This document shows, one piece after another, positions 1 through 64,000 of a DNA stretch of 64,000 nt; the stretch's first letter is position 1, and each line of letters begins with the position of its first letter. A program made the translations under genes and the position numbers. The notes below the pieces were generated by a model. It made no database searches, had not been told where the DNA came from, and saw nothing but the letters and a program-made list of their open reading frames with translations. Origin of the DNA: a virus (taxonomy: Duplodnaviria; Caudoviricetes); the IMG/VR virus record IMGVR_UViG_3300036766_002286; one strand, given 5' to 3'.

Positions 1-2
1 CG

Positions 3-146
3 CCGTGTTCCAATGCGGATGTGGAACAGAGCCGAATCCAGTTGCAGGCTCTAGTGGATGCAAACACGAAACTACAAGAACAGGTTAAAGAATTGGAAGA
101 AGCAAATGCCTTCCATGTCAAAGTTAGAGAAAACTGGGGAGTGTGA
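3..146 (+). CDS. 3' end of a small coiled-coil protein (QLxAL family), cut by window edge
   Basis: Frame 3 reads PCSNADVEQSRIQLQALVDANTKLQEQVKELEE...GV-TGA, matching the QLQAL coiled-coil of the 59.5-63.2 kb paralogs; not in the ORF track. Confidence 0.6.
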   Translation, partial: PCSNADVEQSRIQLQALVDANTKLQEQVKELEEANAFHVKVRENWGV

Positions 147-147
147 A

Positions 148-579
148 ATGACTACTAGAACCACCAACCCGACCGGAAAGACCAACCTAGCAAACGCAAC
201 TCTAGCCGGTGCTGATATAGCGAATGCTATTTTATCCAAGGTCTGTTTAGCGAATGTAAATTTAGCTAATGCACAGCTCTATGGCACAGATTTTTCATAT
301 TCAGATTTATCCCATGCAGATTTTAGTGGCGCGTGCCTGTCGATTGGGTTTTCCGGTGGTATGTATTCTGATACTAGATTTGTAGGCTGTAATCTCATTG
401 GAGCCGACCTGGCGCAGATGGATCTCAGTGGGGTAAATTTTACGAATGCTAATCTAACTAATGCGGATCTCAGCGGCGCCCACCTATGGAAAACGAACTT
501 TACTAATGCCATTTTGACTAATGTTGTTCTATCTGAAGAACAAAAGAAAGGGTGTATTGGTCTTAGCGAGTCCATATAG
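148..579 (+). CDS. Pentapeptide repeat protein (CIG C-cap)
   Basis: A(D/N)Lxx repeats; ends VLSEEQKKGCIG; GGGGAG SD precedes ATG 148 (ORF track start 58 overlaps the upstream gene). Confidence 0.9.
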   Translation: MTTRTTNPTGKTNLANATLAGADIANAILSKVCLANVNLANAQLYGTDFSYSDLSHADFSGACLSIGFSGGMYSDTRFVGCNLIGADLAQMDLSGVNFTNANLTNADLSGAHLWKTNFTNAILTNVVLSEEQKKGCIGLSESI

Positions 580-814
580 TAAGAGCAATGCATAATAATA
601 TAAAATATACTAAAGCACAACAGACTTTCACCATATAAACACAACCATTAATACATCACATTGTTGGCATACCATTTATGGTATATTTGTAACTAATGTC
701 TTCGTTATGAATTCCCCTTTTATCATAATTTAAGCTTTTTATACAACCTTCTGGCGCATTTATAAAGGTCAGGCACAATATTACAAATGTCCCATACTAC
801 ACACAGGTATTTTA

Positions 815-2449
815 ATGTATCCTTATAAAAAGCAATCTATTTTAAATCTTAAAGCTGTATACTATAAACTAGTCATTTTTATACTCAGTACCTTCATTAT
901 TATTGGATCCTCTAGTCTTACAGCAGCAAGCGCCTCAGCAAGTTATAGTGGCCACGGCTACACTGCAGTCATTATCACTCGCGGTCGTCCTCAAGTTCGC
1001 ACCGTAGACGCTATTGGCGCTAATATTTTAGCCCATAAGGGATATAATGTAGCAAAAACTAAAATCTATACTCTCACAGATAACGAAATATCTCCTCCAA
1101 GTGAAAATGTCACACCAACCATTCCAGACGTCGCACCATCCGGCACCCTTGTTGCTGTTGTAGATACCGGCATTGATGACACTCATCCATGGCTTGCAAA
1201 TCGTGTAGTTTTAGGGCATTCTTTTGTTGAATATACGGATCCAGAAACTGAATGGCGTGACGAGTATGGACATGGCACACATATAGCCGGAATAATTCGC
1301 CAAGGCTACCCAGCAGTTCAGCTTATGTCCGTTAGAGTTATAAACGCATTTGGCTCTGGTACTGATGACGCTATCGCCGCTGGAATTCTTTGGGCTGTTG
1401 ATAATAATGCCAAGGTTATAAATTTAAGTCTTGGCAGTACTCAAGATTCTTATGCGATATCAAGTGCTATAACTTATGCCAAAGACCACGACATAGTGAT
1501 AGTGGCCGCAGCCGGCAATTCCGCTGAAGACGGTTCTCCAATTATGTATCCGGCTTCTGATATTAATGTACTCGCCGTAGCTGCCGTCGATGAGAATCAC
1601 GAGGTCACCTATTTCTCGAATCGAGGAACCTATGTAGATGTTGCAGCCCTAGGTTGGCAGGTTATTTCAGCTAAAATGGGCGGAGGTTTTATATCTGAAA
1701 GCGGTACTTCCATGGCCGCACCAAAAGTTGCAGCTTTAGCAGCTAATTTACGCGCACTTCACGGAACTTGGAGCGAAGCCACTGTTCGTGCCCATATCGA
1801 AGCTACAAGTACAGATCTAGCCCCCCCGGGTCCAGACTCTTCTTATGGTTTTGGAGAAATCAATTTCGTAACTGCACTAAGTACGACAGATCCTGTATCT
1901 GTCTTCGGTATGGTTCCAGCTCCAGATGAGTTATCTTTAAGTGTTGTTCCTTTTATAGGCGGAGTTACAGTCACACCATCCGTAGACGTATTAAATATGC
2001 AAATCACAGAAGCATCAACCGGCATCCCTCTTTATTCCTTAAGCTACCCTCTAGGCAGCAATGGTGATTATCGAGTGAGTTTGGCAGCTGCAACTGAGGT
2101 ACTAGTTTTCGGATCTGACCCTAGCGGCACTCCATATACCCCAGTTCGACTAATTCTCAACCCTCTTCAAGCCCGCCCGTTACGAATTACAGGAACGCTA
2201 TCAGGTTCAACGGTGAAAATACTAGCCACAGCTTATCCTACCAAAGACATCAAACGCATGGTTGTTTACATAATATATGCTTCAGGTCATTCTAAAGCAC
2301 TATCTTCTCAAAAACTCCAAAGTGTAGGTAAAACAACTATAATTATAAAAACTGTTAAAGACCAATATAAAAGCACCGGTTATCAAGCATGTCTTATCGA
2401 CTTTTCTGGACTACCCTTTAATTGCACAAAAATTATTCACACAAGGTAA
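815..2449 (+). CDS. Secreted subtilisin-like serine protease (S8)
   Basis: Catalytic triad motifs VAVVDTGID, HGTHIAG, GTSMAAP; AAAGN oxyanion motif; N-terminal hydrophobic segment. Confidence 0.93.
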   Translation: MYPYKKQSILNLKAVYYKLVIFILSTFIIIGSSSLTAASASASYSGHGYTAVIITRGRPQVRTVDAIGANILAHKGYNVAKTKIYTLTDNEISPPSENVTPTIPDVAPSGTLVAVVDTGIDDTHPWLANRVVLGHSFVEYTDPETEWRDEYGHGTHIAGIIRQGYPAVQLMSVRVINAFGSGTDDAIAAGILWAVDNNAKVINLSLGSTQDSYAISSAITYAKDHDIVIVAAAGNSAEDGSPIMYPASDINVLAVAAVDENHEVTYFSNRGTYVDVAALGWQVISAKMGGGFISESGTSMAAPKVAALAANLRALHGTWSEATVRAHIEATSTDLAPPGPDSSYGFGEINFVTALSTTDPVSVFGMVPAPDELSLSVVPFIGGVTVTPSVDVLNMQITEASTGIPLYSLSYPLGSNGDYRVSLAAATEVLVFGSDPSGTPYTPVRLILNPLQARPLRITGTLSGSTVKILATAYPTKDIKRMVVYIIYASGHSKALSSQKLQSVGKTTIIIKTVKDQYKSTGYQACLIDFSGLPFNCTKIIHTR

Positions 2450-2615
2450 CTTTCAATAGCGTTATGTTTGACCCAATATTTATGCATCAAACACAAGCAC
2501 TCATACACGCTTTGGTTAGTTCTGCATCAACCTGTCCCACCTCCCAGCAATAAATCAGCGTCACTGCATTCAGATTCAAGCCCTTACGGTATGTTACTAG
2601 TCCTCTAGGAGATTT

Positions 2616-3218
2616 ATGCCGCCAACTAATTTATCACGTACTGAAGTACTAAAGAAAATAAGTAATCATGAAAGCTTGTCTGGTTATAATCTGTCTGGTA
2701 TAGACCTTAGTCAGCTTCAATTGCCTGTGGTGGATTTTTCTAGAAGTAATCTAACCGGAGCTTTATTTTCTATGACAAATTTTAAGCAAGCTAATTTCGA
2801 AGGCGCAAATCTTAGAAGATCCAATTTCAGTCACACCAGTCTAGAAAGCGCTAATTTTGCCCACGCTGATTTGTATGGTGCTGATTTTGACAAGGCATTT
2901 TTGAACGGGGCGAATCTTAATTATGCTAACCTTAAGGGTGCTAGCATGGACGACGTATCATGCGTGCGAGCAAATTTTAGTTTTGCTAATCTTAGAGGAG
3001 CGTATCTAGTCGGCGCCAACTGCGAAAAAGCTATTTTCATCAAAGCCGATCTAACTACAGCGATGCTCGACCATACTAATCTCACTAATGCCAATCTTTC
3101 TCAAGCTATACTAGAAATAACGAGCTCCGCCAAAACCATCTTCCGCAATACTCTCATGCCAGATAATATTCTATGCAACGGAGATATATCTAGTTATGAC
3201 TATAATCACTTGAAGTGA
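2616..3218 (+). CDS. Pentapeptide repeat protein (LTR-type N-cap, MPD C-cap)
   Basis: LSRTEVLKKI start, pentapeptide core, TLMPDN end; AGGAG SD. Confidence 0.92.
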   Translation: MPPTNLSRTEVLKKISNHESLSGYNLSGIDLSQLQLPVVDFSRSNLTGALFSMTNFKQANFEGANLRRSNFSHTSLESANFAHADLYGADFDKAFLNGANLNYANLKGASMDDVSCVRANFSFANLRGAYLVGANCEKAIFIKADLTTAMLDHTNLTNANLSQAILEITSSAKTIFRNTLMPDNILCNGDISSYDYNHLK

Positions 3219-3273
3219 TAGTAGTACACTTTCGCACCTATAGTAAGGTACTCGACCCCCATCTAGGAGACTT

Positions 3274-3879
3274 ATGACCGCAGACAAACTTTCACGTCAC
3301 ACAGTTATAGAGAAACTAGACAACCATGACTGCCTAGCTGGCTATGATTTGACCGGTATTGACCTAAGCGAGCGCTGTATAGACTATGCAGATTTTTCCA
3401 ATTGCACTCTGACTGGAGCTTTATTTTCTATGACAACCTTTAAACATGTAGTTTTTAAAGGTGCAGATTTAACTAATATAAACTTCCGTGGAGCTGTTCT
3501 AGAAGCCGCAGATTTCAGTTTTTCTAAGTTAACATGCACAGATTTTCATGAAGCAAATCTAAACGGAGTTGATTTTAGCCACGCCCGTTTAGATTATGCC
3601 CGTATGGATTATGTAAAACTTAGATATAGTAATTTGAGTTATACTAACCTGACAGATACTAATCTAAAATATGCCGACTTATCACACGCAGTACTGGTTG
3701 GCGCCAATCTGGCAGATACTAATTTCTACAGAGCTAATCTAACAAGAGCTAATCTACGCGATGCACACATAACGCCTAATACAGTTTTTCATATGGTTGA
3801 TTTTACAGGCTGTATTATGCCCAATAATACCATATATAATCAAGCAGACTTCGGCGAGGACATAAATCTCTCTATGTAG
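3274..3879 (+). CDS. Pentapeptide repeat protein, paralog of 2616..3218
   Basis: Shares LTGALFSMT; ends CIMPNN; AGGAG SD. Confidence 0.92.
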   Translation: MTADKLSRHTVIEKLDNHDCLAGYDLTGIDLSERCIDYADFSNCTLTGALFSMTTFKHVVFKGADLTNINFRGAVLEAADFSFSKLTCTDFHEANLNGVDFSHARLDYARMDYVKLRYSNLSYTNLTDTNLKYADLSHAVLVGANLADTNFYRANLTRANLRDAHITPNTVFHMVDFTGCIMPNNTIYNQADFGEDINLSM

Positions 3880-3904
3880 AAGTCAGCCTCACGTATCTCA
3901 ATAT

Positions 3905-4447
3905 TTAGAACAAATGTTTTGTAGCAGCCGTAATTTCATCCACATCGCGCAAAGCGTCTCGCAGTTTATTAAAAGTATCATAACTTTCTCTAAATTTCGG
4001 ACCTAATGTGCCTTTCAGGCTACCAGGATCTAGGGTAAGCGCTTCCATTAATTCTTCCATGTTTATATTCTGTTCCTGATCAGCTCTAGCATTATTAAAG
4101 GCTTCGCTTGCCTTAGCTGCAATGGCTGTGTACCTGTTTATTTCTAACAAAGCTTCATCTGCTGTTCGAATAGTTTTACTTTTTTTCAAAATATCATGGT
4201 TCGTTAAAGGAAATAAATGTATAGTATTTGCTGTATGAATACTAAGAACATCTGCAGCGACCACTGCCGCTGTCATGTCTAATTCGGCCTGCTTTCTTTT
4301 TTCTTCCTCTAAGTCACTTCCCATTGACTTTATAAAAGCAAGTCTGCTAGCTATTGCTATACCACTGACTTTATTACACTCAGCAAGGAGTTCGTCAGTT
4401 TTTTTACTTGCTGCCTCTCTTTCTTTCTGTTTTTTAAACATACCCAT
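3905..4447 (-). CDS. Hypothetical helical protein (KHLF family)
   Basis: Paralog of 4533..5051: HLFP, SKTIRTAxEALL and DVDEITxATKHLF shared; GGAG SD. Confidence 0.8.
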   Translation of the reverse strand: MGMFKKQKEREAASKKTDELLAECNKVSGIAIASRLAFIKSMGSDLEEEKRKQAELDMTAAVVAADVLSIHTANTIHLFPLTNHDILKKSKTIRTADEALLEINRYTAIAAKASEAFNNARADQEQNINMEELMEALTLDPGSLKGTLGPKFRESYDTFNKLRDALRDVDEITAATKHLF

Positions 4448-4532
4448 AATTGATGCTCCTCAGCTGTTTAATTTCTACAATCCTATATCATTATAGCAGT
4501 TTCATAATTTATGTCTTCTAGTAACCAAGTCT

Positions 4533-5051
4533 TTAAAATAAATGTTTGGTGGCTAATGTAATTTCATCCACGTCACACATAGCATAAAGAAATGCTGTTT
4601 TGTCTATTCTAAGTTTCTCAACTTTTTCCACAACTTCAGGCGAGTTTTCGTCTAAACCATCTCTTATCGCAGTCGTTACCGCCACCGCACTTGAAGTAGA
4701 TATTTCAGACAACTCGGCTGCGATTCTTAGATAGGAATTTATCGCGAGCAGGGCTTCCTCAGCTGTTCTAATAGTTTTACTTTCTTTCAAAATATTCAAA
4801 TTTTCTATAGGAAACAAATGTCTCGTTGCATCTACGTGCAGTGACAGAGCATCTACGGCCATACTATATATCTCCCAATTTCGCTCATATTCTATGGCTC
4901 TGGCATACTCGATGTCCGTTCCGACCGATTTTTCCCATTCTAGCTTACTTTTCCGTTCGAGTATAGAAGTGCTATCTATAACATCATTTAATCTCCAAAA
5001 CTCAAGGTCCGCCTCTCTTTTTTCTTTCGTCTTTTTAAATATATTCGCCAT
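4533..5051 (-). CDS. Hypothetical helical protein (KHLF family)
   Basis: Paralog of 3905..4447; GGAGG SD. Confidence 0.8.
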   Translation of the reverse strand: MANIFKKTKEKREADLEFWRLNDVIDSTSILERKSKLEWEKSVGTDIEYARAIEYERNWEIYSMAVDALSLHVDATRHLFPIENLNILKESKTIRTAEEALLAINSYLRIAAELSEISTSSAVAVTTAIRDGLDENSPEVVEKVEKLRIDKTAFLYAMCDVDEITLATKHLF

Positions 5052-5225
5052 AAAATACCTCCAATTATGCTATAGCTAGGGCATTACTCTTTACTATTAA
5101 GGCGCTTGTTTTATAGCAAACAACTCTTGGTTGCTATTAAATATCTAATGTATCTATAAAACCGACTCGGCTTCCTTGCATGCAGTCTATTCTTCAGTAC
5201 AATTAAACATAACAAAGGAGCTCAA

Positions 5226-5636
5226 ATGAAAAAGGAAACTAAGAAAACCAAGAAAACTAAGTCTACTAAAGTATCCAAACCACACCCCCAAATTCGCTCA
5301 TCAGATGTTATATCCTATGAAGATTGTCTAGGTCTTCCTATGGATCTTGTACGCACCGATTCTCAAAAAGACAAAGATTTTGAAAGCGCAGACCTTTCAG
5401 ACCTAGATTTGTCAGACATCGATTTCAGAGGCGCAAAGTTTATGAATGCCAATCTATACAACTCAGATCTATCTGGTTGCGATTTCACCAAAGCTGATCT
5501 CAGATATGCAGATCTTAACTATACTAATTTGACTGGCGCAAATTTAACTAAAGCTAACTTGTCTTTTGCTGATTTAGAGAATATTACTTTAACTGGGGCT
5601 CTTCTAACCGGCGTAGTAGGGATGAATAAGCAATAA
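5226..5636 (+). CDS. Pentapeptide repeat protein with Lys-rich N-terminus
   Basis: [11 protein letters not shown] leader then ADLS/ANLT repeats; AAGGAG SD. Confidence 0.9.
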
Positions 5637-5652
5637 ATTTAAATTCATGATC

Positions 5653-5682
5653 TTGACGTGCCACATCAAGCCTTTATAGTAT
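5653..5682 (+). promoter_or_regulatory. Putative sigma70-type promoter (example of the recurring CTTG...AGTA motif)
   Basis: TTGACG, then TATAGT/TAGTAT 16-18 bp downstream, ahead of the AAGGAG SD of 5704. Confidence 0.5.
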
Positions 5683-5703
5683 CCCATATCCAAGGAGCAC
5701 TAA

Positions 5704-6441
5704 ATGGAACCAATAAACTACATCGACAAAAATGGTAATCAGGCAATTTTAGATCCGTCTACGTCCTGGAGAAATATAAATCTCAATGGTGCTGATTTTT
5801 CGAGAGCAGATTTGACCGCCGCAGATTTCACATACGGGGATCTTACTAGTGTAGATTTTTCTAAAGCAAAACTCACCTTCGCCATTTTTACTGAAAGCGA
5901 CCTAACTGGTGCAAATTTATATATGGCTGTTCTTACTAATGCACACATGTTCGGAGCCGATATGTCAAAAGCCAATCTTACGAATGCACTTCTAATAGGA
6001 GCTAATCTACACATGGCCACTCTCTCCCAGGCTGATTTGACTGACGCTAATCTAAGCACAGCAGATCTATCGCAAGCACAGTTGGTTCATGCTAATTTAA
6101 CCAATGCCTGTTTATCTAAAACAATCCTAAATAGGACCATTTTGTATTCAGCAAATCTGACAAACGCGAATTTAAGTTTTGCCGATTTCACTGACGCAGA
6201 ACTTAATTTAGCCAATCTCACGGGGGCAAACCTTAAAAAAACAAACTTTGAAGGAGCCGACCTCACCGGGGCAATCTTTGATGAAAACGCCCTAGTTGGG
6301 CTGAATTTAACAAACGCAACCATGCCTAACGGATCAAAGTATATCAGTGCCCTAACCTCAGAAACCGCTGCCGAAAAATATAATCGGGAAGCAGACGAAC
6401 TTTTAGCAACATTTGGTCTGTCTCCTAAAGATAATAAATGA
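5704..6441 (+). CDS. Pentapeptide repeat protein (YID N-cap, MPNG C-cap)
   Basis: INYIDKNG start, long repeat core, ATMPNG plus helical tail. Confidence 0.93.
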   Translation: MEPINYIDKNGNQAILDPSTSWRNINLNGADFSRADLTAADFTYGDLTSVDFSKAKLTFAIFTESDLTGANLYMAVLTNAHMFGADMSKANLTNALLIGANLHMATLSQADLTDANLSTADLSQAQLVHANLTNACLSKTILNRTILYSANLTNANLSFADFTDAELNLANLTGANLKKTNFEGADLTGAIFDENALVGLNLTNATMPNGSKYISALTSETAAEKYNREADELLATFGLSPKDNK

Positions 6442-6469
6442 AGTTATAGCTTTAGCCAACTAAGAAATG

Positions 6470-8035
6470 TTACAAACTGACCGCAGCAGTTAGCAAGTCA
6501 CCTAAATTTCCGCTCCAGTTTTCTCCAAGCGTACGAAAACACTCCCAATGCGCTATATTGCTCCCAAGCTGTTCTACTATCAACTCCCCAAGATTTGAAT
6601 TAATTGATTGTTTTTTGTCGTCTAGTAACCATATACTGCGTTCTATGAGATTCCATGGGAGCAGTTTTAACAGGTCATTGCTTAAAGGCGCTCCTATTAT
6701 ACTTGCATCACGGTATTCCCCGCTTACATTTTTACCTTTTAACTGCAATACATGATTATCAACCACTTCACTGACCATTTTTGCAAGTAACTTAGGTGCA
6801 ACGGTAGCGAACCTCCAACATGCTATAGGCATTGTATGATTAGCATCCCATAAACAGGAAATAATATATGCATCCCCTGTTTCAGCAACGCTGCGCACAA
6901 CAGCGTCTCGCCCCATACACCTATATGCTCTAGCTAGTAGTTGCTTGTCTGCTAGTAAGGTCTTATTTTTAAGTAAACCACTTAAAGTATCTTGTACAAA
7001 CCAGCTTTCTTGTGGAAAGCTGCGTCCCTCAATAGAAAATAGTAGTTTTTCTATTTGCTTTTTTGAGGCTTTACTAGCTTCTTTGTTTCGGGAAGAAAGC
7101 GTTAAAGACAGATTATAGTTAGGTATTATTGTAAGTAAACTATACAAGGCATCTGGCATATTCCCATAATGCGCGCTATTAATAAACAAATATTCTTGTG
7201 AGATTTTTACACTCAGCATATCAATAATCTCATCAGAACAGCCGTCTAGTTTAATAATATCTACTAACAAATTAACAATATTTCTAAAAGGGGAGTTGTA
7301 TGAATAGCTATCTACATTTTCACCAGATTCTGCTTTTAGACGTGCGCGATAAATCCATCCCATAATATAATCCACTAACTCAAACAATTCGCTAGGCGCA
7401 ACAGATCTTATATCTATTAACTCAACTACATCAAATATATTATTAGTATCAAGTAATTCCACAAATTCTAGCAAACGCTTATCTGCTTTATTTAAAGCCT
7501 CCACAATCCCCTTTTTCTCTTTCAAGGCTATTCGCGCACTACCGAATAAGATTAGACGCACGGCACTAGCGTCTTCTTTGTTAAGATGCTTTATACAAAC
7601 TGTAATAATATCAATGTCAGATATCTCGCTATTTAGGACAGCTGTTGCAAGTAACTTGGTAGGTTTGTCTTTCATTTGTCGTACTATTGCATCTAAAATA
7701 TTCGCGTCATTTCGACCTAGGTTAGCTAACTGAGCTAACACCGCCGAACGTTTCTCGGTAATTAGAAGCTCAAATTTATCAGGAACATCATGCCTCTGCA
7801 GGTAAGCAATTCTAATTTCGCCCTTGTTCATCGCTCTAGCTTGCTGTAAGCATGTTTCTGGTAGATGGGGCGCTTGTAACATCTTAACTAAAGTAGTTGT
7901 ATCATGCACGGAGCTAGCCATATACCACACTTTTTCAGCCACAGTACAACTATTCTCATTTAGAATATTGCCACTCGCAGCTATAAAAAGTGCTTCTAGC
8001 ACCCCTGTTTTGGTCATTTTTCTAGAGTGGTACAT
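6470..8035 (-). CDS. Hypothetical alpha-helical protein (~500-aa family with WExFxxL...G.L..LL C-terminus)
   Basis: 521-aa ORF; shares RIAYL, EKRS, KPTKLLATA and the C-terminal motif with 12982..14457. Confidence 0.8.
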   Translation of the reverse strand: MYHSRKMTKTGVLEALFIAASGNILNENSCTVAEKVWYMASSVHDTTTLVKMLQAPHLPETCLQQARAMNKGEIRIAYLQRHDVPDKFELLITEKRSAVLAQLANLGRNDANILDAIVRQMKDKPTKLLATAVLNSEISDIDIITVCIKHLNKEDASAVRLILFGSARIALKEKKGIVEALNKADKRLLEFVELLDTNNIFDVVELIDIRSVAPSELFELVDYIMGWIYRARLKAESGENVDSYSYNSPFRNIVNLLVDIIKLDGCSDEIIDMLSVKISQEYLFINSAHYGNMPDALYSLLTIIPNYNLSLTLSSRNKEASKASKKQIEKLLFSIEGRSFPQESWFVQDTLSGLLKNKTLLADKQLLARAYRCMGRDAVVRSVAETGDAYIISCLWDANHTMPIACWRFATVAPKLLAKMVSEVVDNHVLQLKGKNVSGEYRDASIIGAPLSNDLLKLLPWNLIERSIWLLDDKKQSINSNLGELIVEQLGSNIAHWECFRTLGENWSGNLGDLLTAAVSL

Positions 8036-8188
8036 AAGTTCCTAACTATTTAATCGCCAATCGCTCTACTACTATTGTGCCGAGCTTCTTATATCCCAGC
8101 ATACAAGGTCAGCTTCCTTGGCTACTTTGAACAGCGCCAATAGTAATTTTAAGAAGGTCTATATGACTAGTGTCACAAGGAGTTCTTT

Positions 8189-8653
8189 ATGCAAAAAGAT
8201 ATTGAATATACTACAAAAGCAGGCAGAGTAATTAAGTGTAATTGGCGCGATTCTTTTGAAGGTAAAGATTTAAGTGGTATTACTATAGCCCCAGGTACTG
8301 ATTTAAGTGGTATCTATGCCCCCAATATCAAGCTATCTCAAGCTACTCTAGCCGGTTGTAATTTTCGGGGAGCAGTCTTAATCGGCGCCAGTTTTAATGA
8401 CGCAAATCTTAAAGATACAAATCTTAAAGATGCAAATCTTGCACAAGCCAATCTTCGCGCAGCCGACCTTAGAGGAGCTGATTTACGACACGCCAAGCTG
8501 CGGGACGCAGATCTTTGCGCAGCTCAACTAGCGGGCGCCTGTTTAACCGGCGCCGATCTGTCAGAAGCAAATCTAGCCAATGCCCACGGATTGACATCAA
8601 GTGTTCTTGGCGCTATTCTAAAGGATTTATTCTTCTTTACAAAACGCCACTAA
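8189..8653 (+). CDS. Pentapeptide repeat protein
   Basis: IEYTTKAG N-cap variant, ADLR repeats; AAGGAG SD. Confidence 0.9.
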   Translation: MQKDIEYTTKAGRVIKCNWRDSFEGKDLSGITIAPGTDLSGIYAPNIKLSQATLAGCNFRGAVLIGASFNDANLKDTNLKDANLAQANLRAADLRGADLRHAKLRDADLCAAQLAGACLTGADLSEANLANAHGLTSSVLGAILKDLFFFTKRH

Positions 8654-8782
8654 AGCCGGAATTATAAGAATATAACAGCAATTTTATCCAACAGAATTTT
8701 ATACTCTAAAGCAAGGTTTGTGTCATACTTTTCCGCCCCAACAGTATCTTGTAGTATAAGTCTATTAAAGGAGACCTGTTTT

Positions 8783-8974
8783 ATGACATTTTTGAAATCT
8801 GGAGAGATGGTATGTGATCAGTGTCTGGAAGATGGCACAGTTACACCTACCCCTGTTGTTAGCGGCAATGGCGTCGCAACTTGTGAAAAACATCTACGCG
8901 CAGATATGACAGCTAAAGGATGGCTACTTCCAGACGGATCTCTACCTATAGACGAGCCCAAAGAGGGAGAATAG
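8783..8974 (+). CDS. Small putative zinc-binding protein
   Basis: AAGGAG SD before ATG 8783; CDQC...CEKH. Confidence 0.65.
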   Translation: MTFLKSGEMVCDQCLEDGTVTPTPVVSGNGVATCEKHLRADMTAKGWLLPDGSLPIDEPKEGE

Positions 8975-8976
8975 CT

Positions 8977-9387
8977 ATGAGAGATAATGTAAAATATACA
9001 CGCCACGGCAAGTCTCGCGAACTTGTCTGGGGGAAGTCGTGGAAAGGTATAGATTTGACTTATGCAGATTTTACTAATGCCGATCTTTGCGCTGCTAGTT
9101 TTCACGGTGCTAATCTTTTGGGTATCAACTTGCGTGGCGCCAATTTAAATGCAGCTGATTTGCGTTTTACAGATTTATGCGCAGCCAACTTACGCGAAGC
9201 CCAGCTACGCCACGCCGAGCTAAATGGTGCCGATTTGCGCGCAGCAAGCTTAGATAACGCTGATTTATATGCTGCTGAGTTATTGGGTACTAATCTTACG
9301 AATGCATACGTGACCAACGCGGTATTCTCAGATCAACAGAAACAAGAAAGTATTAATTATAACAAAACAATACCAAGAGGAGAATAG
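8977..9387 (+). CDS. Pentapeptide repeat protein (Y-type N-cap, QQKQESI C-cap variant)
   Basis: NVKYTRHG...LVWGKSW start after GGAG SD; pentapeptide core. Confidence 0.9.
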   Translation: MRDNVKYTRHGKSRELVWGKSWKGIDLTYADFTNADLCAASFHGANLLGINLRGANLNAADLRFTDLCAANLREAQLRHAELNGADLRAASLDNADLYAAELLGTNLTNAYVTNAVFSDQQKQESINYNKTIPRGE

Positions 9388-9389
9388 CT

Positions 9390-9746
9390 ATGCCACCATA
9401 TAAAGCCCCCAGTAAAATTCAACCCAAAGATCATGCTGAGCATAAAATGCAAGAAGCCCTTAATGGGCCATATAGTTTAATTATACCGCTTCAAAATGCC
9501 AGGCATGCTTGGATTCATCATCCAGGTACCGCCAAAACTCTCCATGTTGCAACCAATTCTCCCCGGTTTCATGAAATATTGAATGAACTTACCTCATTAG
9601 GTCTAGGTGTTAGAATAAACCACGAACTTAAAGCTCTTAGTTTATCAGATCCTAAGTGGTTACCTATATTCGAAGAATGGACAGCAACCCAGCCACAAGC
9701 TGACCTCGTCGAAGATGAATTAGCCACTCCCGCAAGTAGCGAATAA
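9390..9746 (+). CDS. Hypothetical protein
   Basis: 118-aa ORF with GAGGAG SD, co-oriented in an operon. Confidence 0.7.
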   Translation: MPPYKAPSKIQPKDHAEHKMQEALNGPYSLIIPLQNARHAWIHHPGTAKTLHVATNSPRFHEILNELTSLGLGVRINHELKALSLSDPKWLPIFEEWTATQPQADLVEDELATPASSE

Positions 9747-9765
9747 ATCTAAAGGCACGCCCACA

Positions 9766-10029
9766 ATGACCGGTGAGACACTTCCAGATTGTTATAAATG
9801 TATTCATCGCAGAACAATACCCGGCGATGCCCATATACGTTGCAACAACATGGTAGCAACTAATGTTACAGGCAATGCGCACGGCACAAGTCTCGGCTGG
9901 TTTCGCTGGCCGTTAAATTTTGATCCCACGTGGCTCGAGACTTGTGATGGGTTCTCAGATAATCAACTAGACAACCTTCCAGACATAAAAATGAGTCCGC
10001 TCATGGAACTTTGGGGAATGTTACGATGA
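9766..10029 (+). CDS. Small Cys/His-rich phage-type hypothetical protein
   Basis: CYKC...PGDAHIRC...GWFRWPLNFDPTWL..CDGF, a pattern I recognise from phage hypotheticals. Confidence 0.7.
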   Translation: MTGETLPDCYKCIHRRTIPGDAHIRCNNMVATNVTGNAHGTSLGWFRWPLNFDPTWLETCDGFSDNQLDNLPDIKMSPLMELWGMLR

Positions 10030-10334
10030 CCACTTCTGTAAATTCTACAAAAGAAATAGTTGCCTACAAAACTGACAATTTTCATGTGATGTGCGCAGCC
10101 TGCGCAGCCCCATATATCGGCACGCAACTAGACACGCTTGTGGATGCTAATAAAGAAATTGACGACCCGACCAGGCACTTACATATAGCGAAGGTTGAAC
10201 TTGCTCCAGTAAAAGCAAGCGAATTGCTAGATGGGCAAATATGTTGTGCCTGTGCACAAATCGTTGTTCTAGCTAATATTATAAATGCCCGCCGCCATCA
10301 CCATTCAACAAATCGCCCCAATAATGTACTTTAA
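10026..10334 (+). CDS. Hypothetical protein with two CxxC pairs
   Basis: ATGA overlap with the upstream gene; CAAC and CCAC. Confidence 0.6.
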   Translation: MTTSVNSTKEIVAYKTDNFHVMCAACAAPYIGTQLDTLVDANKEIDDPTRHLHIAKVELAPVKASELLDGQICCACAQIVVLANIINARRHHHSTNRPNNVL

Positions 10335-10349
10335 TCAAGGAGACAACTA

Positions 10350-10400
10350 GTGGACATTATTTACATTAATCGCGATGGCAAAAGCGCCACAATTGAGTAA
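10350..10400 (+). pseudogene. Isolated PRP N-cap stub
   Basis: AAGGAG SD + GTG; VDIIYINRDGKSATIE-stop resembles the start of 10881 (MDITYKDYNGKTQT). Confidence 0.6.
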
Positions 10401-10426
10401 TTAATAAAATAACCAGGAGGTTAAAA

Positions 10427-10717
10427 ATGTCTGAACGAAAAATTCATCCATATTATGATAGAGCGCGAGATTTAGTAGATAAAGCTAATGAGCTGGGTGT
10501 GATAGCAAGAGCGAGTAAACAAGAGGCTAAGGACGCTTACCAGACAGATAAAAAAGGAATGGATAAAAATCGCTTACAAAAAGCTAAAGAAAAAGCTGAA
10601 CAGGACGAAAAGATATTTCTAGAAGCTGTAGGTCTCGCAGATGAGGCCATTGACGACCTGAAATATCTTATTTTTGTAGGCAGGCCAAAAAATGGCAAAT
10701 ATGTGATGGGTACGTGA
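10427..10717 (+). CDS. Hypothetical helical protein
   Basis: AGGAGG SD; 96 aa, charged helix. Confidence 0.75.
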   Translation: MSERKIHPYYDRARDLVDKANELGVIARASKQEAKDAYQTDKKGMDKNRLQKAKEKAEQDEKIFLEAVGLADEAIDDLKYLIFVGRPKNGKYVMGT

Positions 10718-10881
10718 TGTTTGGGAAAAAGAGAAAAGAAAAATTTAAAGAAACTTTAGCAAATATAGCAGCCGCTGATGCGCAAAGGCATTCTGTAATC
10801 AAGTCATTTAAGATATTAGGACGATGTCATGAAGCTAGAGCTGATTTAGTCAAAGAACGCAGCAACCAAGGAGATAACTAA
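10717..10881 (+). CDS. Small hypothetical protein (54 aa)
   Basis: TGATG and TAATG overlaps with both neighbours; MFGKKRKEKF... Confidence 0.55.
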   Translation: MFGKKRKEKFKETLANIAAADAQRHSVIKSFKILGRCHEARADLVKERSNQGDN

Positions 10882-11210
10882 TGGATATTACCTATAAAGA
10901 CTATAATGGAAAAACTCAAACTGTTGATCTTGCTAGTCTCCGTTATAAAGATCTACATAACGCAGACTTACATGGCGCTTTTCTACACAGCGCCGATCTG
11001 CGTGAAGTCGATTTGTCCGGAGCCAACTTGCGTGGAGCTATTCTATGTGCCGCGGAGTTACTCCACGCCAACTTAAGGGAAGCCGATTTGACTAATGCCG
11101 ACTTGCGTGAAGCCGATTTGCGTTACGCCAATTTTATTGGAGCTGACTTATCTAACGCTAGGTTTGTTGATGGGGGGTGTTTACCAGCGGCGGGTAGTAT
11201 AACACAATAG
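10881..11210 (+). CDS. Pentapeptide repeat protein
   Basis: ITYKDYNG N-cap; ADLR/ANLR repeats; AAGGAG SD. Confidence 0.88.
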   Translation: MDITYKDYNGKTQTVDLASLRYKDLHNADLHGAFLHSADLREVDLSGANLRGAILCAAELLHANLREADLTNADLREADLRYANFIGADLSNARFVDGGCLPAAGSITQ

Positions 11211-11391
11211 TCAGGAAAGCAGCTAAAAAGTACTCAGAACCGCCAACATCGCCACAGCAAACTGGCGGTCCCGCAGCTCATTTTACCACGTCCAGATTCC
11301 CCACAAGGCTGTCTCGTATGTTAATACATCTGTATCTAAGCACTATGATAAGTAGGATATCTTCTATCAACAACTACAACTTAGGGATTTC

Positions 11392-12909
11392 ATGTCTTTA
11401 GAACAACTTTACACTAATATGCTTAAGTACACCGACCATGAGGAAATCTCTGTTCAAATGCAAGAACATATATATGATTATGCACTTAAACATAAAGATC
11501 ACGCAATCATGGCTAAACTCGCTCACTATCCAAACCTTTCAAAGTCCTTAGATGACCTTATCGGCGCCAACAATACTTTAGAGATTTTGACTGCCTGGCT
11601 AACTAGACAAGGCCGCACACCAGCAGAACAAATGTCCCGGTTAGAAAAAGAGAATCGTGTTACCACATTACTTGTTTTAGCAAAACAGCACAACCTCCCA
11701 AGAGAAGCCTACATGTTAGTAGCAAAACATCAAACTCCTACTTTAGATGAGACTTTAGCTGGTAATTATTCAGTTCCTCTGGACATCAGGTTAACTAAAC
11801 TTCGCGCTTTTGTTAAAAGACCTATAACATCAAGATCTTTAAGTGAACAGGGTCGCCTCTTTATAGATATAGTTGATGGACGCGTATCTGACACTCTACC
11901 TCGTCAAACAGAACCAAGAACGCCGGCCTCTGATTTAGATCTTCTTTATAATGAAGTTGCCAATACCAGCTTTCAGGGTGCTTATTTAGAACAATGTATA
12001 AAATATGGTAAACTCTCATCCCAACAAATTGATCGTATGATTGATAATATTGAAATCATAGATGGTAGCTATGCTGCCTCAAGAAACACTTATTCCTACC
12101 ACATAGGAATTGATATTTTTCTGCTCGCTCTTAGTAACTATAATATCACCTCCAGCCAACACACAAGACTGTTAGAAAACACCCGCGCATTACTAGCTAG
12201 TGTACCTACAAGGAGTACAAATCATATTTCGCAACTCAAAAAAACTATACAAACCTTAGAAGCCGTATCTTTCGCATTTGAAGACGCATTATTTGCATTT
12301 ATACACGGCATCGCCACAGATCCTATACAAGATATGTTTGATACTGCTTTCTCTCTTGTCGACGCCACTCCAGCTTCCGCTCTCAAGTACAGCCGTCTGA
12401 TGACAGCTGTGGCTGTTAATCTTTTCTTATCGGGAGATACGGCTTTAACTATGGTGAAAAATATGGCAGCCGCCGATCATGCAGCCCTCGCACAAAATCT
12501 AGAAAATCGCGGCGACTATGCTTCTCTCGTAGCCATGCTTAAAATACAGACCCGCAATCCTCTTGGGTCCCTAAACTCTTTAAAAGATGAGAAAAAAGTT
12601 ACCATGTTTTTAATAGAAGATTTTTATGCGAACCACAACACTATTCCAGAGTGGCTTACTCGTTCCGACATTGTACGCGCTGATGCCAGTCTGTGTATTA
12701 AACATGTGGCGATGCCTCAACTTGTAAAACTAACAGAGGTTGTTCCTAATCTAAGTTCACTCGTCAGCTCTATGATACTCGAAATTCTTGGCTCGCAGGA
12801 AGTAGCAGTAACAAAGGAAGCTTGGGAAATTTTTGACACTTTAGGAGAATCTTTTAAAGGTACCCTTCCAGATTTGCTAGAGTCTATAAAAATCCTAGCA
12901 GAATCTTGA
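11392..12909 (+). CDS. Hypothetical alpha-helical protein (~500-aa family)
   Basis: 505 aa; C-terminal WEIFDTLGESFKGTLPDLLE matches 6470 and 12982 proteins. Confidence 0.8.
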   Translation: MSLEQLYTNMLKYTDHEEISVQMQEHIYDYALKHKDHAIMAKLAHYPNLSKSLDDLIGANNTLEILTAWLTRQGRTPAEQMSRLEKENRVTTLLVLAKQHNLPREAYMLVAKHQTPTLDETLAGNYSVPLDIRLTKLRAFVKRPITSRSLSEQGRLFIDIVDGRVSDTLPRQTEPRTPASDLDLLYNEVANTSFQGAYLEQCIKYGKLSSQQIDRMIDNIEIIDGSYAASRNTYSYHIGIDIFLLALSNYNITSSQHTRLLENTRALLASVPTRSTNHISQLKKTIQTLEAVSFAFEDALFAFIHGIATDPIQDMFDTAFSLVDATPASALKYSRLMTAVAVNLFLSGDTALTMVKNMAAADHAALAQNLENRGDYASLVAMLKIQTRNPLGSLNSLKDEKKVTMFLIEDFYANHNTIPEWLTRSDIVRADASLCIKHVAMPQLVKLTEVVPNLSSLVSSMILEILGSQEVAVTKEAWEIFDTLGESFKGTLPDLLESIKILAES

Positions 12910-12929
12910 GCGCTCGCCAAGTAGTTAAC

Positions 12930-12980
12930 TAAAAAAGACCTAGGTCTCAGATATATAAAATCTGGTCTAGGTCTTTTTTA
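12930..12980. terminator. Bidirectional intrinsic terminator
   Basis: 14-bp perfect inverted repeat TAAAAAAGACCTAG / CTAGGTCTTTTTTA between convergent genes, with A and T tracts at the ends. Confidence 0.75.
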
Positions 12981-12981
12981 T

Positions 12982-14457
12982 TTATATGCTACTTGCAGTT
13001 TCAAGTAGTGTTCCAAAGCTTCCGCTCCAGTTATTACTTAACCGGTTATAGGTTTCCCACTTATTATAATCAGATCCAAGAAATCTTTTCTGTAGTTCTG
13101 CTATTTTGTCCTCTGCGACATCAAGTGCTGTATTATTACGATACGCATTGTTTTGCCAGTACCTTGTATGCCCCTGTACATAAAACGTCCAGGGTAGCAT
13201 CAAAATCATCGATTCTGTCGTACACATTGCTAGCAAAGCCATTAATGTATCATTAGACTGTTTTGTCTCGATCGCTTTTGTAGCTAGCTCTAAGACGACT
13301 TCCTCAGTCCCAGTAAAAGCTTCACAGCACGCACTAGGTGTTCCTGCTTTCAAAGTATTCCAAATTGCTTTGAATAGTTCCACATTGTCTGTACGTTTTA
13401 CAGCATCTGCTAGCATATTAGGAGCAGCCTGCATATGAATATGTGCCTGTCTAATTACTTTTTCAAACAATGGATTACTATAAGCTTCTTTGTTTTCTAA
13501 CAGGCCAGCTATTAGTTCGTTCGCTTCCGCCCACTCATAAGATAAAGCAGCCACGCACACGTGTTCGATATCACCTCCGCGTGCATTCGTAGCCACTGCC
13601 TTAAGACTTTCGAGCGTTCCATCCAATATGACAACTTCCCGCCCAGCTAAAATATCAGCAAGTGATTCAAAGTATTGATATGAAGCAGCCCTGCTCTTTT
13701 GCGCAGCCACTCGTACTTTTAGCACTTGTGCAACTTTGCTTGGCAACGTTAGTTGTATAGCGATTTTTCTAAGAGTTTCAGCACACCTAGACCCGTTATT
13801 AATTTGATGCGGCGTAGCCACCTCAGGGTTTACTGCAATCATTTTATCAATTATTGCAGTCAAGTCTGCTTCATCGCACAGTTCAATTGGCATGCTATGT
13901 AAAAAAGTTTCATGTAAACAGCCAATTAGTTCCTTTACAACCACAGGTGTTGTTGCTACTTCTCTTATTGCAGCAAAAATCAAGTGTTTTACAGGCTCTG
14001 GCATTGTATCGCTGTTCGCTATTAGTTTTATGCAGTTAAGCATAGACTTTTTGTCCTGAAAACCCCCACGCAACATAGCTGTAGCAAGTAATTTCGTCGG
14101 TTTTACAACCAACCTGGCCGCCAAAATCGTGGCAAGCTCAACATTATCGTTAGCCCGCCCTACAAGCCCAGCAAATACTTCAGAGCGTCTTTCTTTATCC
14201 AAAAGCTCTTCTCTGGTGGCTTGGCTGCAATCGCGTCTAGCTAAGTAAGCTACCCGCACATCTGGATTACGATGTGCTTTAGCCAAGCTAAGTACACCTG
14301 CTGGCACCTCTGAAATTTTTAAAATATCTAGCATTATTTCAATATTGCTATCTTGTTGTGCTAGTTTCCAAACATTTTCTATAATAATAGGATCCCCCGG
14401 CCCATGATCGGCATTAGAGTATCGTCTTACTGTCGCTTTAAGTAGCGGATTTATCAT
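12982..14457 (-). CDS. Hypothetical alpha-helical protein (~500-aa family)
   Basis: 491 aa; RVAYLAR, KPTKLLATA, WETYNRLSNNWSGSFGTLLE. Confidence 0.8.
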   Translation of the reverse strand: MINPLLKATVRRYSNADHGPGDPIIIENVWKLAQQDSNIEIMLDILKISEVPAGVLSLAKAHRNPDVRVAYLARRDCSQATREELLDKERRSEVFAGLVGRANDNVELATILAARLVVKPTKLLATAMLRGGFQDKKSMLNCIKLIANSDTMPEPVKHLIFAAIREVATTPVVVKELIGCLHETFLHSMPIELCDEADLTAIIDKMIAVNPEVATPHQINNGSRCAETLRKIAIQLTLPSKVAQVLKVRVAAQKSRAASYQYFESLADILAGREVVILDGTLESLKAVATNARGGDIEHVCVAALSYEWAEANELIAGLLENKEAYSNPLFEKVIRQAHIHMQAAPNMLADAVKRTDNVELFKAIWNTLKAGTPSACCEAFTGTEEVVLELATKAIETKQSNDTLMALLAMCTTESMILMLPWTFYVQGHTRYWQNNAYRNNTALDVAEDKIAELQKRFLGSDYNKWETYNRLSNNWSGSFGTLLETASSI

Positions 14458-14534
14458 ATTACGCCTTCGCAGTAGTAATGGTTAAAGATGATTTTATAGC
14501 TCTAACTATTGGTGCTGATTCCACAAAAACAACT

Positions 14535-15443
14535 CTATTCCAGTAATAAAGCAGTGTTCAGAGCACTCAAAAAGTTCCTGAATTCAGATTTTGGCTTACT
14601 TGGTGTCCATAAACATATCGCAGTTTCTAGCACACTTAAAAGATAAACATCTTCAACCAAAATACATTGAGGTGTCGCTGGGTTTTTAGATAACATTTCA
14701 GCTAACCATCTTGGCACAAGTTTTAGACTCTTTTGACCATGCACAGCTTTTGTGCCTTTAGCGTCTAACATGAATAAAATTCGCGGATCTAAAGTTCGCC
14801 CGGTCACAGCTACCAGCACCGGATCTTGTGGCGCATAAGTCTTTCTAACCCCAGTAGCATACCATTGGCCTATACAATATGATTCCGACTCTTCTAGTAA
14901 AGCAGGACAGCTAGGCGCATTCTTAACTTTAGCTTTAAGGATTTTATGACACTCTTTCAGTTGTTTTCCATTAGCGACATCTTTGCTTGTAGTATCAACC
15001 AAGGATAAAATTCGCGCTAAGCTATCTTTAGCTAACTCTAGAGTTTCTATTCCCTTATAATAGTCTACTGCAGACAAAAAATCTCCAGCCACACCAAGTC
15101 TCTCTAAATTTATAGCCAACTCTCTATCAGAACCATTTATCAAAAAACTAGAAGCCGATATACGAGCAATCGTAGTTGCCGACGACCAGTAAGGCAGCTT
15201 AGTAGAGTATATAGTCGGATTCATGGTGGTTCCAGTGCCCCAAGGCCCGCTCCCCACACTGCTACTACCAGTGCTGGTAGTTCCAGTAGTTATTCCTACA
15301 CTATTTGTCACACTAACACTAGGTATACCGCCACTGACAGCCCCAGCAGTATTTGAAGCGGTATAGACCGTACCATTAACTATAGCATTCTCAAACATCT
15401 GTCCGTGATAGTTTTTGTTGCGAATTTTTCTAAATTTTTTCAT
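14535..15443 (-). CDS. Hypothetical protein with Ser/Thr/Gly-rich N-region
   Basis: About 300-aa ORF, GAGGGG SD. Confidence 0.7.
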   Translation of the reverse strand: MKKFRKIRNKNYHGQMFENAIVNGTVYTASNTAGAVSGGIPSVSVTNSVGITTGTTSTGSSSVGSGPWGTGTTMNPTIYSTKLPYWSSATTIARISASSFLINGSDRELAINLERLGVAGDFLSAVDYYKGIETLELAKDSLARILSLVDTTSKDVANGKQLKECHKILKAKVKNAPSCPALLEESESYCIGQWYATGVRKTYAPQDPVLVAVTGRTLDPRILFMLDAKGTKAVHGQKSLKLVPRWLAEMLSKNPATPQCILVEDVYLLSVLETAICLWTPSKPKSEFRNFLSALNTALLLE

Positions 15444-15638
15444 CAAAGCCCCTCTTTTATTTGTTTATAATGTCAAAAGACTATATAGCTATTTAATAAA
15501 TATACCTATTATACTATTGTTACCATTTTTAGCATTGTCGCATATACCCACCAAATCGCACGCTATTAACCCACAATATCTAGCCCGAATAGTAGGTATT
15601 TTTAGGCAACCCTTTTATGTAAACGAGCCAATACATCC

Positions 15639-16472
15639 CTATTTATGCAAGCTCCCGTCCGGCATAATTGCAGAAGCAAAATCCGCACTCGAAACATTTG
15701 TAGCTACACCAACTGCCCCAAGCAAATTAGCGCCCCGTAAAATTGCTCCCTTAAAATCTGCATAATCAAGATTAGCACCCCTTAGATCGGCTTCCCGCAG
15801 GTCAGCATGCGAGAAATTTACACCAGCCGAATTTGTTTCACTTAGATTAGCAGCTGTTAGATTTGCATGTTCAAAATTGCTATCTTCTAGAGTGGCGAGC
15901 CGCAAATCAGCAAAACTTAAGTTAGCAGAAGTAAGATTAGAGCTATCTATATGTGCGCCTTTTAAGGTTGCTCTAAATAAGCAGGCTTTTCTTAAATCTG
16001 CGCGACTAACGTTCACTCCATCCATATTAGCGTCAGTTAAATTAGCACCGCACAACATTGCCCCTTGTAAGACAGCACGAAAGTCACCAATCCCGGACAT
16101 ATTCACAAAGCTAAGATTTGCATTATATAAATTAGCACTATATAGGTAACTTCTAGTCAAATTGGCATAGGTGAGATCAGCATTTGCGAGATTAGCACAG
16201 GTAAGACACGCGCCAGCAAGCATAGCAGAACTAAGTTTAATACCTCCCATTTGCACACTATGAAAATTGCTTCCAGTCAAATCAGCGCCATTAAGATTAG
16301 CACCTGTAAGTATAGTTTCTCGAAAATCACAGAAGTAAAGCTGACCATTTTTAAGATCCATGTCACTTAAATCCATAGCCGCAAGTATACTATGCGATAG
16401 ATTAGCACCAACCGCAACGCCAGCTGCAAGTTGTTTACGACCTATTCTAGGTATCGGCGGCATGTTACGCAT
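15639..16472 (-). CDS. Pentapeptide repeat protein (MPDG C-cap)
   Basis: Long repeat core, ends AIMPDGSLHK. Confidence 0.93.
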   Translation of the reverse strand: MRNMPPIPRIGRKQLAAGVAVGANLSHSILAAMDLSDMDLKNGQLYFCDFRETILTGANLNGADLTGSNFHSVQMGGIKLSSAMLAGACLTCANLANADLTYANLTRSYLYSANLYNANLSFVNMSGIGDFRAVLQGAMLCGANLTDANMDGVNVSRADLRKACLFRATLKGAHIDSSNLTSANLSFADLRLATLEDSNFEHANLTAANLSETNSAGVNFSHADLREADLRGANLDYADFKGAILRGANLLGAVGVATNVSSADFASAIMPDGSLHK

Positions 16473-16482
16473 CAGCTTGTAT

Positions 16483-17010
16483 TTATAAATTTATTGTATT
16501 CACAGCAGTTATCCCCGCAATATTGTTAGTTCCTGCTTCCGAGCAATTTTCAGTACTTATTACGATATCCTCTTCATTCCAGGACTCATCCAAGCCCCGG
16601 CACTCTGCTTTCTGTTTTGCGGACAGTACTATATTAGTCATCTTAGCATTCCACAAACTAGTGCCACGCAAGTCACAATTTCGCAAGTTAGCCCCACTCA
16701 AATTAGCACCTCCTAAATTAGTATCTCGCAAATCAGCATTAGTTAGGTCAGCATCTCTGAAATTAGTGATGCTAATACGGGCATCCATCAAATCTGCACC
16801 TATTAGGCATGCCCCGCTAAAATCCGCGCGTCGTAAATCAGTATGACTCAAGTCAGCATTTTCGAGATTAGCACCCCTAAAATCCGCATCACGCAGGTCA
16901 GCACCTGTTAAATTAGCCCCCTGCAAATCCATGTCTGCCCATGATCCACCGTCCGGTAATTCTTGTTTCCCACCGTTGCGGTCAATAAATTTGATATTTG
17001 GTCTACTCAT
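16483..17010 (-). CDS. Pentapeptide repeat protein (YID N-cap, CxG C-cap)
   Basis: PNIKFIDRNG start; LSAKQKAECRG; AAGGAG SD. Confidence 0.93.
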   Translation of the reverse strand: MSRPNIKFIDRNGGKQELPDGGSWADMDLQGANLTGADLRDADFRGANLENADLSHTDLRRADFSGACLIGADLMDARISITNFRDADLTNADLRDTNLGGANLSGANLRNCDLRGTSLWNAKMTNIVLSAKQKAECRGLDESWNEEDIVISTENCSEAGTNNIAGITAVNTINL

Positions 17011-17200
17011 TTTATTTCTCCTTGATTGTTTTTATACAGTCAGCGCGTTAAGACTAGATACAAGTAAGTCCACCAAATCCTTATAGTTTGTCTATAAAAA
17101 GTCCAGCCCGACCGTATAGTCACGCTTCGCTAACCTAAGTATCAAGTCATAGATTAAAGCATTTTACGTCTTTACACTAGCCACTATAGTATGCACTACA

Positions 17201-17842
17201 ATGACTATTAAAATCACACGAGATCAGGTACTCGCAGCCATTGATCGTAACGTGTCCTTATCTCATATTGATCTCTCTGGCATAGACCTGTCCTATTGTG
17301 ATCTAACAAAAGTACGTTTGGAGTATTCTATGCTCTGTGGCGCCGATTTGTCGCACGCGACTCTATCGGGCGCTAATATTAGTCGTACAGATTTCTCTCA
17401 TGCTAATCTGCAAGGCGCTAATCTGACCAGAGCCGTCGGACCAGACGCCGATTTTTCTTATGCTAATTTAACTAATGTTATGGCAGCAGGTCTTGACTTT
17501 TTTCGCGCCGAGTTCCAATGTGCAACTTTTACTTATGCTAATCTCACTAACGCTTTCTTTCAAGGTACCTATATGCCACAAACCGACTTTAAGTATGCCA
17601 TATTGAAAAATACTGATTTGAGCGCCACAAATCTTCAATATGCTGTTCTTAGTGGTGCTATAGTAGACAATACAAATCTAACAAATACCGATCTTCATGG
17701 TGCAATATCCCCAACCGGTCTCTCGTACCCAGACTGTACTACCTTAAATGTTGTTCCGCTTAGAGTAAAATACTGTACAAGTTTGCACAAACTAACTAGA
17801 ACAGACCCTACGGATTACGGGCTAGGCTCACTACTACCATAA
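17201..17842 (+). CDS. Pentapeptide repeat protein (LTR-type N-cap)
   Basis: ITRDQVLAAI start; repeat core; AISPTG cap variant. Confidence 0.9.
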   Translation: MTIKITRDQVLAAIDRNVSLSHIDLSGIDLSYCDLTKVRLEYSMLCGADLSHATLSGANISRTDFSHANLQGANLTRAVGPDADFSYANLTNVMAAGLDFFRAEFQCATFTYANLTNAFFQGTYMPQTDFKYAILKNTDLSATNLQYAVLSGAIVDNTNLTNTDLHGAISPTGLSYPDCTTLNVVPLRVKYCTSLHKLTRTDPTDYGLGSLLP

Positions 17843-17871
17843 GTAGTTGCGATAAATCTCACATCCCAAAT

Positions 17872-18060
17872 ATGTGTTATATATATCGTTACGGAGTCGC
17901 TCTACGTCAAGCAGACTTAACAAGCGCGGATTTCTATAATTCTAATCTTTCTTATGCCAACTTATGTGGAGCTAATCTAACTGACGCCAGTTTTAGGGTT
18001 ATCAACATGGAACATACCATAAAATTAAATTTTTTGTATATAACGCATAAGCCTCTATAG
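17872..18060 (+). pseudogene. Degraded PRP fragment
   Basis: Decayed N-cap (PNMCYIYRYG, compare PNIKYIDRNG), only about 6 pentapeptides, no C-cap. Confidence 0.6.
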
Positions 18061-18070
18061 TTAAAGATTA

Positions 18071-18649
18071 ATGACCAATAAACTAGCTCGTAAACAAGTC
18101 CTATATCGTATCGCCCATGGTCTTCCATTGTATAATATGGATTTATCAAGGCTAGACCTGCACGGACTTGACCTGACTAAGGTCAACTTTACACATTCAA
18201 ATCTACGTGGCGCGGATCTATCACACGCCACTCTAGCTGGAGCAATCCTATGTCGTACCAATTTTAATGATGCAAACCTATCTTATGCTAATTTGACAAG
18301 GGTAATTGCTCCCATGGCAACTTTTGATAACGCTAATTTGCAAGGCATAAACGCGCAAGGTCTACTCAAATATAGAGCTGTTATGACCAACTGTTCCATG
18401 CGAGATGTTAATTTAACTGGCGCCCAGATGCAGGGCATCAATCTGTATGGTGTCGATTTAAATGGTGCTGACTCAACAAATGCTAATTTCTCGAACGCCG
18501 ACTTGGAGGATGCCGACCTAACTAAAGGAACTTTCACTGGTACCAATTTCACACGTGCAAATCTTAAAGGCGCGCGACTAAGCCCCTCAAAGCTAGATGG
18601 AGCCATTCTAACCGGAGCTACTATGCCAGATGGGAGTAAACATGTGTAA
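18071..18649 (+). CDS. Pentapeptide repeat protein (LTR-type N-cap, MPDG C-cap)
   Basis: LARKQVLYRI start; ATMPDGSKHV end. Confidence 0.93.
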   Translation: MTNKLARKQVLYRIAHGLPLYNMDLSRLDLHGLDLTKVNFTHSNLRGADLSHATLAGAILCRTNFNDANLSYANLTRVIAPMATFDNANLQGINAQGLLKYRAVMTNCSMRDVNLTGAQMQGINLYGVDLNGADSTNANFSNADLEDADLTKGTFTGTNFTRANLKGARLSPSKLDGAILTGATMPDGSKHV

Positions 18650-18650
18650 T

Positions 18651-18754
18651 ATGCAAAATCAAGATATTAATCATATTGATAAAAATTGGGATCTGGCCAG
18701 CATGTCACCACTATGCCGTACGGATCACCCCACAGCAGCATAGGAGAAAAGTAA
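18651..18754 (+). pseudogene. Collapsed PRP gene: N-cap joined to C-cap, core deleted
   Basis: MQNQDINHIDKN from 18651, then TTMPYGSPH..-TAA in another frame (ATG 18713). Confidence 0.55.
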
Positions 18755-18757
18755 CTC

Positions 18758-19195
18758 ATGGCAAAACGACACCCTATTTATTATATCACAGGCTATGGTT
18801 ATCCAAGAGTTCTCACAACTCTTGGTGATCTTCAAGATGAGGATTTCGCAGACGCTGATTTTAGGGGTGCCGACCTGTCAAACTGGAATTTCCGAGGTGT
18901 TGACTTATCAAGAGCGAGTTTGTATGGTGTGAATATGACAAATATTAATCTAGAGGGTGCTACCCTAAATAATGCAAATTTTCGTGGAACAAATTTGACT
19001 AGGGCTAACCTCAAAAATACAAGATGTTACGCAACTAATTTTGAAGGTTCCGACCTTAAATATGCGAATCTTGAACACGCTAACTTGGCGCATGCAATTT
19101 TTCTCAAAGCAAACCTCCACGCAACAAATTTAACAGACGCGATAATTCATGACACAAAAATGCCCAACGGGATCATACAGACCGATTGGGTATAG
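18758..19195 (+). CDS. Pentapeptide repeat protein (MPNG C-cap)
   Basis: AGGAG SD; ADFR/ANL repeats; KMPNG. Confidence 0.92.
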   Translation: MAKRHPIYYITGYGYPRVLTTLGDLQDEDFADADFRGADLSNWNFRGVDLSRASLYGVNMTNINLEGATLNNANFRGTNLTRANLKNTRCYATNFEGSDLKYANLEHANLAHAIFLKANLHATNLTDAIIHDTKMPNGIIQTDWV

Positions 19196-19198
19196 TAG

Positions 19199-19444
19199 TT
19201 ATCTAAAAGTAACTCTTGAATGAAACCGCTGCGTATAATGCTCATCTCCGGGTCCAACTCTTTGAACCAAAAATGTTCCAAGTTCGTAGGTTTTGACACA
19301 CTCGGTCACTACCTGCACGTCTTCGCCACCTACTCCTATTACTTCACCATTTTTTACAGCTATTACTTTACCATCATATTTTTCAACTAATGCTGTCTGG
19401 TTGGCTAGGTACCATTCAAATTCTTTTTCCAATGCAATAGTCAT
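19199..19444 (-). CDS. DUF5678-like small protein
   Basis: EFEWYLANQTALVEKYDGKVIAVKNGEVIG pattern; GGAG SD. Confidence 0.7.
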   Translation of the reverse strand: MTIALEKEFEWYLANQTALVEKYDGKVIAVKNGEVIGVGGEDVQVVTECVKTYELGTFLVQRVGPGDEHYTQRFHSRVTFR

Positions 19445-19457
19445 AGTAAACTCCGAG

Positions 19458-19976
19458 TTAGCATATCTGAAATCCGCCGCAGTCTGCTAAAAATTCTCCG
19501 AATTCCTGAACATTTTCCACAGAAAATGGATATTCCATAGCCCAGTTTGCTTTTTGTCCTATTCCGCCGCATCCATTACACCAGCCGATCTCACGACCAA
19601 CCTTCACCGCAGTTTTTTCATCTAATACCTTATCTACAAAACCCTCAGTAATACCAACCAAGTCTTTTCTGATTCCGGTACCTTCACACCATTCACACAC
19701 TTCAAGCTCGAGCTCAGACAAGCCTTTATAATAGTTCTCACTATATGTCGCAACCGCCCCGCTTTTCACCTCATCAATCAAACATTTTGCAAGCAATCTG
19801 CTATCATGTTCGTCTAGGCCATCTCCATCATTAGAGTACGCATATTGTACTTTTGAAGCAATCCCAGGATGAGTATCTTCACAATATTTCCACAACGGCC
19901 GCCACCACCATATGTTGTTGCGAAAATAATTGCCTTTTTCCGATGTAGGATTCGTGCCATACACATCCATTCCCAT
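19458..19976 (-). CDS. Phage-type hypothetical protein with DnaJ-like zinc ribbon
   Basis: MGMDVYG...YFRNNIWWWRPLW...CEWCEGTG...CNGCGGIG...CGGFQIC. Confidence 0.8.
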   Translation of the reverse strand: MGMDVYGTNPTSEKGNYFRNNIWWWRPLWKYCEDTHPGIASKVQYAYSNDGDGLDEHDSRLLAKCLIDEVKSGAVATYSENYYKGLSELELEVCEWCEGTGIRKDLVGITEGFVDKVLDEKTAVKVGREIGWCNGCGGIGQKANWAMEYPFSVENVQEFGEFLADCGGFQIC

Positions 19977-20242
19977 ATTTATCCCTTTTTCTCCACCTTA
20001 TTATTATGCACTCTCATTATTTATTGGCATATCATATTTTATATAAATACCTATTGTCAACAGTAAGCCTGTAATGTTTACTATTGGGGCAAATACCTAT
20101 CACACAGATAATAAGTTTAAAATACCTATACAAGCCTTGCCGTCGCACTATTTACCTGTAGTACAATAAGACAAAACCAGAGGAACTAGTACTATAAAAA
20201 AGACCTTATCTATATTGACTATGACAATACGAGGTCACTTGT

Positions 20243-20882
20243 ATGAGGCGCTTAATAACGCTAATCGCAGTAATACTGGCAGCTATTCTAGCTATCGGTG
20301 AGCCCGCTCTCGCCACCAAAGGCACCGCGCAGTGTTCCACCATCGATGCCATTATAGTAAAAAAGACAAGTACCTATAGATGTACAAAAATTGACAACTC
20401 ACTCAAGTGGGTTCTTATTCCCCACCAACTACAAATATCCTACTCATCTCCTACTGCTGACGCTTTAGTTGTTATTAGTGAGCTGATTGCAGCTGTTAAT
20501 TGGGAACGCACTAAAGCAGGACTCAAACCAGTTGCCGAATGTTTCGCACTGCAAAGGTCGCACCGGCGCGCACTCTCAAGACATGACTACAAAGGATTTT
20601 TTCGGCCATGTAAACTTAAGTGGCCAAACCCACGCAGATCGAATCCGTTTGATTGTTTATATGAGTATCACAAACCGACACTGGACCGGAGAGGATGTCG
20701 CCGCAGGATTTGCTGACGTTGCTTATGTTATAATTGCTTGGATGAAATCCCCACATCATCGCGCAAATATCCTAAATCCCATATTCACACACCTAGGCGT
20801 AGGTTTTGCTACCCTCGACCAAGACAGCATCTATGCTGGTTTTGTTTGGACTCAAGATTTCGGATCTGGCGGAATTTGCTAA
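20243..20882 (+). pseudogene. Secreted CAP/SCP-domain protein split by a frameshift
   Basis: Frame 1 gives signal peptide and NWERTKAGL; second frame gives AHSQDM, GEDVAAG, WMKSPHHRANILNP, WTQDFG; shift near 20555-20570. Confidence 0.8.
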
Positions 20883-20986
20883 TCAAAAACTAGAATCATG
20901 CTAATAACAGACAAACCAAACAAGCTCGCCTCATTGCCGTACCGGCGGGCATCTGCACAATAAAGTAAACCACCCGGGAGCATTTC

Positions 20987-21250
20987 ATGACTAGAAGATT
21001 TGAAGTACCTTCAGACCATATTCCAGTAAGAGTTGAGTCAGACGGTAATATTGGTTTTATCGCCCTCACTTCCGTTTTGCCTATTTACGGAACAGGTGCA
21101 ACGAGACAAGAAGCAATAGCTATGTTGAAATCTGAAATTGAGAGTCTTTTTGAGGAACTACAGTCAGGTGACCTCTTTTCAGCAGAGTGGATTGCTAGAA
21201 AAAAGTTCTTAGAGAGCCTTCCCCGCTCATTTGACGACCATAAGGATTAA
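20987..21250 (+). CDS. HicB-like antitoxin-fold protein
   Basis: GFIALTSVLPIYGTGATRQEAIAMLKSEI resembles the HicB N-terminal fold; no HicA neighbour. Confidence 0.55.
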   Translation: MTRRFEVPSDHIPVRVESDGNIGFIALTSVLPIYGTGATRQEAIAMLKSEIESLFEELQSGDLFSAEWIARKKFLESLPRSFDDHKD

Positions 21251-21256
21251 CTACTA

Positions 21257-21871
21257 GTGGGCCAGATCTTTTGTTCATTGGTATTGTTAGTATCGTTTGT
21301 TTTTCCACAAGACGCAAATCAAGCTACAAAGCGCCAACCACCGGCAAAAGAAGCTCTCTTGGTCGGAGACTCTGTACTAGCAAACATAGCTAATTACAAT
21401 GATGCCATGCAGTTACTAGCAGCCCAGCACCCGTTCATTTTCAAAGCAGTAGTCTGTCAACGACTGATCACTTACGGCTGCAAAAAAACAGCCAGGCAAA
21501 GTTCGCTAGATATACTTAAAGACAATTCTGGCAAATTCTCAAAAGTAGTAGTCGTAGCAACCGGATACAACGATTATGATAACAGCTCTTTTTCAAAAGC
21601 AATCGCAGAAGTTTCAACTGAGGCTAGTCGCCAAGGTGTACTTATTCTATGGTTGACATATAGAGAGCAAGGAACCGTCCAAAAAAAGGCAATTTCATTC
21701 AATATACAGCTTAGAAAATTTGCCCAAGTTGTCCCAAATCTTCGCATTCTTGACTGGAACGAAATTAGCTTTAACCATGATTCGTGGTTCGCAAAAGATA
21801 AAATTCATACGTCCCACATAGGTTCACTTGAAATGGCAAAGGCAATTTCGGACATACTCGCCGGTTTTTAA
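21257..21871 (+). CDS. SGNH/GDSL hydrolase-like protein
   Basis: VGDSV, TGYND and DKIH blocks; N-terminal hydrophobic segment. Confidence 0.8.
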   Translation: MGQIFCSLVLLVSFVFPQDANQATKRQPPAKEALLVGDSVLANIANYNDAMQLLAAQHPFIFKAVVCQRLITYGCKKTARQSSLDILKDNSGKFSKVVVVATGYNDYDNSSFSKAIAEVSTEASRQGVLILWLTYREQGTVQKKAISFNIQLRKFAQVVPNLRILDWNEISFNHDSWFAKDKIHTSHIGSLEMAKAISDILAGF

Positions 21872-21956
21872 TAGTTAAGTCGCACATACGTACATCTGTA
21901 GGTGTATTGCCGCATAATATACAAACAGTACAATGAATTGGAACCAAGGAGTCATA

Positions 21957-22469
21957 ATGACACAAAATGTTCATGATATCTCGTCCGCTATTTTAAATCT
22001 TAAGTCCCCCATGAGCTTAGAGAGATTACAAAACATCTTGTTTTACGCATGCGGAGAATATGCCGCACTCACCATGGATGCTTTATTCCTTGAAAATATA
22101 TTAATGTCACAATCTGGCCCTAGAGTTCAAGAAATTGATACTTTATATCAACCATACCTCAAAGGAGATTTAATTCCAACTGCCTTTTCTGGAGATTTCA
22201 CTGTTCTTAATGATACACAAGCCGTCACAATCGAATATATTCATGAAAGATATGGATCCTACACAGACGAGCAGTTTTCCAAACTTCTTGGAGAAATTCC
22301 TATCTGGAAAAAGACATATTTGAAGGGTTCCTTCAGCTCAGAAGTTTCTTTAGCTATGCTAATAGCCGTTTTCCGTCAGCACATATCTGATGTCAAGATC
22401 TCGCCCGCCCGCTTAGATTACTTCTTTTCTGACAGCCGTAGCGTGGAACAACTTCTAGACAATTCTTGA
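21957..22469 (+). CDS. Panacea/SocA (GepA-like, DUF4065) antitoxin-like protein
   Basis: SLERLQNILFYACG...LFLENI...GPRVQEI..LY pattern; AAGGAG SD before ATG 21957. Confidence 0.7.
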   Translation: MTQNVHDISSAILNLKSPMSLERLQNILFYACGEYAALTMDALFLENILMSQSGPRVQEIDTLYQPYLKGDLIPTAFSGDFTVLNDTQAVTIEYIHERYGSYTDEQFSKLLGEIPIWKKTYLKGSFSSEVSLAMLIAVFRQHISDVKISPARLDYFFSDSRSVEQLLDNS

Positions 22470-22536
22470 TTAGGATTTCACCAACTTTAGTACTATAGGT
22501 TAAATCTTACGTGGGATTCTAAGCAAAAATTACAAT

Positions 22537-22830
22537 TTAGGGTTTAGTTAAAAAATATTTGATTGCCACCGTAATCTCTTTTTCACCCACAAATTGACCT
22601 TCTTTTATCTGCAATATTGGTCGTGCTAGGTTCTCATCTGCCGAGAACAAAAAAGCAATAGAATTATCATCAAGAAGTTTTATAAGGTTTTTGACCCCCT
22701 CACTATTCTGGTCCCCAAAAAGTTGTGCTCGGGTGGTCCCAAAAAAAGCTTCCCGCATCATCGGGTCCTGCAACATTTGTTCGTATAAAGACGGTTTCTT
22801 TATTAAATCACTTGTACTATCTATTGTCAT
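22537..22830 (-). CDS. Hypothetical protein
   Basis: 97-aa ORF with GAGG SD. Confidence 0.6.
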   Translation of the reverse strand: MTIDSTSDLIKKPSLYEQMLQDPMMREAFFGTTRAQLFGDQNSEGVKNLIKLLDDNSIAFLFSADENLARPILQIKEGQFVGEKEITVAIKYFLTKP

Positions 22831-22980
22831 ATGTAACCTCGATGCTCACTTCTACTATCAAGGCTATACTAGTATCTTAAAGCCATAATTGACTAATTTC
22901 GACACCGCTAGTTTTATTGCTTTATCTCTTTTTATAGGCACAATATATTATAACATATATCACAAGATAAAGGAGCTCAG

Positions 22981-23763
22981 ATGCCAACCCCTAGAATCTA
23001 CAAAAACGAACGTGTCCCGCGAACACAGTACGTCGACTCGACAAAATGGATAGGTGCCTAGTTATATGAGGAAAATTTTGAAAGTGCTGATTTATCTGGA
23101 ATGGATATTTCTCAAGCAAACTTGCATGGAGTCAACCTGTCGCACGCCGACTTGTCAGGCACTCTTTTAGCTCGGACCAACTTGGCTGGCTCTCAGCTGG
23201 TTTATGCGCTTCTTGACGGCACAAACTTCACGTCCGCCAATCTCCGCTCCGCTTTACTAGCAAATGCCCGTATGATGCAAGCCATTTTGGATCAAGCAGA
23301 TTTAACGCTAGCTGATTTACGTGGTGTCTACTTGTATAAAGCATCTATAACACGCGCCAACCTAAAAAGCGCGAATCTTGAAGGTGCAGATCTTCGCATC
23401 GCTGATTTATCTAATTCAATTATGTCTTTTGTAAATTTTCAAACTGCAAATTTAGAAGGAGCTAAACTTATTAGCGTTACAGCAGTAAGGGCGTTTTTTA
23501 ATGGAGCCGATCTCAGTCGTGCTAACCTACATCATGCAGATATGCACAACTCAAGTCTCACGCAAAGTATTCTACAAGATGCCAATCTAACTTCGGCCTC
23601 ATTTGCAGGCGCTGACCTTAGAGAAGCCGATCTTACACACACAATCCTAGCCAATTCCGACCTCAGCGGAGCAGATCTCACCTGGGCCGCAATAAAAGAC
23701 ACTGATCTATCGCAAGCTGTTCTCACAGGTTGCACTATGCCAGATGGTACTATACATGTATAA
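22981..23763 (+). pseudogene. Pentapeptide repeat protein with in-frame TAG at codon 27
   Basis: AAGGAG SD + ATG 22981; reads ...KWIGA*LYEENFESADLSGMD..., in frame with ORF 23101..23763 ending MPDGTIHV; TAG at 23059-23061. Confidence 0.8.
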
Positions 23764-24487
23764 CTTCAGCGATAAACCCCCCAAACTTAAACGTAACGAC
23801 GTACTAGCAATAATTTCCAGCGGTGGTACTTTAGCTGGCACTAATTTATGTGGTGTTGACTTACATGGAATTGATTTTTGTAAGATTAGTTTATCTGATG
23901 TCAACTTCTATCAAGGAAATCTTAGTTGTGCTAATTTATCACACTGTGACATGTCTCGCGCGTACCTAGCCGGAGTTAATGTTAGAAAAGCTGATTTTTC
24001 TTACAGTCTTCTGACAGCGATCATCGCATCTTGTATCGAAGGAAAAGGAGCTAATTTTCATAAAGCCAATTTAACCAGAGCACTTTTTGATGGGGCGATT
24101 TTAACTCAAGCTAATCTTAGTGAGGTAATCGCCGCAGGCTATGGGGAACATAGCGAAGATGACCCTCATCCAGATACCTATACAAGTTTTCTTGATGCAA
24201 ATTTAACAGGCGCAGATTTGTCTAGATCCGATATGCAAGGGGTGTGGTTGGCCCAAGCCAGACTTGTCGGCGCGAACCTAACAGGTACTAATTTAAAGGC
24301 TGCAAGTCTTTATCGTGCTAATTTAACAGATGCAGACTTAACAAATGCAGACCTACAAAAAGCAGATTTAACAGGTTGCCGCCTAGCTGGCGCGATACTT
24401 AAAAGAGCTAATTTTACCGGCGCCACATTAGACACATACCCAGACTGGTCCGGCGCAATTATGCCAGACGGCAGTATTCATACCTAG
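23756..24487 (+). CDS. Pentapeptide repeat protein with acidic loop insertion
   Basis: LKRNDVLAII N-cap; loop GYGEHSEDDPHPDTY; AIMPDG end; start could also be 23744. Confidence 0.92.
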   Translation: MYNFSDKPPKLKRNDVLAIISSGGTLAGTNLCGVDLHGIDFCKISLSDVNFYQGNLSCANLSHCDMSRAYLAGVNVRKADFSYSLLTAIIASCIEGKGANFHKANLTRALFDGAILTQANLSEVIAAGYGEHSEDDPHPDTYTSFLDANLTGADLSRSDMQGVWLAQARLVGANLTGTNLKAASLYRANLTDADLTNADLQKADLTGCRLAGAILKRANFTGATLDTYPDWSGAIMPDGSIHT

Positions 24488-24609
24488 CAATTCCAGCAAC
24501 TATTTGTTCGTTCAAATCAGCCTCAATAGTATCACAATACAAAGTGGCTATACTTTAAAACCACATTAAACAAAATATATAGTATTACAATACAAGTTCA
24601 GGAGATATT

Positions 24610-25194
24610 GTGCCCTCAGATCCAAAATATATCGACAAAGATGGAAATCCAGCAACCCTAAAATATCGCGGTCGTGACTACGACCTAGACTCCGCTAATT
24701 TATCAGGCCTTGACCTGAGAGGTCAGGAGCTTATAGCCATCCGTGCTCCTGATGCTGATTTTTCTAACGCCGATTTATCCAATACTAACATGTCTTACAG
24801 TAATCTTGATGACGCTGATTTTACTTCCGCAAACCTCAAGGGAGCTTGCTTAGATAGTACTTTTTGTGATGGTAGTAGTTTTTACAAAGCAGACCTAACT
24901 AATGCAAGTCTAGAATCAGCGGCTATATTTGATTGTACTTTTGATGATGCCCGCTGTGTTAATGCAAACTTCACAAGAGCCAATATGGGTGGTTCTGGTC
25001 TGCATCGTACAGATTTTACTGGGGCAAATCTGTCTTATGCTCGTATGACAAACACCAACGTAAAAGACACAGACTTCACTAATGCTAATTTAACCGGCGC
25101 CATGTTTACAGACGAGTTTGCCGACAAAGCTCCAGACATGTCTACAGCAATTTTTAAAAATACTATTATGCCAGACGGCGCAGTACATCCATAA
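24610..25194 (+). CDS. Pentapeptide repeat protein (YID N-cap, MPDG C-cap)
   Basis: AGGAG SD + GTG; KYIDKDG; IMPDGAVHP. Confidence 0.93.
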   Translation: MPSDPKYIDKDGNPATLKYRGRDYDLDSANLSGLDLRGQELIAIRAPDADFSNADLSNTNMSYSNLDDADFTSANLKGACLDSTFCDGSSFYKADLTNASLESAAIFDCTFDDARCVNANFTRANMGGSGLHRTDFTGANLSYARMTNTNVKDTDFTNANLTGAMFTDEFADKAPDMSTAIFKNTIMPDGAVHP

Positions 25195-25204
25195 GGAGGA
25201 TATA

Positions 25205-26107
25205 GTGTTTGCTGATAAAAACTCCCCAAACGAAGTACTCAATAGAGTTGAAACCCATCAAACCATGCGAAATCAAGATCTAAGCAACATGGACTTAAGT
25301 GGCTTTTTGCTTGCCGGCGGCGATTTTAGAGGCTCAAACTTTACGGATGCCAATTTAAGTCGGTCCAGCTTCAAAGGTGCAGATTTGACCGGGGCCAAGT
25401 TGTCCAATGCAAATATTGAAGGCTCTAATTTTAGTTCCGTAAGGCTTAGTAACGCCAATTTAACCAATACCTATTTTCGTGGTGCTAATTTAGCAAAAGC
25501 AGATATGACTCGAGCTACTTTTAATAACACAAATCTGGAAGGCTCCAACCTTGATGAGGCAAATCTTACTTCAGCCCTATTTACAAATGTTATTTTAAGC
25601 AGAACAGCTTTAATTGGCGTACTTTTCTGTAATGTTATACTTGATGGTGTAGTTTTCACCAGCTTAAAGATGCATGATGCAGATTTTACTTCCGCTTCAC
25701 TTAAAGGTACTATTTTCGAGGATACCGAGTGCTATGGTGCTAATTTCGAAGGCCTGAATTTGCAAGAAACGAGGTTCAAAGATGTGTATTTAAATGGTGC
25801 AAATTTCACAAACGCAAATCTCACTTTTGTAAATCTTAGCAATATAGATCTAAACTTAGCGTGTTTTATTAATGCTAAGCTAGGCGGCGCAAACTTAAAG
25901 GGCGCTGATTTATCTGAAGCTAATCTCTCCGGAGCTGAGCTAACCATGGCTGCTCTACAAGGCGCTCGTCTGAATGATGCTAATCTGACGGACGCTGATT
26001 TAGCTAGAGCAAATTTGACCGGGGCTAATTTATCTGGCGTCGTATTGTCTGATAGCCAGATAGCAGAATGTATAGGTTATAGCGAAACTATAAGAGACGC
26101 CGAATGA
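25205..26107 (+). CDS. Long pentapeptide repeat protein (LTR-like N-cap, CIG C-cap)
   Basis: AAGGAGG SD + GTG 25205; SPNEVLNRV start; LSDSQIAECIGY end. Confidence 0.92.
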   Translation: MFADKNSPNEVLNRVETHQTMRNQDLSNMDLSGFLLAGGDFRGSNFTDANLSRSSFKGADLTGAKLSNANIEGSNFSSVRLSNANLTNTYFRGANLAKADMTRATFNNTNLEGSNLDEANLTSALFTNVILSRTALIGVLFCNVILDGVVFTSLKMHDADFTSASLKGTIFEDTECYGANFEGLNLQETRFKDVYLNGANFTNANLTFVNLSNIDLNLACFINAKLGGANLKGADLSEANLSGAELTMAALQGARLNDANLTDADLARANLTGANLSGVVLSDSQIAECIGYSETIRDAE

Positions 26108-26580
26108 CAACAAATATCAAATATATTGATCATAACGGCAACTCCCAAGTTCTAGAATGCAGCGAAACTTGGATGGGTGGTAAGGATTTGCGTGGAATTG
26201 ACCTACATGCAGCCGACCTAAGTAATGCTAATCTATGTGTCGCTAATTTATCCGGTGCTAATTTAACAGGTGTAAACTTAAGTGGCGCTTATTTGTATGG
26301 GGTCAATCTGCAGGGCGCGCAGCTATGTAATGCTAATCTACAAGCCGCTATCTGTATATTAGCCGACTTTCGGGAAGCTAATCTAAAAGGAGTTAATCTA
26401 TCTGACGCTAATTTGGATAGCGCTAATTTTAGTAATGCCAATCTAAGTTCAGTAAGTCTTGAGGGTGCTTACTTATATGGAGCAAATCTACGTGACACTG
26501 ATTTGACAGATACGAAAGTGTCTGAAGAGCAGAAAAATTTCCGCCTCGGCTTTGGTGAAACTAGAAGAGATCTAAAATGA
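26104..26580 (+). CDS. Pentapeptide repeat protein (YID N-cap)
   Basis: ATGA overlap; NIKYIDHNG; VSEEQKNFRLG. Confidence 0.93.
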   Translation: MTTNIKYIDHNGNSQVLECSETWMGGKDLRGIDLHAADLSNANLCVANLSGANLTGVNLSGAYLYGVNLQGAQLCNANLQAAICILADFREANLKGVNLSDANLDSANFSNANLSSVSLEGAYLYGANLRDTDLTDTKVSEEQKNFRLGFGETRRDLK

Positions 26581-27065
26581 AACTGCCCATCACATATATT
26601 GACCGCAACGGCGTCACTCAACGCCTAGAATGCAGCGAACCATGGAGCCCGCCATGGACAGGTAAGGATCTGCGTGGAGCAGACTTGCGTGGAGCAGATC
26701 TTAGTGACGCTATTTTGATTATTGCTGATCTATATGGCGCCGATTTACGAGGCGCTAATTTAAGCGAAGCTGATTTGCAGGGCGCTGATCTGCGTGGTGT
26801 GCAACTATGTGACGCTAACTTGCATGGTGCTCGTTTAGGGCAAGCCGACTTACGACGCGCTAATCTATATGGAGTTGATTTGAGTGATGCTGATCTGAGG
26901 GGCGCTCATTTCAATAGCGCCTGTTTGGTTGGTGCAAATTTAGCCGGTGCTTATTTATATCTCACTAATTTTTGTGGCGCTGATCTAACAGGCACCAAAG
27001 TGCTGCCAGAACAGAGCAATTTCTGTGTAGCAGGCTTTAATAGAACTAAAAGAGATCCAAAGTGA
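26577..27065 (+). CDS. Pentapeptide repeat protein, paralog of 26104..26580
   Basis: ATGA overlap; YIDRNG..LECSE; ADLRG repeats. Confidence 0.93.
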   Translation: MKLPITYIDRNGVTQRLECSEPWSPPWTGKDLRGADLRGADLSDAILIIADLYGADLRGANLSEADLQGADLRGVQLCDANLHGARLGQADLRRANLYGVDLSDADLRGAHFNSACLVGANLAGAYLYLTNFCGADLTGTKVLPEQSNFCVAGFNRTKRDPK

Positions 27066-27085
27066 GACACCAATTATTTTAAGCG

Positions 27086-27547
27086 TTATTGTTTACGTAC
27101 ACGCCCATCAGACATAATAGTATCACAGAAAACTGCACCCGTCAGATCCATTTGTGCCCTGTCTACTCCATAAAAATTAGCTCTAGTCAAATTTGCCTTA
27201 TAAAAAATAGTATTTTGCATAACAGCTTTTGTAAAATTTGCACCACTTAGGTCGGTTTTAGTAAAATCTGTACCATTTAAGTTAGTTGCTCCAAAATTGG
27301 CCTTAAATGCTTTAGTTTCAGTAATTTCGCTCCACGTAAGCTACAACCTTCAAGATTTGTCTCATTTAAATGTGCCCCCAGTCAAATCAGCTTCGCTTAA
27401 ATTAGCGCCACTTAAGTCGTCTCTATAGTCTAACCAGCACCCTATCAACTTTGCCTCATGCAGATCAATATTTCTCCAACTTTCACCTCTGACTAGAACA
27501 GCACTATCCCCAGTACTCGTAAAATATTTTACATCAGGAACTATCAT
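27086..27547 (-). pseudogene. PRP gene disrupted by +1 then -1 frameshifts
   Basis: Extra G in a G5 run (27375-27379) brings stops; the original frame resumes about 45 nt later and ends IMSDGRVRKQ-TAA at 27086. Confidence 0.75.
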
Positions 27548-27573
27548 AAAGATATTATATACTACTAATCAAA

Positions 27574-28202
27574 CTATAAAGCACAATTATAAATAGAGCC
27601 ATCTGGCATTATAGCGTTAGTTCTATCAGCGTTTTTAAATGTAGCACCCTCAATGTTAGCATCTGTAAAATTGACATATCTCAGATCAGCATCAGTAAAA
27701 TCTGCGCGCCTACAGTCGGCTCCAGCTAAGTTTACGCCTCTAAAAAAGGTCCCTACTAAATCTGCACCAGTCAAATCCGCCTTTTCTAAGTTGGCGCCAA
27801 ATTTAGTATCTTCCTTACCAGGATATTTCCCATCATTTCCCAGGCGCGCCTCTTGCAGGTTAGCTCTCCTCAAATTTGCCCCTCTAACTTCGCAGATTTA
27901 AGTTCAGCTCTTGTAAGATTGGCTCTGTGAAGATTAGCATCGATTAGTTTTGCATAATTTAAATCAGCCTCATACAGGTCAGCTCCTGATAAATTCGCTC
28001 CTGTAAAGTCACAACCATATAAGCTAGTACTATTTAAATTTGCATTCGTAAAATCAGCCCCAGCACAAAGTGACCATGCCATATTCACACCCGGCAACTC
28101 CACATTTTTCAAATCAACACCAGTTAAATCGACATCAGCACAGCACTCTTTTGCTAGGATTTTAGCCAAAAGCTCGTCACGAGTAAGTTTTTTACTAGTC
28201 AT
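27574..28202 (-). pseudogene. Single PRP gene split by a 1-nt frameshift
   Basis: Adding one G to the G4 run (27879-27882) joins ORFs 27870..28202 and 27574..27873 as LEGANLRRANL, giving one gene with an LTR N-cap and an MPDG C-cap. Confidence 0.8.
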
Positions 28203-28246
28203 AATAGGTCTCCTTTATATAATTATATTATATTTTATCTGTCAAA

Positions 28247-28786
28247 CTATATAGTACCAGAGTAAATAGTACCATCCGACATAGTTGTACCCATTAGATT
28301 AGCATCGGTAAAGTTTGTATCTTTTATTATAGCATCAGTCAGATCAGCATCACGAAGGTCTGCGCCAGTAAAATCTACGTTACTTAAATCTGCTTCTATA
28401 AATTTCGCACCATTCAATTTAGCATTACGAAAGGTAGCTTCATTAAGGCTGCACGCAGTTAGTTTGGCATTCTTAAGGTCTGCTCTCATAAAACTAGCTC
28501 CAATCAAAGTTGCTCCTATAAATTTTGTATAGCTCAAATCAGCCCCAGTAAACTCCGCCTCAGTTGCCTTCACATCTGAAAAGTCAGAACCATAAAGTTC
28601 CGAGCCACTTAGGTCAGATCTAGACAAATCGGTACCTGTAAAGCACGCCCACCTCGCATTAAGGTCACGTAAGTCCGTTCCAGATAAATCAATGCCAGAC
28701 ACATCCAAAGCACCAAAAATTTTTCTTGGTGGATGTGCTACTATAAGCTCGTCACGAGTAAGTTTTTCGAGCCTTTCATTATCCAT
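28247..28786 (-). CDS. Pentapeptide repeat protein (LTRDEL N-cap)
   Basis: AAGGAG SD; TTMSDGTIY end; leader region similar to that of 28202. Confidence 0.92.
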   Translation of the reverse strand: MDNERLEKLTRDELIVAHPPRKIFGALDVSGIDLSGTDLRDLNARWACFTGTDLSRSDLSGSELYGSDFSDVKATEAEFTGADLSYTKFIGATLIGASFMRADLKNAKLTACSLNEATFRNAKLNGAKFIEADLSNVDFTGADLRDADLTDAIIKDTNFTDANLMGTTMSDGTIYSGTI

Positions 28787-28847
28787 AATAAATCTCCTTT
28801 AAATAATTACACTATACTATCCACGCCTAACTCTGAAAAACAAGACT

Positions 28848-29723
28848 TTAAGCTTCCCACCAGGATTCAATATCTGTATATAAGGTACCATCCGGCATTG
28901 TAGCTCCTCTGAAATTTTGACCCTGAAGCCTAGTTCCTTTTATAAAAATTGCATCTTTTAGATTAGCCCCGCACATATACCCCATGCCCAAACAACCTCT
29001 AAAATCGACTCCGCGAAGATTAGCTTTTATCATATCTGATTCAGATAAATAGCTATCTCTAAGATCACAACCATCTAAATCGGCACCAACTAAAATTGCT
29101 CTCTCCAGGCGCGTCTGTTTAAGGTTCACTCCCTTCATACTTGCTCCACTAAAGTCGCACCTATCAAGCTTTGCACCATGAAGATCAGCACCATCAAGGT
29201 TCGTTTTTGCGAAATTACAACCATCACAGTTAGCTCTAATAAAACTACAACTCTCTAAATTTGCCATCAGAAATTCTGCGTTGTCTATTTTTGCTCCAGT
29301 AAAATTTGCGAAATTTAGGCAAGCCGAAGTAAAATTTGCGCCTCGCAGATCAGAATAGTTCATCTGTGCTTTTATCAGCTTCGCAGATGTAAAATTGGCA
29401 CCCTCAATATTAGCATATGTCATATCCATACCGTCATTACATACAGCATTAACGAAGGTAGTCTCCACAAGTTTTGCGTGGTTAAGATCTGTATGGTCAA
29501 GAACTGCTCCAGCAAACCAAGCCCTATTAAGATTGCAGTAAGATAAAATACAATCAGTCAGATCGCAATCACTGAAATTCGCACCAGCCTCGCCCCTGTA
29601 TCCTGGTCTCGCGTGTGAAAAATCACAGTTAGATAAATCTATACCCGCCCACAAGTCGCCTCTGACCAGTTCAGCATTTAAGCCGTTTTTATCAATATAT
29701 GAAATATTCGCATTCGTGCTCAT
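28848..29723 (-). CDS. Long pentapeptide repeat protein (YID N-cap, MPDG C-cap)
   Basis: ISYIDKNG; ATMPDGTLY; ATG 29723 after GGGGA. Confidence 0.92.
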   Translation of the reverse strand: MSTNANISYIDKNGLNAELVRGDLWAGIDLSNCDFSHARPGYRGEAGANFSDCDLTDCILSYCNLNRAWFAGAVLDHTDLNHAKLVETTFVNAVCNDGMDMTYANIEGANFTSAKLIKAQMNYSDLRGANFTSACLNFANFTGAKIDNAEFLMANLESCSFIRANCDGCNFAKTNLDGADLHGAKLDRCDFSGASMKGVNLKQTRLERAILVGADLDGCDLRDSYLSESDMIKANLRGVDFRGCLGMGYMCGANLKDAIFIKGTRLQGQNFRGATMPDGTLYTDIESWWEA

Positions 29724-29747
29724 AGGAATCCCCACAGTTATATTAAA

Positions 29748-31208
29748 CTATAGCCGCGGCGCCCTGTTATCAAATCCCCGCCTTGTCATAGTTCCCCAGG
29801 TCTGTTTCTTACCTCGTAAGCTCACCCACCAGCCCTCTAGGCACCACCAGGCTACGAGTTGCCGGTAGCCTATATTTTCAATAACTGCAGCAATTAAAAT
29901 TACAAACAGGTCTCGAAAACTGGAATATTTATGAAAAGTTAGCTCTTCTATACAAATGGCTAATAGGGTTATTGTAATTGCATATCCGTAAGTTATTGCT
30001 AAAAATATTAAAACATATTGAATATTTACTATCCCCAATAATAATCCCACTATAATTAAGATAAGTCCGCCAAGTTCTAATAGTGGCGCTACCAGCTCAA
30101 AGATCCAATAATGTGAAACCGCTAGTAATCCAACTTTACCGTAACGCGGATTTAGTAGCATACTTTTATATTTCCATAAGGTTTCCCATAATCCACGATG
30201 CCATCTTCTACGTTGCACTCTAAGTACTCTGAAATTTTCAGGCACCTCTGTCCATGCTACAGGTTCTGTCACAAACTCAACTCTATAGTCGCGATTGCAG
30301 TCAATCATATATTTATGTATACGCATTACAATTTCAAAATCTTCGCCAATACTGTTAGGATCTAAGCCGCCTATCTCTACTATAATATCCCGACGAAATA
30401 CCGCAAAAGCGCCACTAATCAATATCAAGGCCCCAAACTTACTCCAGCCGGCTCGGCCAAATAAAAAAGCTCTAAGATATTCTACTACCTGAATTCTAAC
30501 TAACCAAGATTTGGCAAGATTTATTTTTACCACTCGCCCATCTACAATCTCGCAACCATTTACGGCTCGAATTACCCCACCCGTAGCAACCACTCGGGTC
30601 GGGTCATCCGCAAACGGTTTTGTAACCGCAATCAAAGCGTCGGGGTCCAATATAGAGTCCGCATCCACGCACACTACTAATTCTTCACAACTCGCATTAA
30701 TACCCACACTAATGGAGTCAGTTTTACCAGAATTCTTCTTTCGTAGTACTGTAAGTCTAGTATGCCCATCGCGAGGAACATACATACTATCAACCACACT
30801 TAAAGTTGGTAAATCGCAAGAAATCTCGCGCGCAATGTCGATCAAGTCAAATGCCCGCTCTAGGCGGGAAAACGTTTCATCTATGGATCCATCATCAACA
30901 ACAATAACCTCAAAGCGCGGGTATTCCATGGACAACATTGCTTGCACGGAAACGACTATTACTTCTTGTTCATTGTACGCAGGCATTATAATAGAAATCC
31001 CACTCAAAAGCCGGTTTCCTAAAGTTTCTTCGCGGTAGGCATACCCTAAGCGTCTTTGGTGATGGGCGAAATTTACCCCAGCCATTACCACAAGTATTAT
31101 TAGTATAGTATTAGTAATACCAAAATATAAAAGCACGGGTATCCCTACAACATGCATCAGGCGCGAAACCACAAGTCTTAAATTATCTAAAAAGACACCT
31201 CCAATCAT
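29748..31208 (-). CDS. Processive family 2 glycosyltransferase (PgaC/IcaA/cellulose-synthase-like)
   Basis: PAYNE, VDDGS, VDADS, GEDFE, QRRRW motifs; transmembrane helices at both ends. Confidence 0.92.
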   Translation of the reverse strand: MIGGVFLDNLRLVVSRLMHVVGIPVLLYFGITNTILIILVVMAGVNFAHHQRRLGYAYREETLGNRLLSGISIIMPAYNEQEVIVVSVQAMLSMEYPRFEVIVVDDGSIDETFSRLERAFDLIDIAREISCDLPTLSVVDSMYVPRDGHTRLTVLRKKNSGKTDSISVGINASCEELVVCVDADSILDPDALIAVTKPFADDPTRVVATGGVIRAVNGCEIVDGRVVKINLAKSWLVRIQVVEYLRAFLFGRAGWSKFGALILISGAFAVFRRDIIVEIGGLDPNSIGEDFEIVMRIHKYMIDCNRDYRVEFVTEPVAWTEVPENFRVLRVQRRRWHRGLWETLWKYKSMLLNPRYGKVGLLAVSHYWIFELVAPLLELGGLILIIVGLLLGIVNIQYVLIFLAITYGYAITITLLAICIEELTFHKYSSFRDLFVILIAAVIENIGYRQLVAWWCLEGWWVSLRGKKQTWGTMTRRGFDNRAPRL

Positions 31209-32284
31209 TTGGTTACCTGCTCACGCAATTCAGCTAATTTAAGAGCACCTATTGCCGCAACAGAAGCCCGCCCCTGCTCTTCTATTACTGTTTTCAGTCT
31301 CAAATAACCAAGCTCCCCAATTTGCACGAGTGAGTCTGCTGCCAGTTGTGCCACTCTACGATCATTATCATCAAGCAGTTTTACAAGGGTATCCACACAC
31401 TCAGCTCTACCAATAACACCCAAAGCCTGCACACAAGCTCGACGTAGTTCAGCAGGCTCAGTTGCATCCAAGCACCGTTCTAAGACCCGTTCTTCGACAA
31501 CCCCGCCTATTTTCGAAAGGGCGACTGCTGCATTAATTCTAATAACGATATCTGTGTGGTTTGTAAGCAGCTCACGCAGCAACGGCGCTAATGTGAAAAA
31601 AGTACCATGCCCCGCAATCAACGTGCATACATTTTGTACACCAGGATCTTCACTTTTTAAGCCTGTCTCTAGTAAAGATCCTATTTCATTTCCCATCGCC
31701 AGTAAAGCCTCGACTGCAGCCCAAGTAGGTATTGCACTAAATCCTTTTTTTGTATGTAATGCTTGTAAAACAGAGCTAGCTGCGCTCACAGCTCCAACCG
31801 AGCCTAGAACTCTAGTTGCAACCAGCCGCACCTCGCGGCTTCGATCCTCTAGTAAAGGCAACATGTTATTAGTGAGATTTGGGGTATGAATAAGTCCTAG
31901 TAGATAAGTTGCTCGTGCCCGATGTACAGCAGATTTAGAAGTGAGCATTTTAATTGCGCGTTGTTCTTCTCCCTTTGACTGTAGTAAAGCACATAAGGCA
32001 ACGGCCCCAGCCCCGCGCACTTTAGGCAAGAAAGCAATAACACTGGATCGCAAAGATTTCCATGTGCGCTCGTTAACATTCTGCAATTTAAGCATAGCTA
32101 GTCCGTCCGCATCTTCCCCGGATGCAAGTCTGATAAGTTCTGGCCTGAATATTTTTAGTAATATTGCGAGTCTGGCATTTGCTCGGCTTCTGTGTACTTT
32201 GACTATGATAATTATAATACACAGTAGAACCCAACTCATGCTTATGGCAAATAAAGCTAGCTGTAGTACTTGATAAGTCCGCAT
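31205..32284 (-). CDS. Membrane-anchored HEAT-repeat protein
   Basis: N-terminal TM helix; repeats such as LLEDRSREVRLVATRVLG and LLDDNDRRVAQLAADSL. Confidence 0.85.
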   Translation of the reverse strand: MRTYQVLQLALFAISMSWVLLCIIIIIVKVHRSRANARLAILLKIFRPELIRLASGEDADGLAMLKLQNVNERTWKSLRSSVIAFLPKVRGAGAVALCALLQSKGEEQRAIKMLTSKSAVHRARATYLLGLIHTPNLTNNMLPLLEDRSREVRLVATRVLGSVGAVSAASSVLQALHTKKGFSAIPTWAAVEALLAMGNEIGSLLETGLKSEDPGVQNVCTLIAGHGTFFTLAPLLRELLTNHTDIVIRINAAVALSKIGGVVEERVLERCLDATEPAELRRACVQALGVIGRAECVDTLVKLLDDNDRRVAQLAADSLVQIGELGYLRLKTVIEEQGRASVAAIGALKLAELREQVTK

Positions 32285-32288
32285 CTGC

Positions 32289-32666
32289 TTATCCTCGCGC
32301 TAGCAAGGCCTGCACACGACGTACCAGTTCACCAGGATTAAAAGGCTTTGTTATATAGTCATTAGCCCCAGAAGCAAATCCCGCATCAATATCAGAGTCG
32401 CCGGCGCGCGCCGTAAGTAAAATAACATCTAAATTTTTTGTTTCCAAATTTGCTCTTATTTTACGTAGTACATCAAGCCCTGATAGTCCAGGTATCATGT
32501 AGTCAAGTATTAGCAATCTTGGGCAATTACTCGCTATTTCCTCAAGTGCCTCATAACCGCTTTCAACACAGCTCACCTCAAATCCTGCCTGTTCTAGTTT
32601 AAAAGCTACCAGGTCTAATACATCCCGGTCATCTTCTGCTATCAGAATGCGAACTTTATTTTCCAT
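32289..32666 (-). CDS. Single-domain response regulator (REC)
   Basis: ILIAEDD, LILDYMIPGLSG, LLTA, YITKPF; AAAGGAG SD before ATG 32666. Confidence 0.92.
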   Translation of the reverse strand: MENKVRILIAEDDRDVLDLVAFKLEQAGFEVSCVESGYEALEEIASNCPRLLILDYMIPGLSGLDVLRKIRANLETKNLDVILLTARAGDSDIDAGFASGANDYITKPFNPGELVRRVQALLARG

Positions 32667-32952
32667 TTTTATTTCTCCTTTTCTTACTTTTTTTGGATTT
32701 GAGTTTTTGGATTTCTGCAAGTTGTTGCTCAAAACTCCTGTCCGGCCCCAAAAAAGCCCTCTGCAAGAATGCCGCCACATCTAGATCTGCATGCATTGAA
32801 ACCCGCACCATAAACGAGAGGCGGTTGAGTTCCTCACTTTCAAAGGCAATTTCATCAGCTTTTAAAAATTCTTCTACAGTCATATTATGACGACCCATAG
32901 TTTCTTCTAGCAGTTCCCGAAGTTCGTCAGCGCTCAAAAGTTTAGGTGCCAT
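32656..32952 (-). CDS. Hypothetical protein with basic tail
   Basis: ATG 32952; overlaps the REC gene start. Confidence 0.55.
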   Translation of the reverse strand: MAPKLLSADELRELLEETMGRHNMTVEEFLKADEIAFESEELNRLSFMVRVSMHADLDVAAFLQRAFLGPDRSFEQQLAEIQKLKSKKSKKRRNKNGK

Positions 32953-33173
32953 ATAATATAATTGTGCACATCTTAGCAACCTTTGGCACTCATGGCATAA
33001 AGGTATCTCTCAAACATGCTTTTATTATCTAACTATTCAACACTCTAGCCCTTATAGTATATAAGTGGTATCGCTCTAGAAGATTGCTAATTAAAGCCGA
33101 GCCCCTACAGTATGGGTATGAAACAAAGAAGTTTAATTGTGAAAATCATATACATAATAATCAAAGGAGCATA

Positions 33174-33740
33174 ATGAGCAAAGGGCTGTTAACTAAAAAA
33201 CAAGTTATTGCGCTGCTTGCAGATAACAAAAGCCTCGCCAATAAAAATCTAACAAAAATGGATTTATCCGGCCTTGACTTGTCAAAAGTTAACTTTCATG
33301 GAGCTATTTTGCAAGAAGCAAACTTATCTAATTGTAATTTAACTAAAGCAAATTTTTGGGGTGCAAATTTAGCCGACGCCAATCTCAGAGGTTCAGACCT
33401 CACCAAAGCAACTCTACAAGAGGCAAATTTACGTTACACTAATTTAGTTGGCGTAGTCGCAACTTCAGCAAAATTTTATAAAGCATTCTTATTGTGCGTT
33501 GATGCCAGTGGTGCCGACTTTACTGATGCGAACTTCATTGATGCGGATTTACAGTTCGCTGATTTTACTAAAGCTAATCTAAAAAACGCTGTTCTAAGAT
33601 GTGCTAAATTAACAGAAGTCACTTTTGAAGGAGCTAACTTACACAACACAGATTTTACCGATACAAATCTTGAGGAAGCTGATTTATTTGGCGCTAATCT
33701 TAAAGGTGCAATCGCCCCTGATGGGAGTATTCACCCATGA
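33174..33740 (+). CDS. Pentapeptide repeat protein (first of 14-gene run)
   Basis: AAAGGAG SD + ATG 33174; LTKKQVIALL; IAPDGSIHP. Confidence 0.93.
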   Translation: MSKGLLTKKQVIALLADNKSLANKNLTKMDLSGLDLSKVNFHGAILQEANLSNCNLTKANFWGANLADANLRGSDLTKATLQEANLRYTNLVGVVATSAKFYKAFLLCVDASGADFTDANFIDADLQFADFTKANLKNAVLRCAKLTEVTFEGANLHNTDFTDTNLEEADLFGANLKGAIAPDGSIHP

Positions 33741-34150
33741 GCGAAATCACTCGTGTGGCTTTCTTAGAGATGGTTGCTTCTGGAATAAATACGGGCGACG
33801 TCAACGCAACAGGTCTAGACCTCTCGCATACAAATCTTATGGGCGCCAATCTTAGCCATGCAGACCTGTCCGGCGCCAACTTTTATGGTGCGAATCTTAG
33901 TTACACCAATCTTAGTTATGCAGTTTTTTTCAAAGCTAATTTTACGAAAGCTAATCTATCGTCCGCAGTTCTCATAGGCACAAATTTCTACAAGGCAGTC
34001 TTGATTGAAGCCGATCTCACAGACGTACGTGCAGACTATTCAACATTTTTCAAGGCCGCAAATTTAACCGGAGCACGTTTGTCTATTAGGGAATCAGTTT
34101 CCTCACAATTTTCCAAGACCATTATGCCAGACGGGTCTGTTCATCAATGA
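33737..34150 (+). CDS. Pentapeptide repeat protein (tandem quartet 1)
   Basis: ATGA overlap; ITRVAFLE; GTNFYKAVLIEADL; MPDG. Confidence 0.92.
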   Translation: MSEITRVAFLEMVASGINTGDVNATGLDLSHTNLMGANLSHADLSGANFYGANLSYTNLSYAVFFKANFTKANLSSAVLIGTNFYKAVLIEADLTDVRADYSTFFKAANLTGARLSIRESVSSQFSKTIMPDGSVHQ

Positions 34151-34596
34151 GTAAAATCACTCGTGAGAGTTTTCTAGAAATAGTTAAAAACGATCTGCAC
34201 GGCACCAAGCACCGGCCGATGTCTATCAACTGTACTGGCCTAGATCTCACTCATACAGATCTCAGAGGTATTTGGCTATCTACATTAAATTTAGAAGGAT
34301 GTAATCTATTTGCAGCAGATCTCAGAGGTGCAAACTTTAGCTACTCGAATCTTACCAAAGCTAACCTTACCAAAGCTAATTTGTCACTCGCGACTCTCTT
34401 AGGCACAAATTTCTACAAGGCAGTCTTGATTGAAGCCGATCTCACAGTTATAAGAACCGATTATAGAACAAATTTTAAAGAAGCAAACCTAACCGGAGCT
34501 AATATTACTCGTATCAATTTTACCGATGCTCGCCTTATTAGCGCTAGTTTTTTGCATACCATTATGCCGGACGGCACTCTATGGAGACAACCATGA
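34147..34596 (+). CDS. Pentapeptide repeat protein (tandem quartet 2)
   Basis: ATGA overlap; KITRESFLE; MPDGTLWRQP. Confidence 0.92.
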   Translation: MSKITRESFLEIVKNDLHGTKHRPMSINCTGLDLTHTDLRGIWLSTLNLEGCNLFAADLRGANFSYSNLTKANLTKANLSLATLLGTNFYKAVLIEADLTVIRTDYRTNFKEANLTGANITRINFTDARLISASFLHTIMPDGTLWRQP

Positions 34597-35018
34597 GTAA
34601 GATTACCCGGGAGAGCTTCTTAGAAAGGAGCAAAAAACGCTCAGCCCTACTCCCTGTTAACTGTACGGGTCTAGACCTATCATATGCAGACCTTAAGTGT
34701 GCGCATTTAGCTGGCTTAGATTTATCGGGTGCCAATCTCAATGGAGCCAACCTTAGTTATACAAACCTTAGCAATACATATCTTAAAAAAGCTAACCTTA
34801 CCAAGGCAAATTTGTCTTCAGCAACCATGTATGGTACAAATCTCTATAAAGCAATTTTAATTAACGCTACTCTTACTAACGTAATGGTCGATCATACAAC
34901 CATTTTTGAGGAAACTAATCTGCAGGGTGCTATTTTATCCCTTGATTTTCCTAGATTTTGGTTTGCAAATTTTACGAAAGTAATTATGCCAGACGGCACT
35001 CTATGGAGACAACCATGA
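34593..35018 (+). CDS. Pentapeptide repeat protein (tandem quartet 3)
   Basis: ATGA overlap, GGAG SD inside upstream cap; KITRESFLE; MPDGTLWRQP. Confidence 0.92.
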   Translation: MSKITRESFLERSKKRSALLPVNCTGLDLSYADLKCAHLAGLDLSGANLNGANLSYTNLSNTYLKKANLTKANLSSATMYGTNLYKAILINATLTNVMVDHTTIFEETNLQGAILSLDFPRFWFANFTKVIMPDGTLWRQP

Positions 35019-35455
35019 AAAAACTTACAAGTGAAAGTTTTCTAGAAATGGTTGCCGAAGGCGAGGTAATGCATAATATTAACGCTGAAGGCTTAGATCT
35101 TTCACATGCGAATCTACAAAGCGCAGATCTGTATCTCGTAAATCTAACTGGCGCTAATCTTTATGAAGCCAACCTTAGTTCTGCAGATCTAAGACGGGCA
35201 AATCTCACAAAAGCTAATCTCACAAAAACTAATCTCACTTCAGCAATTCTCTATAGCACAAATCTCTATAAAGCAGTTTTAATTGGCGCAGACCTCTCTT
35301 GTGTACTAACTGACCAGGGAACAATTTTTGAGCAAGCAAATTTTCTCCGCGCTCTGTTACCGGCTTCGGTGTATACAGTAACCTATGGGCGTTTACTAAT
35401 ACCAGACTTCACAAACGCTATTATGCCAGACGGCGTAACATATCAGCGTTGGTAA
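35015..35455 (+). CDS. Pentapeptide repeat protein (tandem quartet 4)
   Basis: ATGA overlap; LTSESFLE; MPDGVTY. Confidence 0.92.
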   Translation: MKKLTSESFLEMVAEGEVMHNINAEGLDLSHANLQSADLYLVNLTGANLYEANLSSADLRRANLTKANLTKTNLTSAILYSTNLYKAVLIGADLSCVLTDQGTIFEQANFLRALLPASVYTVTYGRLLIPDFTNAIMPDGVTYQRW

Positions 35456-35470
35456 CACAAGACCACTATT

Positions 35471-36154
35471 ATGAAAACTCTTTCGAAAGAACAAATAGTG
35501 CATAATGCAGCTAACGGTATAAGCATGTTGGGTATTGACGTCAAAGGTATTGACCTATCTGGTTGTGACCTAACTAAAGCTAAATTGACACATGCTAATT
35601 TTACCGGCGCAAATTTAGCCGGCGCAAGTTTATCGGGAGCCAATCTCTCGAACTCTATTTTAGATCATAGCGATATGTCAGACACCAACATAACTAGAGC
35701 TAACTTTCTTTATGCCAGTTTGCAAGAAGTTAATTTAAAAAGAACTAATGCTATAAGTAGCGGCGAGTATTTTACCAATATGTATAAAGCCAAACTTACT
35801 AAAGCCAACCCAACAGACGCTCAACTGCAAGGTGCCTGTTTGCTGGGGGTTATGGCCAACCTTACAAATTTTTCGAATGCTAATCTTACTAATACATATA
35901 TGCAGGAGATCGACTTATATTATGCCAATCTGACAAGGAGCATTCTAGCTAATGCTGATTTGCGTGGCGCAATTTTACATAGGGCGATTCTCCAAGCCAC
36001 CGTCATGTGTTACGCTAATTTGAGAGATGCGCAGCTTTACGTTAATTATCCAAAAACGCCCGCAGCTTTGTTTCAACCATACCGCTATGAGCCGCTGCTC
36101 GTAAACGTAAGTCTTACCGGCGCAATCATGCCCAATGGAAGTATTCATGACTAA
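35471..36154 (+). CDS. Pentapeptide repeat protein with two loop insertions
   Basis: NAISSGEYFT and YVNYPKTPAALFQPYRYEP loops; MPNG. Confidence 0.92.
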   Translation: MKTLSKEQIVHNAANGISMLGIDVKGIDLSGCDLTKAKLTHANFTGANLAGASLSGANLSNSILDHSDMSDTNITRANFLYASLQEVNLKRTNAISSGEYFTNMYKAKLTKANPTDAQLQGACLLGVMANLTNFSNANLTNTYMQEIDLYYANLTRSILANADLRGAILHRAILQATVMCYANLRDAQLYVNYPKTPAALFQPYRYEPLLVNVSLTGAIMPNGSIHD

Positions 36155-36806
36155 GTTTATATCACAGCAAATTTCTGTGTCGCGCGCTCAAGTCCTAGAA
36201 ATTATAGCAAATAAGGGTACTTTAGCAGATACTGTTATTGATAGATTGGACCTGCAGGGTATAGATTTTAATGGAGTCAGTTTATCTAGGTCCAAGCTGA
36301 TATCCACTAACCTACCACACGCTAACTTATCTCACTGTGATTTAACCCAGGCAACTTTTCAACATAGTACGATTCATCATGCCAATCTGTCTCATAGTTT
36401 TCTGGCAGGAGCATATATGTATGAAATAAGTGGTAATAATGCCAACTTTTTTGAGGCGAATATGGTGAATATAGACTTGGCTGGAGCTGAGTTAAGTTTT
36501 GCAAATCTAACCGGGGTAGTTGCTGCGAGCGACGGTCATACGCGTGAAGCGATGTTTTATTATGCGGATCTCTCGAATGCTGATCTATCTCGAGCAGATT
36601 TTAGAGGTACAGATTTTATGGGCGTGAATTTTTCTAATGCAAATTTGACAAACACAGATCTAGAAAACGCTAATCTACAAGATATCCGCTGTTCTCGCGC
36701 TAATTTAAGTGGAGCGAATTTAACAAACGCTAAAGTGAAAATCCCCCAGCTAAAAACCGCCAACCTAACCAGAACTACCATGCCAGATGGGACGATACAT
36801 GAATAG
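36147..36806 (+). CDS. Pentapeptide repeat protein
   Basis: VSRAQVLEII; loop AASDGHTRE; TMPDG; start overlaps the upstream stop. Confidence 0.92.
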   Translation: MTKFISQQISVSRAQVLEIIANKGTLADTVIDRLDLQGIDFNGVSLSRSKLISTNLPHANLSHCDLTQATFQHSTIHHANLSHSFLAGAYMYEISGNNANFFEANMVNIDLAGAELSFANLTGVVAASDGHTREAMFYYADLSNADLSRADFRGTDFMGVNFSNANLTNTDLENANLQDIRCSRANLSGANLTNAKVKIPQLKTANLTRTTMPDGTIHE

Positions 36807-36832
36807 CTATAATAGATACTTAAAGGCATTAA

Positions 36833-37690
36833 ATGAATAAAAAAGATATTGAATACATCGACAGCCAGGGTTCGCCGGCTGTTTTACGATATGGCGAGTC
36901 GTGGCACGGCACACCACTATCTAATGTAGATTTGTCTTATGCAGATATGTCACACACTGATTTATCCAATTTAGATTTTCATGGCACAAATTTTACAAAC
37001 GTAAATCTATCTTTTACAAAGCTGGAAAACTGTGATTTAAGCCAAACAAAACTTGATGGTGCTTGTTTTAATTATGCTGATCTCAGCTCCGCTAATTTAA
37101 CTTTGGCTTCAAGTGCCTTAGAATCTCCTATACAAGCCCAGGGTGCTCGTTTCATCTGTGCAAATTTATCTGGTTGCCAGCTGCCCGCGTCCTATATGCA
37201 CAAAGCCCGCCTATCTAGAGCAAATTTGACGAACACAGACCTGTCATACGCGGATCTCACTTCAGTATTTATGCTAGGCACAGCCCTACAAAAGGCAAAT
37301 CTCACTGCAGCTAACCTTCGTGAAGCTGTGCTGGGACGCAGTAATTTCACGCAAGCTAATCTAACAGGTGCAAATTTAACAGGCACTGAGCTTTCTGACA
37401 CAAACTTTACTGGGGCAATCATGCATAGAGTAAACTTAAGCGCCGCATATTTCTGTAGAACAATTATGCAAGGCACAGACCTGCAGGGCTCCAATATATC
37501 GAAAACACACCTTTTTAACACAGATATGACTAAAGCGAACCTTAGAGGTGTAGATTTCACCCAATGTATTTTTACAGGTAGTATGCAATACGCCAATCTT
37601 TATGGAGCCATTTTTGACCCCGACCACATATTCGAAGGCGACTCTTACTTCCGAGCGACTTTACCTGATGGTACTTTATATATACCATAA
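36833..37690 (+). CDS. Long pentapeptide repeat protein (YID N-cap, FEGxxY..LPDG C-cap)
   Basis: IEYIDSQG; DPDHIFEGDSYFRATLPDG. Confidence 0.93.
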   Translation: MNKKDIEYIDSQGSPAVLRYGESWHGTPLSNVDLSYADMSHTDLSNLDFHGTNFTNVNLSFTKLENCDLSQTKLDGACFNYADLSSANLTLASSALESPIQAQGARFICANLSGCQLPASYMHKARLSRANLTNTDLSYADLTSVFMLGTALQKANLTAANLREAVLGRSNFTQANLTGANLTGTELSDTNFTGAIMHRVNLSAAYFCRTIMQGTDLQGSNISKTHLFNTDMTKANLRGVDFTQCIFTGSMQYANLYGAIFDPDHIFEGDSYFRATLPDGTLYIP

Positions 37691-37717
37691 ACCCATATTC
37701 TAATAGTATCTTCACTC

Positions 37718-37746
37718 TTGCTACTATACGTGCGCCCTAATAGTAT
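37718..37746 (+). promoter_or_regulatory. Putative promoter inside the PRP array
   Basis: TTGCTA-17 bp-TAGTAT upstream of GGAGG SD and GTG 37772. Confidence 0.5.
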
Positions 37747-37771
37747 ATTATGTATAATATTTGGAGGCATT

Positions 37772-38380
37772 GTGCACACAAGCAAAGAACAGTTAACTAG
37801 AGAGCAAGTTCTCGAAAAAGTTTCAAACCACGACAGCTTCGCTCACACAGATCTGTCTGGAATGGATCTGTCTAGAATGAATTTGTCAGGGTTAAATTTT
37901 AATCACGCCGGTTTGTATGCAGCAAACCTGACCGGGGCTGATTTCACACAAGCAAGTCTGCTCGGCGCCACCCTAAGTGCGTCCCACATGCAGGGTGCTA
38001 GGTTCACACATGCAGACTTAACTTCCGCCTATTTAATAGCAGCGATAGCCCAGGGCACTGATTTCAGTTTTGCTAATTTACAAGACACCTATTTAATTAC
38101 CACCACTTTTGATAAAGCAAATTTTTATAAAGCCGACATGTCTAGAGCTAGAGTGCGCGGAGCGACTTTTCGTGGAGCGAATCTTGAAAATGCTAATTTA
38201 ACAAATACAGATCTCATCGAAGTTATATCTAATGCTAAATTTCACGCACGCCTTAATCAAGTTATACCGGACATGCTTATATCTTATACTGATTTAGCTT
38301 TTACTGACCTAAGTTTTGCAGACTTTACCAAAGCGAACCTAACGAACACAATAGCCCCAGACGGGTCTGTTCACCTATGA
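37772..38380 (+). CDS. Pentapeptide repeat protein (LTREQVL N-cap)
   Basis: GGAGG SD + GTG; IAPDGSVHL. Confidence 0.92.
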   Translation: MHTSKEQLTREQVLEKVSNHDSFAHTDLSGMDLSRMNLSGLNFNHAGLYAANLTGADFTQASLLGATLSASHMQGARFTHADLTSAYLIAAIAQGTDFSFANLQDTYLITTTFDKANFYKADMSRARVRGATFRGANLENANLTNTDLIEVISNAKFHARLNQVIPDMLISYTDLAFTDLSFADFTKANLTNTIAPDGSVHL

Positions 38381-39072
38381 GTACTTATAAAAATCTCACA
38401 AGGCAAAATATAATAGATAATGTTGCTAATAATGTAGATATGAAGTTTTGGCATATTCGGGGCATTGATTTGTCTTATGCTGATTTGACTAAAGCTCGTT
38501 TTTTTGCTGTTTCATTCGAGAATGTTAATCTTAAAGGGGCGAGCTTGTCCGGAGCTGACTTGCGAGGTGCTACATTAAACGATATTAATTTGTCCTACGC
38601 AAACTTAACCAGAGCAGATCTGTTCGGTGCTTCACTTAAACAAGCCAACCTCCAAGGTATTAACGCTATAAGTCATGGAAAGTATTTTACCGACATGCGC
38701 AACACCAAGCTTCAGGGGGCAAACTTTCATGGCGCACACTTGCAAGGCGTACAACTAATCCTAGCTAAAGCAGAGGGTGCTAATTTCTCATTCGCTAACT
38801 TGACTTCTGCAAATATGACCAGTATTAATCTGACGTCGGCAGATTTAACTAACACGAATATGACTAAAGTTACTCTTGTTCAAGCAACTGCGATAGATGC
38901 TATTTTAAAAAATACTATTATGACAGACGCCAATCTCACAGAATTAAGAGTTAACGGCAACTACCCTCAAACATTTAAAACAACGACAGACCCAGAAGCC
39001 TATGAATTACTACTATCTGACACCATTCTCACCAATGCCATTATGCCCAATGGTGTCATATATGCAAGTTAG
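38377..39072 (+). CDS. Pentapeptide repeat protein, paralog of 35471..36154
   Basis: ATGA overlap; NAISHGKYFT and VNGNYPQTFKTTTDPEAY loops; MPNG. Confidence 0.92.
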   Translation: MSTYKNLTRQNIIDNVANNVDMKFWHIRGIDLSYADLTKARFFAVSFENVNLKGASLSGADLRGATLNDINLSYANLTRADLFGASLKQANLQGINAISHGKYFTDMRNTKLQGANFHGAHLQGVQLILAKAEGANFSFANLTSANMTSINLTSADLTNTNMTKVTLVQATAIDAILKNTIMTDANLTELRVNGNYPQTFKTTTDPEAYELLLSDTILTNAIMPNGVIYAS

Positions 39073-39143
39073 CTATAATATACATGTCAAGCACCACAAT
39101 CCTAAATTCGCCACAATAGTACTATTAAGTTAAGGAGAACCCT

Positions 39144-39959
39144 ATGAGAAAAAATATTAATTTCATTGACGGCTGGGGGAAACCAGCAACCCTTGTTTGG
39201 GGTGGGGACTGGAGTCACGTTCGCGGCAACTCAGCTGATTTTTCTTATGCCGACCTGTCTGGTGCGGATCTAACACCTCTCGGCGACTTGTGTGGCGCTA
39301 ATTTCCGCGGAGCAAACCTATCTAATACGACCCGCACTCATACTATAGATATTTTCTCTCTCATAGCCTACGATGCTGATTTCACTCAAGCCAATTTATC
39401 GAAAGCGTCATATCCTACGAGTTTTCCAGGCTTTCCCGGTGCGTATATGGTGCGATCTAAATTTAATGGAGCAAACCTTACCGAAATAAATTTAAGTAAC
39501 GCTGACCTTACTAGTGCTGATCTCAGTGCTGCAGACTTTACTAAAGCTAATCTCACATCAACTGTTTTAGTAGGAACAGTTTGCGGCTCAACCAATTTTT
39601 CTCAAGCAAATCTTACCAATGCTGATCTTCATGGTGCAGACTTATCTTGTGCAAATTTCACAGGCGCAATTATGATTGGTGCCAATCTCGGTCGTGTAGA
39701 TACCTCCACTGACTTTACTGACGCAGATCTCTCATATGCAGATTTCTCTCACGCTTTTCTAGATGAAGCAAATTTCACTAAAGCAAATTTATTTAAAGCA
39801 AATTTTTCTCATGCTAGGAAACTTAACAAAGAGGAGGACTGGTCAGGAGCTAGCTTTCGTGGGGCTAACCTAACCGAAGCCATTTTCGACCCCGACCACA
39901 AATTTGAAGGTGACGCTTATATTGGTGCCACCCTGCCAGACGGTACTTTGTACCGGTAA
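39144..39959 (+). CDS. Pentapeptide repeat protein (FID N-cap, LPDG C-cap)
   Basis: AAGGAG SD; ends HKFEGDAYIGATLPDGTLYR. Confidence 0.93.
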   Translation: MRKNINFIDGWGKPATLVWGGDWSHVRGNSADFSYADLSGADLTPLGDLCGANFRGANLSNTTRTHTIDIFSLIAYDADFTQANLSKASYPTSFPGFPGAYMVRSKFNGANLTEINLSNADLTSADLSAADFTKANLTSTVLVGTVCGSTNFSQANLTNADLHGADLSCANFTGAIMIGANLGRVDTSTDFTDADLSYADFSHAFLDEANFTKANLFKANFSHARKLNKEEDWSGASFRGANLTEAIFDPDHKFEGDAYIGATLPDGTLYR

Positions 39960-40032
39960 GTTATAAAATAACACCCGCACCTTGCTATTAGTAATACAGC
40001 ATCTACAGTATAAATAAACCAAGGAGACCTCT

Positions 40033-40626
40033 GTGAGTAAACCTAATATAGAATATACTGATCGTAATGATAACGAACAACGTCTACAATGGGACAAGTC
40101 GTGGGCAGACCTCGATTTATGTGGCGCTAATTTTGCAGGCGCCGATCTCAAGGGTGCTAACTTCGCACATTGTGACTTACGTGGCGCTATTTTATACAAG
40201 GCTAATCTAGAGGGCGCTGATTTTCGTAGTGCTGCTATGGTCTCAGCTGACTTAAGTGAAGCTGTCTTAGCTGGCGCAGATCTCTCACATGCAGATCTAT
40301 CATACGCCAAGTTACCTGGAGCAAATCTAGAATCGGCTGATCTGCGTGACGCTAACCTTAATGAAGCTGACCTAAGTGAAGCTAATTTAGTTAATGTCAT
40401 GTTTCACGGCGCTGAATTGAAAAGAGCTAATCTAGCTAATACTAATTTAGAAGGTGCTAATTTTTATCAAGCAACTCTGTATAAGGCTAATCTAGAGGGC
40501 GCTGATTTGCTCGACACTGACTTTAGCGGAGCAACCTTATTTGGTGTGTTATTGTCTGTTCGGCAACGAAATGTATGTCTTGGACGGGACGATGGTATTT
40601 TCGGTGGAGAGACAGCGCATGAATAA
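40033..40626 (+). CDS. Pentapeptide repeat protein
   Basis: AAGGAG SD + GTG; LQWDKSWADLDLCGANF shared with 43663. Confidence 0.93.
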   Translation: MSKPNIEYTDRNDNEQRLQWDKSWADLDLCGANFAGADLKGANFAHCDLRGAILYKANLEGADFRSAAMVSADLSEAVLAGADLSHADLSYAKLPGANLESADLRDANLNEADLSEANLVNVMFHGAELKRANLANTNLEGANFYQATLYKANLEGADLLDTDFSGATLFGVLLSVRQRNVCLGRDDGIFGGETAHE

Positions 40627-41047
40627 GCCTAATATAAAATATATTGATCGCAATGGTAACCCTCAGGAATTATCATGGGGCGAATCATGGGTAGGCATAG
40701 ATTTGGCTGGCGCTAACCTACAGGCCACTGATCTGCGGCAAGCTGAGCTGCCAAAGGCCAACCTGCAAGACGCAAATTTAAGTGGAGCAGATTTGAGACG
40801 TGCTGATTTATGTGATGCTAGTTTGCAAGGCGCTAACCTAGAGCGTGCTAATTTAGGTGGTGCTTACTTTTGGAGAGCTAATTTAAGTCACACCAATCTG
40901 CAACACACTAATTTACTAGGCGTTAATTTTGAAGATGCCAATTTAAGCCAAGCCGACTTTACAAATGCCGATCTGCAAGGTGTGACGCTTACTTTGCATC
41001 AACAAAAAGAGTGCATAGGATATAGTACAACTTCGAGAGACGCATGA
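40619..41047 (+). CDS. Pentapeptide repeat protein (YID N-cap, CIG C-cap)
   Basis: GGAG SD + ATG 40619; PNIKYIDRNG; QQKECIGY. Confidence 0.93.
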   Translation: MNKPNIKYIDRNGNPQELSWGESWVGIDLAGANLQATDLRQAELPKANLQDANLSGADLRRADLCDASLQGANLERANLGGAYFWRANLSHTNLQHTNLLGVNFEDANLSQADFTNADLQGVTLTLHQQKECIGYSTTSRDA

Positions 41048-41138
41048 TGCATAAGCCTAATGTAAAATATATTGATAGTCTAGGTAACCCGCAGGAACTT
41101 GTCTGGGGCGACTCATGGGTAGGCATAGATTTGGCGGG
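40779..41138 (+). repeat. Exact 360-bp direct repeat, copy 1
   Basis: Identical by manual alignment to 44123..44482 (offset 3344). Confidence 0.93.
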
Positions 41139-41484
41139 CGCTAATTTAACTAGCGCCAATCTGGTTGGTGCTAATTTAACTGGTGCTAATTTAACTAACG
41201 CCAATTTGACAGATGCAGCGCTGATTAGTGCAATCCTTCATGATGCAGATTTAAGTGACGCAAATCTACGCAAGGCTTGTCTAGTGCGTGCTACACTGCG
41301 TAATGCTAATCTGACGCGAGCAGATTTACGGGGCGCCACTTTAAATAGCACTAACTTATATGGTGCTGATTTAAGTGCCACTAATCTCACCAATGCTATT
41401 TTAACAGGCATAACCTTGTCAGAACAACAAAAAATCGCATGTATTGGTTATAATGAGTCAACTCCACAGCCAGCAGATATTTAA
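41044..41484 (+). CDS. Pentapeptide repeat protein (YID N-cap, CIG C-cap)
   Basis: ATGA overlap; KYIDSLG; LSEQQKIACIGY. Confidence 0.93.
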   Translation: MMHKPNVKYIDSLGNPQELVWGDSWVGIDLAGANLTSANLVGANLTGANLTNANLTDAALISAILHDADLSDANLRKACLVRATLRNANLTRADLRGATLNSTNLYGADLSATNLTNAILTGITLSEQQKIACIGYNESTPQPADI

Positions 41485-41612
41485 GTGTATAAGTCTACTA
41501 TGAGATGCTATTGTCCACTTATTCATATTAACTACCAAACACCTACCACATAAAGTCTCTTACATTTCGCTATATCCCATGAATAATACCAGAACAACAA
41601 AGAAGAATAACC

Positions 41613-41720
41613 ATATTTAATAAATACGGCCCACAAACCAAATATATTAAGAATTTATTTTATGAAGTCCATAAATTAAACAAAGAGCAAATAACTGCTT
41701 TGCAAAGTTCTGTTGCTTAG
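41613..41720 (+). pseudogene. Truncated copy of gene 45691..46113
   Basis: ATA replaces ATG; FNKYGPQTKYIKNLFYEVHKLNKEQITALQSSVA-TAG aligns with FDKYGPQTKYIKRLLDEVYSLNQDQITDLQKSV. Confidence 0.75.
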
Positions 41721-41807
41721 GTCGAAACTATCTAAATACGCGTGATCCCCATCCTCTGACTTCATACCTGGTCTGCATTCAATATAATGTCTATAAGGTC
41801 TTATTTT

Positions 41808-42752
41808 TTATTTTGATTTTATATCCCAACCATCAGCTATAATACAGCCATTTAGATTTGCGCCTATAAAGTTAGCATCTCCTAGCCCAGCACCTCTTAA
41901 ATCAGCAAAACTCAAATCAGCATTACCAAAATCGACGTGGTTTAAGTAAGCATCATTAAGCTTGGCATAACTTAAATCAGCACCACTCAGATCACTGTCA
42001 CTTAAGTCAGCACTAGTCAAATTGGCATACCTTAAATTAGCGCAACTTAAATTAGACTGATACAACAGCACGCGGCTTAGATCTGTTTTGCTGAGATCCG
42101 CTCCACGCATATTGGTTTCACTTAGCTTAACGCCGCTCAAGTTAACTCCACCTAAATTGGCTTCAACTAAGTTGGCTCTACTTAAATCTACCTTGTCTAG
42201 CTTGGTGCCTTTACTTAAATCCACCCCACCTAAATAGGCTCCACTCAAGTCGACGCCAACCAAAATAGTTTGACTCAAGTCAGCGCCTTTAAAACTAACC
42301 TTACTTAAATTAGCACCGGTGAAATCGGCGGCATATAAATTGGCTCTAAATAAATTAGCGGCGAGTAAAGTAGCTCCATTAAGCTTGGCGTTAGTTAAAT
42401 CAGCATCGTGTAAAGTAGCTCCATTTAAAACAGCTTTACTTAAATTAGCACTGCTCAGATTAGTATTATTTAGATTAGTATTATTTAGATACGCACTATG
42501 TAAGTTAACCATATACATGCGAGCGTCCTCTAAGTTGGCCCCATTTATACTAGCACTAGATAAATCAGCGTTACGCAAATCAGTTTCAGATAGATCTGCT
42601 CCATCTAAACTAGCTCTGCTTAAGTCCGCACCATTTAAATTAGCACCACTTAAATTGGCTCTACGTAAATCTTTTACTTGTCCATCTAATACAAGTATTG
42701 CGTCTTTTCCATCACAATCAATGTGAGGTACTTCACGATGTTTAGTTGTCAT
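41808..42752 (-). CDS. Long pentapeptide repeat protein (GCIxxxGW C-cap)
   Basis: AGGAG SD + ATG 42752; PHIDCDG; GCIIADGW. Confidence 0.93.
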   Translation of the reverse strand: MTTKHREVPHIDCDGKDAILVLDGQVKDLRRANLSGANLNGADLSRASLDGADLSETDLRNADLSSASINGANLEDARMYMVNLHSAYLNNTNLNNTNLSSANLSKAVLNGATLHDADLTNAKLNGATLLAANLFRANLYAADFTGANLSKVSFKGADLSQTILVGVDLSGAYLGGVDLSKGTKLDKVDLSRANLVEANLGGVNLSGVKLSETNMRGADLSKTDLSRVLLYQSNLSCANLRYANLTSADLSDSDLSGADLSYAKLNDAYLNHVDFGNADLSFADLRGAGLGDANFIGANLNGCIIADGWDIKSK

Positions 42753-43140
42753 TGGTTTTCTCCTGTGCTTGCATAATCCATCCTTCTGTAAAAATACAGC
42801 CATCCCAATTTACCCCAGTTAGATCTGCGCCGTGCAAATTTGCGCCAGTCAAGTTAGCATTATTAAGGTCAGCACCATTCAAATTAGCATTAGTTAAATT
42901 GGCAAAACTCAGATCGGCGCTGCTTAAATTAGCGTCGTTTAATTTGACACCATACAGATAGGCATCTCTCAAGTCAGCTCCGCTTAAATTAGAGCCCCGC
43001 AGATCTTTAAATTCGCCACCCAATGTAAATATTGCATTTTTACCCTTACGATCAATATAGGGTATTTTATTAGATCTTGGCGTTATTACGAACTCTTTTT
43101 GATCGACCAGCTTTGATTCTTCCTGAGATTTATCACTCAT
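42742..43140 (-). CDS. Pentapeptide repeat protein (GCIxxxGW C-cap)
   Basis: AAGGAG SD + ATG 43140; PYIDRKG; GCIFTEGW. Confidence 0.92.
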   Translation of the reverse strand: MSDKSQEESKLVDQKEFVITPRSNKIPYIDRKGKNAIFTLGGEFKDLRGSNLSGADLRDAYLYGVKLNDANLSSADLSFANLTNANLNGADLNNANLTGANLHGADLTGVNWDGCIFTEGWIMQAQEKTNDN

Positions 43141-43203
43141 AAGTACTCCTTGCATCCAGTTGTATCTTACTATAGGCGCTTAAGTCGTCTACACAAATAA
43201 TAT

Positions 43204-43290
43204 ATGTTCAAAGCTGATTTTTCAGGCACTGTACTCCGAGCCGCTTATAATGAGGCTGCCTTACCAGATGGCACTTTGTATCAACAATAA
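43204..43290 (+). pseudogene. Orphan PRP C-cap remnant
   Basis: FKADFSG...AYNEAALPDGTLYQQ-TAA, like the ends of 39144 and 44848. Confidence 0.6.
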
Positions 43291-43378
43291 GTCTCTTACT
43301 GTCATGATGTATCTCTAAAATTTCTTATCTTGATAGCAATTAGCCCCAATAGTATCATTAAACTAAGGAGCTAGAATA

Positions 43379-43660
43379 ATGAACCAAACACCCGTTCCGT
43401 CAGTTTCTACGATAGTTTCTACGATCAGAGCTATGATTGTTCATTATGAAATGGACTTTCTGGTGCGCAGGCAGAGTGGGAAAATGAGTCAAAAACAAAT
43501 AGACGACGACATCGAAATTATCGAAGATGCCAATAAGGCGATGGAAACGTTACTAAAGGACGATCTACGCTTGCGTGAGTACATCACCGAACTAGAAGAA
43601 GAAAACCGCCAACTTCGTTCCAGCCAGCCAGGACAGTTCTATACGCCGAGTGGAGAATAA
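43379..43660 (+). CDS. Small coiled-coil protein (possibly a distant TxAIR member)
   Basis: TTGATA-17-TATCAT and AAGGAG upstream; C-terminal heptads. Confidence 0.75.
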   Translation: MNQTPVPSVSTIVSTIRAMIVHYEMDFLVRRQSGKMSQKQIDDDIEIIEDANKAMETLLKDDLRLREYITELEEENRQLRSSQPGQFYTPSGE

Positions 43661-43662
43661 CG

Positions 43663-44391
43663 ATGACCAAACCAAATGTTAAATACAGAGATCGTAATGG
43701 TAACGAGCAACATCTACAATGGGACAAGTCGTGGGCAGACCTCGATTTATGTGGCGCTAATTTTGCAGGTTGCGATCTCATCGGTGCTAACTTCGCCGGC
43801 GCTGACTTACGTGGTGCTATTTTGTACAAGGCTAATCTGCGTGACGCTGATTTCCGTAGTGCTTCTATGATTTGTGCTGACCTAAGTGAAGCTATCTTAA
43901 CTGGCACTGATTTTAGCAATGCGGATTTATCACACGCAAAGCTGCGGGGAGCAAATCTAGAATCGGCTGTTCTAAGGGGCGCTAACCTTAATGAAGCTGA
44001 CCTACGTGAAGCTAATCTAATTAATGTCGCCTTTGCGGGCGCAGAATTGAAAAAAGCTAACTTAAGTAATACTAGTTTGGAAGGGGCTAATTTTTATGGG
44101 GCAACTCTGTATTACGCTAATCTAAGTGGAGCAGATTTGAGACGTGCTGATTTATGTGATGCTAGTTTGCAAGGCGCTAACCTAGAGCGTGCTAATTTAG
44201 GTGGTGCTTACTTTTGGAGAGCTAATTTAAGTCACACCAATCTGCAACACACTAATTTACTAGGCGTTAATTTTGAAGATGCCAATTTAAGCCAAGCCGA
44301 CTTTACAAATGCCGATCTGCAAGGTGTGACGCTTACTTTGCATCAACAAAAAGAGTGCATAGGATATAGTACAACTTCGAGAGACGCATGA
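43663..44391 (+). CDS. Chimeric pentapeptide repeat protein
   Basis: N-part homologous to 40033 gene; C-part identical to 40619 gene. Confidence 0.92.
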   Translation: MTKPNVKYRDRNGNEQHLQWDKSWADLDLCGANFAGCDLIGANFAGADLRGAILYKANLRDADFRSASMICADLSEAILTGTDFSNADLSHAKLRGANLESAVLRGANLNEADLREANLINVAFAGAELKKANLSNTSLEGANFYGATLYYANLSGADLRRADLCDASLQGANLERANLGGAYFWRANLSHTNLQHTNLLGVNFEDANLSQADFTNADLQGVTLTLHQQKECIGYSTTSRDA

Positions 44392-44482
44392 TGCATAAGC
44401 CTAATGTAAAATATATTGATAGTCTAGGTAACCCGCAGGAACTTGTCTGGGGCGACTCATGGGTAGGCATAGATTTGGCGGG
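44123..44482 (+). repeat. Exact 360-bp direct repeat, copy 2
   Basis: Identical to 40779..41138. Confidence 0.93.
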
Positions 44483-44855
44483 AGCCGATTTAAGCGGTGT
44501 AGAGTTAGCCGGCGCTAACTTTTCTAATGCTAATTTGAGACGCGCTAATATGCGACGTACTAACTTAGGCGCAGCAAATCTAAGCGCTGCTTGTTTGGTT
44601 GATTCCGACCTAATTAAAGCTAATTTATGCAGCGCAAATCTGAAAGACGCTAATTTGCGTAGCGCTGATTTAAATCACGCGGATTTAAGTAACACTGACT
44701 TAAGTAATGCTAACTTACGTTTCACTAATTTACGACGTGCTGATTTGCAGGGTGCTGATTTATCAGGCGCCGAACTACGAGGAGTTGAGCTATCTAGCCG
44801 CCAGAAAAAGGCGTGCATTGGTCTTAGTGAAACTGTACAGTCTTCTTATGAGTAG
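44388..44855 (+). CDS. Pentapeptide repeat protein (N-cap identical to 41044)
   Basis: MMHKPNVKYIDSLG...; different core; RQKKACIG. Confidence 0.92.
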   Translation: MMHKPNVKYIDSLGNPQELVWGDSWVGIDLAGADLSGVELAGANFSNANLRRANMRRTNLGAANLSAACLVDSDLIKANLCSANLKDANLRSADLNHADLSNTDLSNANLRFTNLRRADLQGADLSGAELRGVELSSRQKKACIGLSETVQSSYE

Positions 44856-45612
44856 ATCGAATCTTAAATATATTGACCAAGACGGCCACCCACAAGAATT
44901 AAAGTGGGGAGAAAGATGGTCAGAATTTGCCCTGGCTGAGGCTAATTTATCTAATTCCGACTTGTCTGGCGCAGATCTCACTAACGTATGTTTAGATAAA
45001 TCAAATTTAACTAACGCCAATTTATCAGGCATAACCGCCACTTCAGAAGTATGTATGCAAGAAGCAAATCTTGAGGGAGCCAATCTTTCTAAGGCATTTC
45101 TTCCTGGAGCTTATTTGACACGCTCAAATTTCTCTTATGCTAATCTTACTTCCATAGAGCTGTCTAATGCAGATCTTACAGGCGTTAAGTTACTAAGAAC
45201 AGACCTAACCGGAGCAAATCTTTCAGGTGCTATCATGGTAGGCTCCCAGGCTTTGCAAGCTATTTTTACTAAAGCCGACCTGATAGAGACAGACCTGTAC
45301 GGATCCGAACTGGGCAATTCCAAATTTATAGGTGCTAATTTATCTCGCGCCAATTTATCTAGAGCAGAACTGTATGATGCAGATTTTTCTGGCGCAGATC
45401 TAACAGATGCTAGGTTTGTAAATACTAGTGTACATGGAACAAATTTCACTAAAGCAAATCTTTTAGGCGTGGATTTTTCCACCACCCAACATCTAGAACT
45501 ATGCTGTATGCAGTACGCTAATCTCACTGGCGCCCGCTTTCCGGAAGACCACGTATTTGAAGGCAACGCTTATATTGGTGCTACTTTACCAGACGGTACT
45601 TTGTACCGGTAA
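44848..45612 (+). CDS. Pentapeptide repeat protein (YID N-cap, LPDG C-cap)
   Basis: ATG 44848 overlaps the upstream stop; LKYIDQDG; FEGNAYIGATLPDGTLYR. Confidence 0.92.
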   Translation: MSRSNLKYIDQDGHPQELKWGERWSEFALAEANLSNSDLSGADLTNVCLDKSNLTNANLSGITATSEVCMQEANLEGANLSKAFLPGAYLTRSNFSYANLTSIELSNADLTGVKLLRTDLTGANLSGAIMVGSQALQAIFTKADLIETDLYGSELGNSKFIGANLSRANLSRAELYDADFSGADLTDARFVNTSVHGTNFTKANLLGVDFSTTQHLELCCMQYANLTGARFPEDHVFEGNAYIGATLPDGTLYR

Positions 45613-45690
45613 GCTATAAAAGTCCCAATAAAGTCTCTTGCTTTTAGTCACATTCCGCGTACAGTACTTAAATAATCAAGGAGAACTACC

Positions 45691-46113
45691 ATGTTTGATA
45701 AATACGGTCCACAAACTAAATATATTAAGAGGTTACTAGATGAGGTCTATTCGTTAAACCAGGACCAAATAACTGATTTGCAAAAATCTGTTACTCACTC
45801 TACAAACCGCGCAGCCGAGGGTATTGCCTGGCGCGCTGCTATAAGCGTTTCTCACCACCCTGCCGGAGATGCCATCGGAGAAACTGTAAGTGCTTCATCT
45901 AACAACGCCTGGGACGCCGCCGCGCAAGTCACCGAATCCGCTTGTAAGAATATTGATCAAGATGCCACTTCCGCAATTCGTGGGGTTTCATCAGCACTAG
46001 CTGTCCGCGATCGTATTGGTGGTAAATTCACTCAAGAACATTATGATGTCCTTACTAAGCCTTGGCGTAAAATTGTCGGCTCAATTCATCCAGACGATAA
46101 AAATCTAATATAA
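45691..46113 (+). CDS. Actinophage-type hypothetical protein
   Basis: YGPQT...AW..AA...ALAVRD.IG..FTQEHYD.LT.PWR...G.IHPDD, a pattern I associate with actinobacterial phage hypotheticals; AAGGAG SD. Confidence 0.75.
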   Translation: MFDKYGPQTKYIKRLLDEVYSLNQDQITDLQKSVTHSTNRAAEGIAWRAAISVSHHPAGDAIGETVSASSNNAWDAAAQVTESACKNIDQDATSAIRGVSSALAVRDRIGGKFTQEHYDVLTKPWRKIVGSIHPDDKNLI

Positions 46114-46147
46114 AAATATGCTCGCGCAAGCCACACGTAAGTAACTG

Positions 46148-48580
46148 TTACAATCCGCGTAATTCCCCAAAAGCAGCTATACTAACCTCCAGTGGTGATC
46201 CACTACCATCACGCTTTGAGCGATCTTTAGGATAACCAACAACCGATCCAGCAGCACTAATTCCTATTGGTAATTTTATTCCCACTCCAGCAGCAACTAT
46301 ACCTGCTTCAGCTTTTCGCAAAGTCATACATCGCACTCCACCAGTTCCTCTACCTTTAGTTGGATAATCAGCCACACTACTTACTTTAACAGAGCCCATA
46401 TCTGATATTGTAACTACTACTGCCAAACTTCCCGGCTCATAGCATGTAAATAAGATTACTTCATTACCATCAGCAACTCTAATCCCAGCCATTCCGCCGG
46501 CAGTCATGCCCTTGCTTGCAACCAAGTTTAAGTTAAATCTAAGTAACTGTGCATCTGTAGTTACAAATATACCATCAAATGACTCTGCGCACTTGCTTGA
46601 TAGGGCCACCACCCCGACAACTTTATCTTTAGGTTTTAAAGTTATAATAGGCTTAGGGTCTAATCTAAGTGGGAATTCACTAGTAAGAATTTTTTTAATA
46701 AATCCTTGTGCAGTTCCCATAACGATAGCTTGTCCGTTACTTGCATCAAATAACCCTACAGCGCTTTCACCGGGCTCAAAAGAAAAAACTTCTTTGCATA
46801 ATACACCCCTAGAAGATCCAGCTGCAATTGGTAGATCTATTACAGAGCACCGCATAAGGCGGCCATGCGAGGTAACTACTCCAATTATCGCTCTGTTAGT
46901 TGTAATGGCCTGTGATAGTACAACATCATGTTTTGAGGCTTTACCACTGAAAGGCTCGATCCCATAGCGCCCTATAAGGCCGGTTGTAGTTAAGACTACT
47001 ATACACGGGTCATCTGGTATTTCTAAGGATACCGATGCAGAGCTCACTATAGCAAGGTCTTTAACTAGACGTGATTTTCGCGGCGTTCCATGCAACTTAC
47101 TTACTTCTCCCAGCTCGGTAGATACCAGCTCACGCATGACTTTATCAGAAGATAATAACTTATTTAGCTCAGCTATAGTCACCTTGAGGTCTTTTAGCTC
47201 ACCTTTAAGGCTTGCTACTTCTAAACTAGTCAGTCTACGTAACGGCATTTCTAAAATAACATCTGTTTGTATATCTGATAGCGCAAACGCCTTCGAAAGC
47301 TTTTCTCTAGCTACAGCCGTACTGCTACTAGATTTAATAATCTTTATGACTTTGTCTATAGATACTAGAGCTAGCACTAACCCTTCTACTATATGTTCGC
47401 GTGCTTTGGTCTTAGCTAAACGGAATACTGTACGCCTACGAACGACTTCTAAACGGTGTTTTAGATATAGGCTGCACAATTCTAACAGTCCTAGAGTTTT
47501 AGGTTCCCCATCCACTAAAGCTACGTTATTCACTGAAAAAGTTTCCTGCAGGGGAGTTAGTCGGTACAATTCATCTAGTACTGCTTGAGGATTAAAACCA
47601 TTTTTGCATTCTATAACCAAATGTAATCCGGGAGTTTTTCTATCTGTAAAGTCATTAATATTAGATACTCCGGTCAATTTTTTTGCATTTACTAAAGCTT
47701 TTACTCGTTCCATTATTTTTACAGGTCCCACATTATACGGAAGCTCTGTTATAACAATTGCTTTTTTCCGACCTGTTGTATCTTCAATTGTAGCTGATGC
47801 TCGCAGCATAAAAGATCCACGGCCAGTAACATAGGCCTCTTTTATACCTTCACGACCTATTATAATCCCACCCGTAGGCAAATCTGGCCCTAGAATAAAT
47901 TTCATTAATTCTGACAGACTCATTGTCGGATTCAATAGCAGTGCTTGCAATCCTTTTATAACCTCAACAAGATTGTGCGGAGGCATGTTTGTAGCCATAC
48001 CTACAGCAATTCCAGTTGACCCATTAACTAGCAAATTAGGAAATCCAGCTGGCATAACTTCAGGCTCGACTCCCGTTCCATCATAAGTCTCTGTCATGTT
48101 TACAGTATCTTCATCTATACCTTCAACTAAACTTAAAGCTGACGCAGCCATCCTACATGCCGTGTATCTACTCGCAGAAGCTGGATCATCTAGAGAACCA
48201 AATCCTCCATGTGGGTCTATTAAAGGTAATCGCATAGACCAAGCTTGTGCCAGACGTACAAGTGCTTCGTAAATGGCCATGTCGCCATGTGGGTGATATT
48301 TTCCCATTGTATCACCCACCACTTTAGCACACTTGTTGTAAGGTGCTTTTGGTAGCATTCCTTGCGCATATAGTGACCATAGAATGCGTCGATGCACCGG
48401 TTTTAGTCCATCGCGCACATCAGGCAATGCTCGTGCTACTATGACACTCATAGCGTATTCTAGAAATGATCCACTAAGCTCTTTAGATACATCTATATCA
48501 GTAGTACCACTTAAGACAAGTGCACTACTAGATTTGCTAGCAGCTTTAGTCGCCCGCGGTTTAGCTTTTTTAGTTGCCAC
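46148..48580 (-). CDS. parC: Type IIA topoisomerase A subunit (actinobacterial topo IV/ParC-like GyrA paralog)
   Basis: RALPDVRDGLKPVHRR, YHPHGD, SRYT catalytic Tyr, GIAVGMATN, GPDLPTGG; pinwheel CTD without a QRRGGKG GyrA box, last blade KGRGTGGVRC; start GTG 48580 or ATG 48589. Confidence 0.9.
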   Translation of the reverse strand: MATKKAKPRATKAASKSSSALVLSGTTDIDVSKELSGSFLEYAMSVIVARALPDVRDGLKPVHRRILWSLYAQGMLPKAPYNKCAKVVGDTMGKYHPHGDMAIYEALVRLAQAWSMRLPLIDPHGGFGSLDDPASASRYTACRMAASALSLVEGIDEDTVNMTETYDGTGVEPEVMPAGFPNLLVNGSTGIAVGMATNMPPHNLVEVIKGLQALLLNPTMSLSELMKFILGPDLPTGGIIIGREGIKEAYVTGRGSFMLRASATIEDTTGRKKAIVITELPYNVGPVKIMERVKALVNAKKLTGVSNINDFTDRKTPGLHLVIECKNGFNPQAVLDELYRLTPLQETFSVNNVALVDGEPKTLGLLELCSLYLKHRLEVVRRRTVFRLAKTKAREHIVEGLVLALVSIDKVIKIIKSSSSTAVAREKLSKAFALSDIQTDVILEMPLRRLTSLEVASLKGELKDLKVTIAELNKLLSSDKVMRELVSTELGEVSKLHGTPRKSRLVKDLAIVSSASVSLEIPDDPCIVVLTTTGLIGRYGIEPFSGKASKHDVVLSQAITTNRAIIGVVTSHGRLMRCSVIDLPIAAGSSRGVLCKEVFSFEPGESAVGLFDASNGQAIVMGTAQGFIKKILTSEFPLRLDPKPIITLKPKDKVVGVVALSSKCAESFDGIFVTTDAQLLRFNLNLVASKGMTAGGMAGIRVADGNEVILFTCYEPGSLAVVVTISDMGSVKVSSVADYPTKGRGTGGVRCMTLRKAEAGIVAAGVGIKLPIGISAAGSVVGYPKDRSKRDGSGSPLEVSIAAFGELRGL

Positions 48581-48770
48581 AATCCACATCCGGCATCATA
48601 GATTTTATTGAGTCTTGTACAACATAATATTTCCGCATCTATAATACTGTCCGCTATTTGCTAAATAGCGCAAGCACCCTTTATTTTAGCCCATATTTGA
48701 TGCTATATAAATATATTATTTATATTAAAGATATCAAAAGTTATTTAGTATTTTATCAAAATATTTCAAG

Positions 48771-50030
48771 TTAGCTTTTCAGAATTAACATAACGAACTC
48801 ACTCCACCAGCCATCTGTTGTCTTAGCTGTTCCAGCGTCATCTGCCCCAACTAGTTTTATAGTGAAATCAGCCACTCGTCCGAACGTTTGCAGAAAACAT
48901 GTATTAGTAACGGTAAGAAAATATGCTGTATATTCGGTATCAACACTAGTGCCGGTATCAACTACACACCCGTCTACTAGCACTTCACCTAAATATATTC
49001 CATCTGACTGTATGAAACCATCTATAGTTCCATCAAAATCGCCATCTAGTTTAACATCCAGTGTCATTGAACCTTTAATATCAGTAGTTAATACCCGTGC
49101 TTTAACACTCACTGTCTCTGAGTTAACTGCTACCTTAACGTCCTGTATGGTAGCCAAAAACGCAGTTTCACTAGCCCACACCAGATAGCCGGTATAATTA
49201 ATATTATCTGCCGGCACGTTGTTTTCTAGTTGTTGTTTTGCAGCTATAATCCAATCTAGATATGCAGAAACTCTAGTAAAAATAGTAGGGCTCTCTAGGC
49301 AGTCGCCTTCACCATAGGAAACTATTCCAAGCAGTACGGGTTTTTTCGATCCTACAAATCCAACCAGCGGCCCGCCACTATCTCCGTTGCATGCCCCAAC
49401 GAATGCTCCAACGCTTTTGTTGTAAAAACCCGCCGTAATTTGTAAGCTTGGTATAAAATCAGGAAACCATTTGCTAGCACTTTTACCATAGTCACTTTGT
49501 TTACTAGAACCTAAACGTTTAGCAGCATTACCCCACTCATCAACTCCCCACCCATATAAAGACATACTCCCAGGCTTTGTCCGAGCAAATTTATCATTTT
49601 TACCAGTTAGTGCTAGCGGCGTCATAGACGATGGTGCCGCTAGTCGTATAAGTGCTATATCATTGCCTGTCACAAAATTATCTATGTTAAATCCCGTATG
49701 TTCAATAAAGTCTACAACTTGAATTTTCGGGAAATTAGCTCCACTCGTTCCTCCAACTCCAACAAGCAGTTGTTCTGGATTCAGCCCATCGACACAGTGG
49801 GCTGCAGTTAAAACGTAAAAAGGGTCAATTAAGGTACCTGTACAAATCCCAGATGGATACCATACTCCAGGTAGTTCATTATAATATAATTGTACCGCCC
49901 AAGGGGCTTTAGAGTTTGCTATTCGTTGTACCGGATATACTATTGCATTTGCATCTATAGCCGGTAGAACCATGATGGTAATTAGCATAGCGTTTATTGT
50001 AATAAAAATTGCTCGGATGATTTTTTGCAT
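48771..50030 (-). CDS. Secreted trypsin-like serine protease (S1)
   Basis: VLTAAHC, DIALI, GDSGGP; signal peptide from ATG 50030. Confidence 0.93.
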   Translation of the reverse strand: MQKIIRAIFITINAMLITIMVLPAIDANAIVYPVQRIANSKAPWAVQLYYNELPGVWYPSGICTGTLIDPFYVLTAAHCVDGLNPEQLLVGVGGTSGANFPKIQVVDFIEHTGFNIDNFVTGNDIALIRLAAPSSMTPLALTGKNDKFARTKPGSMSLYGWGVDEWGNAAKRLGSSKQSDYGKSASKWFPDFIPSLQITAGFYNKSVGAFVGACNGDSGGPLVGFVGSKKPVLLGIVSYGEGDCLESPTIFTRVSAYLDWIIAAKQQLENNVPADNINYTGYLVWASETAFLATIQDVKVAVNSETVSVKARVLTTDIKGSMTLDVKLDGDFDGTIDGFIQSDGIYLGEVLVDGCVVDTGTSVDTEYTAYFLTVTNTCFLQTFGRVADFTIKLVGADDAGTAKTTDGWWSEFVMLILKS

Positions 50031-50311
50031 AGTAGAGATAGTGTGGTTCTTATAACCTCTGTCAAAAAGCTCTATTAGCACTAATTGTGTTGTCTAGTTG
50101 TGATTTAATATTAAAAAATAAAGCTGCATAAAATAATTTACTTATCTCAGAGCTCTCACAATATTAAATAGTGTACAAAGTCTATTTAGTTATTCTTCAA
50201 CTACACCAATGGTTTACGGCTAATTTTACTCAGATTAATACCCAAAAACTTATCCCAGTAATAAGTCGGTTACTTACAAGCTATTTCGCTAAAACTCGCA
50301 CAATCATAGGT

Positions 50312-53251
50312 ATGTATACATTTTCTAGATTTTGTAAGCGAGTCGTAAGGCTGCTGTTAGTTTGCGGCCTTTTAGCGTTACCCAGCTTAATCCTCTCCAA
50401 CGGAGCAACCGCTATAGCAGGAACAAGATATTGGGTAGGTGGAACTGGAAACTGGGATGCATCAACTACTACACATTGGTCAGAAACGTCTGGGGGTGCC
50501 GGCGGCGCTGCTGTACCTACTTTTGAAGATGCAGTTATATTTAACTCAGCATCGAACGCAACAGCCTATACGGTTACAGTAACTACGGCTGCGAATGCTG
50601 CTGATATCACTTTTGCTAATCCGGCTTCTGGTGCTTTAACATTTGCTGGGTCATCTACTTTAAATGTGTATGGAAACTTTGCTATAAGCTCCGCTATTAC
50701 TAGAAACTTTACAGGAGCACTTAATTTTGTAGCCACATCTACAGGTAAAACTATTACAGCAAATGGAATAACTTTTGATTCAACTACAACTTTTGAAGGA
50801 GTTGGGGGTGGATGGACTTTGCAAGACGCCTGGCAAACCTCTGCTAGCTTTTGGCTGAAGGCGGGATCGTTGAATACAAATGGAAAAACTGTTACCGTCT
50901 TTGGGGGGATGTATCTTCAAGCTGGGACTACTCGTGCATTAACACTTGGCGCAAGCGTAGTGACTGCCTCAGGGGGATGGATCGCAGGCCAAGATCCAAA
51001 CGGACTAACTATTGATGCTGGCACCTCCATAATAAATACCCCAACCCTGTCAGGAGGAGACCTAACATATAATGTCGTTAACTTCGACGCTGTAAATAAT
51101 TTGAGCATATCCGGTACTAACACATTTGCAACCGTAACGTACTCAGGCGCAGGACCGGGTGCCGGGGCAGGCGAGACTACTGCTAATATGATACTGAGTG
51201 ATAATCAAATCATAGGCACATTAATCATAAATGGTGATTCAACAACAGATCGAGTTCTTGTCACATCTGATACAATAGGAACGCCAAGAACATTAACAGT
51301 GAACACACTACTAACTGTAACTAATATAGACTTTCGTGATATTACTGGTGCTGGAGCGATATCTTGGAATCTGGCTGCAATTACAGGAAAATCCGGTGAT
51401 GCTGGAGGAAATAGTGGAATAACTTTTACACCAAGTGCTACACAAACAGCGAACGGAACCACATCTTTTAGCTGGTCAGACGTCTCTCGTTGGACATCTA
51501 GAGTCCCACTACCGCAAGATGACGTGATCATTAATTTACCATTTGAAGCAGACCAAACAATATTAATGGACATGGGTCGTTCAGGAAGAAATATAGACTT
51601 TACAGGCACAACATGGACGGGCACACTAACTCTAGACCCTGCAGGCAACGATCAAGGAGAGGGAGATATTTTTGGTTCATTAACCCTAGTTCCCAACATG
51701 ACTGTGCTAGCGGAAAGATACTGGGTATTTGCAGGCAGAGCAAATTACACCCTAACAACAGCTGGAATAATATTAGAACGTAGCATTTTTCTACAGGCCC
51801 CAGGTGGCACACTAACATTGGGTGGCAACCTAACTCTGGGCCCAACGAGATTCCTGAACGTCTACGCAGGTACATTAGATGTTTCGGCTTCTAATTATAT
51901 AATCTCAGCGGGGAGTATCCTAGCCCAAGATTCTACAACGACAATAAATTTTGGCTCGGCCGTTCATCTAATAACTGGTGCGGGTACTGCGTTATCCGTT
52001 AATTCAGATAGTACTCTCAACTCAGGAACTTCCATTATTAAATTTACAGACACTTCAGATACAGAGATATATGTAAGTGGCGGTGGTAAAACATATAACA
52101 ATGTGTGGTTTTCACGCGGATCCTCAACTGGAGATATCTATATAGATGGAGCCAATACATTTGCAGACTTCAAGGACGATGGAACTTCTGCTCACACAAT
52201 ATACTTTCAAGAAGATACTATTCAAACCTTTAATACTTTCACAGTTTCTGGCTCAGCTGGTAATTTAATTTCTCTTGACACGGCTTGGCCTGATGTTATC
52301 GGAACATATACACTCACTAAGGCAGGCTCCGGTCAGATATCTAGCGATTATTTAAACATTCAACACGCCATTGCTACCCCGGCTAACACATGGTATGCCG
52401 GGGTGAATAGTGTTAACAATCAGGCAGTCTCGCCAAATGGATCAGGTTGGATTTTTTCGGTACCAGTGCCCCCTACCACAACAACTACTACCACTACAGT
52501 ACCCGCTACAACCACAACCACTACAATACCAGCAACAACTACAACCACTATTATTATTCCAAACACATCAACTACGACACCGGCAACAATCCCAGAAACC
52601 ACAACAACTACTATTGCACCACTCGGTATTCCGAGTGCACCTTTTGGTGTGACTGGTATTCCAGGCAACCGTCGTGTAGTATTACATTGGGAAGCTCCTA
52701 TAGACTCTGGTGATACTCCCATTGTAGATTATGTAGTAGAGTACACTATAGATGGTGGTAGATCTTGGGATTCTATACGTACAGGCCAATCTGCCAGGAC
52801 AAGGGCGGTTTTAGTAAACCTACAAAATGGTCAACCCTACAAGTTCAGAGTTATAGCAGTAAACGACTCTGGACAAAGTGATCCATCCAGCGCATCTGCG
52901 CGTATTATACCAAGAGCACCAGCACTACCACCTGTAGTACAAACTACCACTACAACTACTACGGTTGCGATAAGTGTGCCGACTACAGTACTAGAAAGTG
53001 GCACAACTTCTACGGTCACAACAGTCCTTAGCTCAACATCTACTAGTGTAGCAAACAATATCTCAACTACGACTATCCCAGTTATAGTTATCACAGTTAC
53101 AAATAGTACAGTAATAGAAACTATGACCACAACTATAATTAGAACATGCGTTCTTGCAGCGGGCGGCCAGAAGTGTACTACAAGAACACAACAGCGCAGG
53201 CTAGTAAATTATGGGTTTTCAGCGCACTCTTTCATAGATTCTAGGCGGTAA
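50312..53251 (+). CDS. Large exported beta-rich protein with Thr-rich linkers and one fibronectin type III domain
   Basis: Signal peptide; RYWVGGTGNW...VPT..D.V.F, with a related W....W...VP...DDV block later; poly-Thr tracts; LHWEAP...Y.VEY...YKFRV.AVN..G.S.PS. Confidence 0.85.
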   Translation: MYTFSRFCKRVVRLLLVCGLLALPSLILSNGATAIAGTRYWVGGTGNWDASTTTHWSETSGGAGGAAVPTFEDAVIFNSASNATAYTVTVTTAANAADITFANPASGALTFAGSSTLNVYGNFAISSAITRNFTGALNFVATSTGKTITANGITFDSTTTFEGVGGGWTLQDAWQTSASFWLKAGSLNTNGKTVTVFGGMYLQAGTTRALTLGASVVTASGGWIAGQDPNGLTIDAGTSIINTPTLSGGDLTYNVVNFDAVNNLSISGTNTFATVTYSGAGPGAGAGETTANMILSDNQIIGTLIINGDSTTDRVLVTSDTIGTPRTLTVNTLLTVTNIDFRDITGAGAISWNLAAITGKSGDAGGNSGITFTPSATQTANGTTSFSWSDVSRWTSRVPLPQDDVIINLPFEADQTILMDMGRSGRNIDFTGTTWTGTLTLDPAGNDQGEGDIFGSLTLVPNMTVLAERYWVFAGRANYTLTTAGIILERSIFLQAPGGTLTLGGNLTLGPTRFLNVYAGTLDVSASNYIISAGSILAQDSTTTINFGSAVHLITGAGTALSVNSDSTLNSGTSIIKFTDTSDTEIYVSGGGKTYNNVWFSRGSSTGDIYIDGANTFADFKDDGTSAHTIYFQEDTIQTFNTFTVSGSAGNLISLDTAWPDVIGTYTLTKAGSGQISSDYLNIQHAIATPANTWYAGVNSVNNQAVSPNGSGWIFSVPVPPTTTTTTTTVPATTTTTTIPATTTTTIIIPNTSTTTPATIPETTTTTIAPLGIPSAPFGVTGIPGNRRVVLHWEAPIDSGDTPIVDYVVEYTIDGGRSWDSIRTGQSARTRAVLVNLQNGQPYKFRVIAVNDSGQSDPSSASARIIPRAPALPPVVQTTTTTTTVAISVPTTVLESGTTSTVTTVLSSTSTSVANNISTTTIPVIVITVTNSTVIETMTTTIIRTCVLAAGGQKCTTRTQQRRLVNYGFSAHSFIDSRR

Positions 53252-53298
53252 AAGATTTTATACAGGATGCTAGTTTTGAACAAAGACAACTCAACTGT

Positions 53299-54225
53299 TC
53301 ACAGATCGCTTTTAGCTTGTACCTCTAGCATATCTATGAGTAAAGCTGGATCAGACAATAGAAATGTATGACGAGCCCCAGGAACAATCACAATTTGAGC
53401 GCCCAACCTTAGAGCGGATTTCCGTTGCATCTCTGGAGATAAAACTTCATCAAACTCAGGAATAAGCCACCGGCAGGATGGAAGGTCTAAATCATTCCAT
53501 CTATGTCCATTTAGTGCGCGCATGCAAGCACCGCTCACGACTAACGTACGTAATGGCGGATGGTGAAGTAATGATTCTATTGACACTTGTCCAAAAAAAG
53601 CAGGAATGAGTTGTATATTGTGAATAAAATCCGTCAGTGAAAAGGATCGATCATGAAAGTCCACACTTTTATTATAAGGATCACTTGCAGACGCGCTTAA
53701 ATCCCGCCAACATGTTGTACTCGCTACTATTGTTATGTCTTTAAATCTACCCGGAGATCTTTCAACGGCTGCCAGTGCAACCGGGCCACCAAGAGAAAAC
53801 CCGACAAGGCGCATACTTGCCCAACCTAAATCATTCGCTACTGCGAGCACACAATCCGCTGCTAAATCGAAACTAAAAGGCTTGCCTCCACGCGACAACC
53901 CATGTCCAGGCAAGTCAATAATTGCAAAAGGAGAAGTTATCTTATTTATTACACCAACCCAAGCAGATTCCGCACATTGACCCCAGCCATGTATAAATAT
54001 TATTGGAGACATATTTGGGTCAATACCTGGAGAGTAGCGAAAGCCCACAACACCGTCACGGCACTGAACTGTTCTGCGCTCCCCTGGCAATAAACATTCG
54101 CTCGACGCCACACCCACGGCCTCTCGAATCGCACCAACAAACGATCTTAATATGTCGTTACCAATCGTACCCGCAGCAACCGCGAAAGTAGCGGCGTCAG
54201 AAATGATACGGCGCGGCAATAGCAT
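53299..54225 (-). CDS. Alpha/beta-fold hydrolase
   Basis: FIHGWG, DLPGHG, GFSLGG nucleophile elbow, DEVL and GARH; start uncertain. Confidence 0.85.
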   Translation of the reverse strand: MLLPRRIISDAATFAVAAGTIGNDILRSFVGAIREAVGVASSECLLPGERRTVQCRDGVVGFRYSPGIDPNMSPIIFIHGWGQCAESAWVGVINKITSPFAIIDLPGHGLSRGGKPFSFDLAADCVLAVANDLGWASMRLVGFSLGGPVALAAVERSPGRFKDITIVASTTCWRDLSASASDPYNKSVDFHDRSFSLTDFIHNIQLIPAFFGQVSIESLLHHPPLRTLVVSGACMRALNGHRWNDLDLPSCRWLIPEFDEVLSPEMQRKSALRLGAQIVIVPGARHTFLLSDPALLIDMLEVQAKSDL

Positions 54226-54331
54226 ACTATAAATTGTGCACAAAATCAACAAGACAGCACACAATTATATAAAAATCTGCGTACTATATATAATATGTGC
54301 ATATAACTAGTCATACAGCACTGTATGACAT

Positions 54332-54805
54332 GTGATTTTTAGACATGAACATAGAAAAAAATACAAGGTAAGTATACTTATCATATTTGGAGCTCTTATA
54401 ACCAGTCAAGCCCCGGTAAAGGCCGCCACTATAAAAGAAGCCTCCTTCGCCAACTCAGTTCTGCAGTCTATATACATACTACCCGAGCTTACTATTGACG
54501 TTAAGGATTCTGTGGTTACTTCTTTAAATTTTACTTCCAGTAAAAAAGGTGTAATTAAACAAGCCCGCAACATGTGTATGATGGCACGCAAATCCAATGG
54601 AGAACAGCTCTTATATGAATTTATCACAGAAAAATATAATAACATGCAAGCGGCCATAGATAGTTATCCAGACAATCAAGATTTTCTTTTGGGAGTATTT
54701 GCCTCTGATATAATTATAGTTTCTCTAGCTGCCGGCCCTGGTGGTTTTTGTCCAAAGTACAATAACACTGTTGTTAACGCTATTGATCGCTGGGCCAGTA
54801 CTTAA
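54332..54805 (+). CDS. Hypothetical exported protein
   Basis: Signal-like N-terminus; two Cys (NMC, FCP). Confidence 0.65.
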   Translation: MIFRHEHRKKYKVSILIIFGALITSQAPVKAATIKEASFANSVLQSIYILPELTIDVKDSVVTSLNFTSSKKGVIKQARNMCMMARKSNGEQLLYEFITEKYNNMQAAIDSYPDNQDFLLGVFASDIIIVSLAAGPGGFCPKYNNTVVNAIDRWAST

Positions 54806-54889
54806 AAAAAACAATACACAACACACTCTTTGCTATGGTGCTTGGTTACTTAATTATTTTAGCTAATAACGTATTTTAAAATTTCAGTT

Positions 54890-55669
54890 TTAAGAAAACC
54901 AGGTTTGTAATCGCGCCCTATGTAGTGCTAGAGCCCCACCAACCGTTGCTACAACCACACTAGTTTCAGCATGGCTATTATCTACTTTTAAATCAACCCC
55001 CGGCCAGTTGTCCAGAGCGGTTTCACCTTCATGCTGTAATGCTTTCGGGTCGGCAATCACACCGTCACGGGTTAATAGTCTAGCTGCTTTAATATCATGT
55101 TCCACATGTAAACGGACCAAAAACATCCCAATCTCTCTACAGTGTCCAGCTTCTTTAGGAAATCTCCCATCCCCCATATACACTGATGTCCCGCTAGCAA
55201 GCAAACCTAAAATACGAGGCACTACCATACGCACGTAACGCTCCGGATCTTCTTCTCGTGCCTCGCTACCAAGATATTGTAGTGCTCGTCGCGTCTCTGG
55301 TGTTCGCGACCAACCGGTCAACCCATGTAATGGATCGCGTGTAATATCCCACAATGCATCCACTATAAATTCGGCATGTTGGGACTTCAGATCTAACATT
55401 TCTGCAACTTCAATTATTGCAGAAGCTTTATCTGGCATATAAGCGAGTTTTTCTAAAATTGTGGTTGCCTCTAATTTTATTCCATCAGCCACCCCAGCTC
55501 GCACATGTTCTTGAGCTCCTAAAAAACTCATAACTGCTGGACCTATTGTATCTTTACCACTTGCCTGCGGTCCGGACACTACTAAAGCTACAACTGTGCC
55601 CTCTGCCAAATTTTTCATGGCCGAAGTAGCAATATCGTCTGGCGTACCCATAATTTTTGCAGTATGCAT
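54890..55669 (-). CDS. Phage-type deoxynucleoside monophosphate kinase-like protein
   Basis: GPQASGKDT P-loop, RRALQYLGSE.R..DP..YV, DGRFPKE, HEGE; start uncertain. Confidence 0.75.
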   Translation of the reverse strand: MHTAKIMGTPDDIATSAMKNLAEGTVVALVVSGPQASGKDTIGPAVMSFLGAQEHVRAGVADGIKLEATTILEKLAYMPDKASAIIEVAEMLDLKSQHAEFIVDALWDITRDPLHGLTGWSRTPETRRALQYLGSEAREEDPERYVRMVVPRILGLLASGTSVYMGDGRFPKEAGHCREIGMFLVRLHVEHDIKAARLLTRDGVIADPKALQHEGETALDNWPGVDLKVDNSHAETSVVVATVGGALALHRARLQTWFS

Positions 55670-55880
55670 GAATTTCTCTTTAGTGCGCACGTGATCGTAC
55701 GCCGCTAACACAATACTCCCAGTGTGTTTATAATGCATAAGCACCGCCCTTTTCCTCACTTATTATTGTGCATAGAAGTAGTATTTAGGCATTTAATCTG
55801 CCTAAAGATGCAGTCTATGAACCCTGTAATATATGCTAAATACTGGTGCGGTCATATGTCACGTCTATTTATACTATATG

Positions 55881-56459
55881 TTAGATCTCTGATTTACGGG
55901 CTAAAATTTCAAATATCGCTATTTTCAATTTTTCTAGATCACCATCATTAACGACATGTTCATCGGCTAGTACAATAGGTCTTGCTTTATCTAAAGCAGA
56001 AAGCTCCGCTATGTCTCGATTATCTAGCTCAATTTTTGACAAGCTACGATTACCACGCAGTGCTGCTCTTTTGTATCGAAGGGCCATTGGAGTATGTATC
56101 GCAATCGTTATCATTTGCGTAGCTATTTCTTTTCTAAATATTTCAACTTCTGCCAGTGAATAAATTCCATCTATTACGACTTTGTTACCGGCCTCTAATA
56201 AAGTTTTAATACCTGCAACGGATCTCTTCGCCATCACATCCATGCCCTCAAGCACTCTAAGATCTTCGCGCACTATTTTCTCATTTTCATGATTACGCAC
56301 TAACCCGCGTCTATCTATTTCATTAAGTACAACATCACCAAAATACACTACACTATAACCATTCTCACGTAAAAATTCTGTGACCGTAGATTTTCCCGCT
56401 CCAGCTAATCCAACAAAACCTACTAGTTGTGGCATCTTATCATTTATTTCTATGTTCAT
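55881..56459 (-). CDS. P-loop kinase, dephospho-CoA kinase/UPF0200-like
   Basis: GLAGAGKST, FGDVV..E..RRGL, VVIDG.YS..E, RD..EL, AD..VVNDG. Confidence 0.75.
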   Translation of the reverse strand: MNIEINDKMPQLVGFVGLAGAGKSTVTEFLRENGYSVVYFGDVVLNEIDRRGLVRNHENEKIVREDLRVLEGMDVMAKRSVAGIKTLLEAGNKVVIDGIYSLAEVEIFRKEIATQMITIAIHTPMALRYKRAALRGNRSLSKIELDNRDIAELSALDKARPIVLADEHVVNDGDLEKLKIAIFEILARKSEI

Positions 56460-56696
56460 TTCAGTTTACCAATTCCTACTTGTGCTTTACATATTGTACA
56501 TAAAGGCTCACTTATTATTGTGCATACTTAAGTGTAATAAGCATATACCCCGGATAAAACATAAGTCACACAACCAAGTTTCAATGGTCAGGAGGCCCAA
56601 CATTCTCGCACGTCAACTAACTAATAATACTAGGGTAGTTTACTAACAAAAAGGCAGGGAAAATTTTTTTAGTCAGTATTAATATTTATAATAATA

Positions 56697-59210
56697 TTAC
56701 AACAAAACTCTTTTTATCAAATCCTCATTTATCAATTTCGCCCATCTACTAGATCCTGGGGCATTTGATGCACCATTCCCTGAACAGATTACTTCAACAG
56801 AAAATCCAACTTTAGCAAGCTCGCCTAAAATAAAATTACCTGGCCCACAATTAGACATTTCTTCCTGGCACCATACAATAGGTAGACCACCTGTTTTAGA
56901 TGCTTCCAATAATTCACACAATTCTATAATTGGTAGCGGGTACAGGTCTTCAATTCTAATAATCTGTATGTCCTTTATATTGCTAGCCGCAGCTGCCTCT
57001 ACAATATTCGCCCCAAGTTTACTATAACATAAAATTGTTTTGCGCACTTCAGAATTTTTGTTAGTTACAAGCAGCGACTGCCATCTGCCTTCTGATAGCT
57101 CACTAACTGCGGATCTTGATCCAATCGCCCGCAACTGTGATTTGGGGGTAAATATTATAAGTGGACAGCGCGGGGACTCCAAAGCTTGTGCCCTAAGCAA
57201 ATGAAATATCTGTGCTCCTGTACTAGGACAAGACAATCGTAATGCTCCAGGCGTAGCGAGTTGTAGGAATCTCTCAACACGTGCTGATGAATGTTCCGGA
57301 CCCTGCCCCTCAGCGCCATGAGGCAGTAGTAGCACTAGTCCAGAAGGATATTCCCATTTGGATTCTCCATTACTTATACAAGTATCAATTGTAATTTGTG
57401 CCCCGTTCGCAAAGTCCCCAAACTGTGCTTCCCACAATACTAGCGTGTTTCCACGGGCCTCTACATCATATCCATATTCAAAAGATAACGCTGCATATTC
57501 GCTAAGAAGTGAATCATATACTTGAAATTTACCAGGCCCAAGAGTGGAAAATCTAGAATTTCTCACACCAGTTTTTTGATCAACTACTATAGCATGCCTT
57601 TGGGCAAAAGTTCCTCGTGCACTATCTTGCCCGCTAAGTCGTATATTTTTACCCTGGCAAAGCAGCGACCCGTACGCCAATGCTTCGCCAACAGCAAAAG
57701 TTAAGGATCCTGCTCGTAAATCACTCAATTGTTCATCTAAAATCCGCTGGATTTTTTCATGGGTGTTCGGCTGTTTAAAGTAAAGATGTTCAGCTATTTT
57801 TAGTAAATCATCAGTTCTTACTCGAGTATCTACTACCGTTTTCGCGCATGTTGGCATAACTACAGGTAGTGTGTTATAAGCTGTTGTTTGTAATGCTTTT
57901 ATATCGGCTTCTATTGTCTTAAAATTTTCTAGAGCACTCTGATACAGCGTCTCTGCATCTCCGCTCTCTAAATTACCTCTCTCTTTTAGAACATCACAAT
58001 ATTGCTTGTAAGCGTTCGGCAGTTTTTCAATTTTGTTATATAGCAGCGGTTGAGTGTATATTGGGTCATCACCCTCATTGTGGCCATTTGTCCGCCAGGC
58101 CTGTACATGTACTATCACATCTGATTGCAATTTTTCTCGCAAGAAAAGCGCTAATTTTCCAGCTCTAAAGCACGCTTCGCAATCTAAACCGTTCACACGA
58201 ATAATAGGCGTATCACATGCCCGCCCCGGACTTGATGCAAACCGCCCAGATCGTCCAGCCTCCGGGTTTGTCGTGAACCCTAGTTGATTATCTACTATAA
58301 TATGTATTGCTCCGGAAACCTCAAATGCCTCAAGTTTTTGCATCTGAAGCACTTCAGATACCACACCTTGTCCACAAAATGCTGCGTCTCCATGTACAAG
58401 GACTCCTAAAGTACTTGTGCCTGTATCTCTCAAAGCCCGAACCATACCTAAGGTTACTGGCGTTACTGCCTCCAAATGCGACGGATTCCAAAGCATAGAT
58501 ACTGCTATTTTATCATCTAACGGGTATCGTCCATCAAATCCTATATGTACATTAACATCTCCAAGTCCTTTTGGCGTATCCTGCAGCTGATCTGAAAATG
58601 CCACAAACAATTCCGCAGCACTCATACCCACAACATGACATAAAATGTTGAACCGTCCGCGATGTGGAGATCCTATTAAAACTTTTTTGATACCGACATC
58701 TGGTACATTTACCATTATACCGGTAAAAACACTTAGTATATTCTCTGATCCCTCAATCCCAAAACGTTTCACACTAGAAAAGCGCAATCCAAAGGTTTCT
58801 TCCAGTGCCTCACAGCTAGCTAGTTGTATTAGTAGCGAATCTTGTGTTGTCTCGTCTATGGTTAAATATTTATATTCTAGAAAAGCTGCTCTGGCGATTT
58901 TCGCACTGTCTGGTTCCATATGAGAAGTCTCTATACTTATCGCACCACACCACGTAGCAATCAAGCGCGAAAGGAGTACTTCAGCTTTAATAGGAGAGTC
59001 AATCTGGCATCCTAGTTCATTGATCCATAATTCGTTGTCTGAGCCAAGACTATGGAAAGCCAAGGTTAGCTCTGGAAGAAAGATTACATCACAAAGAGGA
59101 TTAGTTTTGGCACTAATATGTCCGAACTGAATGAAACTATTCACAAGATTCAAACCATTGATTATGTTCATGGTCATTTGCTTGGTTTCTGGGTTTTTGC
59201 TATCCGTCAT
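56697..59210 (-). CDS. sucA: 2-oxoglutarate dehydrogenase E1-like (ThDP-dependent), divergent and standalone
   Basis: KRFGIEG, HRGR, NPSHLE, HGDAAF.GQGVV, GHNE, SGQD..RGTF.QRH, WEAQFGDF.NGAQ, PHG.EGQGPEHSSAR.ERFLQ. Confidence 0.9.
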   Translation of the reverse strand: MTDSKNPETKQMTMNIINGLNLVNSFIQFGHISAKTNPLCDVIFLPELTLAFHSLGSDNELWINELGCQIDSPIKAEVLLSRLIATWCGAISIETSHMEPDSAKIARAAFLEYKYLTIDETTQDSLLIQLASCEALEETFGLRFSSVKRFGIEGSENILSVFTGIMVNVPDVGIKKVLIGSPHRGRFNILCHVVGMSAAELFVAFSDQLQDTPKGLGDVNVHIGFDGRYPLDDKIAVSMLWNPSHLEAVTPVTLGMVRALRDTGTSTLGVLVHGDAAFCGQGVVSEVLQMQKLEAFEVSGAIHIIVDNQLGFTTNPEAGRSGRFASSPGRACDTPIIRVNGLDCEACFRAGKLALFLREKLQSDVIVHVQAWRTNGHNEGDDPIYTQPLLYNKIEKLPNAYKQYCDVLKERGNLESGDAETLYQSALENFKTIEADIKALQTTAYNTLPVVMPTCAKTVVDTRVRTDDLLKIAEHLYFKQPNTHEKIQRILDEQLSDLRAGSLTFAVGEALAYGSLLCQGKNIRLSGQDSARGTFAQRHAIVVDQKTGVRNSRFSTLGPGKFQVYDSLLSEYAALSFEYGYDVEARGNTLVLWEAQFGDFANGAQITIDTCISNGESKWEYPSGLVLLLPHGAEGQGPEHSSARVERFLQLATPGALRLSCPSTGAQIFHLLRAQALESPRCPLIIFTPKSQLRAIGSRSAVSELSEGRWQSLLVTNKNSEVRKTILCYSKLGANIVEAAAASNIKDIQIIRIEDLYPLPIIELCELLEASKTGGLPIVWCQEEMSNCGPGNFILGELAKVGFSVEVICSGNGASNAPGSSRWAKLINEDLIKRVLL

Positions 59211-59490
59211 TATCACCCCTTTTATCCTATTAACTCTACAATTGATTGTGCTAATTCCTAAGGGTAAGGCATATAATACAGCGGTATTTACGGTAACCTA
59301 CCATCTTTCATTTATCGTGATTAGGTATATCAATCCTAGTTATAACTGGTTGCACCGGCCCAGCTGTCAAGCACAATAAATATACATGGCTGTCACCTCT
59401 AGGTTATTTGAAAGCAATCAAATAGCAAGGAAAATAGTTATAGTTAATTAGCATCTCGCGCGTATAGTATAAAACAATACAGGAGATATT

Positions 59491-59811
59491 ATGAGTGAAT
59501 CTTTACCAACCAGTGCAATCCGCTGGAGCATAGAACAACTTGACGCACGAATGGAGTCCGAGTGGCTTGAAAGCGACGAATACAAAAACAGGGAACGAGG
59601 TCGTGGTGCGTCAGAGCCTAACCGTGAGTGGTGGGAAACGAAATTCTTTTACAAGGAAATCCGCGAGCAGAATGAACAGTTGCAAGCCTTGTCGAATGCA
59701 CTCAAAGAAAAACAGGAAAAACTCGATAACACAATTGGTGTGCTGTCCGAACAATTGACAGTCATCCATATCCAACGGGCACGAATAGCAGAACTAGAGG
59801 GAGGTAAGTAA
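59491..59811 (+). CDS. Small coiled-coil protein (TxAIR/QLxAL family)
   Basis: AGGAG SD; LPTSAIRWSI...EQLQAL. Confidence 0.8.
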   Translation: MSESLPTSAIRWSIEQLDARMESEWLESDEYKNRERGRGASEPNREWWETKFFYKEIREQNEQLQALSNALKEKQEKLDNTIGVLSEQLTVIHIQRARIAELEGGK

Positions 59812-59975
59812 TGGGATTTTTGATAGGTGATAAGATTCGCAGAATCGACGACAAAACCCGTTGTGGCAAGGTATTGGATTTTGAGGAGTGTCCTGATTTT
59901 TATAGTGGTGTGAGTATTATCACGCCAGAGGGCGGCCATGAACTTTGGCGTTTGGAGGATTGTGAACATGACTGA
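59811..59975 (+). CDS. Small hypothetical protein (54 aa)
   Basis: GGAGG SD, TAATG overlap; MGFLIGDKIRRID...; absent from the ORF track. Confidence 0.6.
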   Translation: MGFLIGDKIRRIDDKTRCGKVLDFEECPDFYSGVSIITPEGGHELWRLEDCEHD

Positions 59976-60189
59976 GTTAATGATGGACACTGAAAGTTGC
60001 ATGAAGATTTTAAGCGATATTAAAGGAATCAAAGCAACAATTAAAGCCTATGAAACACATGTTTCCAGTGATCTCAACAGAATAAACCCAGGAACCGTTC
60101 TTGACTTGATAACACAAATCGAGAGCGGATTTCAAGAGTTGCGAAAAACCCTTCTCAATGCCTCCTACTCTGAGTTCGCAAAGGAATAA
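59968..60189 (+). CDS. Small hypothetical protein
   Basis: GGAGG SD before ATG 59968. Confidence 0.65.
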   Translation: MTELMMDTESCMKILSDIKGIKATIKAYETHVSSDLNRINPGTVLDLITQIESGFQELRKTLLNASYSEFAKE

Positions 60190-60191
60190 CT

Positions 60192-60530
60192 ATGACAAGC
60201 ACAATTCCAGCACTAAATAGACTTGAAGAGTGGTTGCAAAGCAATCCAGAGATAGTCGCATTTGGTCAAACTGCTGCCGTCGACTCATACTTAAATGCTG
60301 TGTCAACCAATGCTCCACTTACTGGCAGAGATGAGGATCATCATGCTGCTTTCAAACGCAACCAAGGAGAGAGTAACCGTGCTGCCTACAATCGCTTCTT
60401 GCGTGAACAAGAGGATCGTGCTGCAGTTAAGGTGTGGATCGCCAACGGACGTCTTAACTATCACGATCTGTTGTGCCCTTTTCCTACACCTTCAGATGAA
60501 GCTCTAGAAAAATGGTTTGGAGCTGAGTGA
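60192..60530 (+). CDS. Hypothetical protein
   Basis: AAGGA SD; tightly packed. Confidence 0.7.
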   Translation: MTSTIPALNRLEEWLQSNPEIVAFGQTAAVDSYLNAVSTNAPLTGRDEDHHAAFKRNQGESNRAAYNRFLREQEDRAAVKVWIANGRLNYHDLLCPFPTPSDEALEKWFGAE

Positions 60531-60531
60531 C

Positions 60532-60756
60532 ATGACCATCGAACCATGGCAAGAGAGACACAAAGCATTCTTTGGCGAATATCCAAAGCGACAGCGTTCC
60601 AAAATCACAGATGATCTTAATCAAGACAATGCAAACGACTATTCGTGGGAAGAGCGCTTTGAGATCGAAAAAGGTCGTCCTCCAACCAGCGAGGAACGTG
60701 CGGACTTCGTTGATATGCTCAATGGTATTTTTGGCACTAATAAGGAGGCATCATGA
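60532..60756 (+). CDS. Small hypothetical protein
   Basis: GGAG SD; tightly packed. Confidence 0.65.
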   Translation: MTIEPWQERHKAFFGEYPKRQRSKITDDLNQDNANDYSWEERFEIEKGRPPTSEERADFVDMLNGIFGTNKEAS

Positions 60757-61043
60757 CCGACATCAACTCTAAGCGCTCGTCTGCTTCCCTGCTACCAACA
60801 GACGCAATCCGCTTAGTTATCAGAGACCTTGAAGAACAAGTCAGAACTGGCGAAAGTTATGCTAGTCCGTCCGAAGCAACAGAGCAGTTGCGGGCTTTAG
60901 AGGATGCACTCACAGCGAAAGACCAACGAGTGGCAGAATTCGTAGTCGTAATCAGAGGGCTAATTGAATCGTCAGATACATTGACTCCGTATGTAGAAAG
61001 TCGCTTGCGAAAACTTCTCACAAAAGACGAGTTAACAAGATGA
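60753..61043 (+). CDS. Small coiled-coil protein (TxAIR/QLxAL family)
   Basis: AAGGAGG SD; LPTDAIRLVI...EQLRAL. Confidence 0.8.
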   Translation: MTDINSKRSSASLLPTDAIRLVIRDLEEQVRTGESYASPSEATEQLRALEDALTAKDQRVAEFVVVIRGLIESSDTLTPYVESRLRKLLTKDELTR

Positions 61044-61087
61044 CCGCTGACAATACTAGAAACAAAATAACAATTAAAGGAATCACT

Positions 61088-61225
61088 ATGACTAATAAAA
61101 AGCCATGTAGCGAGTGTAACGATACAGGAATTATTTATACTGGTGATTGGTTCGACCCGACAGAAAAGTGTTGGAAGTGTAAATCCAACAAGTACCAAGA
61201 AAAAATCATTAAGGCAAAATCATGA
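61088..61225 (+). CDS. Small zinc-ribbon protein
   Basis: AAAGGA SD; CSECNDTG...CWKC. Confidence 0.65.
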   Translation: MTNKKPCSECNDTGIIYTGDWFDPTEKCWKCKSNKYQEKIIKAKS

Positions 61226-61446
61226 CCGTCAACAATGAATTATCAACCATCGCAATCCGACATTGCATTGAAGGATTGACTGACCCCGACAAGTTATATC
61301 GTGATATGGAACGGTATGGCGCCGAAATCGAGTTGCAAGCCTTGTTGGATGCACTCACCGAAGCACAGACAGAAATCAAAAAACTAAATACCGAAATAGA
61401 CAACATGGTGAACTTGACCGAACACCTACTTGAAGGGAAACTGTAA
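61222..61446 (+). CDS. Small coiled-coil protein (TxAIR/QLxAL family)
   Basis: LSTIAIRHCI...ELQAL. Confidence 0.78.
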   Translation: MTVNNELSTIAIRHCIEGLTDPDKLYRDMERYGAEIELQALLDALTEAQTEIKKLNTEIDNMVNLTEHLLEGKL

Positions 61447-61507
61447 TGACTAATATCAATGCCGCCACTTCACCAACCAACGCAGTTAAAAAATGTGAGA
61501 AACCATA

Positions 61508-61846
61508 ATGGGAACAAACTTCTACCTCCAAGAAAAGCCACCGTGCTCAGAGTGCAAACGAGAATTTGAGCGACTACACATTGGCAAGTCATCTGGTGGC
61601 TGGTGTTTTTCTCTTCATGTGATCCCAGAACTTGGTATCAATAACCTATCGGACTGGGAAAACCGGTGGTATGAGCCGGGTGCAACAATTTGGAATGAAT
61701 ACGACGAACAAGTCAGTCCCTCTGATATGTATATGACAATTGCAGAGCGACCGCCAGACCAATGTCGCCAGCGTCATGATATTGGTAGGTATTGTCTCGG
61801 CTGGGGTGACGGAACTTATGATTTCGTTCCAGGGGAGTTTTCATAA
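61508..61846 (+). CDS. Conserved phage-type hypothetical protein
   Basis: MGTNFY...CSEC...LHIGKSSGGW.FSL...I.NEY...GEFS. Confidence 0.8.
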   Translation: MGTNFYLQEKPPCSECKREFERLHIGKSSGGWCFSLHVIPELGINNLSDWENRWYEPGATIWNEYDEQVSPSDMYMTIAERPPDQCRQRHDIGRYCLGWGDGTYDFVPGEFS

Positions 61847-62085
61847 TGACTACTATCCCATCAACCGACGCAATCCGCGATGTTATAGCGGAACTAAAAT
61901 TATTCGATGCGGCGGGATATCAGAATGGTGAGTTATCCGAAATGATTATGCGAGCCAACGCACAATTGCAGTTTATGGCAGACGACTATCAGCGTCTAGC
62001 ATAAGATAACGGAACAAAAGATGCATATATAAAGAAACTGGAAAAAGATCTTACCAACCTCTTTGAGGCTGTATGTAAAGCATGA
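61846..62085 (+). pseudogene. TxAIR family gene with in-frame TAA
   Basis: PSTDAIRDVI...AQLQF...RLA* (62002-62004), then DNGTKDAYIKKLEKDL...-TGA in the same frame. Confidence 0.65.
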
Positions 62086-62100
62086 ATATGGGAGAAATTT

Positions 62101-62502
62101 ATGACAAACACTAACAAAGCTCACTCGCACACTGATCTGAGTACAACAGACAAAACTATAATAGATTTATCCGGCGGACTATTAGTATTACTTGAACATC
62201 TAGATTCATGCCCACTCTGCCGCGGCGTCGGAACTCAAGAGTGTCATGTAGTGGGCGATCTTCAGTACAGTCTGCGCCAAGCATATCTCAACTACAACAC
62301 TATACACTCCTCTATCAGTTCAGTAGATTTAGCTGCCTCATCACTGCCACTCCATGACCATCTTGTCTCATGTTCAATATGTCGTCAAGACGGCACTCAA
62401 TGGTGCGACGCAGTAGAAAAGCTTCAAAGCAATCTGCGGTTATTACATCTAAACGCTATTCGTTTCTATACGGAGCATCAGGGGGAACAAAATGAGACCT
62501 AA
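62101..62502 (+). CDS. Protein with two tandem HxxxCxxC...C zinc-binding repeats
   Basis: HLDSCPLCRGVGTQEC..LQYSLR and HLVSCSICRQDGTQWC..LQSNLR. Confidence 0.75.
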   Translation: MTNTNKAHSHTDLSTTDKTIIDLSGGLLVLLEHLDSCPLCRGVGTQECHVVGDLQYSLRQAYLNYNTIHSSISSVDLAASSLPLHDHLVSCSICRQDGTQWCDAVEKLQSNLRLLHLNAIRFYTEHQGEQNET

Positions 62503-62920
62503 TGTGCACTACACAGACAACGTCGGTAATCCAAAAGAATTAGTATGGAGTGAGTCATGGGAAGGAAAAGATCTACGCCAGGCCCTTCTACAGGGTGCCA
62601 ATTTACATGACGCTAATCTGTTTGGAGCCGATTTGGGCGGCGCTAGTTTGGCTAGAGCCGACTTATCTAGCTCCGAGCTATCAGGAGTCAATTTATCTAA
62701 TGCTAATCTATGCGATGCTTACATGCACGGCGCGAATCTGCATGGTGCCCTTCTTATTAACGCCGAACTCCGTCGCGCTGATTTGACTAATGCCGATTTG
62801 TGTGGTGCTAATTTTGCTGGTGCAGATATGCGTGAAGCCGACCTGCATGGAGTAAATCTAGATCGTGTCGCCTTGTCTTTCAAGCAGCAAAAAGAATGTA
62901 TTGGTTATGGCGAGATATAG
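62492..62920 (+). CDS. Pentapeptide repeat protein (Y-type N-cap, CIG C-cap)
   Basis: PNVHYTDNVG..ELVWSESW; QQKECIGY. Confidence 0.93.
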   Translation: MRPNVHYTDNVGNPKELVWSESWEGKDLRQALLQGANLHDANLFGADLGGASLARADLSSSELSGVNLSNANLCDAYMHGANLHGALLINAELRRADLTNADLCGANFAGADMREADLHGVNLDRVALSFKQQKECIGYGEI

Positions 62921-62933
62921 GAGAAGTACTATT

Positions 62934-63194
62934 ATGAATTCACCATCAAAAGATTCACAGTTAATACCTGAATTAAAAACAGATGCAATTCAGACATGTA
63001 TTGATTGGGCCATCACTCAAAGCAACTATTATACGCCAAATAAGTTAGCCATATGTTCTAAGGCTACTTTGCAGCTAGAAGCCCTTTTCAATGAAATATC
63101 TGATTTAGCCAGAACCGTACGCGCACTTGAAAGCGAAAACGCACAGTTAAAGATTGATAAACAAAAATTGTGGATGAAAAGCGACAATGACTGA
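62934..63194 (+). CDS. Small coiled-coil protein (TxAIR/QLxAL family)
   Basis: AGGAG SD; LKTDAIQTCI...QLEAL. Confidence 0.75.
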   Translation: MNSPSKDSQLIPELKTDAIQTCIDWAITQSNYYTPNKLAICSKATLQLEALFNEISDLARTVRALESENAQLKIDKQKLWMKSDND

Positions 63195-63564
63195 ATTTCG
63201 CTCCACTTATTATAGAGCAGATGGAGACTATTTTGAAAATGGGAATAAAATTATTTCTATAGCTGACAATGACGTCGCTCAAGATCCTACGGAAGATTTT
63301 CTTAATGATTATATACTTGGCTTCCCATATGAGAGCGCTTTTGATATTATTGAAGAATATTACAACGGCAATACCCTAGTCAAGTTCCGCACCCTCCATT
63401 TAGGGGCTAGTGAACCATGCGCCAGGTGTAAAGGGCGTGGTGTTGTCACTTCGGTTACCCCAAACGGTCCCGATACTCCATTTGGTTCGTGTAAGCGCAA
63501 ATGTCCTGACTGCCTCGTTCAATACTTTACGTTACTTGATCCTAATCCAGCCTGGACAGTATAA
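63187..63564 (+). CDS. Hypothetical protein with DnaJ-type zinc finger
   Basis: CARCKGRG...CPDC. Confidence 0.7.
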   Translation: MTEFRSTYYRADGDYFENGNKIISIADNDVAQDPTEDFLNDYILGFPYESAFDIIEEYYNGNTLVKFRTLHLGASEPCARCKGRGVVTSVTPNGPDTPFGSCKRKCPDCLVQYFTLLDPNPAWTV

Positions 63565-63576
63565 TAATAAAAAAAT

Positions 63577-63807
63577 ATGAGTATTCCACCAGTATCTTCA
63601 ACCAATAGCCACAATCAACCTTGTCTACATAATAATGAAGAAATGTGTGATGTTTGTATGGCTGAGGCTTACCTCTTATATGAAGAAGAAGCCCTGGTTG
63701 CAGAAGCATTACGACTTGACCGCGAGGAAGCAAACTATTATCGTCGGCTCGAAGACGAACAATTGCAGCAAGAACAGCACAGAACAGATCATGGAAGCGA
63801 CTATTAA
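63577..63807 (+). CDS. Small hypothetical protein
   Basis: CLH...CDVC then an acidic helix. Confidence 0.55.
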   Translation: MSIPPVSSTNSHNQPCLHNNEEMCDVCMAEAYLLYEEEALVAEALRLDREEANYYRRLEDEQLQQEQHRTDHGSDY

Positions 63808-63872
63808 TTCACAACCAGGTCTACGCTACTACATTGATATAAACCCAAAGGATATTGCTAATAGAGTTTTAA

Positions 63873-64000
63873 CTATGCTCTGCGTAGGGTTAAATCATAA
63901 CCAATACATTCATCTATCTGTTTTTGTGTAAGAGTAACATTCATGAGATCTGCACCACTTAAATCTGTGCCGGACAAATTCGCACCCGTTAGGTTTACAC
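63873..64000 (-). CDS. 3' end of a pentapeptide repeat protein (cut by window edge)
   Basis: VNLTGANLSGTDLSGADLMNVTLTQKQIDECIGYDLTLRRA-TAG. Confidence 0.88.
   Translation of the reverse strand, partial: VNLTGANLSGTDLSGADLMNVTLTQKQIDECIGYDLTLRRA

Follow-up and report, generated by a model that had tools for sequence, protein, structure and literature searches.

Pentapeptide-repeat proteins (PRPs) form a large superfamily in which functions have been established for only a handful of members. The locus described here raises the question of what a replicon does with dozens of stand-alone PRP genes packed side by side. We analysed a 64,000-nt window, the whole stretch of DNA under study, from an unclassified 616-kb sediment replicon (41% GC) whose genes are of actinobacterial type and on which no photosynthesis genes are in view.

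A dense array of PRP genes

A periodicity scan followed by a Pfam scan identified 44 candidate open reading frames (ORFs), all of which matched PF00805 and PF13599 (best E 4.6e-96). Membership of the superfamily is defined by at least 8 contiguous pentapeptides matching Pfam PF00805 above the gathering score; the first member reached 115 bits against a cut-off of 20.2, and all 44 matched at E <= 0.001. Intact ORFs number 43 in 58–45612, with one more at 62492–62920, and an all-frame (stop-to-stop) phmmer scan added fragments at 27089–27340 (−) and 27365–27568 (−) and an edge stub at 63876–63998 (−); only two or three of the 47 loci are broken. The PRP ORFs total 25,263 nt, a figure that includes a few over-extended starts and corresponds to 55% of positions 1–45612 and about 39–40% of the window. 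Twelve further PRPs were confirmed in the 9.2 kb preceding the window, where gene calls are consistent with a 21-gene run, so the array extends upstream and comprises about 67 paralogues in 62 kb in all.

The preliminary description had counted 48 loci (40 intact), close to the 43 intact genes and two fragments that we find in its span, with fewer disrupted copies in our count. Its estimate that some 40% of the window consists of PRP genes was borne out, as were the runs of up to 14 genes (the longest, on one strand, at 33084–41484), the recurrences at 62.5 and 64 kb and the expectation that the family continues past the window. As a comparison, we sampled 301 Actinomycetota genomes and inspected seven regions in the richest of them (G200 and G187), which held PRP clusters of only 1–5 ORFs. 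The 45-kb stretch is an unusually dense PRP paralogue expansion. Its genes and their neighbours are arranged as follows.

58–579 (+): single PRP gene, 173 aa (PF00805, E 9.5e-34)
2616–3879 (+): two adjacent class B (helix-type N-cap) PRP genes, mutual nearest paralogues at 41% (Pfam, phmmer)
5226–6441 (+): two PRP genes, 136 and 245 aa (Pfam, phmmer)
8189–9387 (+): two PRP genes, 154 and 155 aa, both basic (pI 8.4 and 9.4; Pfam)
10881–11210 (+): short class A (hairpin-type N-cap) PRP gene, 109 aa (Pfam)
15639–17010 (−): two PRP genes, 277 and 175 aa (Pfam, phmmer)
17201–19195 (+): three-gene PRP run and a 62-aa stub at 17872–18060 (Pfam, phmmer; 18071–18649 modelled, pLDDT 95.7)
23101–27065 (+): six-gene PRP run with 4- or 8-nt overlaps (Pfam, junctions)
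27089–29735 (−): four intact PRP genes and the two fragments, directly downstream of the next three genes (Pfam, phmmer)
29748–32780 (−): response-regulator receiver (REC), HEAT-repeat protein and multi-pass GT2 glycosyltransferase, closely spaced and running on into the PRP genes of that strand
33084–41484 (+): longest run, 14 PRP genes, with four tandem copies about 425 bp apart at 33.7–35.5 kb (family D8; 41044–41484 modelled, pLDDT 92)
40779–41138 (+): exact 360-bp repeat, copy 1, across a gene junction (identical to 44123–44482, flanks unrelated, double depth)
41808–43155 (−): two PRP genes, 331 and 137 aa (Pfam, phmmer)
43663–45612 (+): three PRP genes, a diverged duplicate of block 40033–41484, likely start of the last at 44848 (families D7, D10, D11)
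44123–44482 (+): exact 360-bp repeat, copy 2, yielding chimeric genes 43663–44391 and 44388–44855
46148–48589 (−): ParC/GyrA-like type IIA topoisomerase A subunit just past the array (PF00521, E 6.7e-145)
62492–62920 (+): outlying class A PRP gene, 142 aa (Pfam)
63876–63998 (−): PRP stub, cut by the window edge (phmmer, E 3.2e-08)

Gene junctions are mostly ATGA 4-nt or 8-nt stop/start overlaps. A −10-like motif and a Shine–Dalgarno site stand ahead of many runs; the motif occurs upstream of 24 of 53 starts, whereas random windows gave 8.8 ± 2.8. This layout points to translational coupling of the PRP genes within runs.

Mis-assembly, which the preliminary description had named among the results that would undo its reading, is unlikely. 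In the one run that holds the sequence, from which the assembly may itself have been made, Logan contigs agree base for base with the window over 26001–34004 and 40110–46000 at an even depth of about 40×, the exact repeat stands at 72.7×, as expected for two copies, and contigs 58.9 kb and 31.2 kb long show no differences from the window. We give almost no credence to the idea that a few PRP genes were inflated into an array through mis-assembled repeats: the contigs shown leave 34004–40110 unbridged and break at the 360-bp repeat, but the paralogues, which differ by 45–70% in protein sequence, are too far apart for an assembler to confuse, only the exact repeat has doubled depth, and its two direct copies permit one order only.

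Predicted fold, caps and surfaces

The 1,241 repeat units (8–55 per ORF) have the consensus A(N/D)(L/F)(S/T)(G/N). Two AF2 models (pLDDT 92.0 and 95.7) are canonical right-handed quadrilateral β-helices with a short strand every five residues, and the top PDB matches of both are all PRPs. As modelled, each gene is predicted to encode a capped helix of this kind with 2–14 coils. Two N-cap types, a class A hairpin and a class B helix, are mixed with two C-cap types; the smaller class A copies alone have a predicted short helix at the C-terminus, which spans 127–132 in the class A model (41044–41484). The earlier view that the proteins carry neither fused domains nor signal peptides agrees with the Pfam scan of the 44 ORFs, which matched PRP-type families only, and with a hydrophobicity scan, in which no transmembrane or signal segment appeared in any 19-aa window of the PRPs, over-extended N-termini excepted. 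Because they have no hydrophobic segment, unlike the neighbouring proteases and FN3 protein with their signal-like N-termini, the PRPs are read as probably cytoplasmic. Conservation falls on the scaffold positions i−2 and i, and variability is greatest at the outward positions, above all i+1; such variable faces are general to PRPs and do not alone show adaptive diversification. Charge is mixed, with 32 of the 44 proteins acidic, five basic and several neutral.

Growth of the family and selection on its members

The nearest paralogue is immediately adjacent for 10 of the 44 genes and near-adjacent for 2 more, against about 2 expected by chance. A block of three genes has been duplicated (40033–41484 to 43663–45612), and one recent event is visible as the exact 360-bp patch, which creates the chimeric genes. 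With the two surviving fragments, these features uphold the birth-and-death traces reported earlier: genes were duplicated locally, in tandem or as blocks, copies underwent unequal recombination or gene conversion, and cap types were mixed.

Most paralogues are old: nearest-paralogue identity is 31–55% and dS is mostly saturated (at least 1; 0.66 in the closest pair). Because of this age, a fast arms race is not evident. Whole-gene pairwise dN/dS lies at 0.13–0.36, instead of the neutral values that the preliminary description had allowed for. By position, dN is 0.11 at i and 0.71 at i+1, and no repeat position exceeds a dN/dS of 1, the highest being i+1 at about 0.79; no positive selection was thus detected by position across the repeat. 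Codon comparisons indicate reading frames kept open under overall purifying selection.

A putative repertoire of binding surfaces

We propose, tentatively, that these are lineage-specific, tandemly amplified, stand-alone cytoplasmic PRPs that supply a repertoire of putative binding surfaces, a reading that we consider quite possible. The array would act as a set of rigid surfaces inside a cytoplasm, its own or a host's, with a different macromolecular target for each paralogue to bind or block, as is thought for expanded ankyrin, LRR and TPR families; nucleic-acid enzymes such as type II topoisomerases would be one plausible subset of targets. Expanded ankyrin, LRR, TPR, F-box and MORN families of symbionts and giant viruses (the 'accordion' model) likewise comprise dozens of tandem binding-scaffold paralogues, shaped by local duplication and recombination, with variable surfaces on a conserved frame. 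They differ in that the scaffold here is the PRP β-helix and the copies are old, not recently amplified.

Among solved structures, cyanobacterial HetL, Rfr32, Rfr23, Np275/276 and Alr1298 lie nearest, along with consensus PRPs. Like these and Alr5209, the array proteins are small capped Rfr β-helices with an A(N/D)(L/F)XX repeat, and the cyanobacterial proteins give the best structural fits (HetL: rmsd 0.8 Å over 103 columns); the array proteins differ in cap types, and the replicon here is not cyanobacterial. Cyanobacterial PRP copies are mostly dispersed and are not known to form coupled arrays covering over half of the local DNA. The best NCBIfam matches, HetL and Alr5209, are both under cut-off (HetL family, NF047416: 71.6 and 78.7 bits against 260). 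Cyanobacterial genomes hold many PRP paralogues each, of mostly unknown function (PMC8145042).

These likenesses would suit a chromosome of an unsampled low-GC bacterium whose PRPs regulate or adapt its own processes, for example by HetL-like regulator binding or in envelope or polysaccharide deposition. A PRP run directly follows the response regulator, HEAT and GT2 genes in the same orientation, the gene neighbourhood is cell-like, and some small high-GC Actinomycetota are also PRP-rich, in small clusters where inspected. We nevertheless consider this unlikely: about 67 paralogues are far beyond any known regulatory need, the HetL scores are low, and the PRPs show no conserved partnership with any non-PRP gene, with no relatives of the replicon found for a conservation test in the protein and contig collections searched.

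The preliminary description had read the locus as an arms race, for example one conducted with DNA-mimic decoys against host DNA-binding defences, topoisomerases or toxins; on that model the PRPs would be carried by a huge phage or a giant mobile element. MfpA-, Qnr- and AlbG-type PRPs do act on type II topoisomerases, and their PDB entries are among the fold matches. The array proteins resemble the topoisomerase-directed PRPs (MfpA, Qnr, AlbG, McbG, EfsQnr) in fold, in size (146–230 aa in many copies) and in being mostly acidic, and the 192-aa class B model reaches a TMq of 0.70 on QnrB1. Stand-alone PRPs occur in phages and giant viruses, and some neighbours, including a dNMP kinase, match PHROGs families. 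A ParC-like gene, which the preliminary description had overlooked and which would mark the functional theme, lies 536 bp past the array; it passes NCBIfam NF004044 (737.6 against a cut-off of 654) and falls below the GyrA equivalog (755 against 902), which identifies 46148–48589 as a type IIA topoisomerase A subunit, and no B subunit was found in the window.

Against this stand the scores: Qnr-family models gave 24–46 bits against cut-offs of 240–500 (representatives 37.2 and 46.2 against 240 for NF033086), MfpA 29.6 and 38.4 against 360 (NF000349), and identity to MfpA/Qnr-type structures is 12–24%. Qnr-type loops were not seen, and genomes with topoisomerase-directed PRPs have one or a few of them rather than dozens. 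Since the closest ParC relatives (60–62% identity), in high-GC actinobacterial contigs, have no PRPs nearby, the adjacency is not conserved. PADLOC models matched none of three PRPs and seven neighbouring proteins. Nor is it established that the replicon is a mobile element confronted with host defences. It also carries genes for an FN3 surface protein and a GT2, and its Sec-type secreted proteases, its response regulator and, upstream of the window, a MacB-type ABC transporter suggest a cell. Neither a capsid nor a terminase has yet been recorded in the genome, neither a match nor a related array turned up in IMG/VR, no related array did so in the JGI metagenome contigs searched, and identity was below 60% in every record of the phage collection (best about 40%). 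With basic and neutral members, old copies, few broken loci and no sign of positive selection, the decoy reading is decidedly unlikely. What endures of the earlier interpretation is a dense, diversified, stand-alone PRP family built by local duplication.

Secreted PRP effectors (PipB, PipB2, NleL, SopA) also appear among the partial NCBIfam and fold matches. The array PRPs differ in having no effector domains or secretion signals, and PipB/PipB2 scores (60.7–71 bits) are far under the cut-offs of 274 and 354; no secretion-system genes were found among the proteins of the longer ORFs that were scanned.

Largely neutral or selfish amplification, in which repeat-rich genes duplicate by unequal recombination and persist without distinct functions, would fit the tandem structure, the chimeric genes, fragments and stub, and the absence of identifiable partners or of conserved orthologues elsewhere. 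It is very unlikely: 44 frames are open although dS has reached or approached saturation in every pair except the closest, dN/dS is low, and caps, start codons, Shine–Dalgarno sites and coupled junctions are preserved.

Significance

Naming the unsampled replicon a cell, giant plasmid or huge phage would be informative in itself. On one distinctly improbable reading, its host is an actinobacterium and the replicon itself a huge phage or giant extrachromosomal element, equipped with about 67 PRP genes as a counter-defence arsenal; individual helices would mimic DNA or otherwise block different host nucleic-acid enzymes, such as type II topoisomerases and the nucleases of restriction or other defences. 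If true, this would make the array a multi-copy anti-defence locus of a new class. The diverged, intact paralogues in their coupled runs constitute a natural library of one rigid scaffold with differing surfaces. The locus could help to ask what PRP faces recognise, and whether PRPs have expanded in the way that ankyrin and LRR families have for use in inter-organism conflict.

Extent and organization of the PRP gene array

A periodicity scan of all ORFs in the window revealed 44 candidate pentapeptide-repeat protein (PRP) genes, all 44 of which matched both Pentapeptide (PF00805) and Pentapeptide_4 in a Pfam scan, the only other families matched being PRP-like. Forty-three of these ORFs lie within 58-45612, with one outlier at 62492-62920. 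When the 44 proteins were used as phmmer queries against every stop-to-stop frame of the window, only three items were added, two fragments and an edge stub:

27089-27340, minus strand: PRP fragment
27365-27568, minus strand: PRP fragment
63876-63998, minus strand: PRP stub, cut by the window edge

The summed PRP ORFs amount to 25.3 kb, a share of 55% in the first 45.6 kb and of approximately 40% in the window as a whole; the longest run comprises 14 genes (33084-41484). The preliminary description, which had counted 48 loci over about 40% of the window with a maximum run of 14 genes, was thus essentially right; the outliers that it placed at 62.5 and 64 kb correspond to the gene at 62492-62920 and the stub at 63876-63998, and fewer broken copies were seen here than in its tally. 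The family also continues past the window, as had been anticipated: a Logan contig from the sequencing run that contains the window carries 12 further PRP ORFs in the 9.2 kb upstream, and gene calls (without DNA) for the next 10 kb upstream place 21 small genes (57-263 aa) in one run on a single strand, nine of them confirmed by sequence. These additions put the PRP-rich tract at approximately 62 kb with roughly 67 genes. In the comparison of the Logan contigs shown with the window, 34004-40110 is a gap in coverage. Past the 21-gene run, the gene calls include a set for a MacB-type ABC exporter (ABC_tran, MacB_PCD, FtsX), with its ATPase apparently divided between two ORFs (84 and 174 aa). Set between PRP genes within the window are two adjacent uncharacterized genes that make up a further small tandem paralogue pair, 3905-4447 and 4533-5051 (both minus strand; 180 and 172 aa), with DNA stretches that are 73-75% identical (repeat families D17 and D19).

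Genes within runs are translationally coupled, the stop codon of one and the start codon of the next sharing an overlap of 4 nt (ATGA) or 8 nt. AAGGAG-type Shine-Dalgarno sequences and a -10-like element, [TA]A[TCA]AGT, precede run starts and many single genes; the element occurs 3-50 nt upstream of 24 of the 53 starts, versus 8.8 +/- 2.8 in random windows (maximum 19 in 1,000 trials). It is often paired with AAGGAG and in a few cases lies very near the start, a closeness suggesting that some mRNAs may be leaderless or short-leader. The -10-like element alone was enriched; the joint promoter pattern TTG-N19-21-TAnAGT was not (14 versus 11 +/- 3.4). The minus-strand PRP run at 27574-29735 lies directly downstream of a gene group with other functions:

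29748-32780, minus strand: response-regulator receiver, HEAT-repeat protein and multi-pass GT2 (cellulose or chitin-synthase-like), tightly spaced or overlapping

PRPs are beta-helical proteins with mixed caps

The PRPs are 62-331 aa long and contain 8-55 repeat units each, with the consensus A(N/D)(L/F)(S/T)(G/N) over 1,241 pooled units; 32 are acidic and 5 basic. None contains a hydrophobic segment, which, with the PRP-like Pfam matches, agrees with the earlier observation that fused enzymatic domains and signal peptides are lacking. Three adjoining genes, unlike those for PRPs, encode proteins with signal-like N-termini:

815-2449, plus strand: S8 subtilase, signal-peptide-like N-terminus
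48771-50081, minus strand: trypsin-like protease, signal-peptide-like N-terminus
50171-53251, plus strand: FN3 protein, 1026 aa, signal-peptide-like N-terminus

All three are apparently secreted or located at the surface, and they flank the PRP arrays. Because the PRPs are without hydrophobic segments and their neighbours have signal-like N-termini, the PRPs are most likely cytoplasmic.

Two N-cap types were distinguished, a beta-hairpin with a motif like NIKYIDRNGNPQEL-W-SW (class A, 17 genes) and a helix with a motif like KLTR-QVL (class B, 15 genes), together with two C-cap types, a short helix (S-QK-CIGY) or a strand (MPDG-I-H). The caps are found in differing combinations across the PRPs, suggesting recombination between family members. 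AlphaFold2 models of one representative per class (41044-41484 for class A and 18071-18649 for class B) were both regular quadrilateral beta-helices with pLDDT values of 92.0 and 95.7. A class A homodimer prediction scored 0.05, a value taken as speaking neither for nor against dimerization. The class A N-cap (Y-I-D-x-N-G-x-x-x-E-L-x-W-x-x-S-W, for example, 41044-41130) resembles a unit, H-V-N-Y-I-D-x-x-G-x-V-H-E-L, of which two unrelated proteins from metagenomes (P0366 and P0375) contain many copies and which may form a propeller or lectin-type blade.

Foldseek searches with the models returned PRPs exclusively as top PDB matches: designed consensus solenoids, HetL, Rfr32, Rfr23 and Np275/276. 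HetL superposes at an rmsd of 0.8 A over 103 columns, and Qnr, MfpA, AlbG and EfsQnr were lower-ranked structural matches at 12-24% identity. Against NCBIfam models, for which scores come from the two representatives only, the representatives reached 24-46 bits versus the 240-500 required for the Qnr family, 30-38 versus 360 for MfpA, 72-79 versus 260 for HetL and 61-71 versus 274-354 for PipB and PipB2. The two representatives are members of the PRP superfamily and of no named family within it. A class A PRP alignment had no match in IMG/VR or in JGI metagenome contigs, and the class A protein search yielded no close homologue, only partial-length matches to the repeat region at 63% identity or less. 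An N-cap profile search of the representative library, which was flooded by generic long PRPs because the last 15 columns of the profile are repeat, found the cap to be common to a single outside protein (P0373). PADLOC gave no match for three PRPs and seven neighbouring proteins of the window.

The array is an old family under purifying selection

For almost all PRP genes, identity to the nearest paralogue is 31-55%. That paralogue is directly adjacent for ten genes and almost adjacent for two, versus approximately two expected by chance, an excess that indicates tandem duplication. A tandem set of four genes with a spacing of approximately 425 bp (D8) lies at 33.7-35.5 kb, and 43663-45612 is a diverged duplicate of the block 40033-41484 (D7, D10 and D11). 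Within these two blocks, 40779-41138 and 44123-44482 are identical across 360 bp with unrelated flanks; the patch, a product of recent conversion or recombination, straddles a gene junction and yields chimeric genes. In Logan contigs the 360-bp repeat has a depth of 72.7 versus approximately 40 elsewhere, that is, double.

Pairwise dN/dS (NG86) was 0.13-0.36; dS was 0.66 in the closest PRP pair and at least 1.15 in the remaining pairs. When six pairs were pooled by repeat position, the minimum dN fell at the core residue i (0.11) and the maximum at the outward i+1 (0.71; dN/dS approximately 0.79), and no position class exceeded a dN/dS of 1, these estimates being rough because of saturation. 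The family is, on this evidence, old and held under purifying selection overall: its scaffold positions are conserved, its outward positions vary greatly, and duplication and recombination go on at a low rate. A rapidly cycling gene 'accordion' does not fit this picture.

The replicon and the neighbouring topoisomerase gene

The sequence is carried by a single sediment-metagenome DNA run, no RNA runs being listed; it is absent from IMG/VR, and the phage collection held no close match. The window and its flank carry cell-like genes, for Sec-type secreted proteins, a response regulator, a GT2, the E1 component of a dehydrogenase and an ABC transporter of the MacB type. We lean slightly towards a cell, in which case the replicon would be the scrambled chromosome of a low-GC lineage not yet sampled; the alternative is a giant extrachromosomal element. 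Matches to the E1 protein spread over mixed phyla in the Atlas, and the window contains no tRNA and no Rfam family. Three proteins, encoded at 54890-55759 (minus strand), 21933-22469 (plus) and 45691-46113 (plus), match PHROGs families, namely dNMP kinase (phrog_139) and two unknown-function families, a weak phage-like signal amid genes that otherwise look cellular.

Three helical proteins of 491-521 aa had no Pfam, NCBIfam or PADLOC match:

6470-8035, minus strand: helical protein, orphan family
11392-12909, plus strand: helical protein, orphan family
12982-14457, minus strand: helical protein, orphan family

A C-terminal motif common to all three, W-E-x-F/Y-x-x-L-x-x-x-W/F-S/K-G-x-x-x-x-L-L, suggests that they form a second paralogue family; a search with the 491-aa member returned itself alone, with no homologue outside the source contig.

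Just past the array lies a type IIA topoisomerase gene:

46148-48589, minus strand: ParC/GyrA-like A subunit; B subunit absent from the window

Its product matches, at 100% identity, a protein listed for a contig of 616,293 bp. The nearest ParC relatives (60-62% identity) lie on contigs of 66-71% GC, versus 41% for its own DNA, in ordinary actinobacterial-type chromosomal surroundings (RuvAB, pyruvate kinase, UvrA, SufB and PhoH). No PRPs were found near these relatives, indicating that the PRP-topoisomerase adjacency is not conserved. GTDB representative genomes contained ParC relatives at 37-49% only, in a pattern-limited scan that may have passed over closer genomes, and IMG/VR contained GyrA-like relatives at 27-30% only.

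Rarity and interpretation of the array

At least one PF00805 match was present in 138 of 301 sampled Actinomycetota genomes, a tally that takes in two unpublished genomes (G051 and G123) on which no other result here depends. In seven regions inspected from the two richest genomes (G200 and G187; 1.8 Mb, 70% GC), PRP ORFs were single or in clusters of at most five, and giant viruses and many phages have PRPs as single genes. According to the parts of a 2021 superfamily review consulted (PMC8145042), PRPs are most abundant in cyanobacteria, and arrays of this kind are not mentioned there. We found no comparable PRP gene array described in the literature searched, which took in few subscription journals.

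The PRPs of this array constitute a dense, old, maintained and recombining family of cytoplasmic beta-helix proteins, whose inferred role is to supply a repertoire of surfaces for binding or blocking. The preliminary description took the array for an arms-race locus, with a library of DNA-mimic decoys as an example. Such a DNA-mimic or anti-defence role is possible, but found no specific support: the representatives fell short in the family membership tests, the PRPs include both acidic and basic members, conservation is lacking for the link to the topoisomerase gene, no positive selection was seen, and the replicon is at most a putative mobile element. We regard the array as an expansion of a repeat-scaffold family within one lineage, made notable by its density and by its location on an unplaced replicon.

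What the first reader, a model, noticed from the sequence alone, without database searches (positions are those of the whole stretch)
2616..62920. Mix-and-match capping modules on the PRPs
Seen: two N-caps recur. One is PNIKYIDRNGxxQxLxWxxSW (for example 5704, 16483-17010, 24610, 26104, 36833, 40619, 44848, 62492). The other is LTRxxVLxxI (2616, 17201, 18071, 28247-28786, 33174, 37772). Three C-caps recur: (M/L/A)PDG, LSxxQxxxCIG and GCIxxxGW. At least five pairings occur: YID+CIG (40619), YID+PDG (24610), YID+GW (41808), LTR+PDG (18071) and LTR-like+CIG (25205). Protein length runs from about 110 to 315 aa. Inference: caps and cores are exchanged as modules through crossovers in the repetitive core. 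The caps may also set head-to-tail or dimer assembly, as the C-terminal segment does in MfpA and Qnr dimers.
Basis: partly seen in the sequence, partly recalled or inferred. Interest (0 to 1): 0.78.

Follow-up and report, generated by a model that had tools for sequence, protein, structure and literature searches.

The report
Pentapeptide-repeat gene families with recombining end-caps
The window holds 41 genes for rod-shaped pentapeptide-repeat proteins whose recurring end-caps mostly mark separate gene subfamilies rather than freely swapped parts, although one recent recombination inside the repeats fused two neighbouring genes and moved a cap onto a different rod.

Summary
Observation confirmed. 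The window has 41 intact pentapeptide-repeat (PRP) genes and two pseudogenes. They carry two N-caps (YID, LTR) and three C-caps (PDG, CIG, GW) at the stated coordinates, far above chance.

AlphaFold2 models show ordinary solenoid end-caps. YID is a beta-hairpin, LTR a helix, CIG a helix and PDG a tight hairpin.

Pairing is not free: LTR goes with PDG in 16 of 17 genes, and CIG with YID in 10 of 12. YID sub-types and core composition follow the C-cap. The long YID+PDG proteins align over their whole length. So the five pairings are mainly paralogous subfamilies.

Recombination in the repeats is nevertheless real. A perfect 360-nt tract (40779-41138 = 44123-44482) lies between diverged flanks. 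Its left edge, inside a pentapeptide unit, fuses a g40033-like gene to the g40619 tail, giving g43663. Shorter perfect tracts and a low synonymous distance in an N-cap show older events.

Only g25205 and g44848 look like cap re-pairings, and only suggestively. AU tests do not reject congruent cap histories. Cap-mediated assembly remains untested.

The scan noted conserved caps on shuffled PRP cores before, in a phage on other DNA.

The parts
58..579 (+). PRP, no recognised N-cap + CIG C-cap (173 aa)
2616..3218 (+). PRP, LTR + PDG-like (MPDN), 200 aa
3274..3879 (+). PRP, LTR + PDG-like (MPNN), 201 aa
5226..5636 (+). PRP with Lys-rich N-terminus and neither cap type, 136 aa
5704..6441 (+). PRP, YID + PDG-like (MPNG) with a C-terminal tail, 245 aa
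8189..8653 (+). PRP, divergent YID, no recognised C-cap, 154 aa
8977..9387 (+). PRP, YID-like + degenerate CIG, 136 aa
10881..11210 (+). PRP, YID-like, no recognised C-cap, 109 aa
15639..16472 (-). PRP, weak LTR-like + PDG, 277 aa
16483..17010 (-). PRP, YID + CIG (CRG) with a tail, 175 aa
17201..17842 (+). PRP, LTR + degenerate PDG (SPTG), 213 aa
18071..18649 (+). PRP, LTR + PDG, 192 aa
18758..19195 (+). PRP, weak YID-like + PDG-like (MPNG), 145 aa
23101..23763 (+). PRP without N-cap (repeat frame is open upstream of the ATG) + PDG, 220 aa
23756..24487 (+). PRP, LTR + PDG, 243 aa
24610..25194 (+). PRP, YID + PDG, 194 aa
25205..26107 (+). PRP, LTR-like helix N-cap + true CIG C-cap, 300 aa. Candidate chimera: core composition switches near residue 220.
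26104..26580 (+). PRP, YID + degenerate CIG, 158 aa
26577..27065 (+). PRP, YID + degenerate CIG, 162 aa
27086..27547 (-). Pseudogene: YID N-cap, three in-frame stops, PDG-like (IMSDG) end
27574..28202 (-). Frameshifted LTR + PDG gene (two ORFs overlapping at 27870-27897)
28247..28786 (-). PRP, LTR + PDG (MSDG), 179 aa
28848..29723 (-). PRP, YID + PDG, long subfamily, 291 aa
33174..33740 (+). PRP, LTR + PDG, 188 aa
33737..35455 (+). Four tandem LTR + PDG genes (33737-34150, 34147-34596, 34593-35018, 35015-35455) with ATGA start/stop overlaps
33975..34022 (+). 48-nt perfect tract in the core, identical to 34400-34447, in a pair otherwise about 70% identical
34570..34596 (+). 27-nt perfect tract across the C-cap and the next start codon, identical to 34992-35018
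35471..36154 (+). PRP, LTR + PDG (MPNG), 227 aa
36147..36806 (+). PRP, LTR + PDG, 219 aa
36833..37690 (+). PRP, YID + extended PDG cap (FDPDHxFEG..LPDGTLY), long subfamily, 285 aa
37772..38380 (+). PRP, LTR + PDG, 202 aa; modelled (helix 10-18, terminal hairpin 193-201)
38377..39072 (+). PRP, LTR + PDG (MPNG), 231 aa
39144..39959 (+). PRP, YID + extended PDG cap, long subfamily, 271 aa
40033..40626 (+). PRP, YID + CIG (CLG), 197 aa. Older paralogue of the N part of g43663 (82% nt identity, dS 0.46).
40619..41047 (+). PRP, YID + CIG, 142 aa; modelled (hairpin 6-18, helix 126-132). Its last 88 codons lie in the perfect tract.
40779..41138 (+). Copy A of the 360-nt perfect tract: 3' core and CIG cap of g40619 plus the YID cap of g41047
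41047..41484 (+). PRP, YID + CIG, 145 aa. Its first 31 codons are identical to g44391; its core is unrelated to that of g44391.
41808..42752 (-). PRP, YID variant (no Trp pair) + GW, 314 aa
42742..43155 (-). PRP, N-terminal extension + YID variant + GW, 137 aa
43663..44391 (+). Fusion PRP, 242 aa: g40033-like N part (codons 1-153) joined inside an ANLxGADL unit to the g40619 tail
44123..44482 (+). Copy B of the 360-nt perfect tract
44391..44855 (+). PRP, YID + CIG, 154 aa
44848..45612 (+). PRP, 254 aa: body and PDG cap of the long subfamily, but a CIG-subtype YID cap. Candidate N-cap replacement.
62492..62920 (+). PRP, YID + CIG, 142 aa

Best explanation
The PRP genes form several old paralogous subfamilies, each with its own N-cap, C-cap and core style. 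They were expanded by tandem duplication into tightly packed, often start/stop-overlapping arrays.

The subfamilies are:
- YID-a hairpin + regular Arg/Gly-rich core + CIG helix.
- LTR helix + irregular Thr/Ser/Phe-rich core + PDG turn.
- YID-b + long core + extended PDG cap.
- YID-c + GW.

The caps are structural end-pieces that close the two open ends of the beta-helix (inferred from the models and from general knowledge of solenoids).

On top of this vertical descent, homologous recombination uses the 15-nt pentapeptide units as landing sites. Conversion tracts or unequal crossovers begin and end in cores. They therefore carry a 'C-cap + start of the next gene + N-cap' junction between neighbours, and they fuse, resize or re-cap rods.

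Shown: one recent event and several older footprints, all within one cap class.
Inferred: the rare odd pairings (g25205 LTR+CIG; g44848 with a CIG-type YID cap on a PDG body) arose the same way.
For: Caps are real and positioned at the ends.

Models:
- g40619, pLDDT 89.9: hairpin 6-9/15-18 and helix 126-132.
- g37772, pLDDT 88.6: helix 10-18 and terminal hairpin 193-201.
- The fold matches solved PRPs: VIA Z = 19.8, rmsd 2.4 A over 131 residues to 3N90.

Co-descent of caps and cores:
- Contingency table, Fisher p = 0.0024.
- Leave-one-out core composition separates 8 of 9 YID+CIG genes from all 16 LTR+PDG genes.
- N-cap log-odds separate CIG-type from PDG-type YID caps.
- GW proteins share a third YID variant, supported 95/83.
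- The long YID+PDG proteins are colinear and form a 98/98 clade.
- C-cap labels cluster on the N-module tree in 0 of 200 shuffles.

Recombination:
- 360 nt are perfectly identical, next to a flank with dS 0.46 and dN/dS 0.34 and a 286-nt deletion. Chance of such a run at 82% identity is about 1e-31.
- Both edges lie at pentapeptide units.
- Perfect runs of 48, 27 and 25 nt occur elsewhere.
- N-cap pS is 0.29 against core pS 0.74 for g40619/g41047.

Odd pairings:
- The g25205 core switches class near residue 220 (permutation p = 0.009), and its tail best matches only YID+CIG genes.
- The g44848 head best matches g40619, g41047 and g44391, while its body best matches g39144 and g36833.
Against: - The cap trees have about 60 columns and are mostly unresolved, so co-descent rests on label clustering rather than on supported clades.
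- The Fisher test counts tandem duplicates as independent. With obvious duplicates collapsed the association would be only borderline (my own rough estimate, not computed).
- The change-point test also flagged 3 of 25 control genes at p <= 0.01.
- The core composition score partly measures how regular the repeats are, not ancestry.
- Within LTR+PDG, N-cap and C-cap similarities are uncorrelated (Mantel r = -0.02). That could reflect either noise or more exchange than I credit.
- The 360-nt tract could not be checked against reads or a second assembly. Exact-match look-ups of g43663, g41047 and g44391 found nothing.
- Only this 64-kb window of the replicon was available.
Confidence: 0.7

Rival explanations
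1. Free modular shuffling. Caps and cores are routinely re-assorted by crossovers in the core, and this process created the five pairings as a combinatorial repertoire.
For: - Five pairings exist.
- Breakpoints in cores are demonstrated.
- There is no N-cap/C-cap similarity correlation within LTR+PDG.
- YID+PDG needs 4 label changes on the C-module tree.
- g25205 and g44848 look chimeric.
Against: - Cap types are strongly associated.
- Cap sub-types and core composition follow the partner cap.
- The long YID+PDG proteins are colinear end to end.
- AU tests do not reject single clades (p = 0.08-0.37).
- All proven exchanges are within one cap class.
- Most paralogues are saturated at synonymous sites in caps and cores alike.
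Confidence: 0.15
2. Pure vertical descent, with the apparent mosaic an assembly or polishing artefact. The subfamilies never exchange parts, and the 360-nt identity comes from repeat collapse in a metagenome assembly.
For:
- An independent short-read assembly breaks at these repeats: the 5.7-kb contig ends near window position 40112.
- The mosaic genes were not found in another assembly.
Against: - Both copies have unique flanks on both sides, and the reading frames run through both junctions.
- Polishing could sharpen identity from about 97% to 100% but not from 82%.
- Independent shorter footprints (48, 27 and 25 nt, and N-cap pS 0.29 against 0.74) occur in other genes.
Confidence: 0.07
3. 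The caps are interaction modules. They specify homodimers (CIG helix, as in MfpA/Qnr) or head-to-tail stacking of neighbouring gene products, so cap pairing is selected for assembly rather than for capping alone.
For: - CIG is a C-terminal helix, as are the dimerising helices of MfpA, Qnr and AlbG (PMC8145042).
- Neighbouring genes are translationally coupled by 4- or 8-nt overlaps.
- A CIG cap is followed by a YID gene at 6 of 7 junctions (counted).
- The engineered Np275-Np276 fusion was solved as one chain (PDB 2J8K title).
Against: - There is no positive evidence for any interface.
- The CIG helix is 7 residues in the model, against 10-12 in the Qnr-type helices.
- The caps show no sequence match to solved PRP caps: hits cover the repeats only.
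- The CIG-to-YID adjacency is equally explained by tandem clustering of one subfamily.
Confidence: 0.15

Closest known systems
Stand-alone cyanobacterial PRPs with terminal caps (Np275/Np276, PDB 2J8I/2J8K; HetL, 3DU1; Rfr23/Rfr32; At2g44920, 3N90)
   Same: - Same Rfr right-handed quadrilateral beta-helix: VIA Z = 18-20 (rmsd 2.2-2.8 A, 124-131 residues aligned) to 3N90, 3DU1, 2J8K and 2O6W.
- Small stand-alone proteins.
- The LTR cap is an N-terminal helix followed by the first coil, as in the helix-capped PRPs (the review counts 13 of 16 structures with helical caps; PMC8145042).
- Np275 and Np276 were solved as an engineered fusion (entry title), comparable to the natural fusion g43663. That they are neighbouring genes is from my own knowledge.
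   Different: - The YID beta-hairpin N-cap and the CIG motif have no sequence match among solved PRPs; hits cover the repeats only.
- The YID cap is rare: three PRPs from outside this window among the 150 listed hits (of 260 at E <= 0.001) in 1.84 billion representatives.
- Here 41 genes sit in 64 kb.
Topoisomerase-protecting PRPs (MfpA, QnrB1, AhQnr, EfsQnr, AlbG)
   Same: - PRP fold.
- A C-terminal helix in the CIG class.
- A type IIA topoisomerase A-subunit gene lies next to the array at 46148-48589.
   Different: - The scores shown are far below the NCBIfam cut-offs: g58 scores 38 bits against 240 for Qnr and 23 against 360 for MfpA, and the best E-values among the 41 are 1e-27 and 4e-21.
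- The dimerising helix-plus-strand motif was not recognisable in sequence.
- Most genes here carry a PDG turn instead of a helix.
Concerted evolution and unequal crossing-over in tandem repeat-protein gene families (general principle)
   Same: - Conversion tracts bounded by repeat units.
- Gene fusion by deletion between neighbours.
- Homogenised end segments beside diverged middles.
   Different: Here the exchanged unit is the cap-to-cap gene junction of a beta-solenoid array. A full-text search for pentapeptide repeat with gene conversion, tandem and paralogs found no paper. The library is limited, so this is not proof of absence.
Phage PRP family with invariant caps and a shuffled core, noted earlier in this scan (e1-3263550, other DNA)
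   Same: Conserved end pieces, variable recombining beta-helix cores, and many copies per genome.
   Different: - That family has one cap type and a 64-residue C-terminal domain.
- Here there are several short cap types in distinct subfamilies.

Membership tests
Pentapeptide repeat proteins (Pfam PF00805, Rfr fold) | At least eight contiguous A(D/N)LXX pentapeptide repeats | tested here: met
   All 41 proteins hit PF00805; best E-value 4.6e-96. The unit parse found 20-54 units in the three genes printed.
Pentapeptide repeat proteins (Pfam PF00805, Rfr fold) | Right-handed quadrilateral beta-helix | tested here: met
   For two predicted models only: pLDDT 89.9 and 88.6. Foldseek E = 1e-7 and VIA Z = 19.8, rmsd 2.4 A over 131 residues to 3N90.
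Qnr / MfpA / AlbG topoisomerase-protecting PRPs | Score above the curated NCBIfam cut-offs (Qnr 240 bits, MfpA 360 bits) | tested here: not met
   g58 scores 38.1 and 22.9 bits. The best E-values among the 41 are 1.2e-27 (Qnr) and 3.9e-21 (MfpA), which suggests scores below the cut-offs, although bit scores were shown for g58 only.
Qnr / MfpA / AlbG topoisomerase-protecting PRPs | C-terminal helix that forms a head-to-head homodimer | not testable with these tools
   The monomer model gives a 7-residue C-terminal helix in the CIG class. The oligomeric state needs an experiment.
HetL (NCBIfam NF047416) | Score above the curated cut-off of 260 bits | tested here: not met
   g58 scores 59.7 bits. 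The best E-value among the 41 is 1.5e-52, which suggests a score below the cut-off, although bit scores were shown for g58 only.
   Fisher p = 0.0024 on raw counts. Cap sub-types also co-vary.
   Both edges of the 360-nt perfect tract lie at pentapeptide units, and a 48-nt perfect tract lies in a core.
   AU p = 0.09 and 0.08 for the C module, and 0.25-0.37 for the N module. The alignments have about 60 columns and most branches are unsupported.

The most novel reading that the evidence does not exclude
The unit of exchange in these arrays is a compact 'junction cassette': the tail of one core, a C-cap, the overlapping stop/start and the N-cap of the next gene. By moving this cassette into or out of cores, the replicon splits, fuses and resizes beta-helix rods. 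That would make it a dedicated diversity-generating mechanism for a protein repertoire, comparable in logic to cassette-based antigenic variation. The lineage-restricted YID hairpin and CIG helix would have been recruited for it.
Probability: 0.2. Interest if true: 0.65.

Novelty: new variant of a known kind. Interest (0 to 1): 0.45.

Why it matters
PRPs are abundant, yet for most of them no function is known, and how their families diversify is little studied. This array shows three things.
- End-caps come in discrete structural kinds, including a predicted beta-hairpin N-cap that did not match the caps of solved PRPs, which are mostly helical.
- Caps, cores and lengths evolve together as subfamilies.
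- The 15-nt repeat lattice lets recombination fuse neighbouring genes and transplant caps.

This gives a concrete, testable route by which rod length and surface can change quickly in a giant mobile replicon. It also supplies natural cap/core chimeras (g43663, g41047/g44391) for folding and design studies of beta-solenoids.

Tried and rejected
- Homodimer prediction of g40619 (two copies, alignment A4): no verdict, score 0.00 against a mark of 0.42. This is no evidence either way.
- A whole genome (G000) is not held for this window, so the rest of the replicon's PRPs could not be counted.
- A whole-protein homologue search returned only generic PRPs matched through the repeats, none carrying these caps.
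- A search with the C-terminal 43 residues of g40619 found no candidate.
- A metagenome scan with g43663 returned 49 loci at 27-45% identity, none with YID, CIG or GW caps and none from the source contig.
- Exact-match look-ups of g43663, g41047 and g44391 found nothing. P0138 was also not on record, and the P0137 and P0123 contigs had no DNA available.
- PDB sequence searches matched only the repeats, not the caps.
- I considered that mixed pairings arise as fusions and are therefore longer. I dropped this because short YID+PDG genes exist: g18758 (145 aa), the pseudogene at 27086-27547, and the 72-aa P0137.
- I considered an unequal-crossover origin for the gene order LTR+PDG / YID+PDG / YID+CIG at 38377-40626. 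The g39144 caps are not close to those of either neighbour.
- The core change-point scan found no switch in any YID+PDG or GW gene.
- A literature search for PRP gene conversion found no paper.

Full report
WHAT IS THERE. The window is about 41% G+C. I curated 41 intact pentapeptide-repeat protein (PRP) genes of 109-314 aa, with starts set by the cap motifs and gene overlaps. All 41 hit Pfam PF00805. For g58, the only gene whose bit scores were shown, no specific NCBIfam family (HetL, Qnr, MfpA, PipB) reached its curated cut-off, and the best E-values among the 41 suggest the same for the rest. Two more genes are decayed. One, at 27086-27547(-), has a YID cap, three in-frame stops and an IMSDG end. 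The other, at 27574-28202(-), is a frameshifted LTR...PDG gene. Many neighbours overlap by 4 or 8 nt.

All the example coordinates carry the stated motifs. Against 200 residue shuffles of the same proteins, the motifs are 12- to 900-fold enriched and sit almost only at the expected end:
- YID: 19 hits, 18 N-terminal; shuffle mean 0.4.
- LTR: 17 hits, 13 N-terminal; shuffle mean 1.4.
- PDG: 21 hits, 20 C-terminal; shuffle mean 0.5.
- CIG: 9 hits, all C-terminal; shuffle mean 0.01.
- GW: 2 hits; shuffle mean 0.

The manual table is YID+CIG 10, YID+PDG 7, YID+GW 2, YID+none 2, LTR+PDG 16, LTR+CIG 1, none+CIG 1, none+PDG 1 and uncapped 1. The single LTR+CIG gene, g25205, starts at a GTG that lies 5 nt behind an AAGGAGG site, so its N-terminal helix is coding.

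WHAT THE CAPS ARE. I modelled two proteins with AlphaFold2, using subfamily alignments.
- g40619 (pLDDT 89.9): the YID motif is a two-stranded beta-hairpin (residues 6-9 and 15-18), and the CIG motif is a short helix (126-132).
- g37772 (pLDDT 88.6): the LTR motif is a helix (10-18), and the PDG motif is a tight terminal hairpin (193-201).

The bodies match solved PRPs, with VIA Z = 19.8 and rmsd 2.4 A over 131 residues to 3N90, and Z = 18-19 to HetL, Np275/276 and Rfr23. Sequence searches of the PDB match only the repeats, never the caps. The 2021 review counts 13 of 16 solved PRPs with alpha-helical caps (PMC8145042). So the LTR helix is the ordinary kind, and the YID hairpin matched no cap of a solved PRP in these searches.

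The caps differ in how widely they occur:
- A profile of 20 YID caps, searched against 1.84 billion representative proteins, gave 260 hits at E <= 0.001. Among the 150 listed, only three PRPs come from outside this window. P0135 ends in MPSGW, P0137 is 72 aa and ends in MPDGSIHE, and P0138 ends in MMPDD.
- The PDG ending also occurs in two other PRPs among the search hits, P0120 and P0227, which lack a YID cap.
- The CIG ending was found nowhere else at the sensitivity available.
- P0135's MPSGW ending suggests that PDG and GW are variants of one turn. This is my inference.

ARE THE CAPS MIXED FREELY? No.
- LTR goes with PDG in 16 of 17 genes, and CIG goes with YID in 10 of 12. Fisher p = 0.0024 on raw counts, which tandem duplicates inflate.
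- The YID cap has three sub-types that follow the C-cap. The first is PQEL-W..SW with CIG, the second is P-A-x-L with PDG, and the third lacks Trp and ends in KDLR with GW. Leave-one-out log-odds separate the first two sub-types, and the GW pair is a 95/83 clade.
- Core composition also follows the cap class. Leave-one-out scores are positive for 8 of 9 YID+CIG genes and negative for all 16 LTR+PDG genes.
- The long YID+PDG proteins (g28848, g36833, g39144, g44848) align over their whole length, including an extended FDPDHxFEG...LPDGTLY cap. They form a 98/98 clade in the C-module tree.
- C-cap labels cluster on the N-module tree better than any of 200 shuffles.
- AU tests do not reject single clades for the YID+PDG group, in either the C module (p = 0.09, 0.08) or the N module (p = 0.25-0.37).

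These trees have about 60 columns and are mostly unresolved. Congruence is therefore 'not rejected', not shown. Most paralogue pairs are saturated at synonymous sites (pS 0.6-0.9) in caps and cores alike, so the subfamilies are old.

IS THERE RECOMBINATION IN THE CORES? Yes. The segment 40779-41138 is identical base for base to 44123-44482, a stretch of 360 nt.
- To the left, 40039-40509 and 43669-44139 are only 82% identical (dS 0.46, dN/dS 0.34, changes concentrated at the two outward positions), and locus B lacks 286 nt.
- To the right, identity drops at once to about 55%.
- A perfect run of 360 nt at 82% background identity has a chance of about 1e-31.

The left edge lies inside a pentapeptide unit (ANL-E/S-GADL). 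It joins a g40033-like N part to the last 88 codons of g40619, giving the 242-aa fusion gene g43663 (N part 79% identical to g40033, C part 100% identical to g40619). The right edge lies at codon 31 of the next gene, just after the YID cap. As a result, g41047 and g44391 share an identical cap on unrelated cores. The transferred piece is thus '3-prime core + CIG cap + overlapping stop/start + YID cap', that is, a gene junction.

Older or smaller footprints exist:
- A 48-nt perfect run in the cores of g33737 and g34147, in a pair otherwise about 70% identical.
- 27 nt across the C-cap and next start codon of g34147/g34593.
- 25 nt in the C-cap of g39144/g44848.
- 57 nt in the N-cap of g40033/g43663.
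- Between the adjacent genes g40619 and g41047, synonymous distance is 0.29 in the N-cap against 0.74 in the core and 0.90 in the C-cap. This points to an earlier homogenisation of the cap DNA rather than protein-level constraint alone.

DO SUCH EVENTS RE-PAIR CAP TYPES? Two candidates, both only suggestive.
- g25205 (LTR-like helix + CIG, the longest of its kind) has an LTR+PDG-like core up to about residue 220 and a YID+CIG-like core after it (permutation p = 0.009). Three of 25 control genes also reached p <= 0.01. Its last 85 residues best match four YID+CIG genes, co-terminally.
- g44848 has the body and cap of the long YID+PDG subfamily, but its first 60 residues best match g40619, g41047 and g44391. 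Its cap scores +4.3 bits towards the CIG type, while its five PDG-type relatives score negative. It lies directly behind a CIG-capped gene.

No YID+PDG or GW gene shows a core switch.

CAVEATS. The perfect tract could not be checked against reads or another assembly. Exact-match look-ups failed, and an independent short-read assembly of run SRR11714510 breaks at these repeats. Both copies have unique flanks and open frames through both junctions, so a real two-copy repeat is far more likely than a mis-join. Polishing could still have sharpened near-identity to identity. Only this 64-kb window could be analysed.

ASSEMBLY ROLE OF THE CAPS. Nothing here tests it. The models show caps folded back on their own helix ends, as in other solenoids. 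The oligomeric state needs an experiment.

VERDICT. The caps are subfamily signatures that mostly descend together with their cores. Repeat-guided recombination does fuse genes and transplant cap-bearing junctions, and it may occasionally create a new pairing.

Noticed in passing
window 40625-40726 and the other YID caps; P0126, P0128, P0129, P0133, P0146, P0158, P0268: The YID cap profile also hits many proteins built from tandem units of the form QQHVNYIDxxGHVHELxYxxxWxHNDLT, with E-values down to 5e-21 summed over as many as 14 units. One of them has a sub-threshold hit to the fungal fucose-specific lectin propeller (PF07938, 24.0 bits against a cut-off of 25.3). The cap may therefore resemble, or derive from, a single propeller-blade hairpin.
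   Followed up: partly
window 46148-48589 (-): A type IIA topoisomerase A subunit (PF00521, E = 7e-145, with one GyrA C-terminal blade) lies about 500 nt from the end of the PRP array. A trypsin-like protease lies at 48771-50081.
   Followed up: partly
window 6470-8035 (-), 11392-12909 (+), 12982-14457 (-): Three ORFs of about 500 aa have no Pfam hit. They appear to share a C-terminal motif (W..F/Y..LGE/N.W/F.G.L..LL), so they may be a paralogous family of unknown function interleaved with the PRPs.
   Followed up: no
window 3905-4447 (-) and 4533-5051 (-): Two adjacent ORFs of 180 and 172 aa share DNA segments that are 73-75% identical (repeat families D10 and D12). They look like a duplicated non-PRP gene pair.
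   Followed up: no
window 40198-40223 and 40483-40508: A 26-nt exact internal repeat lies within g40033, with its copies 285 nt apart. The second copy abuts the point where locus B switches to the g40619 sequence, and the deletion in locus B is 286 nt. I did not work out whether this is a coincidence.
   Followed up: no
Logan assembly of SRR11714510 (no DNA available): The same run carries g39144 and its neighbours on a 5.7-kb contig that ends at the PRP repeats. It also carries a 44.9-kb contig with a 72-aa YID+PDG PRP (P0137) beside WhiB, SbcCD-like, intein-bearing SufB and FtsH-like genes. That contig is either another part of this replicon or a relative.
   Followed up: partly
window 50171-53251 (+): A 1026-aa ORF with long poly-Thr linkers; not examined.
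   Followed up: no
window 17872-18060 (+): A short capless PRP fragment (62 aa) lies between two LTR+PDG genes. It is probably a remnant of a decayed or recombined copy.
   Followed up: no

What the first reader, a model, noticed from the sequence alone, without database searches (positions are those of the whole stretch)
40779..44482. Exact 360-bp repeat that produces two in-frame chimeric PRP genes
Seen: 40779..41138 equals 44123..44482 base for base. The tract covers the 3' part of one gene, the ATGA junction and the N-cap of the next, and both ends lie inside pentapeptide codons in frame. As a result 43663 = a 40033-like N-part plus the 40619 C-part, and 44388 = the 41044 N-cap plus a different core. 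The flanks are only moderately similar, apart from a 57-bp identical tract (40083..40139 = 43713..43769). Inference: a recent gene conversion or unequal crossover, which is direct evidence for the shuffling mechanism.
Basis: seen in the sequence. Interest (0 to 1): 0.8.

Follow-up and report, generated by a model that had tools for sequence, protein, structure and literature searches.

The report
Recent copied patch between pentapeptide-repeat genes
Two gene clusters 3.3 kb apart share a flawless 360-base patch, most likely copied recently from one to the other, which fused two rod-protein genes in frame and gave a third a new front end; this is a clean example of a known process, not a new mechanism.

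Summary
40779-41138 equals 44123-44482 base for base (360 bp, maximal). It is by far the longest exact repeat in the window; the next is 57 bp. The left flank, at another offset, is only 82% identical (dS 0.45), so about 66 mismatches were expected and none is seen. The event is therefore recent.

Cluster B follows gene 40033 up to 44122, then switches to gene 40619 within a 2-bp microhomology. The switch is in frame and in pentapeptide register (repeat unit 25 joined to unit 5, the same helix face).

The 2,984 bp between the copies is not duplicated, so a single unequal crossover is excluded. My best reading is a non-reciprocal templated copy (ectopic gene conversion in the wide sense), probably from A into B. 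Direction is inferred, not shown. Single-sequence AlphaFold2 models of both chimeras are continuous beta-helices.

An assembly error could at most exaggerate the identity; reads were not available. The rest of the array is old and diverged, so this shows one event, not a general shuffling engine. The scan had already noted this same stretch in an overlapping window (e1-5511884).

The parts
40779..41138 (+). Copy A of the exact 360-bp tract: C-terminal 13.5 repeat units and C-cap of gene 40619, the ATGA junction, and the 32-aa N-cap of gene 41044
   Evidence: Exact identity, maximal; gene content
44123..44482 (+). Copy B of the exact 360-bp tract: C-terminal part of chimeric gene 43663, the ATGA junction, and the N-cap of gene 44388
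40033..40626 (+). X1a: PRP gene, 197 aa, 31-aa N-cap plus 28 pentapeptide units plus its own C-cap. Homologue of the N-part of the chimera
40619..41047 (+). X2a: PRP gene, 142 aa, N-cap plus 18 units plus C-cap. The tract starts in its unit 5
41044..41484 (+). X3a: PRP gene, 146 aa, N-cap (inside the tract) plus 18 units plus C-cap
43663..44391 (+). X12b: chimeric/fused PRP gene, 242 aa, 38 units. X1-type N-cap and units 1-24, then from unit 25 identical to X2a units 5-18 and C-cap
   Evidence: AlphaFold2 model: mean pLDDT 87.8, and 97-98 across the junction. Foldseek: HetL 3DU1, Np275/276 fusion 2J8K
44388..44855 (+). X3b: PRP gene, 155 aa. N-cap identical to X3a, then its own 20-unit core and C-cap
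   Evidence: AlphaFold2 model: mean pLDDT 81.5
40039..40509 (+). Older homologous block, A side (X1a), 81.7% identical to 43669-44139 at offset 3630; holds the 57-bp exact run 40083-40139
   Evidence: dS 0.45, dN 0.15; 57-bp run P = 4.5e-4
43669..44139 (+). Older homologous block, B side (N-part of X12b); holds the 57-bp exact run 43713-43769
44122..44125 (+). Left switch point in B: 44122 (C) matches X1a, 44125 (A) matches X2a, and only the 'TA' between them is shared by all three sequences
   Evidence: read directly from the alignment
41139..44122 (.). 2,984-bp single-copy interval bracketed by the two direct copies: X3a core, a fragment of a 140-aa-gene paralogue, two minus-strand PRP genes (41808-42803, 42742-43155), the 93-aa gene 43379-43660, and the N-part of X12b. 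Inferred to be deletable by recombination between the repeats
   Evidence: The deletion product is an inference

Best explanation
A recent, non-reciprocal, templated copy of a 358-360-bp segment passed between two related pentapeptide-repeat (PRP) gene clusters on the same replicon. This is ectopic gene conversion in the wide sense. The likely direction is from cluster A (genes 40033-40619-41044, each a complete N-cap/core/C-cap gene) into cluster B.

Inferred course: a break or stalled fork in B was repaired using A as template. Copying started where the end of B's X1-type gene (repeat unit 25) paired out of register with unit 5 of X2a, by 2 bp of identity plus 7 of 9 bases of repeat-level similarity. 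It ran through the X2a C-cap, the ATGA junction and the X3a N-cap. It rejoined B at the first repeat unit of B's next gene.

The lost piece included the X1b C-cap and any X2b N-cap. The product is therefore a fused 38-unit gene (43663) followed by a gene with a swapped N-cap (44388). Both joins are in frame and in pentapeptide register, so both proteins stay continuous beta-helices.

Shown: the identity, its sharp edges, the register shift, the intact frames, the absence of any duplicated interval, and models that fold through both junctions. Inferred: direction, mechanism, and that the contig reflects the real DNA.
For: Recency:
- 360 of 360 bases are identical, against 81.7% identity (dS 0.45) in the adjoining homologous block. 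About 66 mismatches were expected.
- With zero differences, the 95% upper bound on divergence is about 0.8%. That is under roughly 4% of the JC-corrected divergence of the flank (about 0.21), computed.

Patch rather than crossover:
- The offset is 3630 left of the tract and 3344 inside it. The net 286-bp loss is 1 mod 3 and matches the frame difference between 40033 and 40619.
- The interval between the copies has no second copy.

Both edges coincide with the limits of similarity:
- On the left, only 'TA' is shared.
- On the right, the X3a and X3b cores are 48% identical in protein, the same as X3a against X2a (47%).
- A conversion between pre-existing homologues would not be expected to fill the homologous block to within 2 bp on both sides. 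One event that created the junctions is simpler.

Direction A to B (suggestive only):
- X2a and X3a have the same build (N-cap plus 18 units plus C-cap), while B carries the odd 38-unit fusion.
- The tract's N-cap has its closest other relative next door in A (X2a N-cap, 81%; 56-60% to the others).

Viability:
- Unit 25 is joined to unit 5 (25 = 5 mod 4), so the helix face is kept.
- Single-sequence AlphaFold2 gives mean pLDDT 87.8 for the fusion, 97-98 across the junction, and 81.5 for X3b.
- Foldseek finds HetL and the Np275/276 fusion.

Older exchanges between the same clusters: tracts of 82%, 88% and 75% identity, and a 57-bp exact run with P = 4.5e-4.
Against: - No reads, no second assembly and no related locus could be examined, so neither the reality of the second copy nor the direction is independently confirmed.
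- The direction argument is parsimony only. B to A, or a third donor elsewhere on the 616-kb replicon, is not excluded, because only this window could be read.
- Junctions with 2 bp of microhomology are unusual for RecA-type conversion, so the mechanism (template switch, synthesis-dependent annealing, or end joining onto a copied piece) is open.
- The fusion in B could be older than the conversion.
Confidence: 0.62

Rival explanations
1. Assembly or polishing effect in a metagenome contig. The two places are really similar but not identical, or belong to different strains, and the assembler or consensus step made them identical.
For: Earlier notes describe the DNA as a 616-kb replicon from a sediment metagenome. 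No independent copy of the sequence was found in any collection. Repeats longer than a read are the classic weak point of assemblies.
Against: Inference from how assemblers work, not a test. The four borders of the tract are all different, and the B borders share only 2 bp (left) and 0 bp (right) beyond the tract with the A borders. A graph mis-walk cannot create such joins unless the true B is already identical to A over at least a k-mer at both ends. An error could therefore inflate, say, 97-99% identity to 100%, but it could not invent the chimeric junctions. With the unique interval included, the given order is the only linear path. Both joins keep frame and pentapeptide register, and both products are modelled as continuous beta-helices. 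The repeat is not back to back and does not lie at a window end.
Confidence: 0.1
2. Classical homologous gene conversion between two pre-existing homologous blocks. B had already lost 286 bp (an older X1-X2 fusion). Later the homologous X2-C/X3-N block was homogenised in either direction, with the tract running out to the limits of homology.
For: The clusters share older homologous blocks of 75-88% identity, so they have a common origin and a history of exchange. The N-caps are the most conserved part of this subfamily and could have given the right-hand homology.
Against: Conversion needs homologous sequence outside the converted tract. Here the identity fills the block to within 2 bp on the left and stops where similarity stops on the right. 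No stretch of 'old' homology at about 80% remains between the tract and the junctions.
Confidence: 0.18
3. Reciprocal event. The 3,344-bp unit (tract plus interval) entered as a circle by a single crossover within the tract, or the structure is a remnant of an unequal crossover or tandem duplication.
For: Direct repeats bracketing a segment are what Campbell-type integration leaves. The alternative pairing of flanks (A-left with B-right) would also give intact genes (X2a, and X3 N-cap plus X3b core).
Against: Nothing else in the interval is duplicated, so a tandem duplication is excluded. No integrase, replication or transfer gene lies in the interval; it holds PRP genes, a gene fragment and a 93-aa gene. 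A source for such a circle is needed, and that source would itself be a product of the same repeat.
Confidence: 0.05
4. Programmed diversification. The array is a cassette repertoire in which register-keeping segment copying routinely builds new PRP chimeras, as in pilE/pilS, vlsE or lamprey VLR copy choice.
For: The junction lies in repeat register with very short homology. Several short exact patches (57, 48, 27, 26 bp) occur among neighbouring paralogues. The replicon is extraordinarily dense in PRP genes.
Against: There is only one long identical tract in 64 kb, and most paralogues are below 70% identity at DNA level. All the genes involved are complete, with their own start codons and mostly ribosome-binding sites; there is no expression site with silent partial cassettes. 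Neither the Pfam scan of ten ORFs between 40619 and 59216 nor the Rfam scan of 38000-47000 showed a dedicated enzyme or RNA element.
Confidence: 0.05

Closest known systems
Ectopic (interlocus) gene conversion between bacterial paralogues, e.g. tufA/tufB and the pe/ppe families of Mycobacterium tuberculosis (PMC6053082; PMC10591178; Santoyo and Romero 2005, as cited in PMC6053082)
   Same: A tract between paralogues in one genome is far more alike than its flanks, synonymous sites included. The transfer is non-reciprocal and gene order does not change. It occurs in a repeat-rich multigene family.
   Different: The tract does not homogenise two equivalent genes. It spans a gene boundary, its left join is out of register by 286 bp with only 2 bp of shared sequence, and it produces a gene fusion plus an N-cap swap. 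It therefore makes new forms instead of keeping copies alike.
Np275/Np276 of Nostoc punctiforme (PDB 2J8K; Vetting et al. 2007, described in PMC8145042)
   Same: Adjacent small PRP genes whose fusion gives one continuous right-handed quadrilateral beta-helix. The chimera 43663 matches this structure by Foldseek.
   Different: There a single ancestral gene was split and was re-fused in the laboratory. Here two complete capped genes appear to have been fused in nature by recombination, and the unfused arrangement survives 3.6 kb upstream.
Segmental gene-conversion systems of antigenic variation (pilE/pilS of Neisseria, vlsE of Borrelia, msp2 of Anaplasma); named from general knowledge, not tested against any sequence here
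   Same: Short segments are copied from one family member into another, in frame, giving mosaic genes.
   Different: There is no expression site with silent partial cassettes, only one recent tract in 64 kb, and no sign of a dedicated cis element or of high frequency.
HetL-type stand-alone PRPs (PDB 3DU1)
   Same: Best structural match of the chimera: E 1e-13, 36% identity over 208 columns. Small, with no fused domains.
   Different: The proteins here carry a beta-hairpin N-cap (K-P-N-x-K-Y-x-D motif) and a C-cap with a Q-x-K-x-x-C-I-G motif, and they sit in a giant tandem array on an actinobacteria-linked replicon.

Membership tests
Ectopic (interlocus) gene conversion | Tract between paralogues in one genome is much more similar than the flanking homologous sequence, synonymous sites included | tested here: met
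   0 of 360 differences in the tract against 84 of 459 (dS 0.45) in the flank
Ectopic (interlocus) gene conversion | Non-reciprocal: no duplication, deletion or reordering of the sequence between the two sites | tested here: met
   The interval 41139-44122 has no second copy, and the order of flanks is kept
Ectopic (interlocus) gene conversion | Homologous sequence continues outside the tract on both sides, in the same register (classical homologous recombination) | tested here: not met
   The left flank is homologous only at another offset (3630 against 3344), with 2 bp shared at the switch. The right flank is related at family level only: 48% aa, no BLASTN hit
Ectopic (interlocus) gene conversion | Donor copy left unchanged and recipient altered (direction known) | not testable with these tools
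   No outgroup locus, reads or second assembly. Only parsimony favours A to B
Unequal crossover / tandem duplication | The whole interval between the exchange points is duplicated (or deleted), with one hybrid junction | tested here: not met
   Identity is confined to 360 bp, and the 2,984 bp between is single copy
Pentapeptide-repeat proteins (Pfam PF00805; Rfr fold) | At least eight tandem A(D/N)LXX-type pentapeptides | tested here: met
   PF00805 E 4.6e-96 (43663), 6.6e-35 (44388), 2e-32 (40619), 3.4e-34 (41044). 18 to 38 units parsed
Pentapeptide-repeat proteins (Pfam PF00805; Rfr fold) | Right-handed quadrilateral beta-helix, four units per coil | tested here: met
   Predicted models only: mean pLDDT 87.8 and 81.5. 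Foldseek matches HetL, Np275/276, QnrB1 and MfpA
Programmed cassette conversion (pilE/pilS, vlsE type) | One expressed gene plus silent, truncated donor cassettes | tested here: not met
   All the genes involved are complete ORFs with start codons, and most have a ribosome-binding site
Programmed cassette conversion (pilE/pilS, vlsE type) | Many mosaic tracts among family members, or variants within a population | tested here: inconclusive
   One tract above 57 bp in 64 kb. Population variants cannot be seen without reads
Diversity-generating retroelement (template/variable repeat) | The two repeats differ at adenine positions of the template, with a reverse transcriptase nearby | tested here: not met
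   The copies are identical. No reverse transcriptase among the ten ORFs scanned between 40619 and 59216. The whole window was not scanned
Assembly artefact (untrimmed overlap or collapsed repeat) | Repeat back to back or at a contig end, or joins explainable by shared k-mers between the true sequences | tested here: not met
   The copies are 3,344 bp apart in mid-window, and the four borders differ within 0-3 bp of the tract. Read support itself is not testable here

The most novel reading that the evidence does not exclude
The giant PRP array is a working repertoire in which caps and cores are regularly re-assorted by register-keeping, short-homology copy choice between clusters. That would be a prokaryotic counterpart of cassette-based receptor or antigen diversification. 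On this reading the 360-bp tract is a snapshot of that process on a giant extrachromosomal replicon, and a deep long-read data set would show many alternative in-register junctions.
Probability: 0.06. Interest if true: 0.75.

Novelty: new member of a known kind. Interest (0 to 1): 0.3.

Why it matters
It gives a dated, base-resolved example of how solenoid repeat genes make new forms. One copying event, kept in the 15-bp register of the repeat, lengthened one rod from 18 to 38 units and moved an N-cap onto a foreign core, and the models of both products are unbroken beta-helices. For the unusual replicon that carries hundreds of such genes, it shows that the family is not only old and diverging but can still exchange modules. 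It also predicts a testable instability: a 3,344-bp deletion or amplification between two perfect 360-bp direct repeats. It does not reveal a new mechanism or a function for these proteins.

Tried and rejected
- Whole genome: none is held for this window, so a third copy elsewhere on the replicon could not be sought.
- Related loci as outgroups: the 93-aa neighbour in genome contigs and the 140-aa neighbour in metagenome contigs and viral contigs gave no relative.
- An exact 44-mer from the tract was absent from viral contigs and metagenome contigs.
- Megablast of 39000-47000 against plasmids found no match.
- The protein search with the chimera returned only generic PRPs at 51% identity or less, swamped by repeat words.
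- The gyrA-like neighbour finds only Actinomycetota and other phyla at 49% or less, so no syntenic relative.
- Earlier notes show no look-alike stretch in other genomes.
- Rfam on 38000-47000: nothing.
- Promoter and terminator scans were at or below shuffle expectation.
- Inverted repeats at the tract borders: only one 10-nt pair, at 41137-41157.
- C-cap comparison to fix the direction was uninformative: 60% to both X3a and X3b.
- Rejected readings: unequal crossover (the interval is not duplicated); diversity-generating retroelement (no mismatches at all); mobile element (the tract is two gene parts in frame, with no ends or transposase); identity kept by selection (synonymous sites are identical too).
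Full report
**Observation**

The stretch 40779-41138 is identical to 44123-44482 over 360 bp, and the match cannot be extended at either end. I listed every exact repeat of 20 bp or more in the window. There are 15 direct ones, and this one stands far apart: the next are 57 bp (40083-40139 = 43713-43769), 48 bp and 27 bp. A self-BLAST of the whole window, which holds about 48 pentapeptide-repeat (PRP) genes, gives only 11 nucleotide-level similarities, and six of them join the two gene clusters discussed here.

**Anatomy**

Cluster A holds three overlapping genes:
- X1a, 40033-40626, 197 aa.
- X2a, 40619-41047, 142 aa.
- X3a, 41044-41484, 146 aa.

Cluster B holds:
- X12b, 43663-44391, 242 aa.
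- X3b, 44388-44855, 155 aa.
- A longer PRP gene, 44848-45612.

All match Pfam PF00805 strongly. Each has a 31-32-aa N-cap, a run of five-residue units and a C-cap with a Q-x-K-x-x-C-I-G motif. X1a has 28 units, X2a and X3a have 18 each, X3b has 20 and X12b has 38.

B follows X1a at offset 3630 with 81.7% identity over 471 bp (40039-40509 against 43669-44139). It then switches to X2a at offset 3344 and is exact from there. The switch is bounded by two informative bases. Position 44122 (C) agrees with X1a, and 44125 (A) agrees with X2a. Only the 'TA' between them is shared by all three sequences.

The net loss of 286 bp is 1 mod 3, which is the frame difference between X1a and X2a, so the fusion is in frame. 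The join falls in unit 25 of X12b and unit 5 of X2a. These differ by 20 units, or five full coils, so the helix face is kept.

The right edge lies in the third base of the Gly codon that ends the N-cap of X3a/X3b. Beyond it BLASTN finds nothing. The two cores are 48% identical as proteins, no closer than X3a is to X2a (47%).

**Age**

In the 459 codon-aligned bases left of the junction there are 84 differences (dS 0.45, dN 0.15). At that level about 66 differences would be expected in 360 bp, and none is seen. With zero differences, the 95% upper bound is about 0.8% divergence. The tract is therefore younger than roughly 4% of the age of the flanking homology (computed). Selection cannot explain this, because synonymous sites are identical too.

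The 57-bp exact run inside the 82% block is itself unlikely (P = 4.5e-4 by permutation within codon positions). It is probably a smaller, older patch.

**What kind of event**

A single unequal crossover would duplicate or delete the entire 3,344-bp unit. The 2,984 bp between the copies is single copy, so that reading is excluded.

A classical homologous conversion needs homology outside the converted tract. Here the identity fills the shared block to within 2 bp on the left and ends exactly where similarity ends on the right. The simplest account is one templated-copy event that made both junctions. On this account a broken or stalled end in one cluster paired, out of register but in pentapeptide register, with the other cluster. 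It copied about 360 nt and rejoined at the first unit after the N-cap. This is inference; template switching, synthesis-dependent annealing and end joining cannot be told apart from the sequence.

**Direction**

The evidence is suggestive only.
- X2a and X3a in A share the same 18-unit build, while B carries the odd 38-unit fusion that lacks an X1 C-cap and an X2 N-cap.
- The N-cap inside the tract has its closest other relative in the adjoining X2a N-cap (81%, against 56-60% for the others).

I therefore lean towards A as donor and B as recipient. The C-caps do not discriminate. A third donor elsewhere on the replicon cannot be excluded, because no genome is held.

**Are the products sound?**

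Single-sequence AlphaFold2 gives the fusion a mean pLDDT of 87.8 (pTM 0.83), with 97-98 across residues 141-160, which contain the junction at residue 154. X3b scores 81.5, rising from 71 to 87 across the N-cap/core boundary. Foldseek places the fusion with HetL (3DU1) and with the Np275/Np276 fusion (2J8K), Qnr and MfpA. These are models, not experiments.

**Artefact?**

According to earlier notes of this scan, the DNA is a 616-kb replicon from a sediment metagenome.

Reasoning from how assemblers work, all four borders of the tract differ within 0-3 bp of it. A mis-walk through an assembly graph therefore could not create the chimeric joins unless B were already identical to A at both ends of the tract. 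An error could overstate the identity but could not invent the structure. With the single-copy interval included, the given order is the only linear path. I put an artefact at about 10%.

**Wider picture**

The two clusters share older homologous pieces of different ages:
- The 3' end of 39144 and that of 44848 (88%, 75 bp).
- The spacer before X1a and the spacer before the 140-aa gene 45691.
- A decayed 5' fragment of a second copy of that gene at 41550-41717 (75%; start codon ATG changed to ATA, early stop).

So A and B have a common origin and have been rearranged several times. Elsewhere in the window the PRP genes are too diverged for DNA-level exchange. This agrees with earlier notes that the family is old. 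The tract is thus good evidence for one recent module exchange. It is not evidence for a general or programmed shuffling engine.

**Comparison with known systems**

It works like ectopic gene conversion between bacterial paralogues (tuf, pe/ppe; PMC6053082, PMC10591178). It differs in that it creates a fusion and a cap swap rather than homogenising equivalent genes, and its junctions lack flanking homology.

The natural fusion recalls the engineered Np275/Np276 fusion (PMC8145042). It lacks the defining features of cassette-based variation systems (an expression site with silent partial cassettes, many mosaics) and of diversity-generating retroelements.

A literature search for gene conversion in pentapeptide-repeat proteins found nothing specific.

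**Verdict**

This is a new member of a known kind, of modest interest. The scan had already noted this same stretch in an overlapping window (e1-5511884), and it has seen comparable paralogue conversion in another genome (e1-1326340).

Noticed in passing
41550-41717: Decayed 5' fragment of a second copy of the 140-aa gene 45691-46113. It is 75% identical over 168 bp, the start codon ATG is changed to ATA, and the reading frame stops after about 35 codons. Cluster A therefore once ended with this gene, as cluster B still does.
   Followed up: partly
39960-40032, 41550-41612 and 45613-45690: The spacer with its AAGGAG ribosome-binding site upstream of the 140-aa gene occurs in A twice: before X1a and before the gene fragment. 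It looks as if the three-gene cluster X1a-X2a-X3a was inserted into, or duplicated with, that spacer.
   Followed up: partly
40198-40223 = 40483-40508: A 26-bp exact internal repeat within gene 40033 (units 5-6 and 24-25, 19 units apart). Its second copy covers exactly the position homologous to the fusion junction in B. It may be a small templated patch, or a recombination-prone spot.
   Followed up: no
33975-34022 = 34400-34447; 34570-34596 = 34992-35018: Exact 48-bp and 27-bp repeats between neighbouring genes of another PRP subfamily (N-terminus M-S-K-I-T-R-E-S-F-L-E) spaced about 425 bp apart. Overall identity there is only about 64%, so these may also be small conversion patches.
   Followed up: no
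46148-48589 (-): A type IIA topoisomerase A subunit (GyrA/ParC-like; PF00521 E 7e-145) lies next to the PRP array. Its nearest relatives in 185,579 species genomes are Actinomycetota at only 43-49% identity. No GyrB-like partner is adjacent: the next gene is a trypsin-like protease.
   Followed up: partly
39870-40400 (-), 43584-43919 (-), 42319-42726 (+), 45135-45566 (-): Long antisense ORFs rich in K-S-A, R-S-A and K-L-A lie opposite PRP genes. They are mirror frames caused by the 15-bp codon periodicity, and are very unlikely to be genes.
   Followed up: no
26751-26777 / 27383-27409: The only exact inverted repeat of 20 bp or more in the window (27 bp, arms about 600 bp apart), in another PRP run.
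   Followed up: no
56697-59216 (-), 48771-50081 (-), 50171-53251 (+): A 2-oxoglutarate dehydrogenase E1-like gene, a trypsin-like protease and a 1,026-aa protein with a fibronectin type III domain lie downstream of the array.
   Followed up: no
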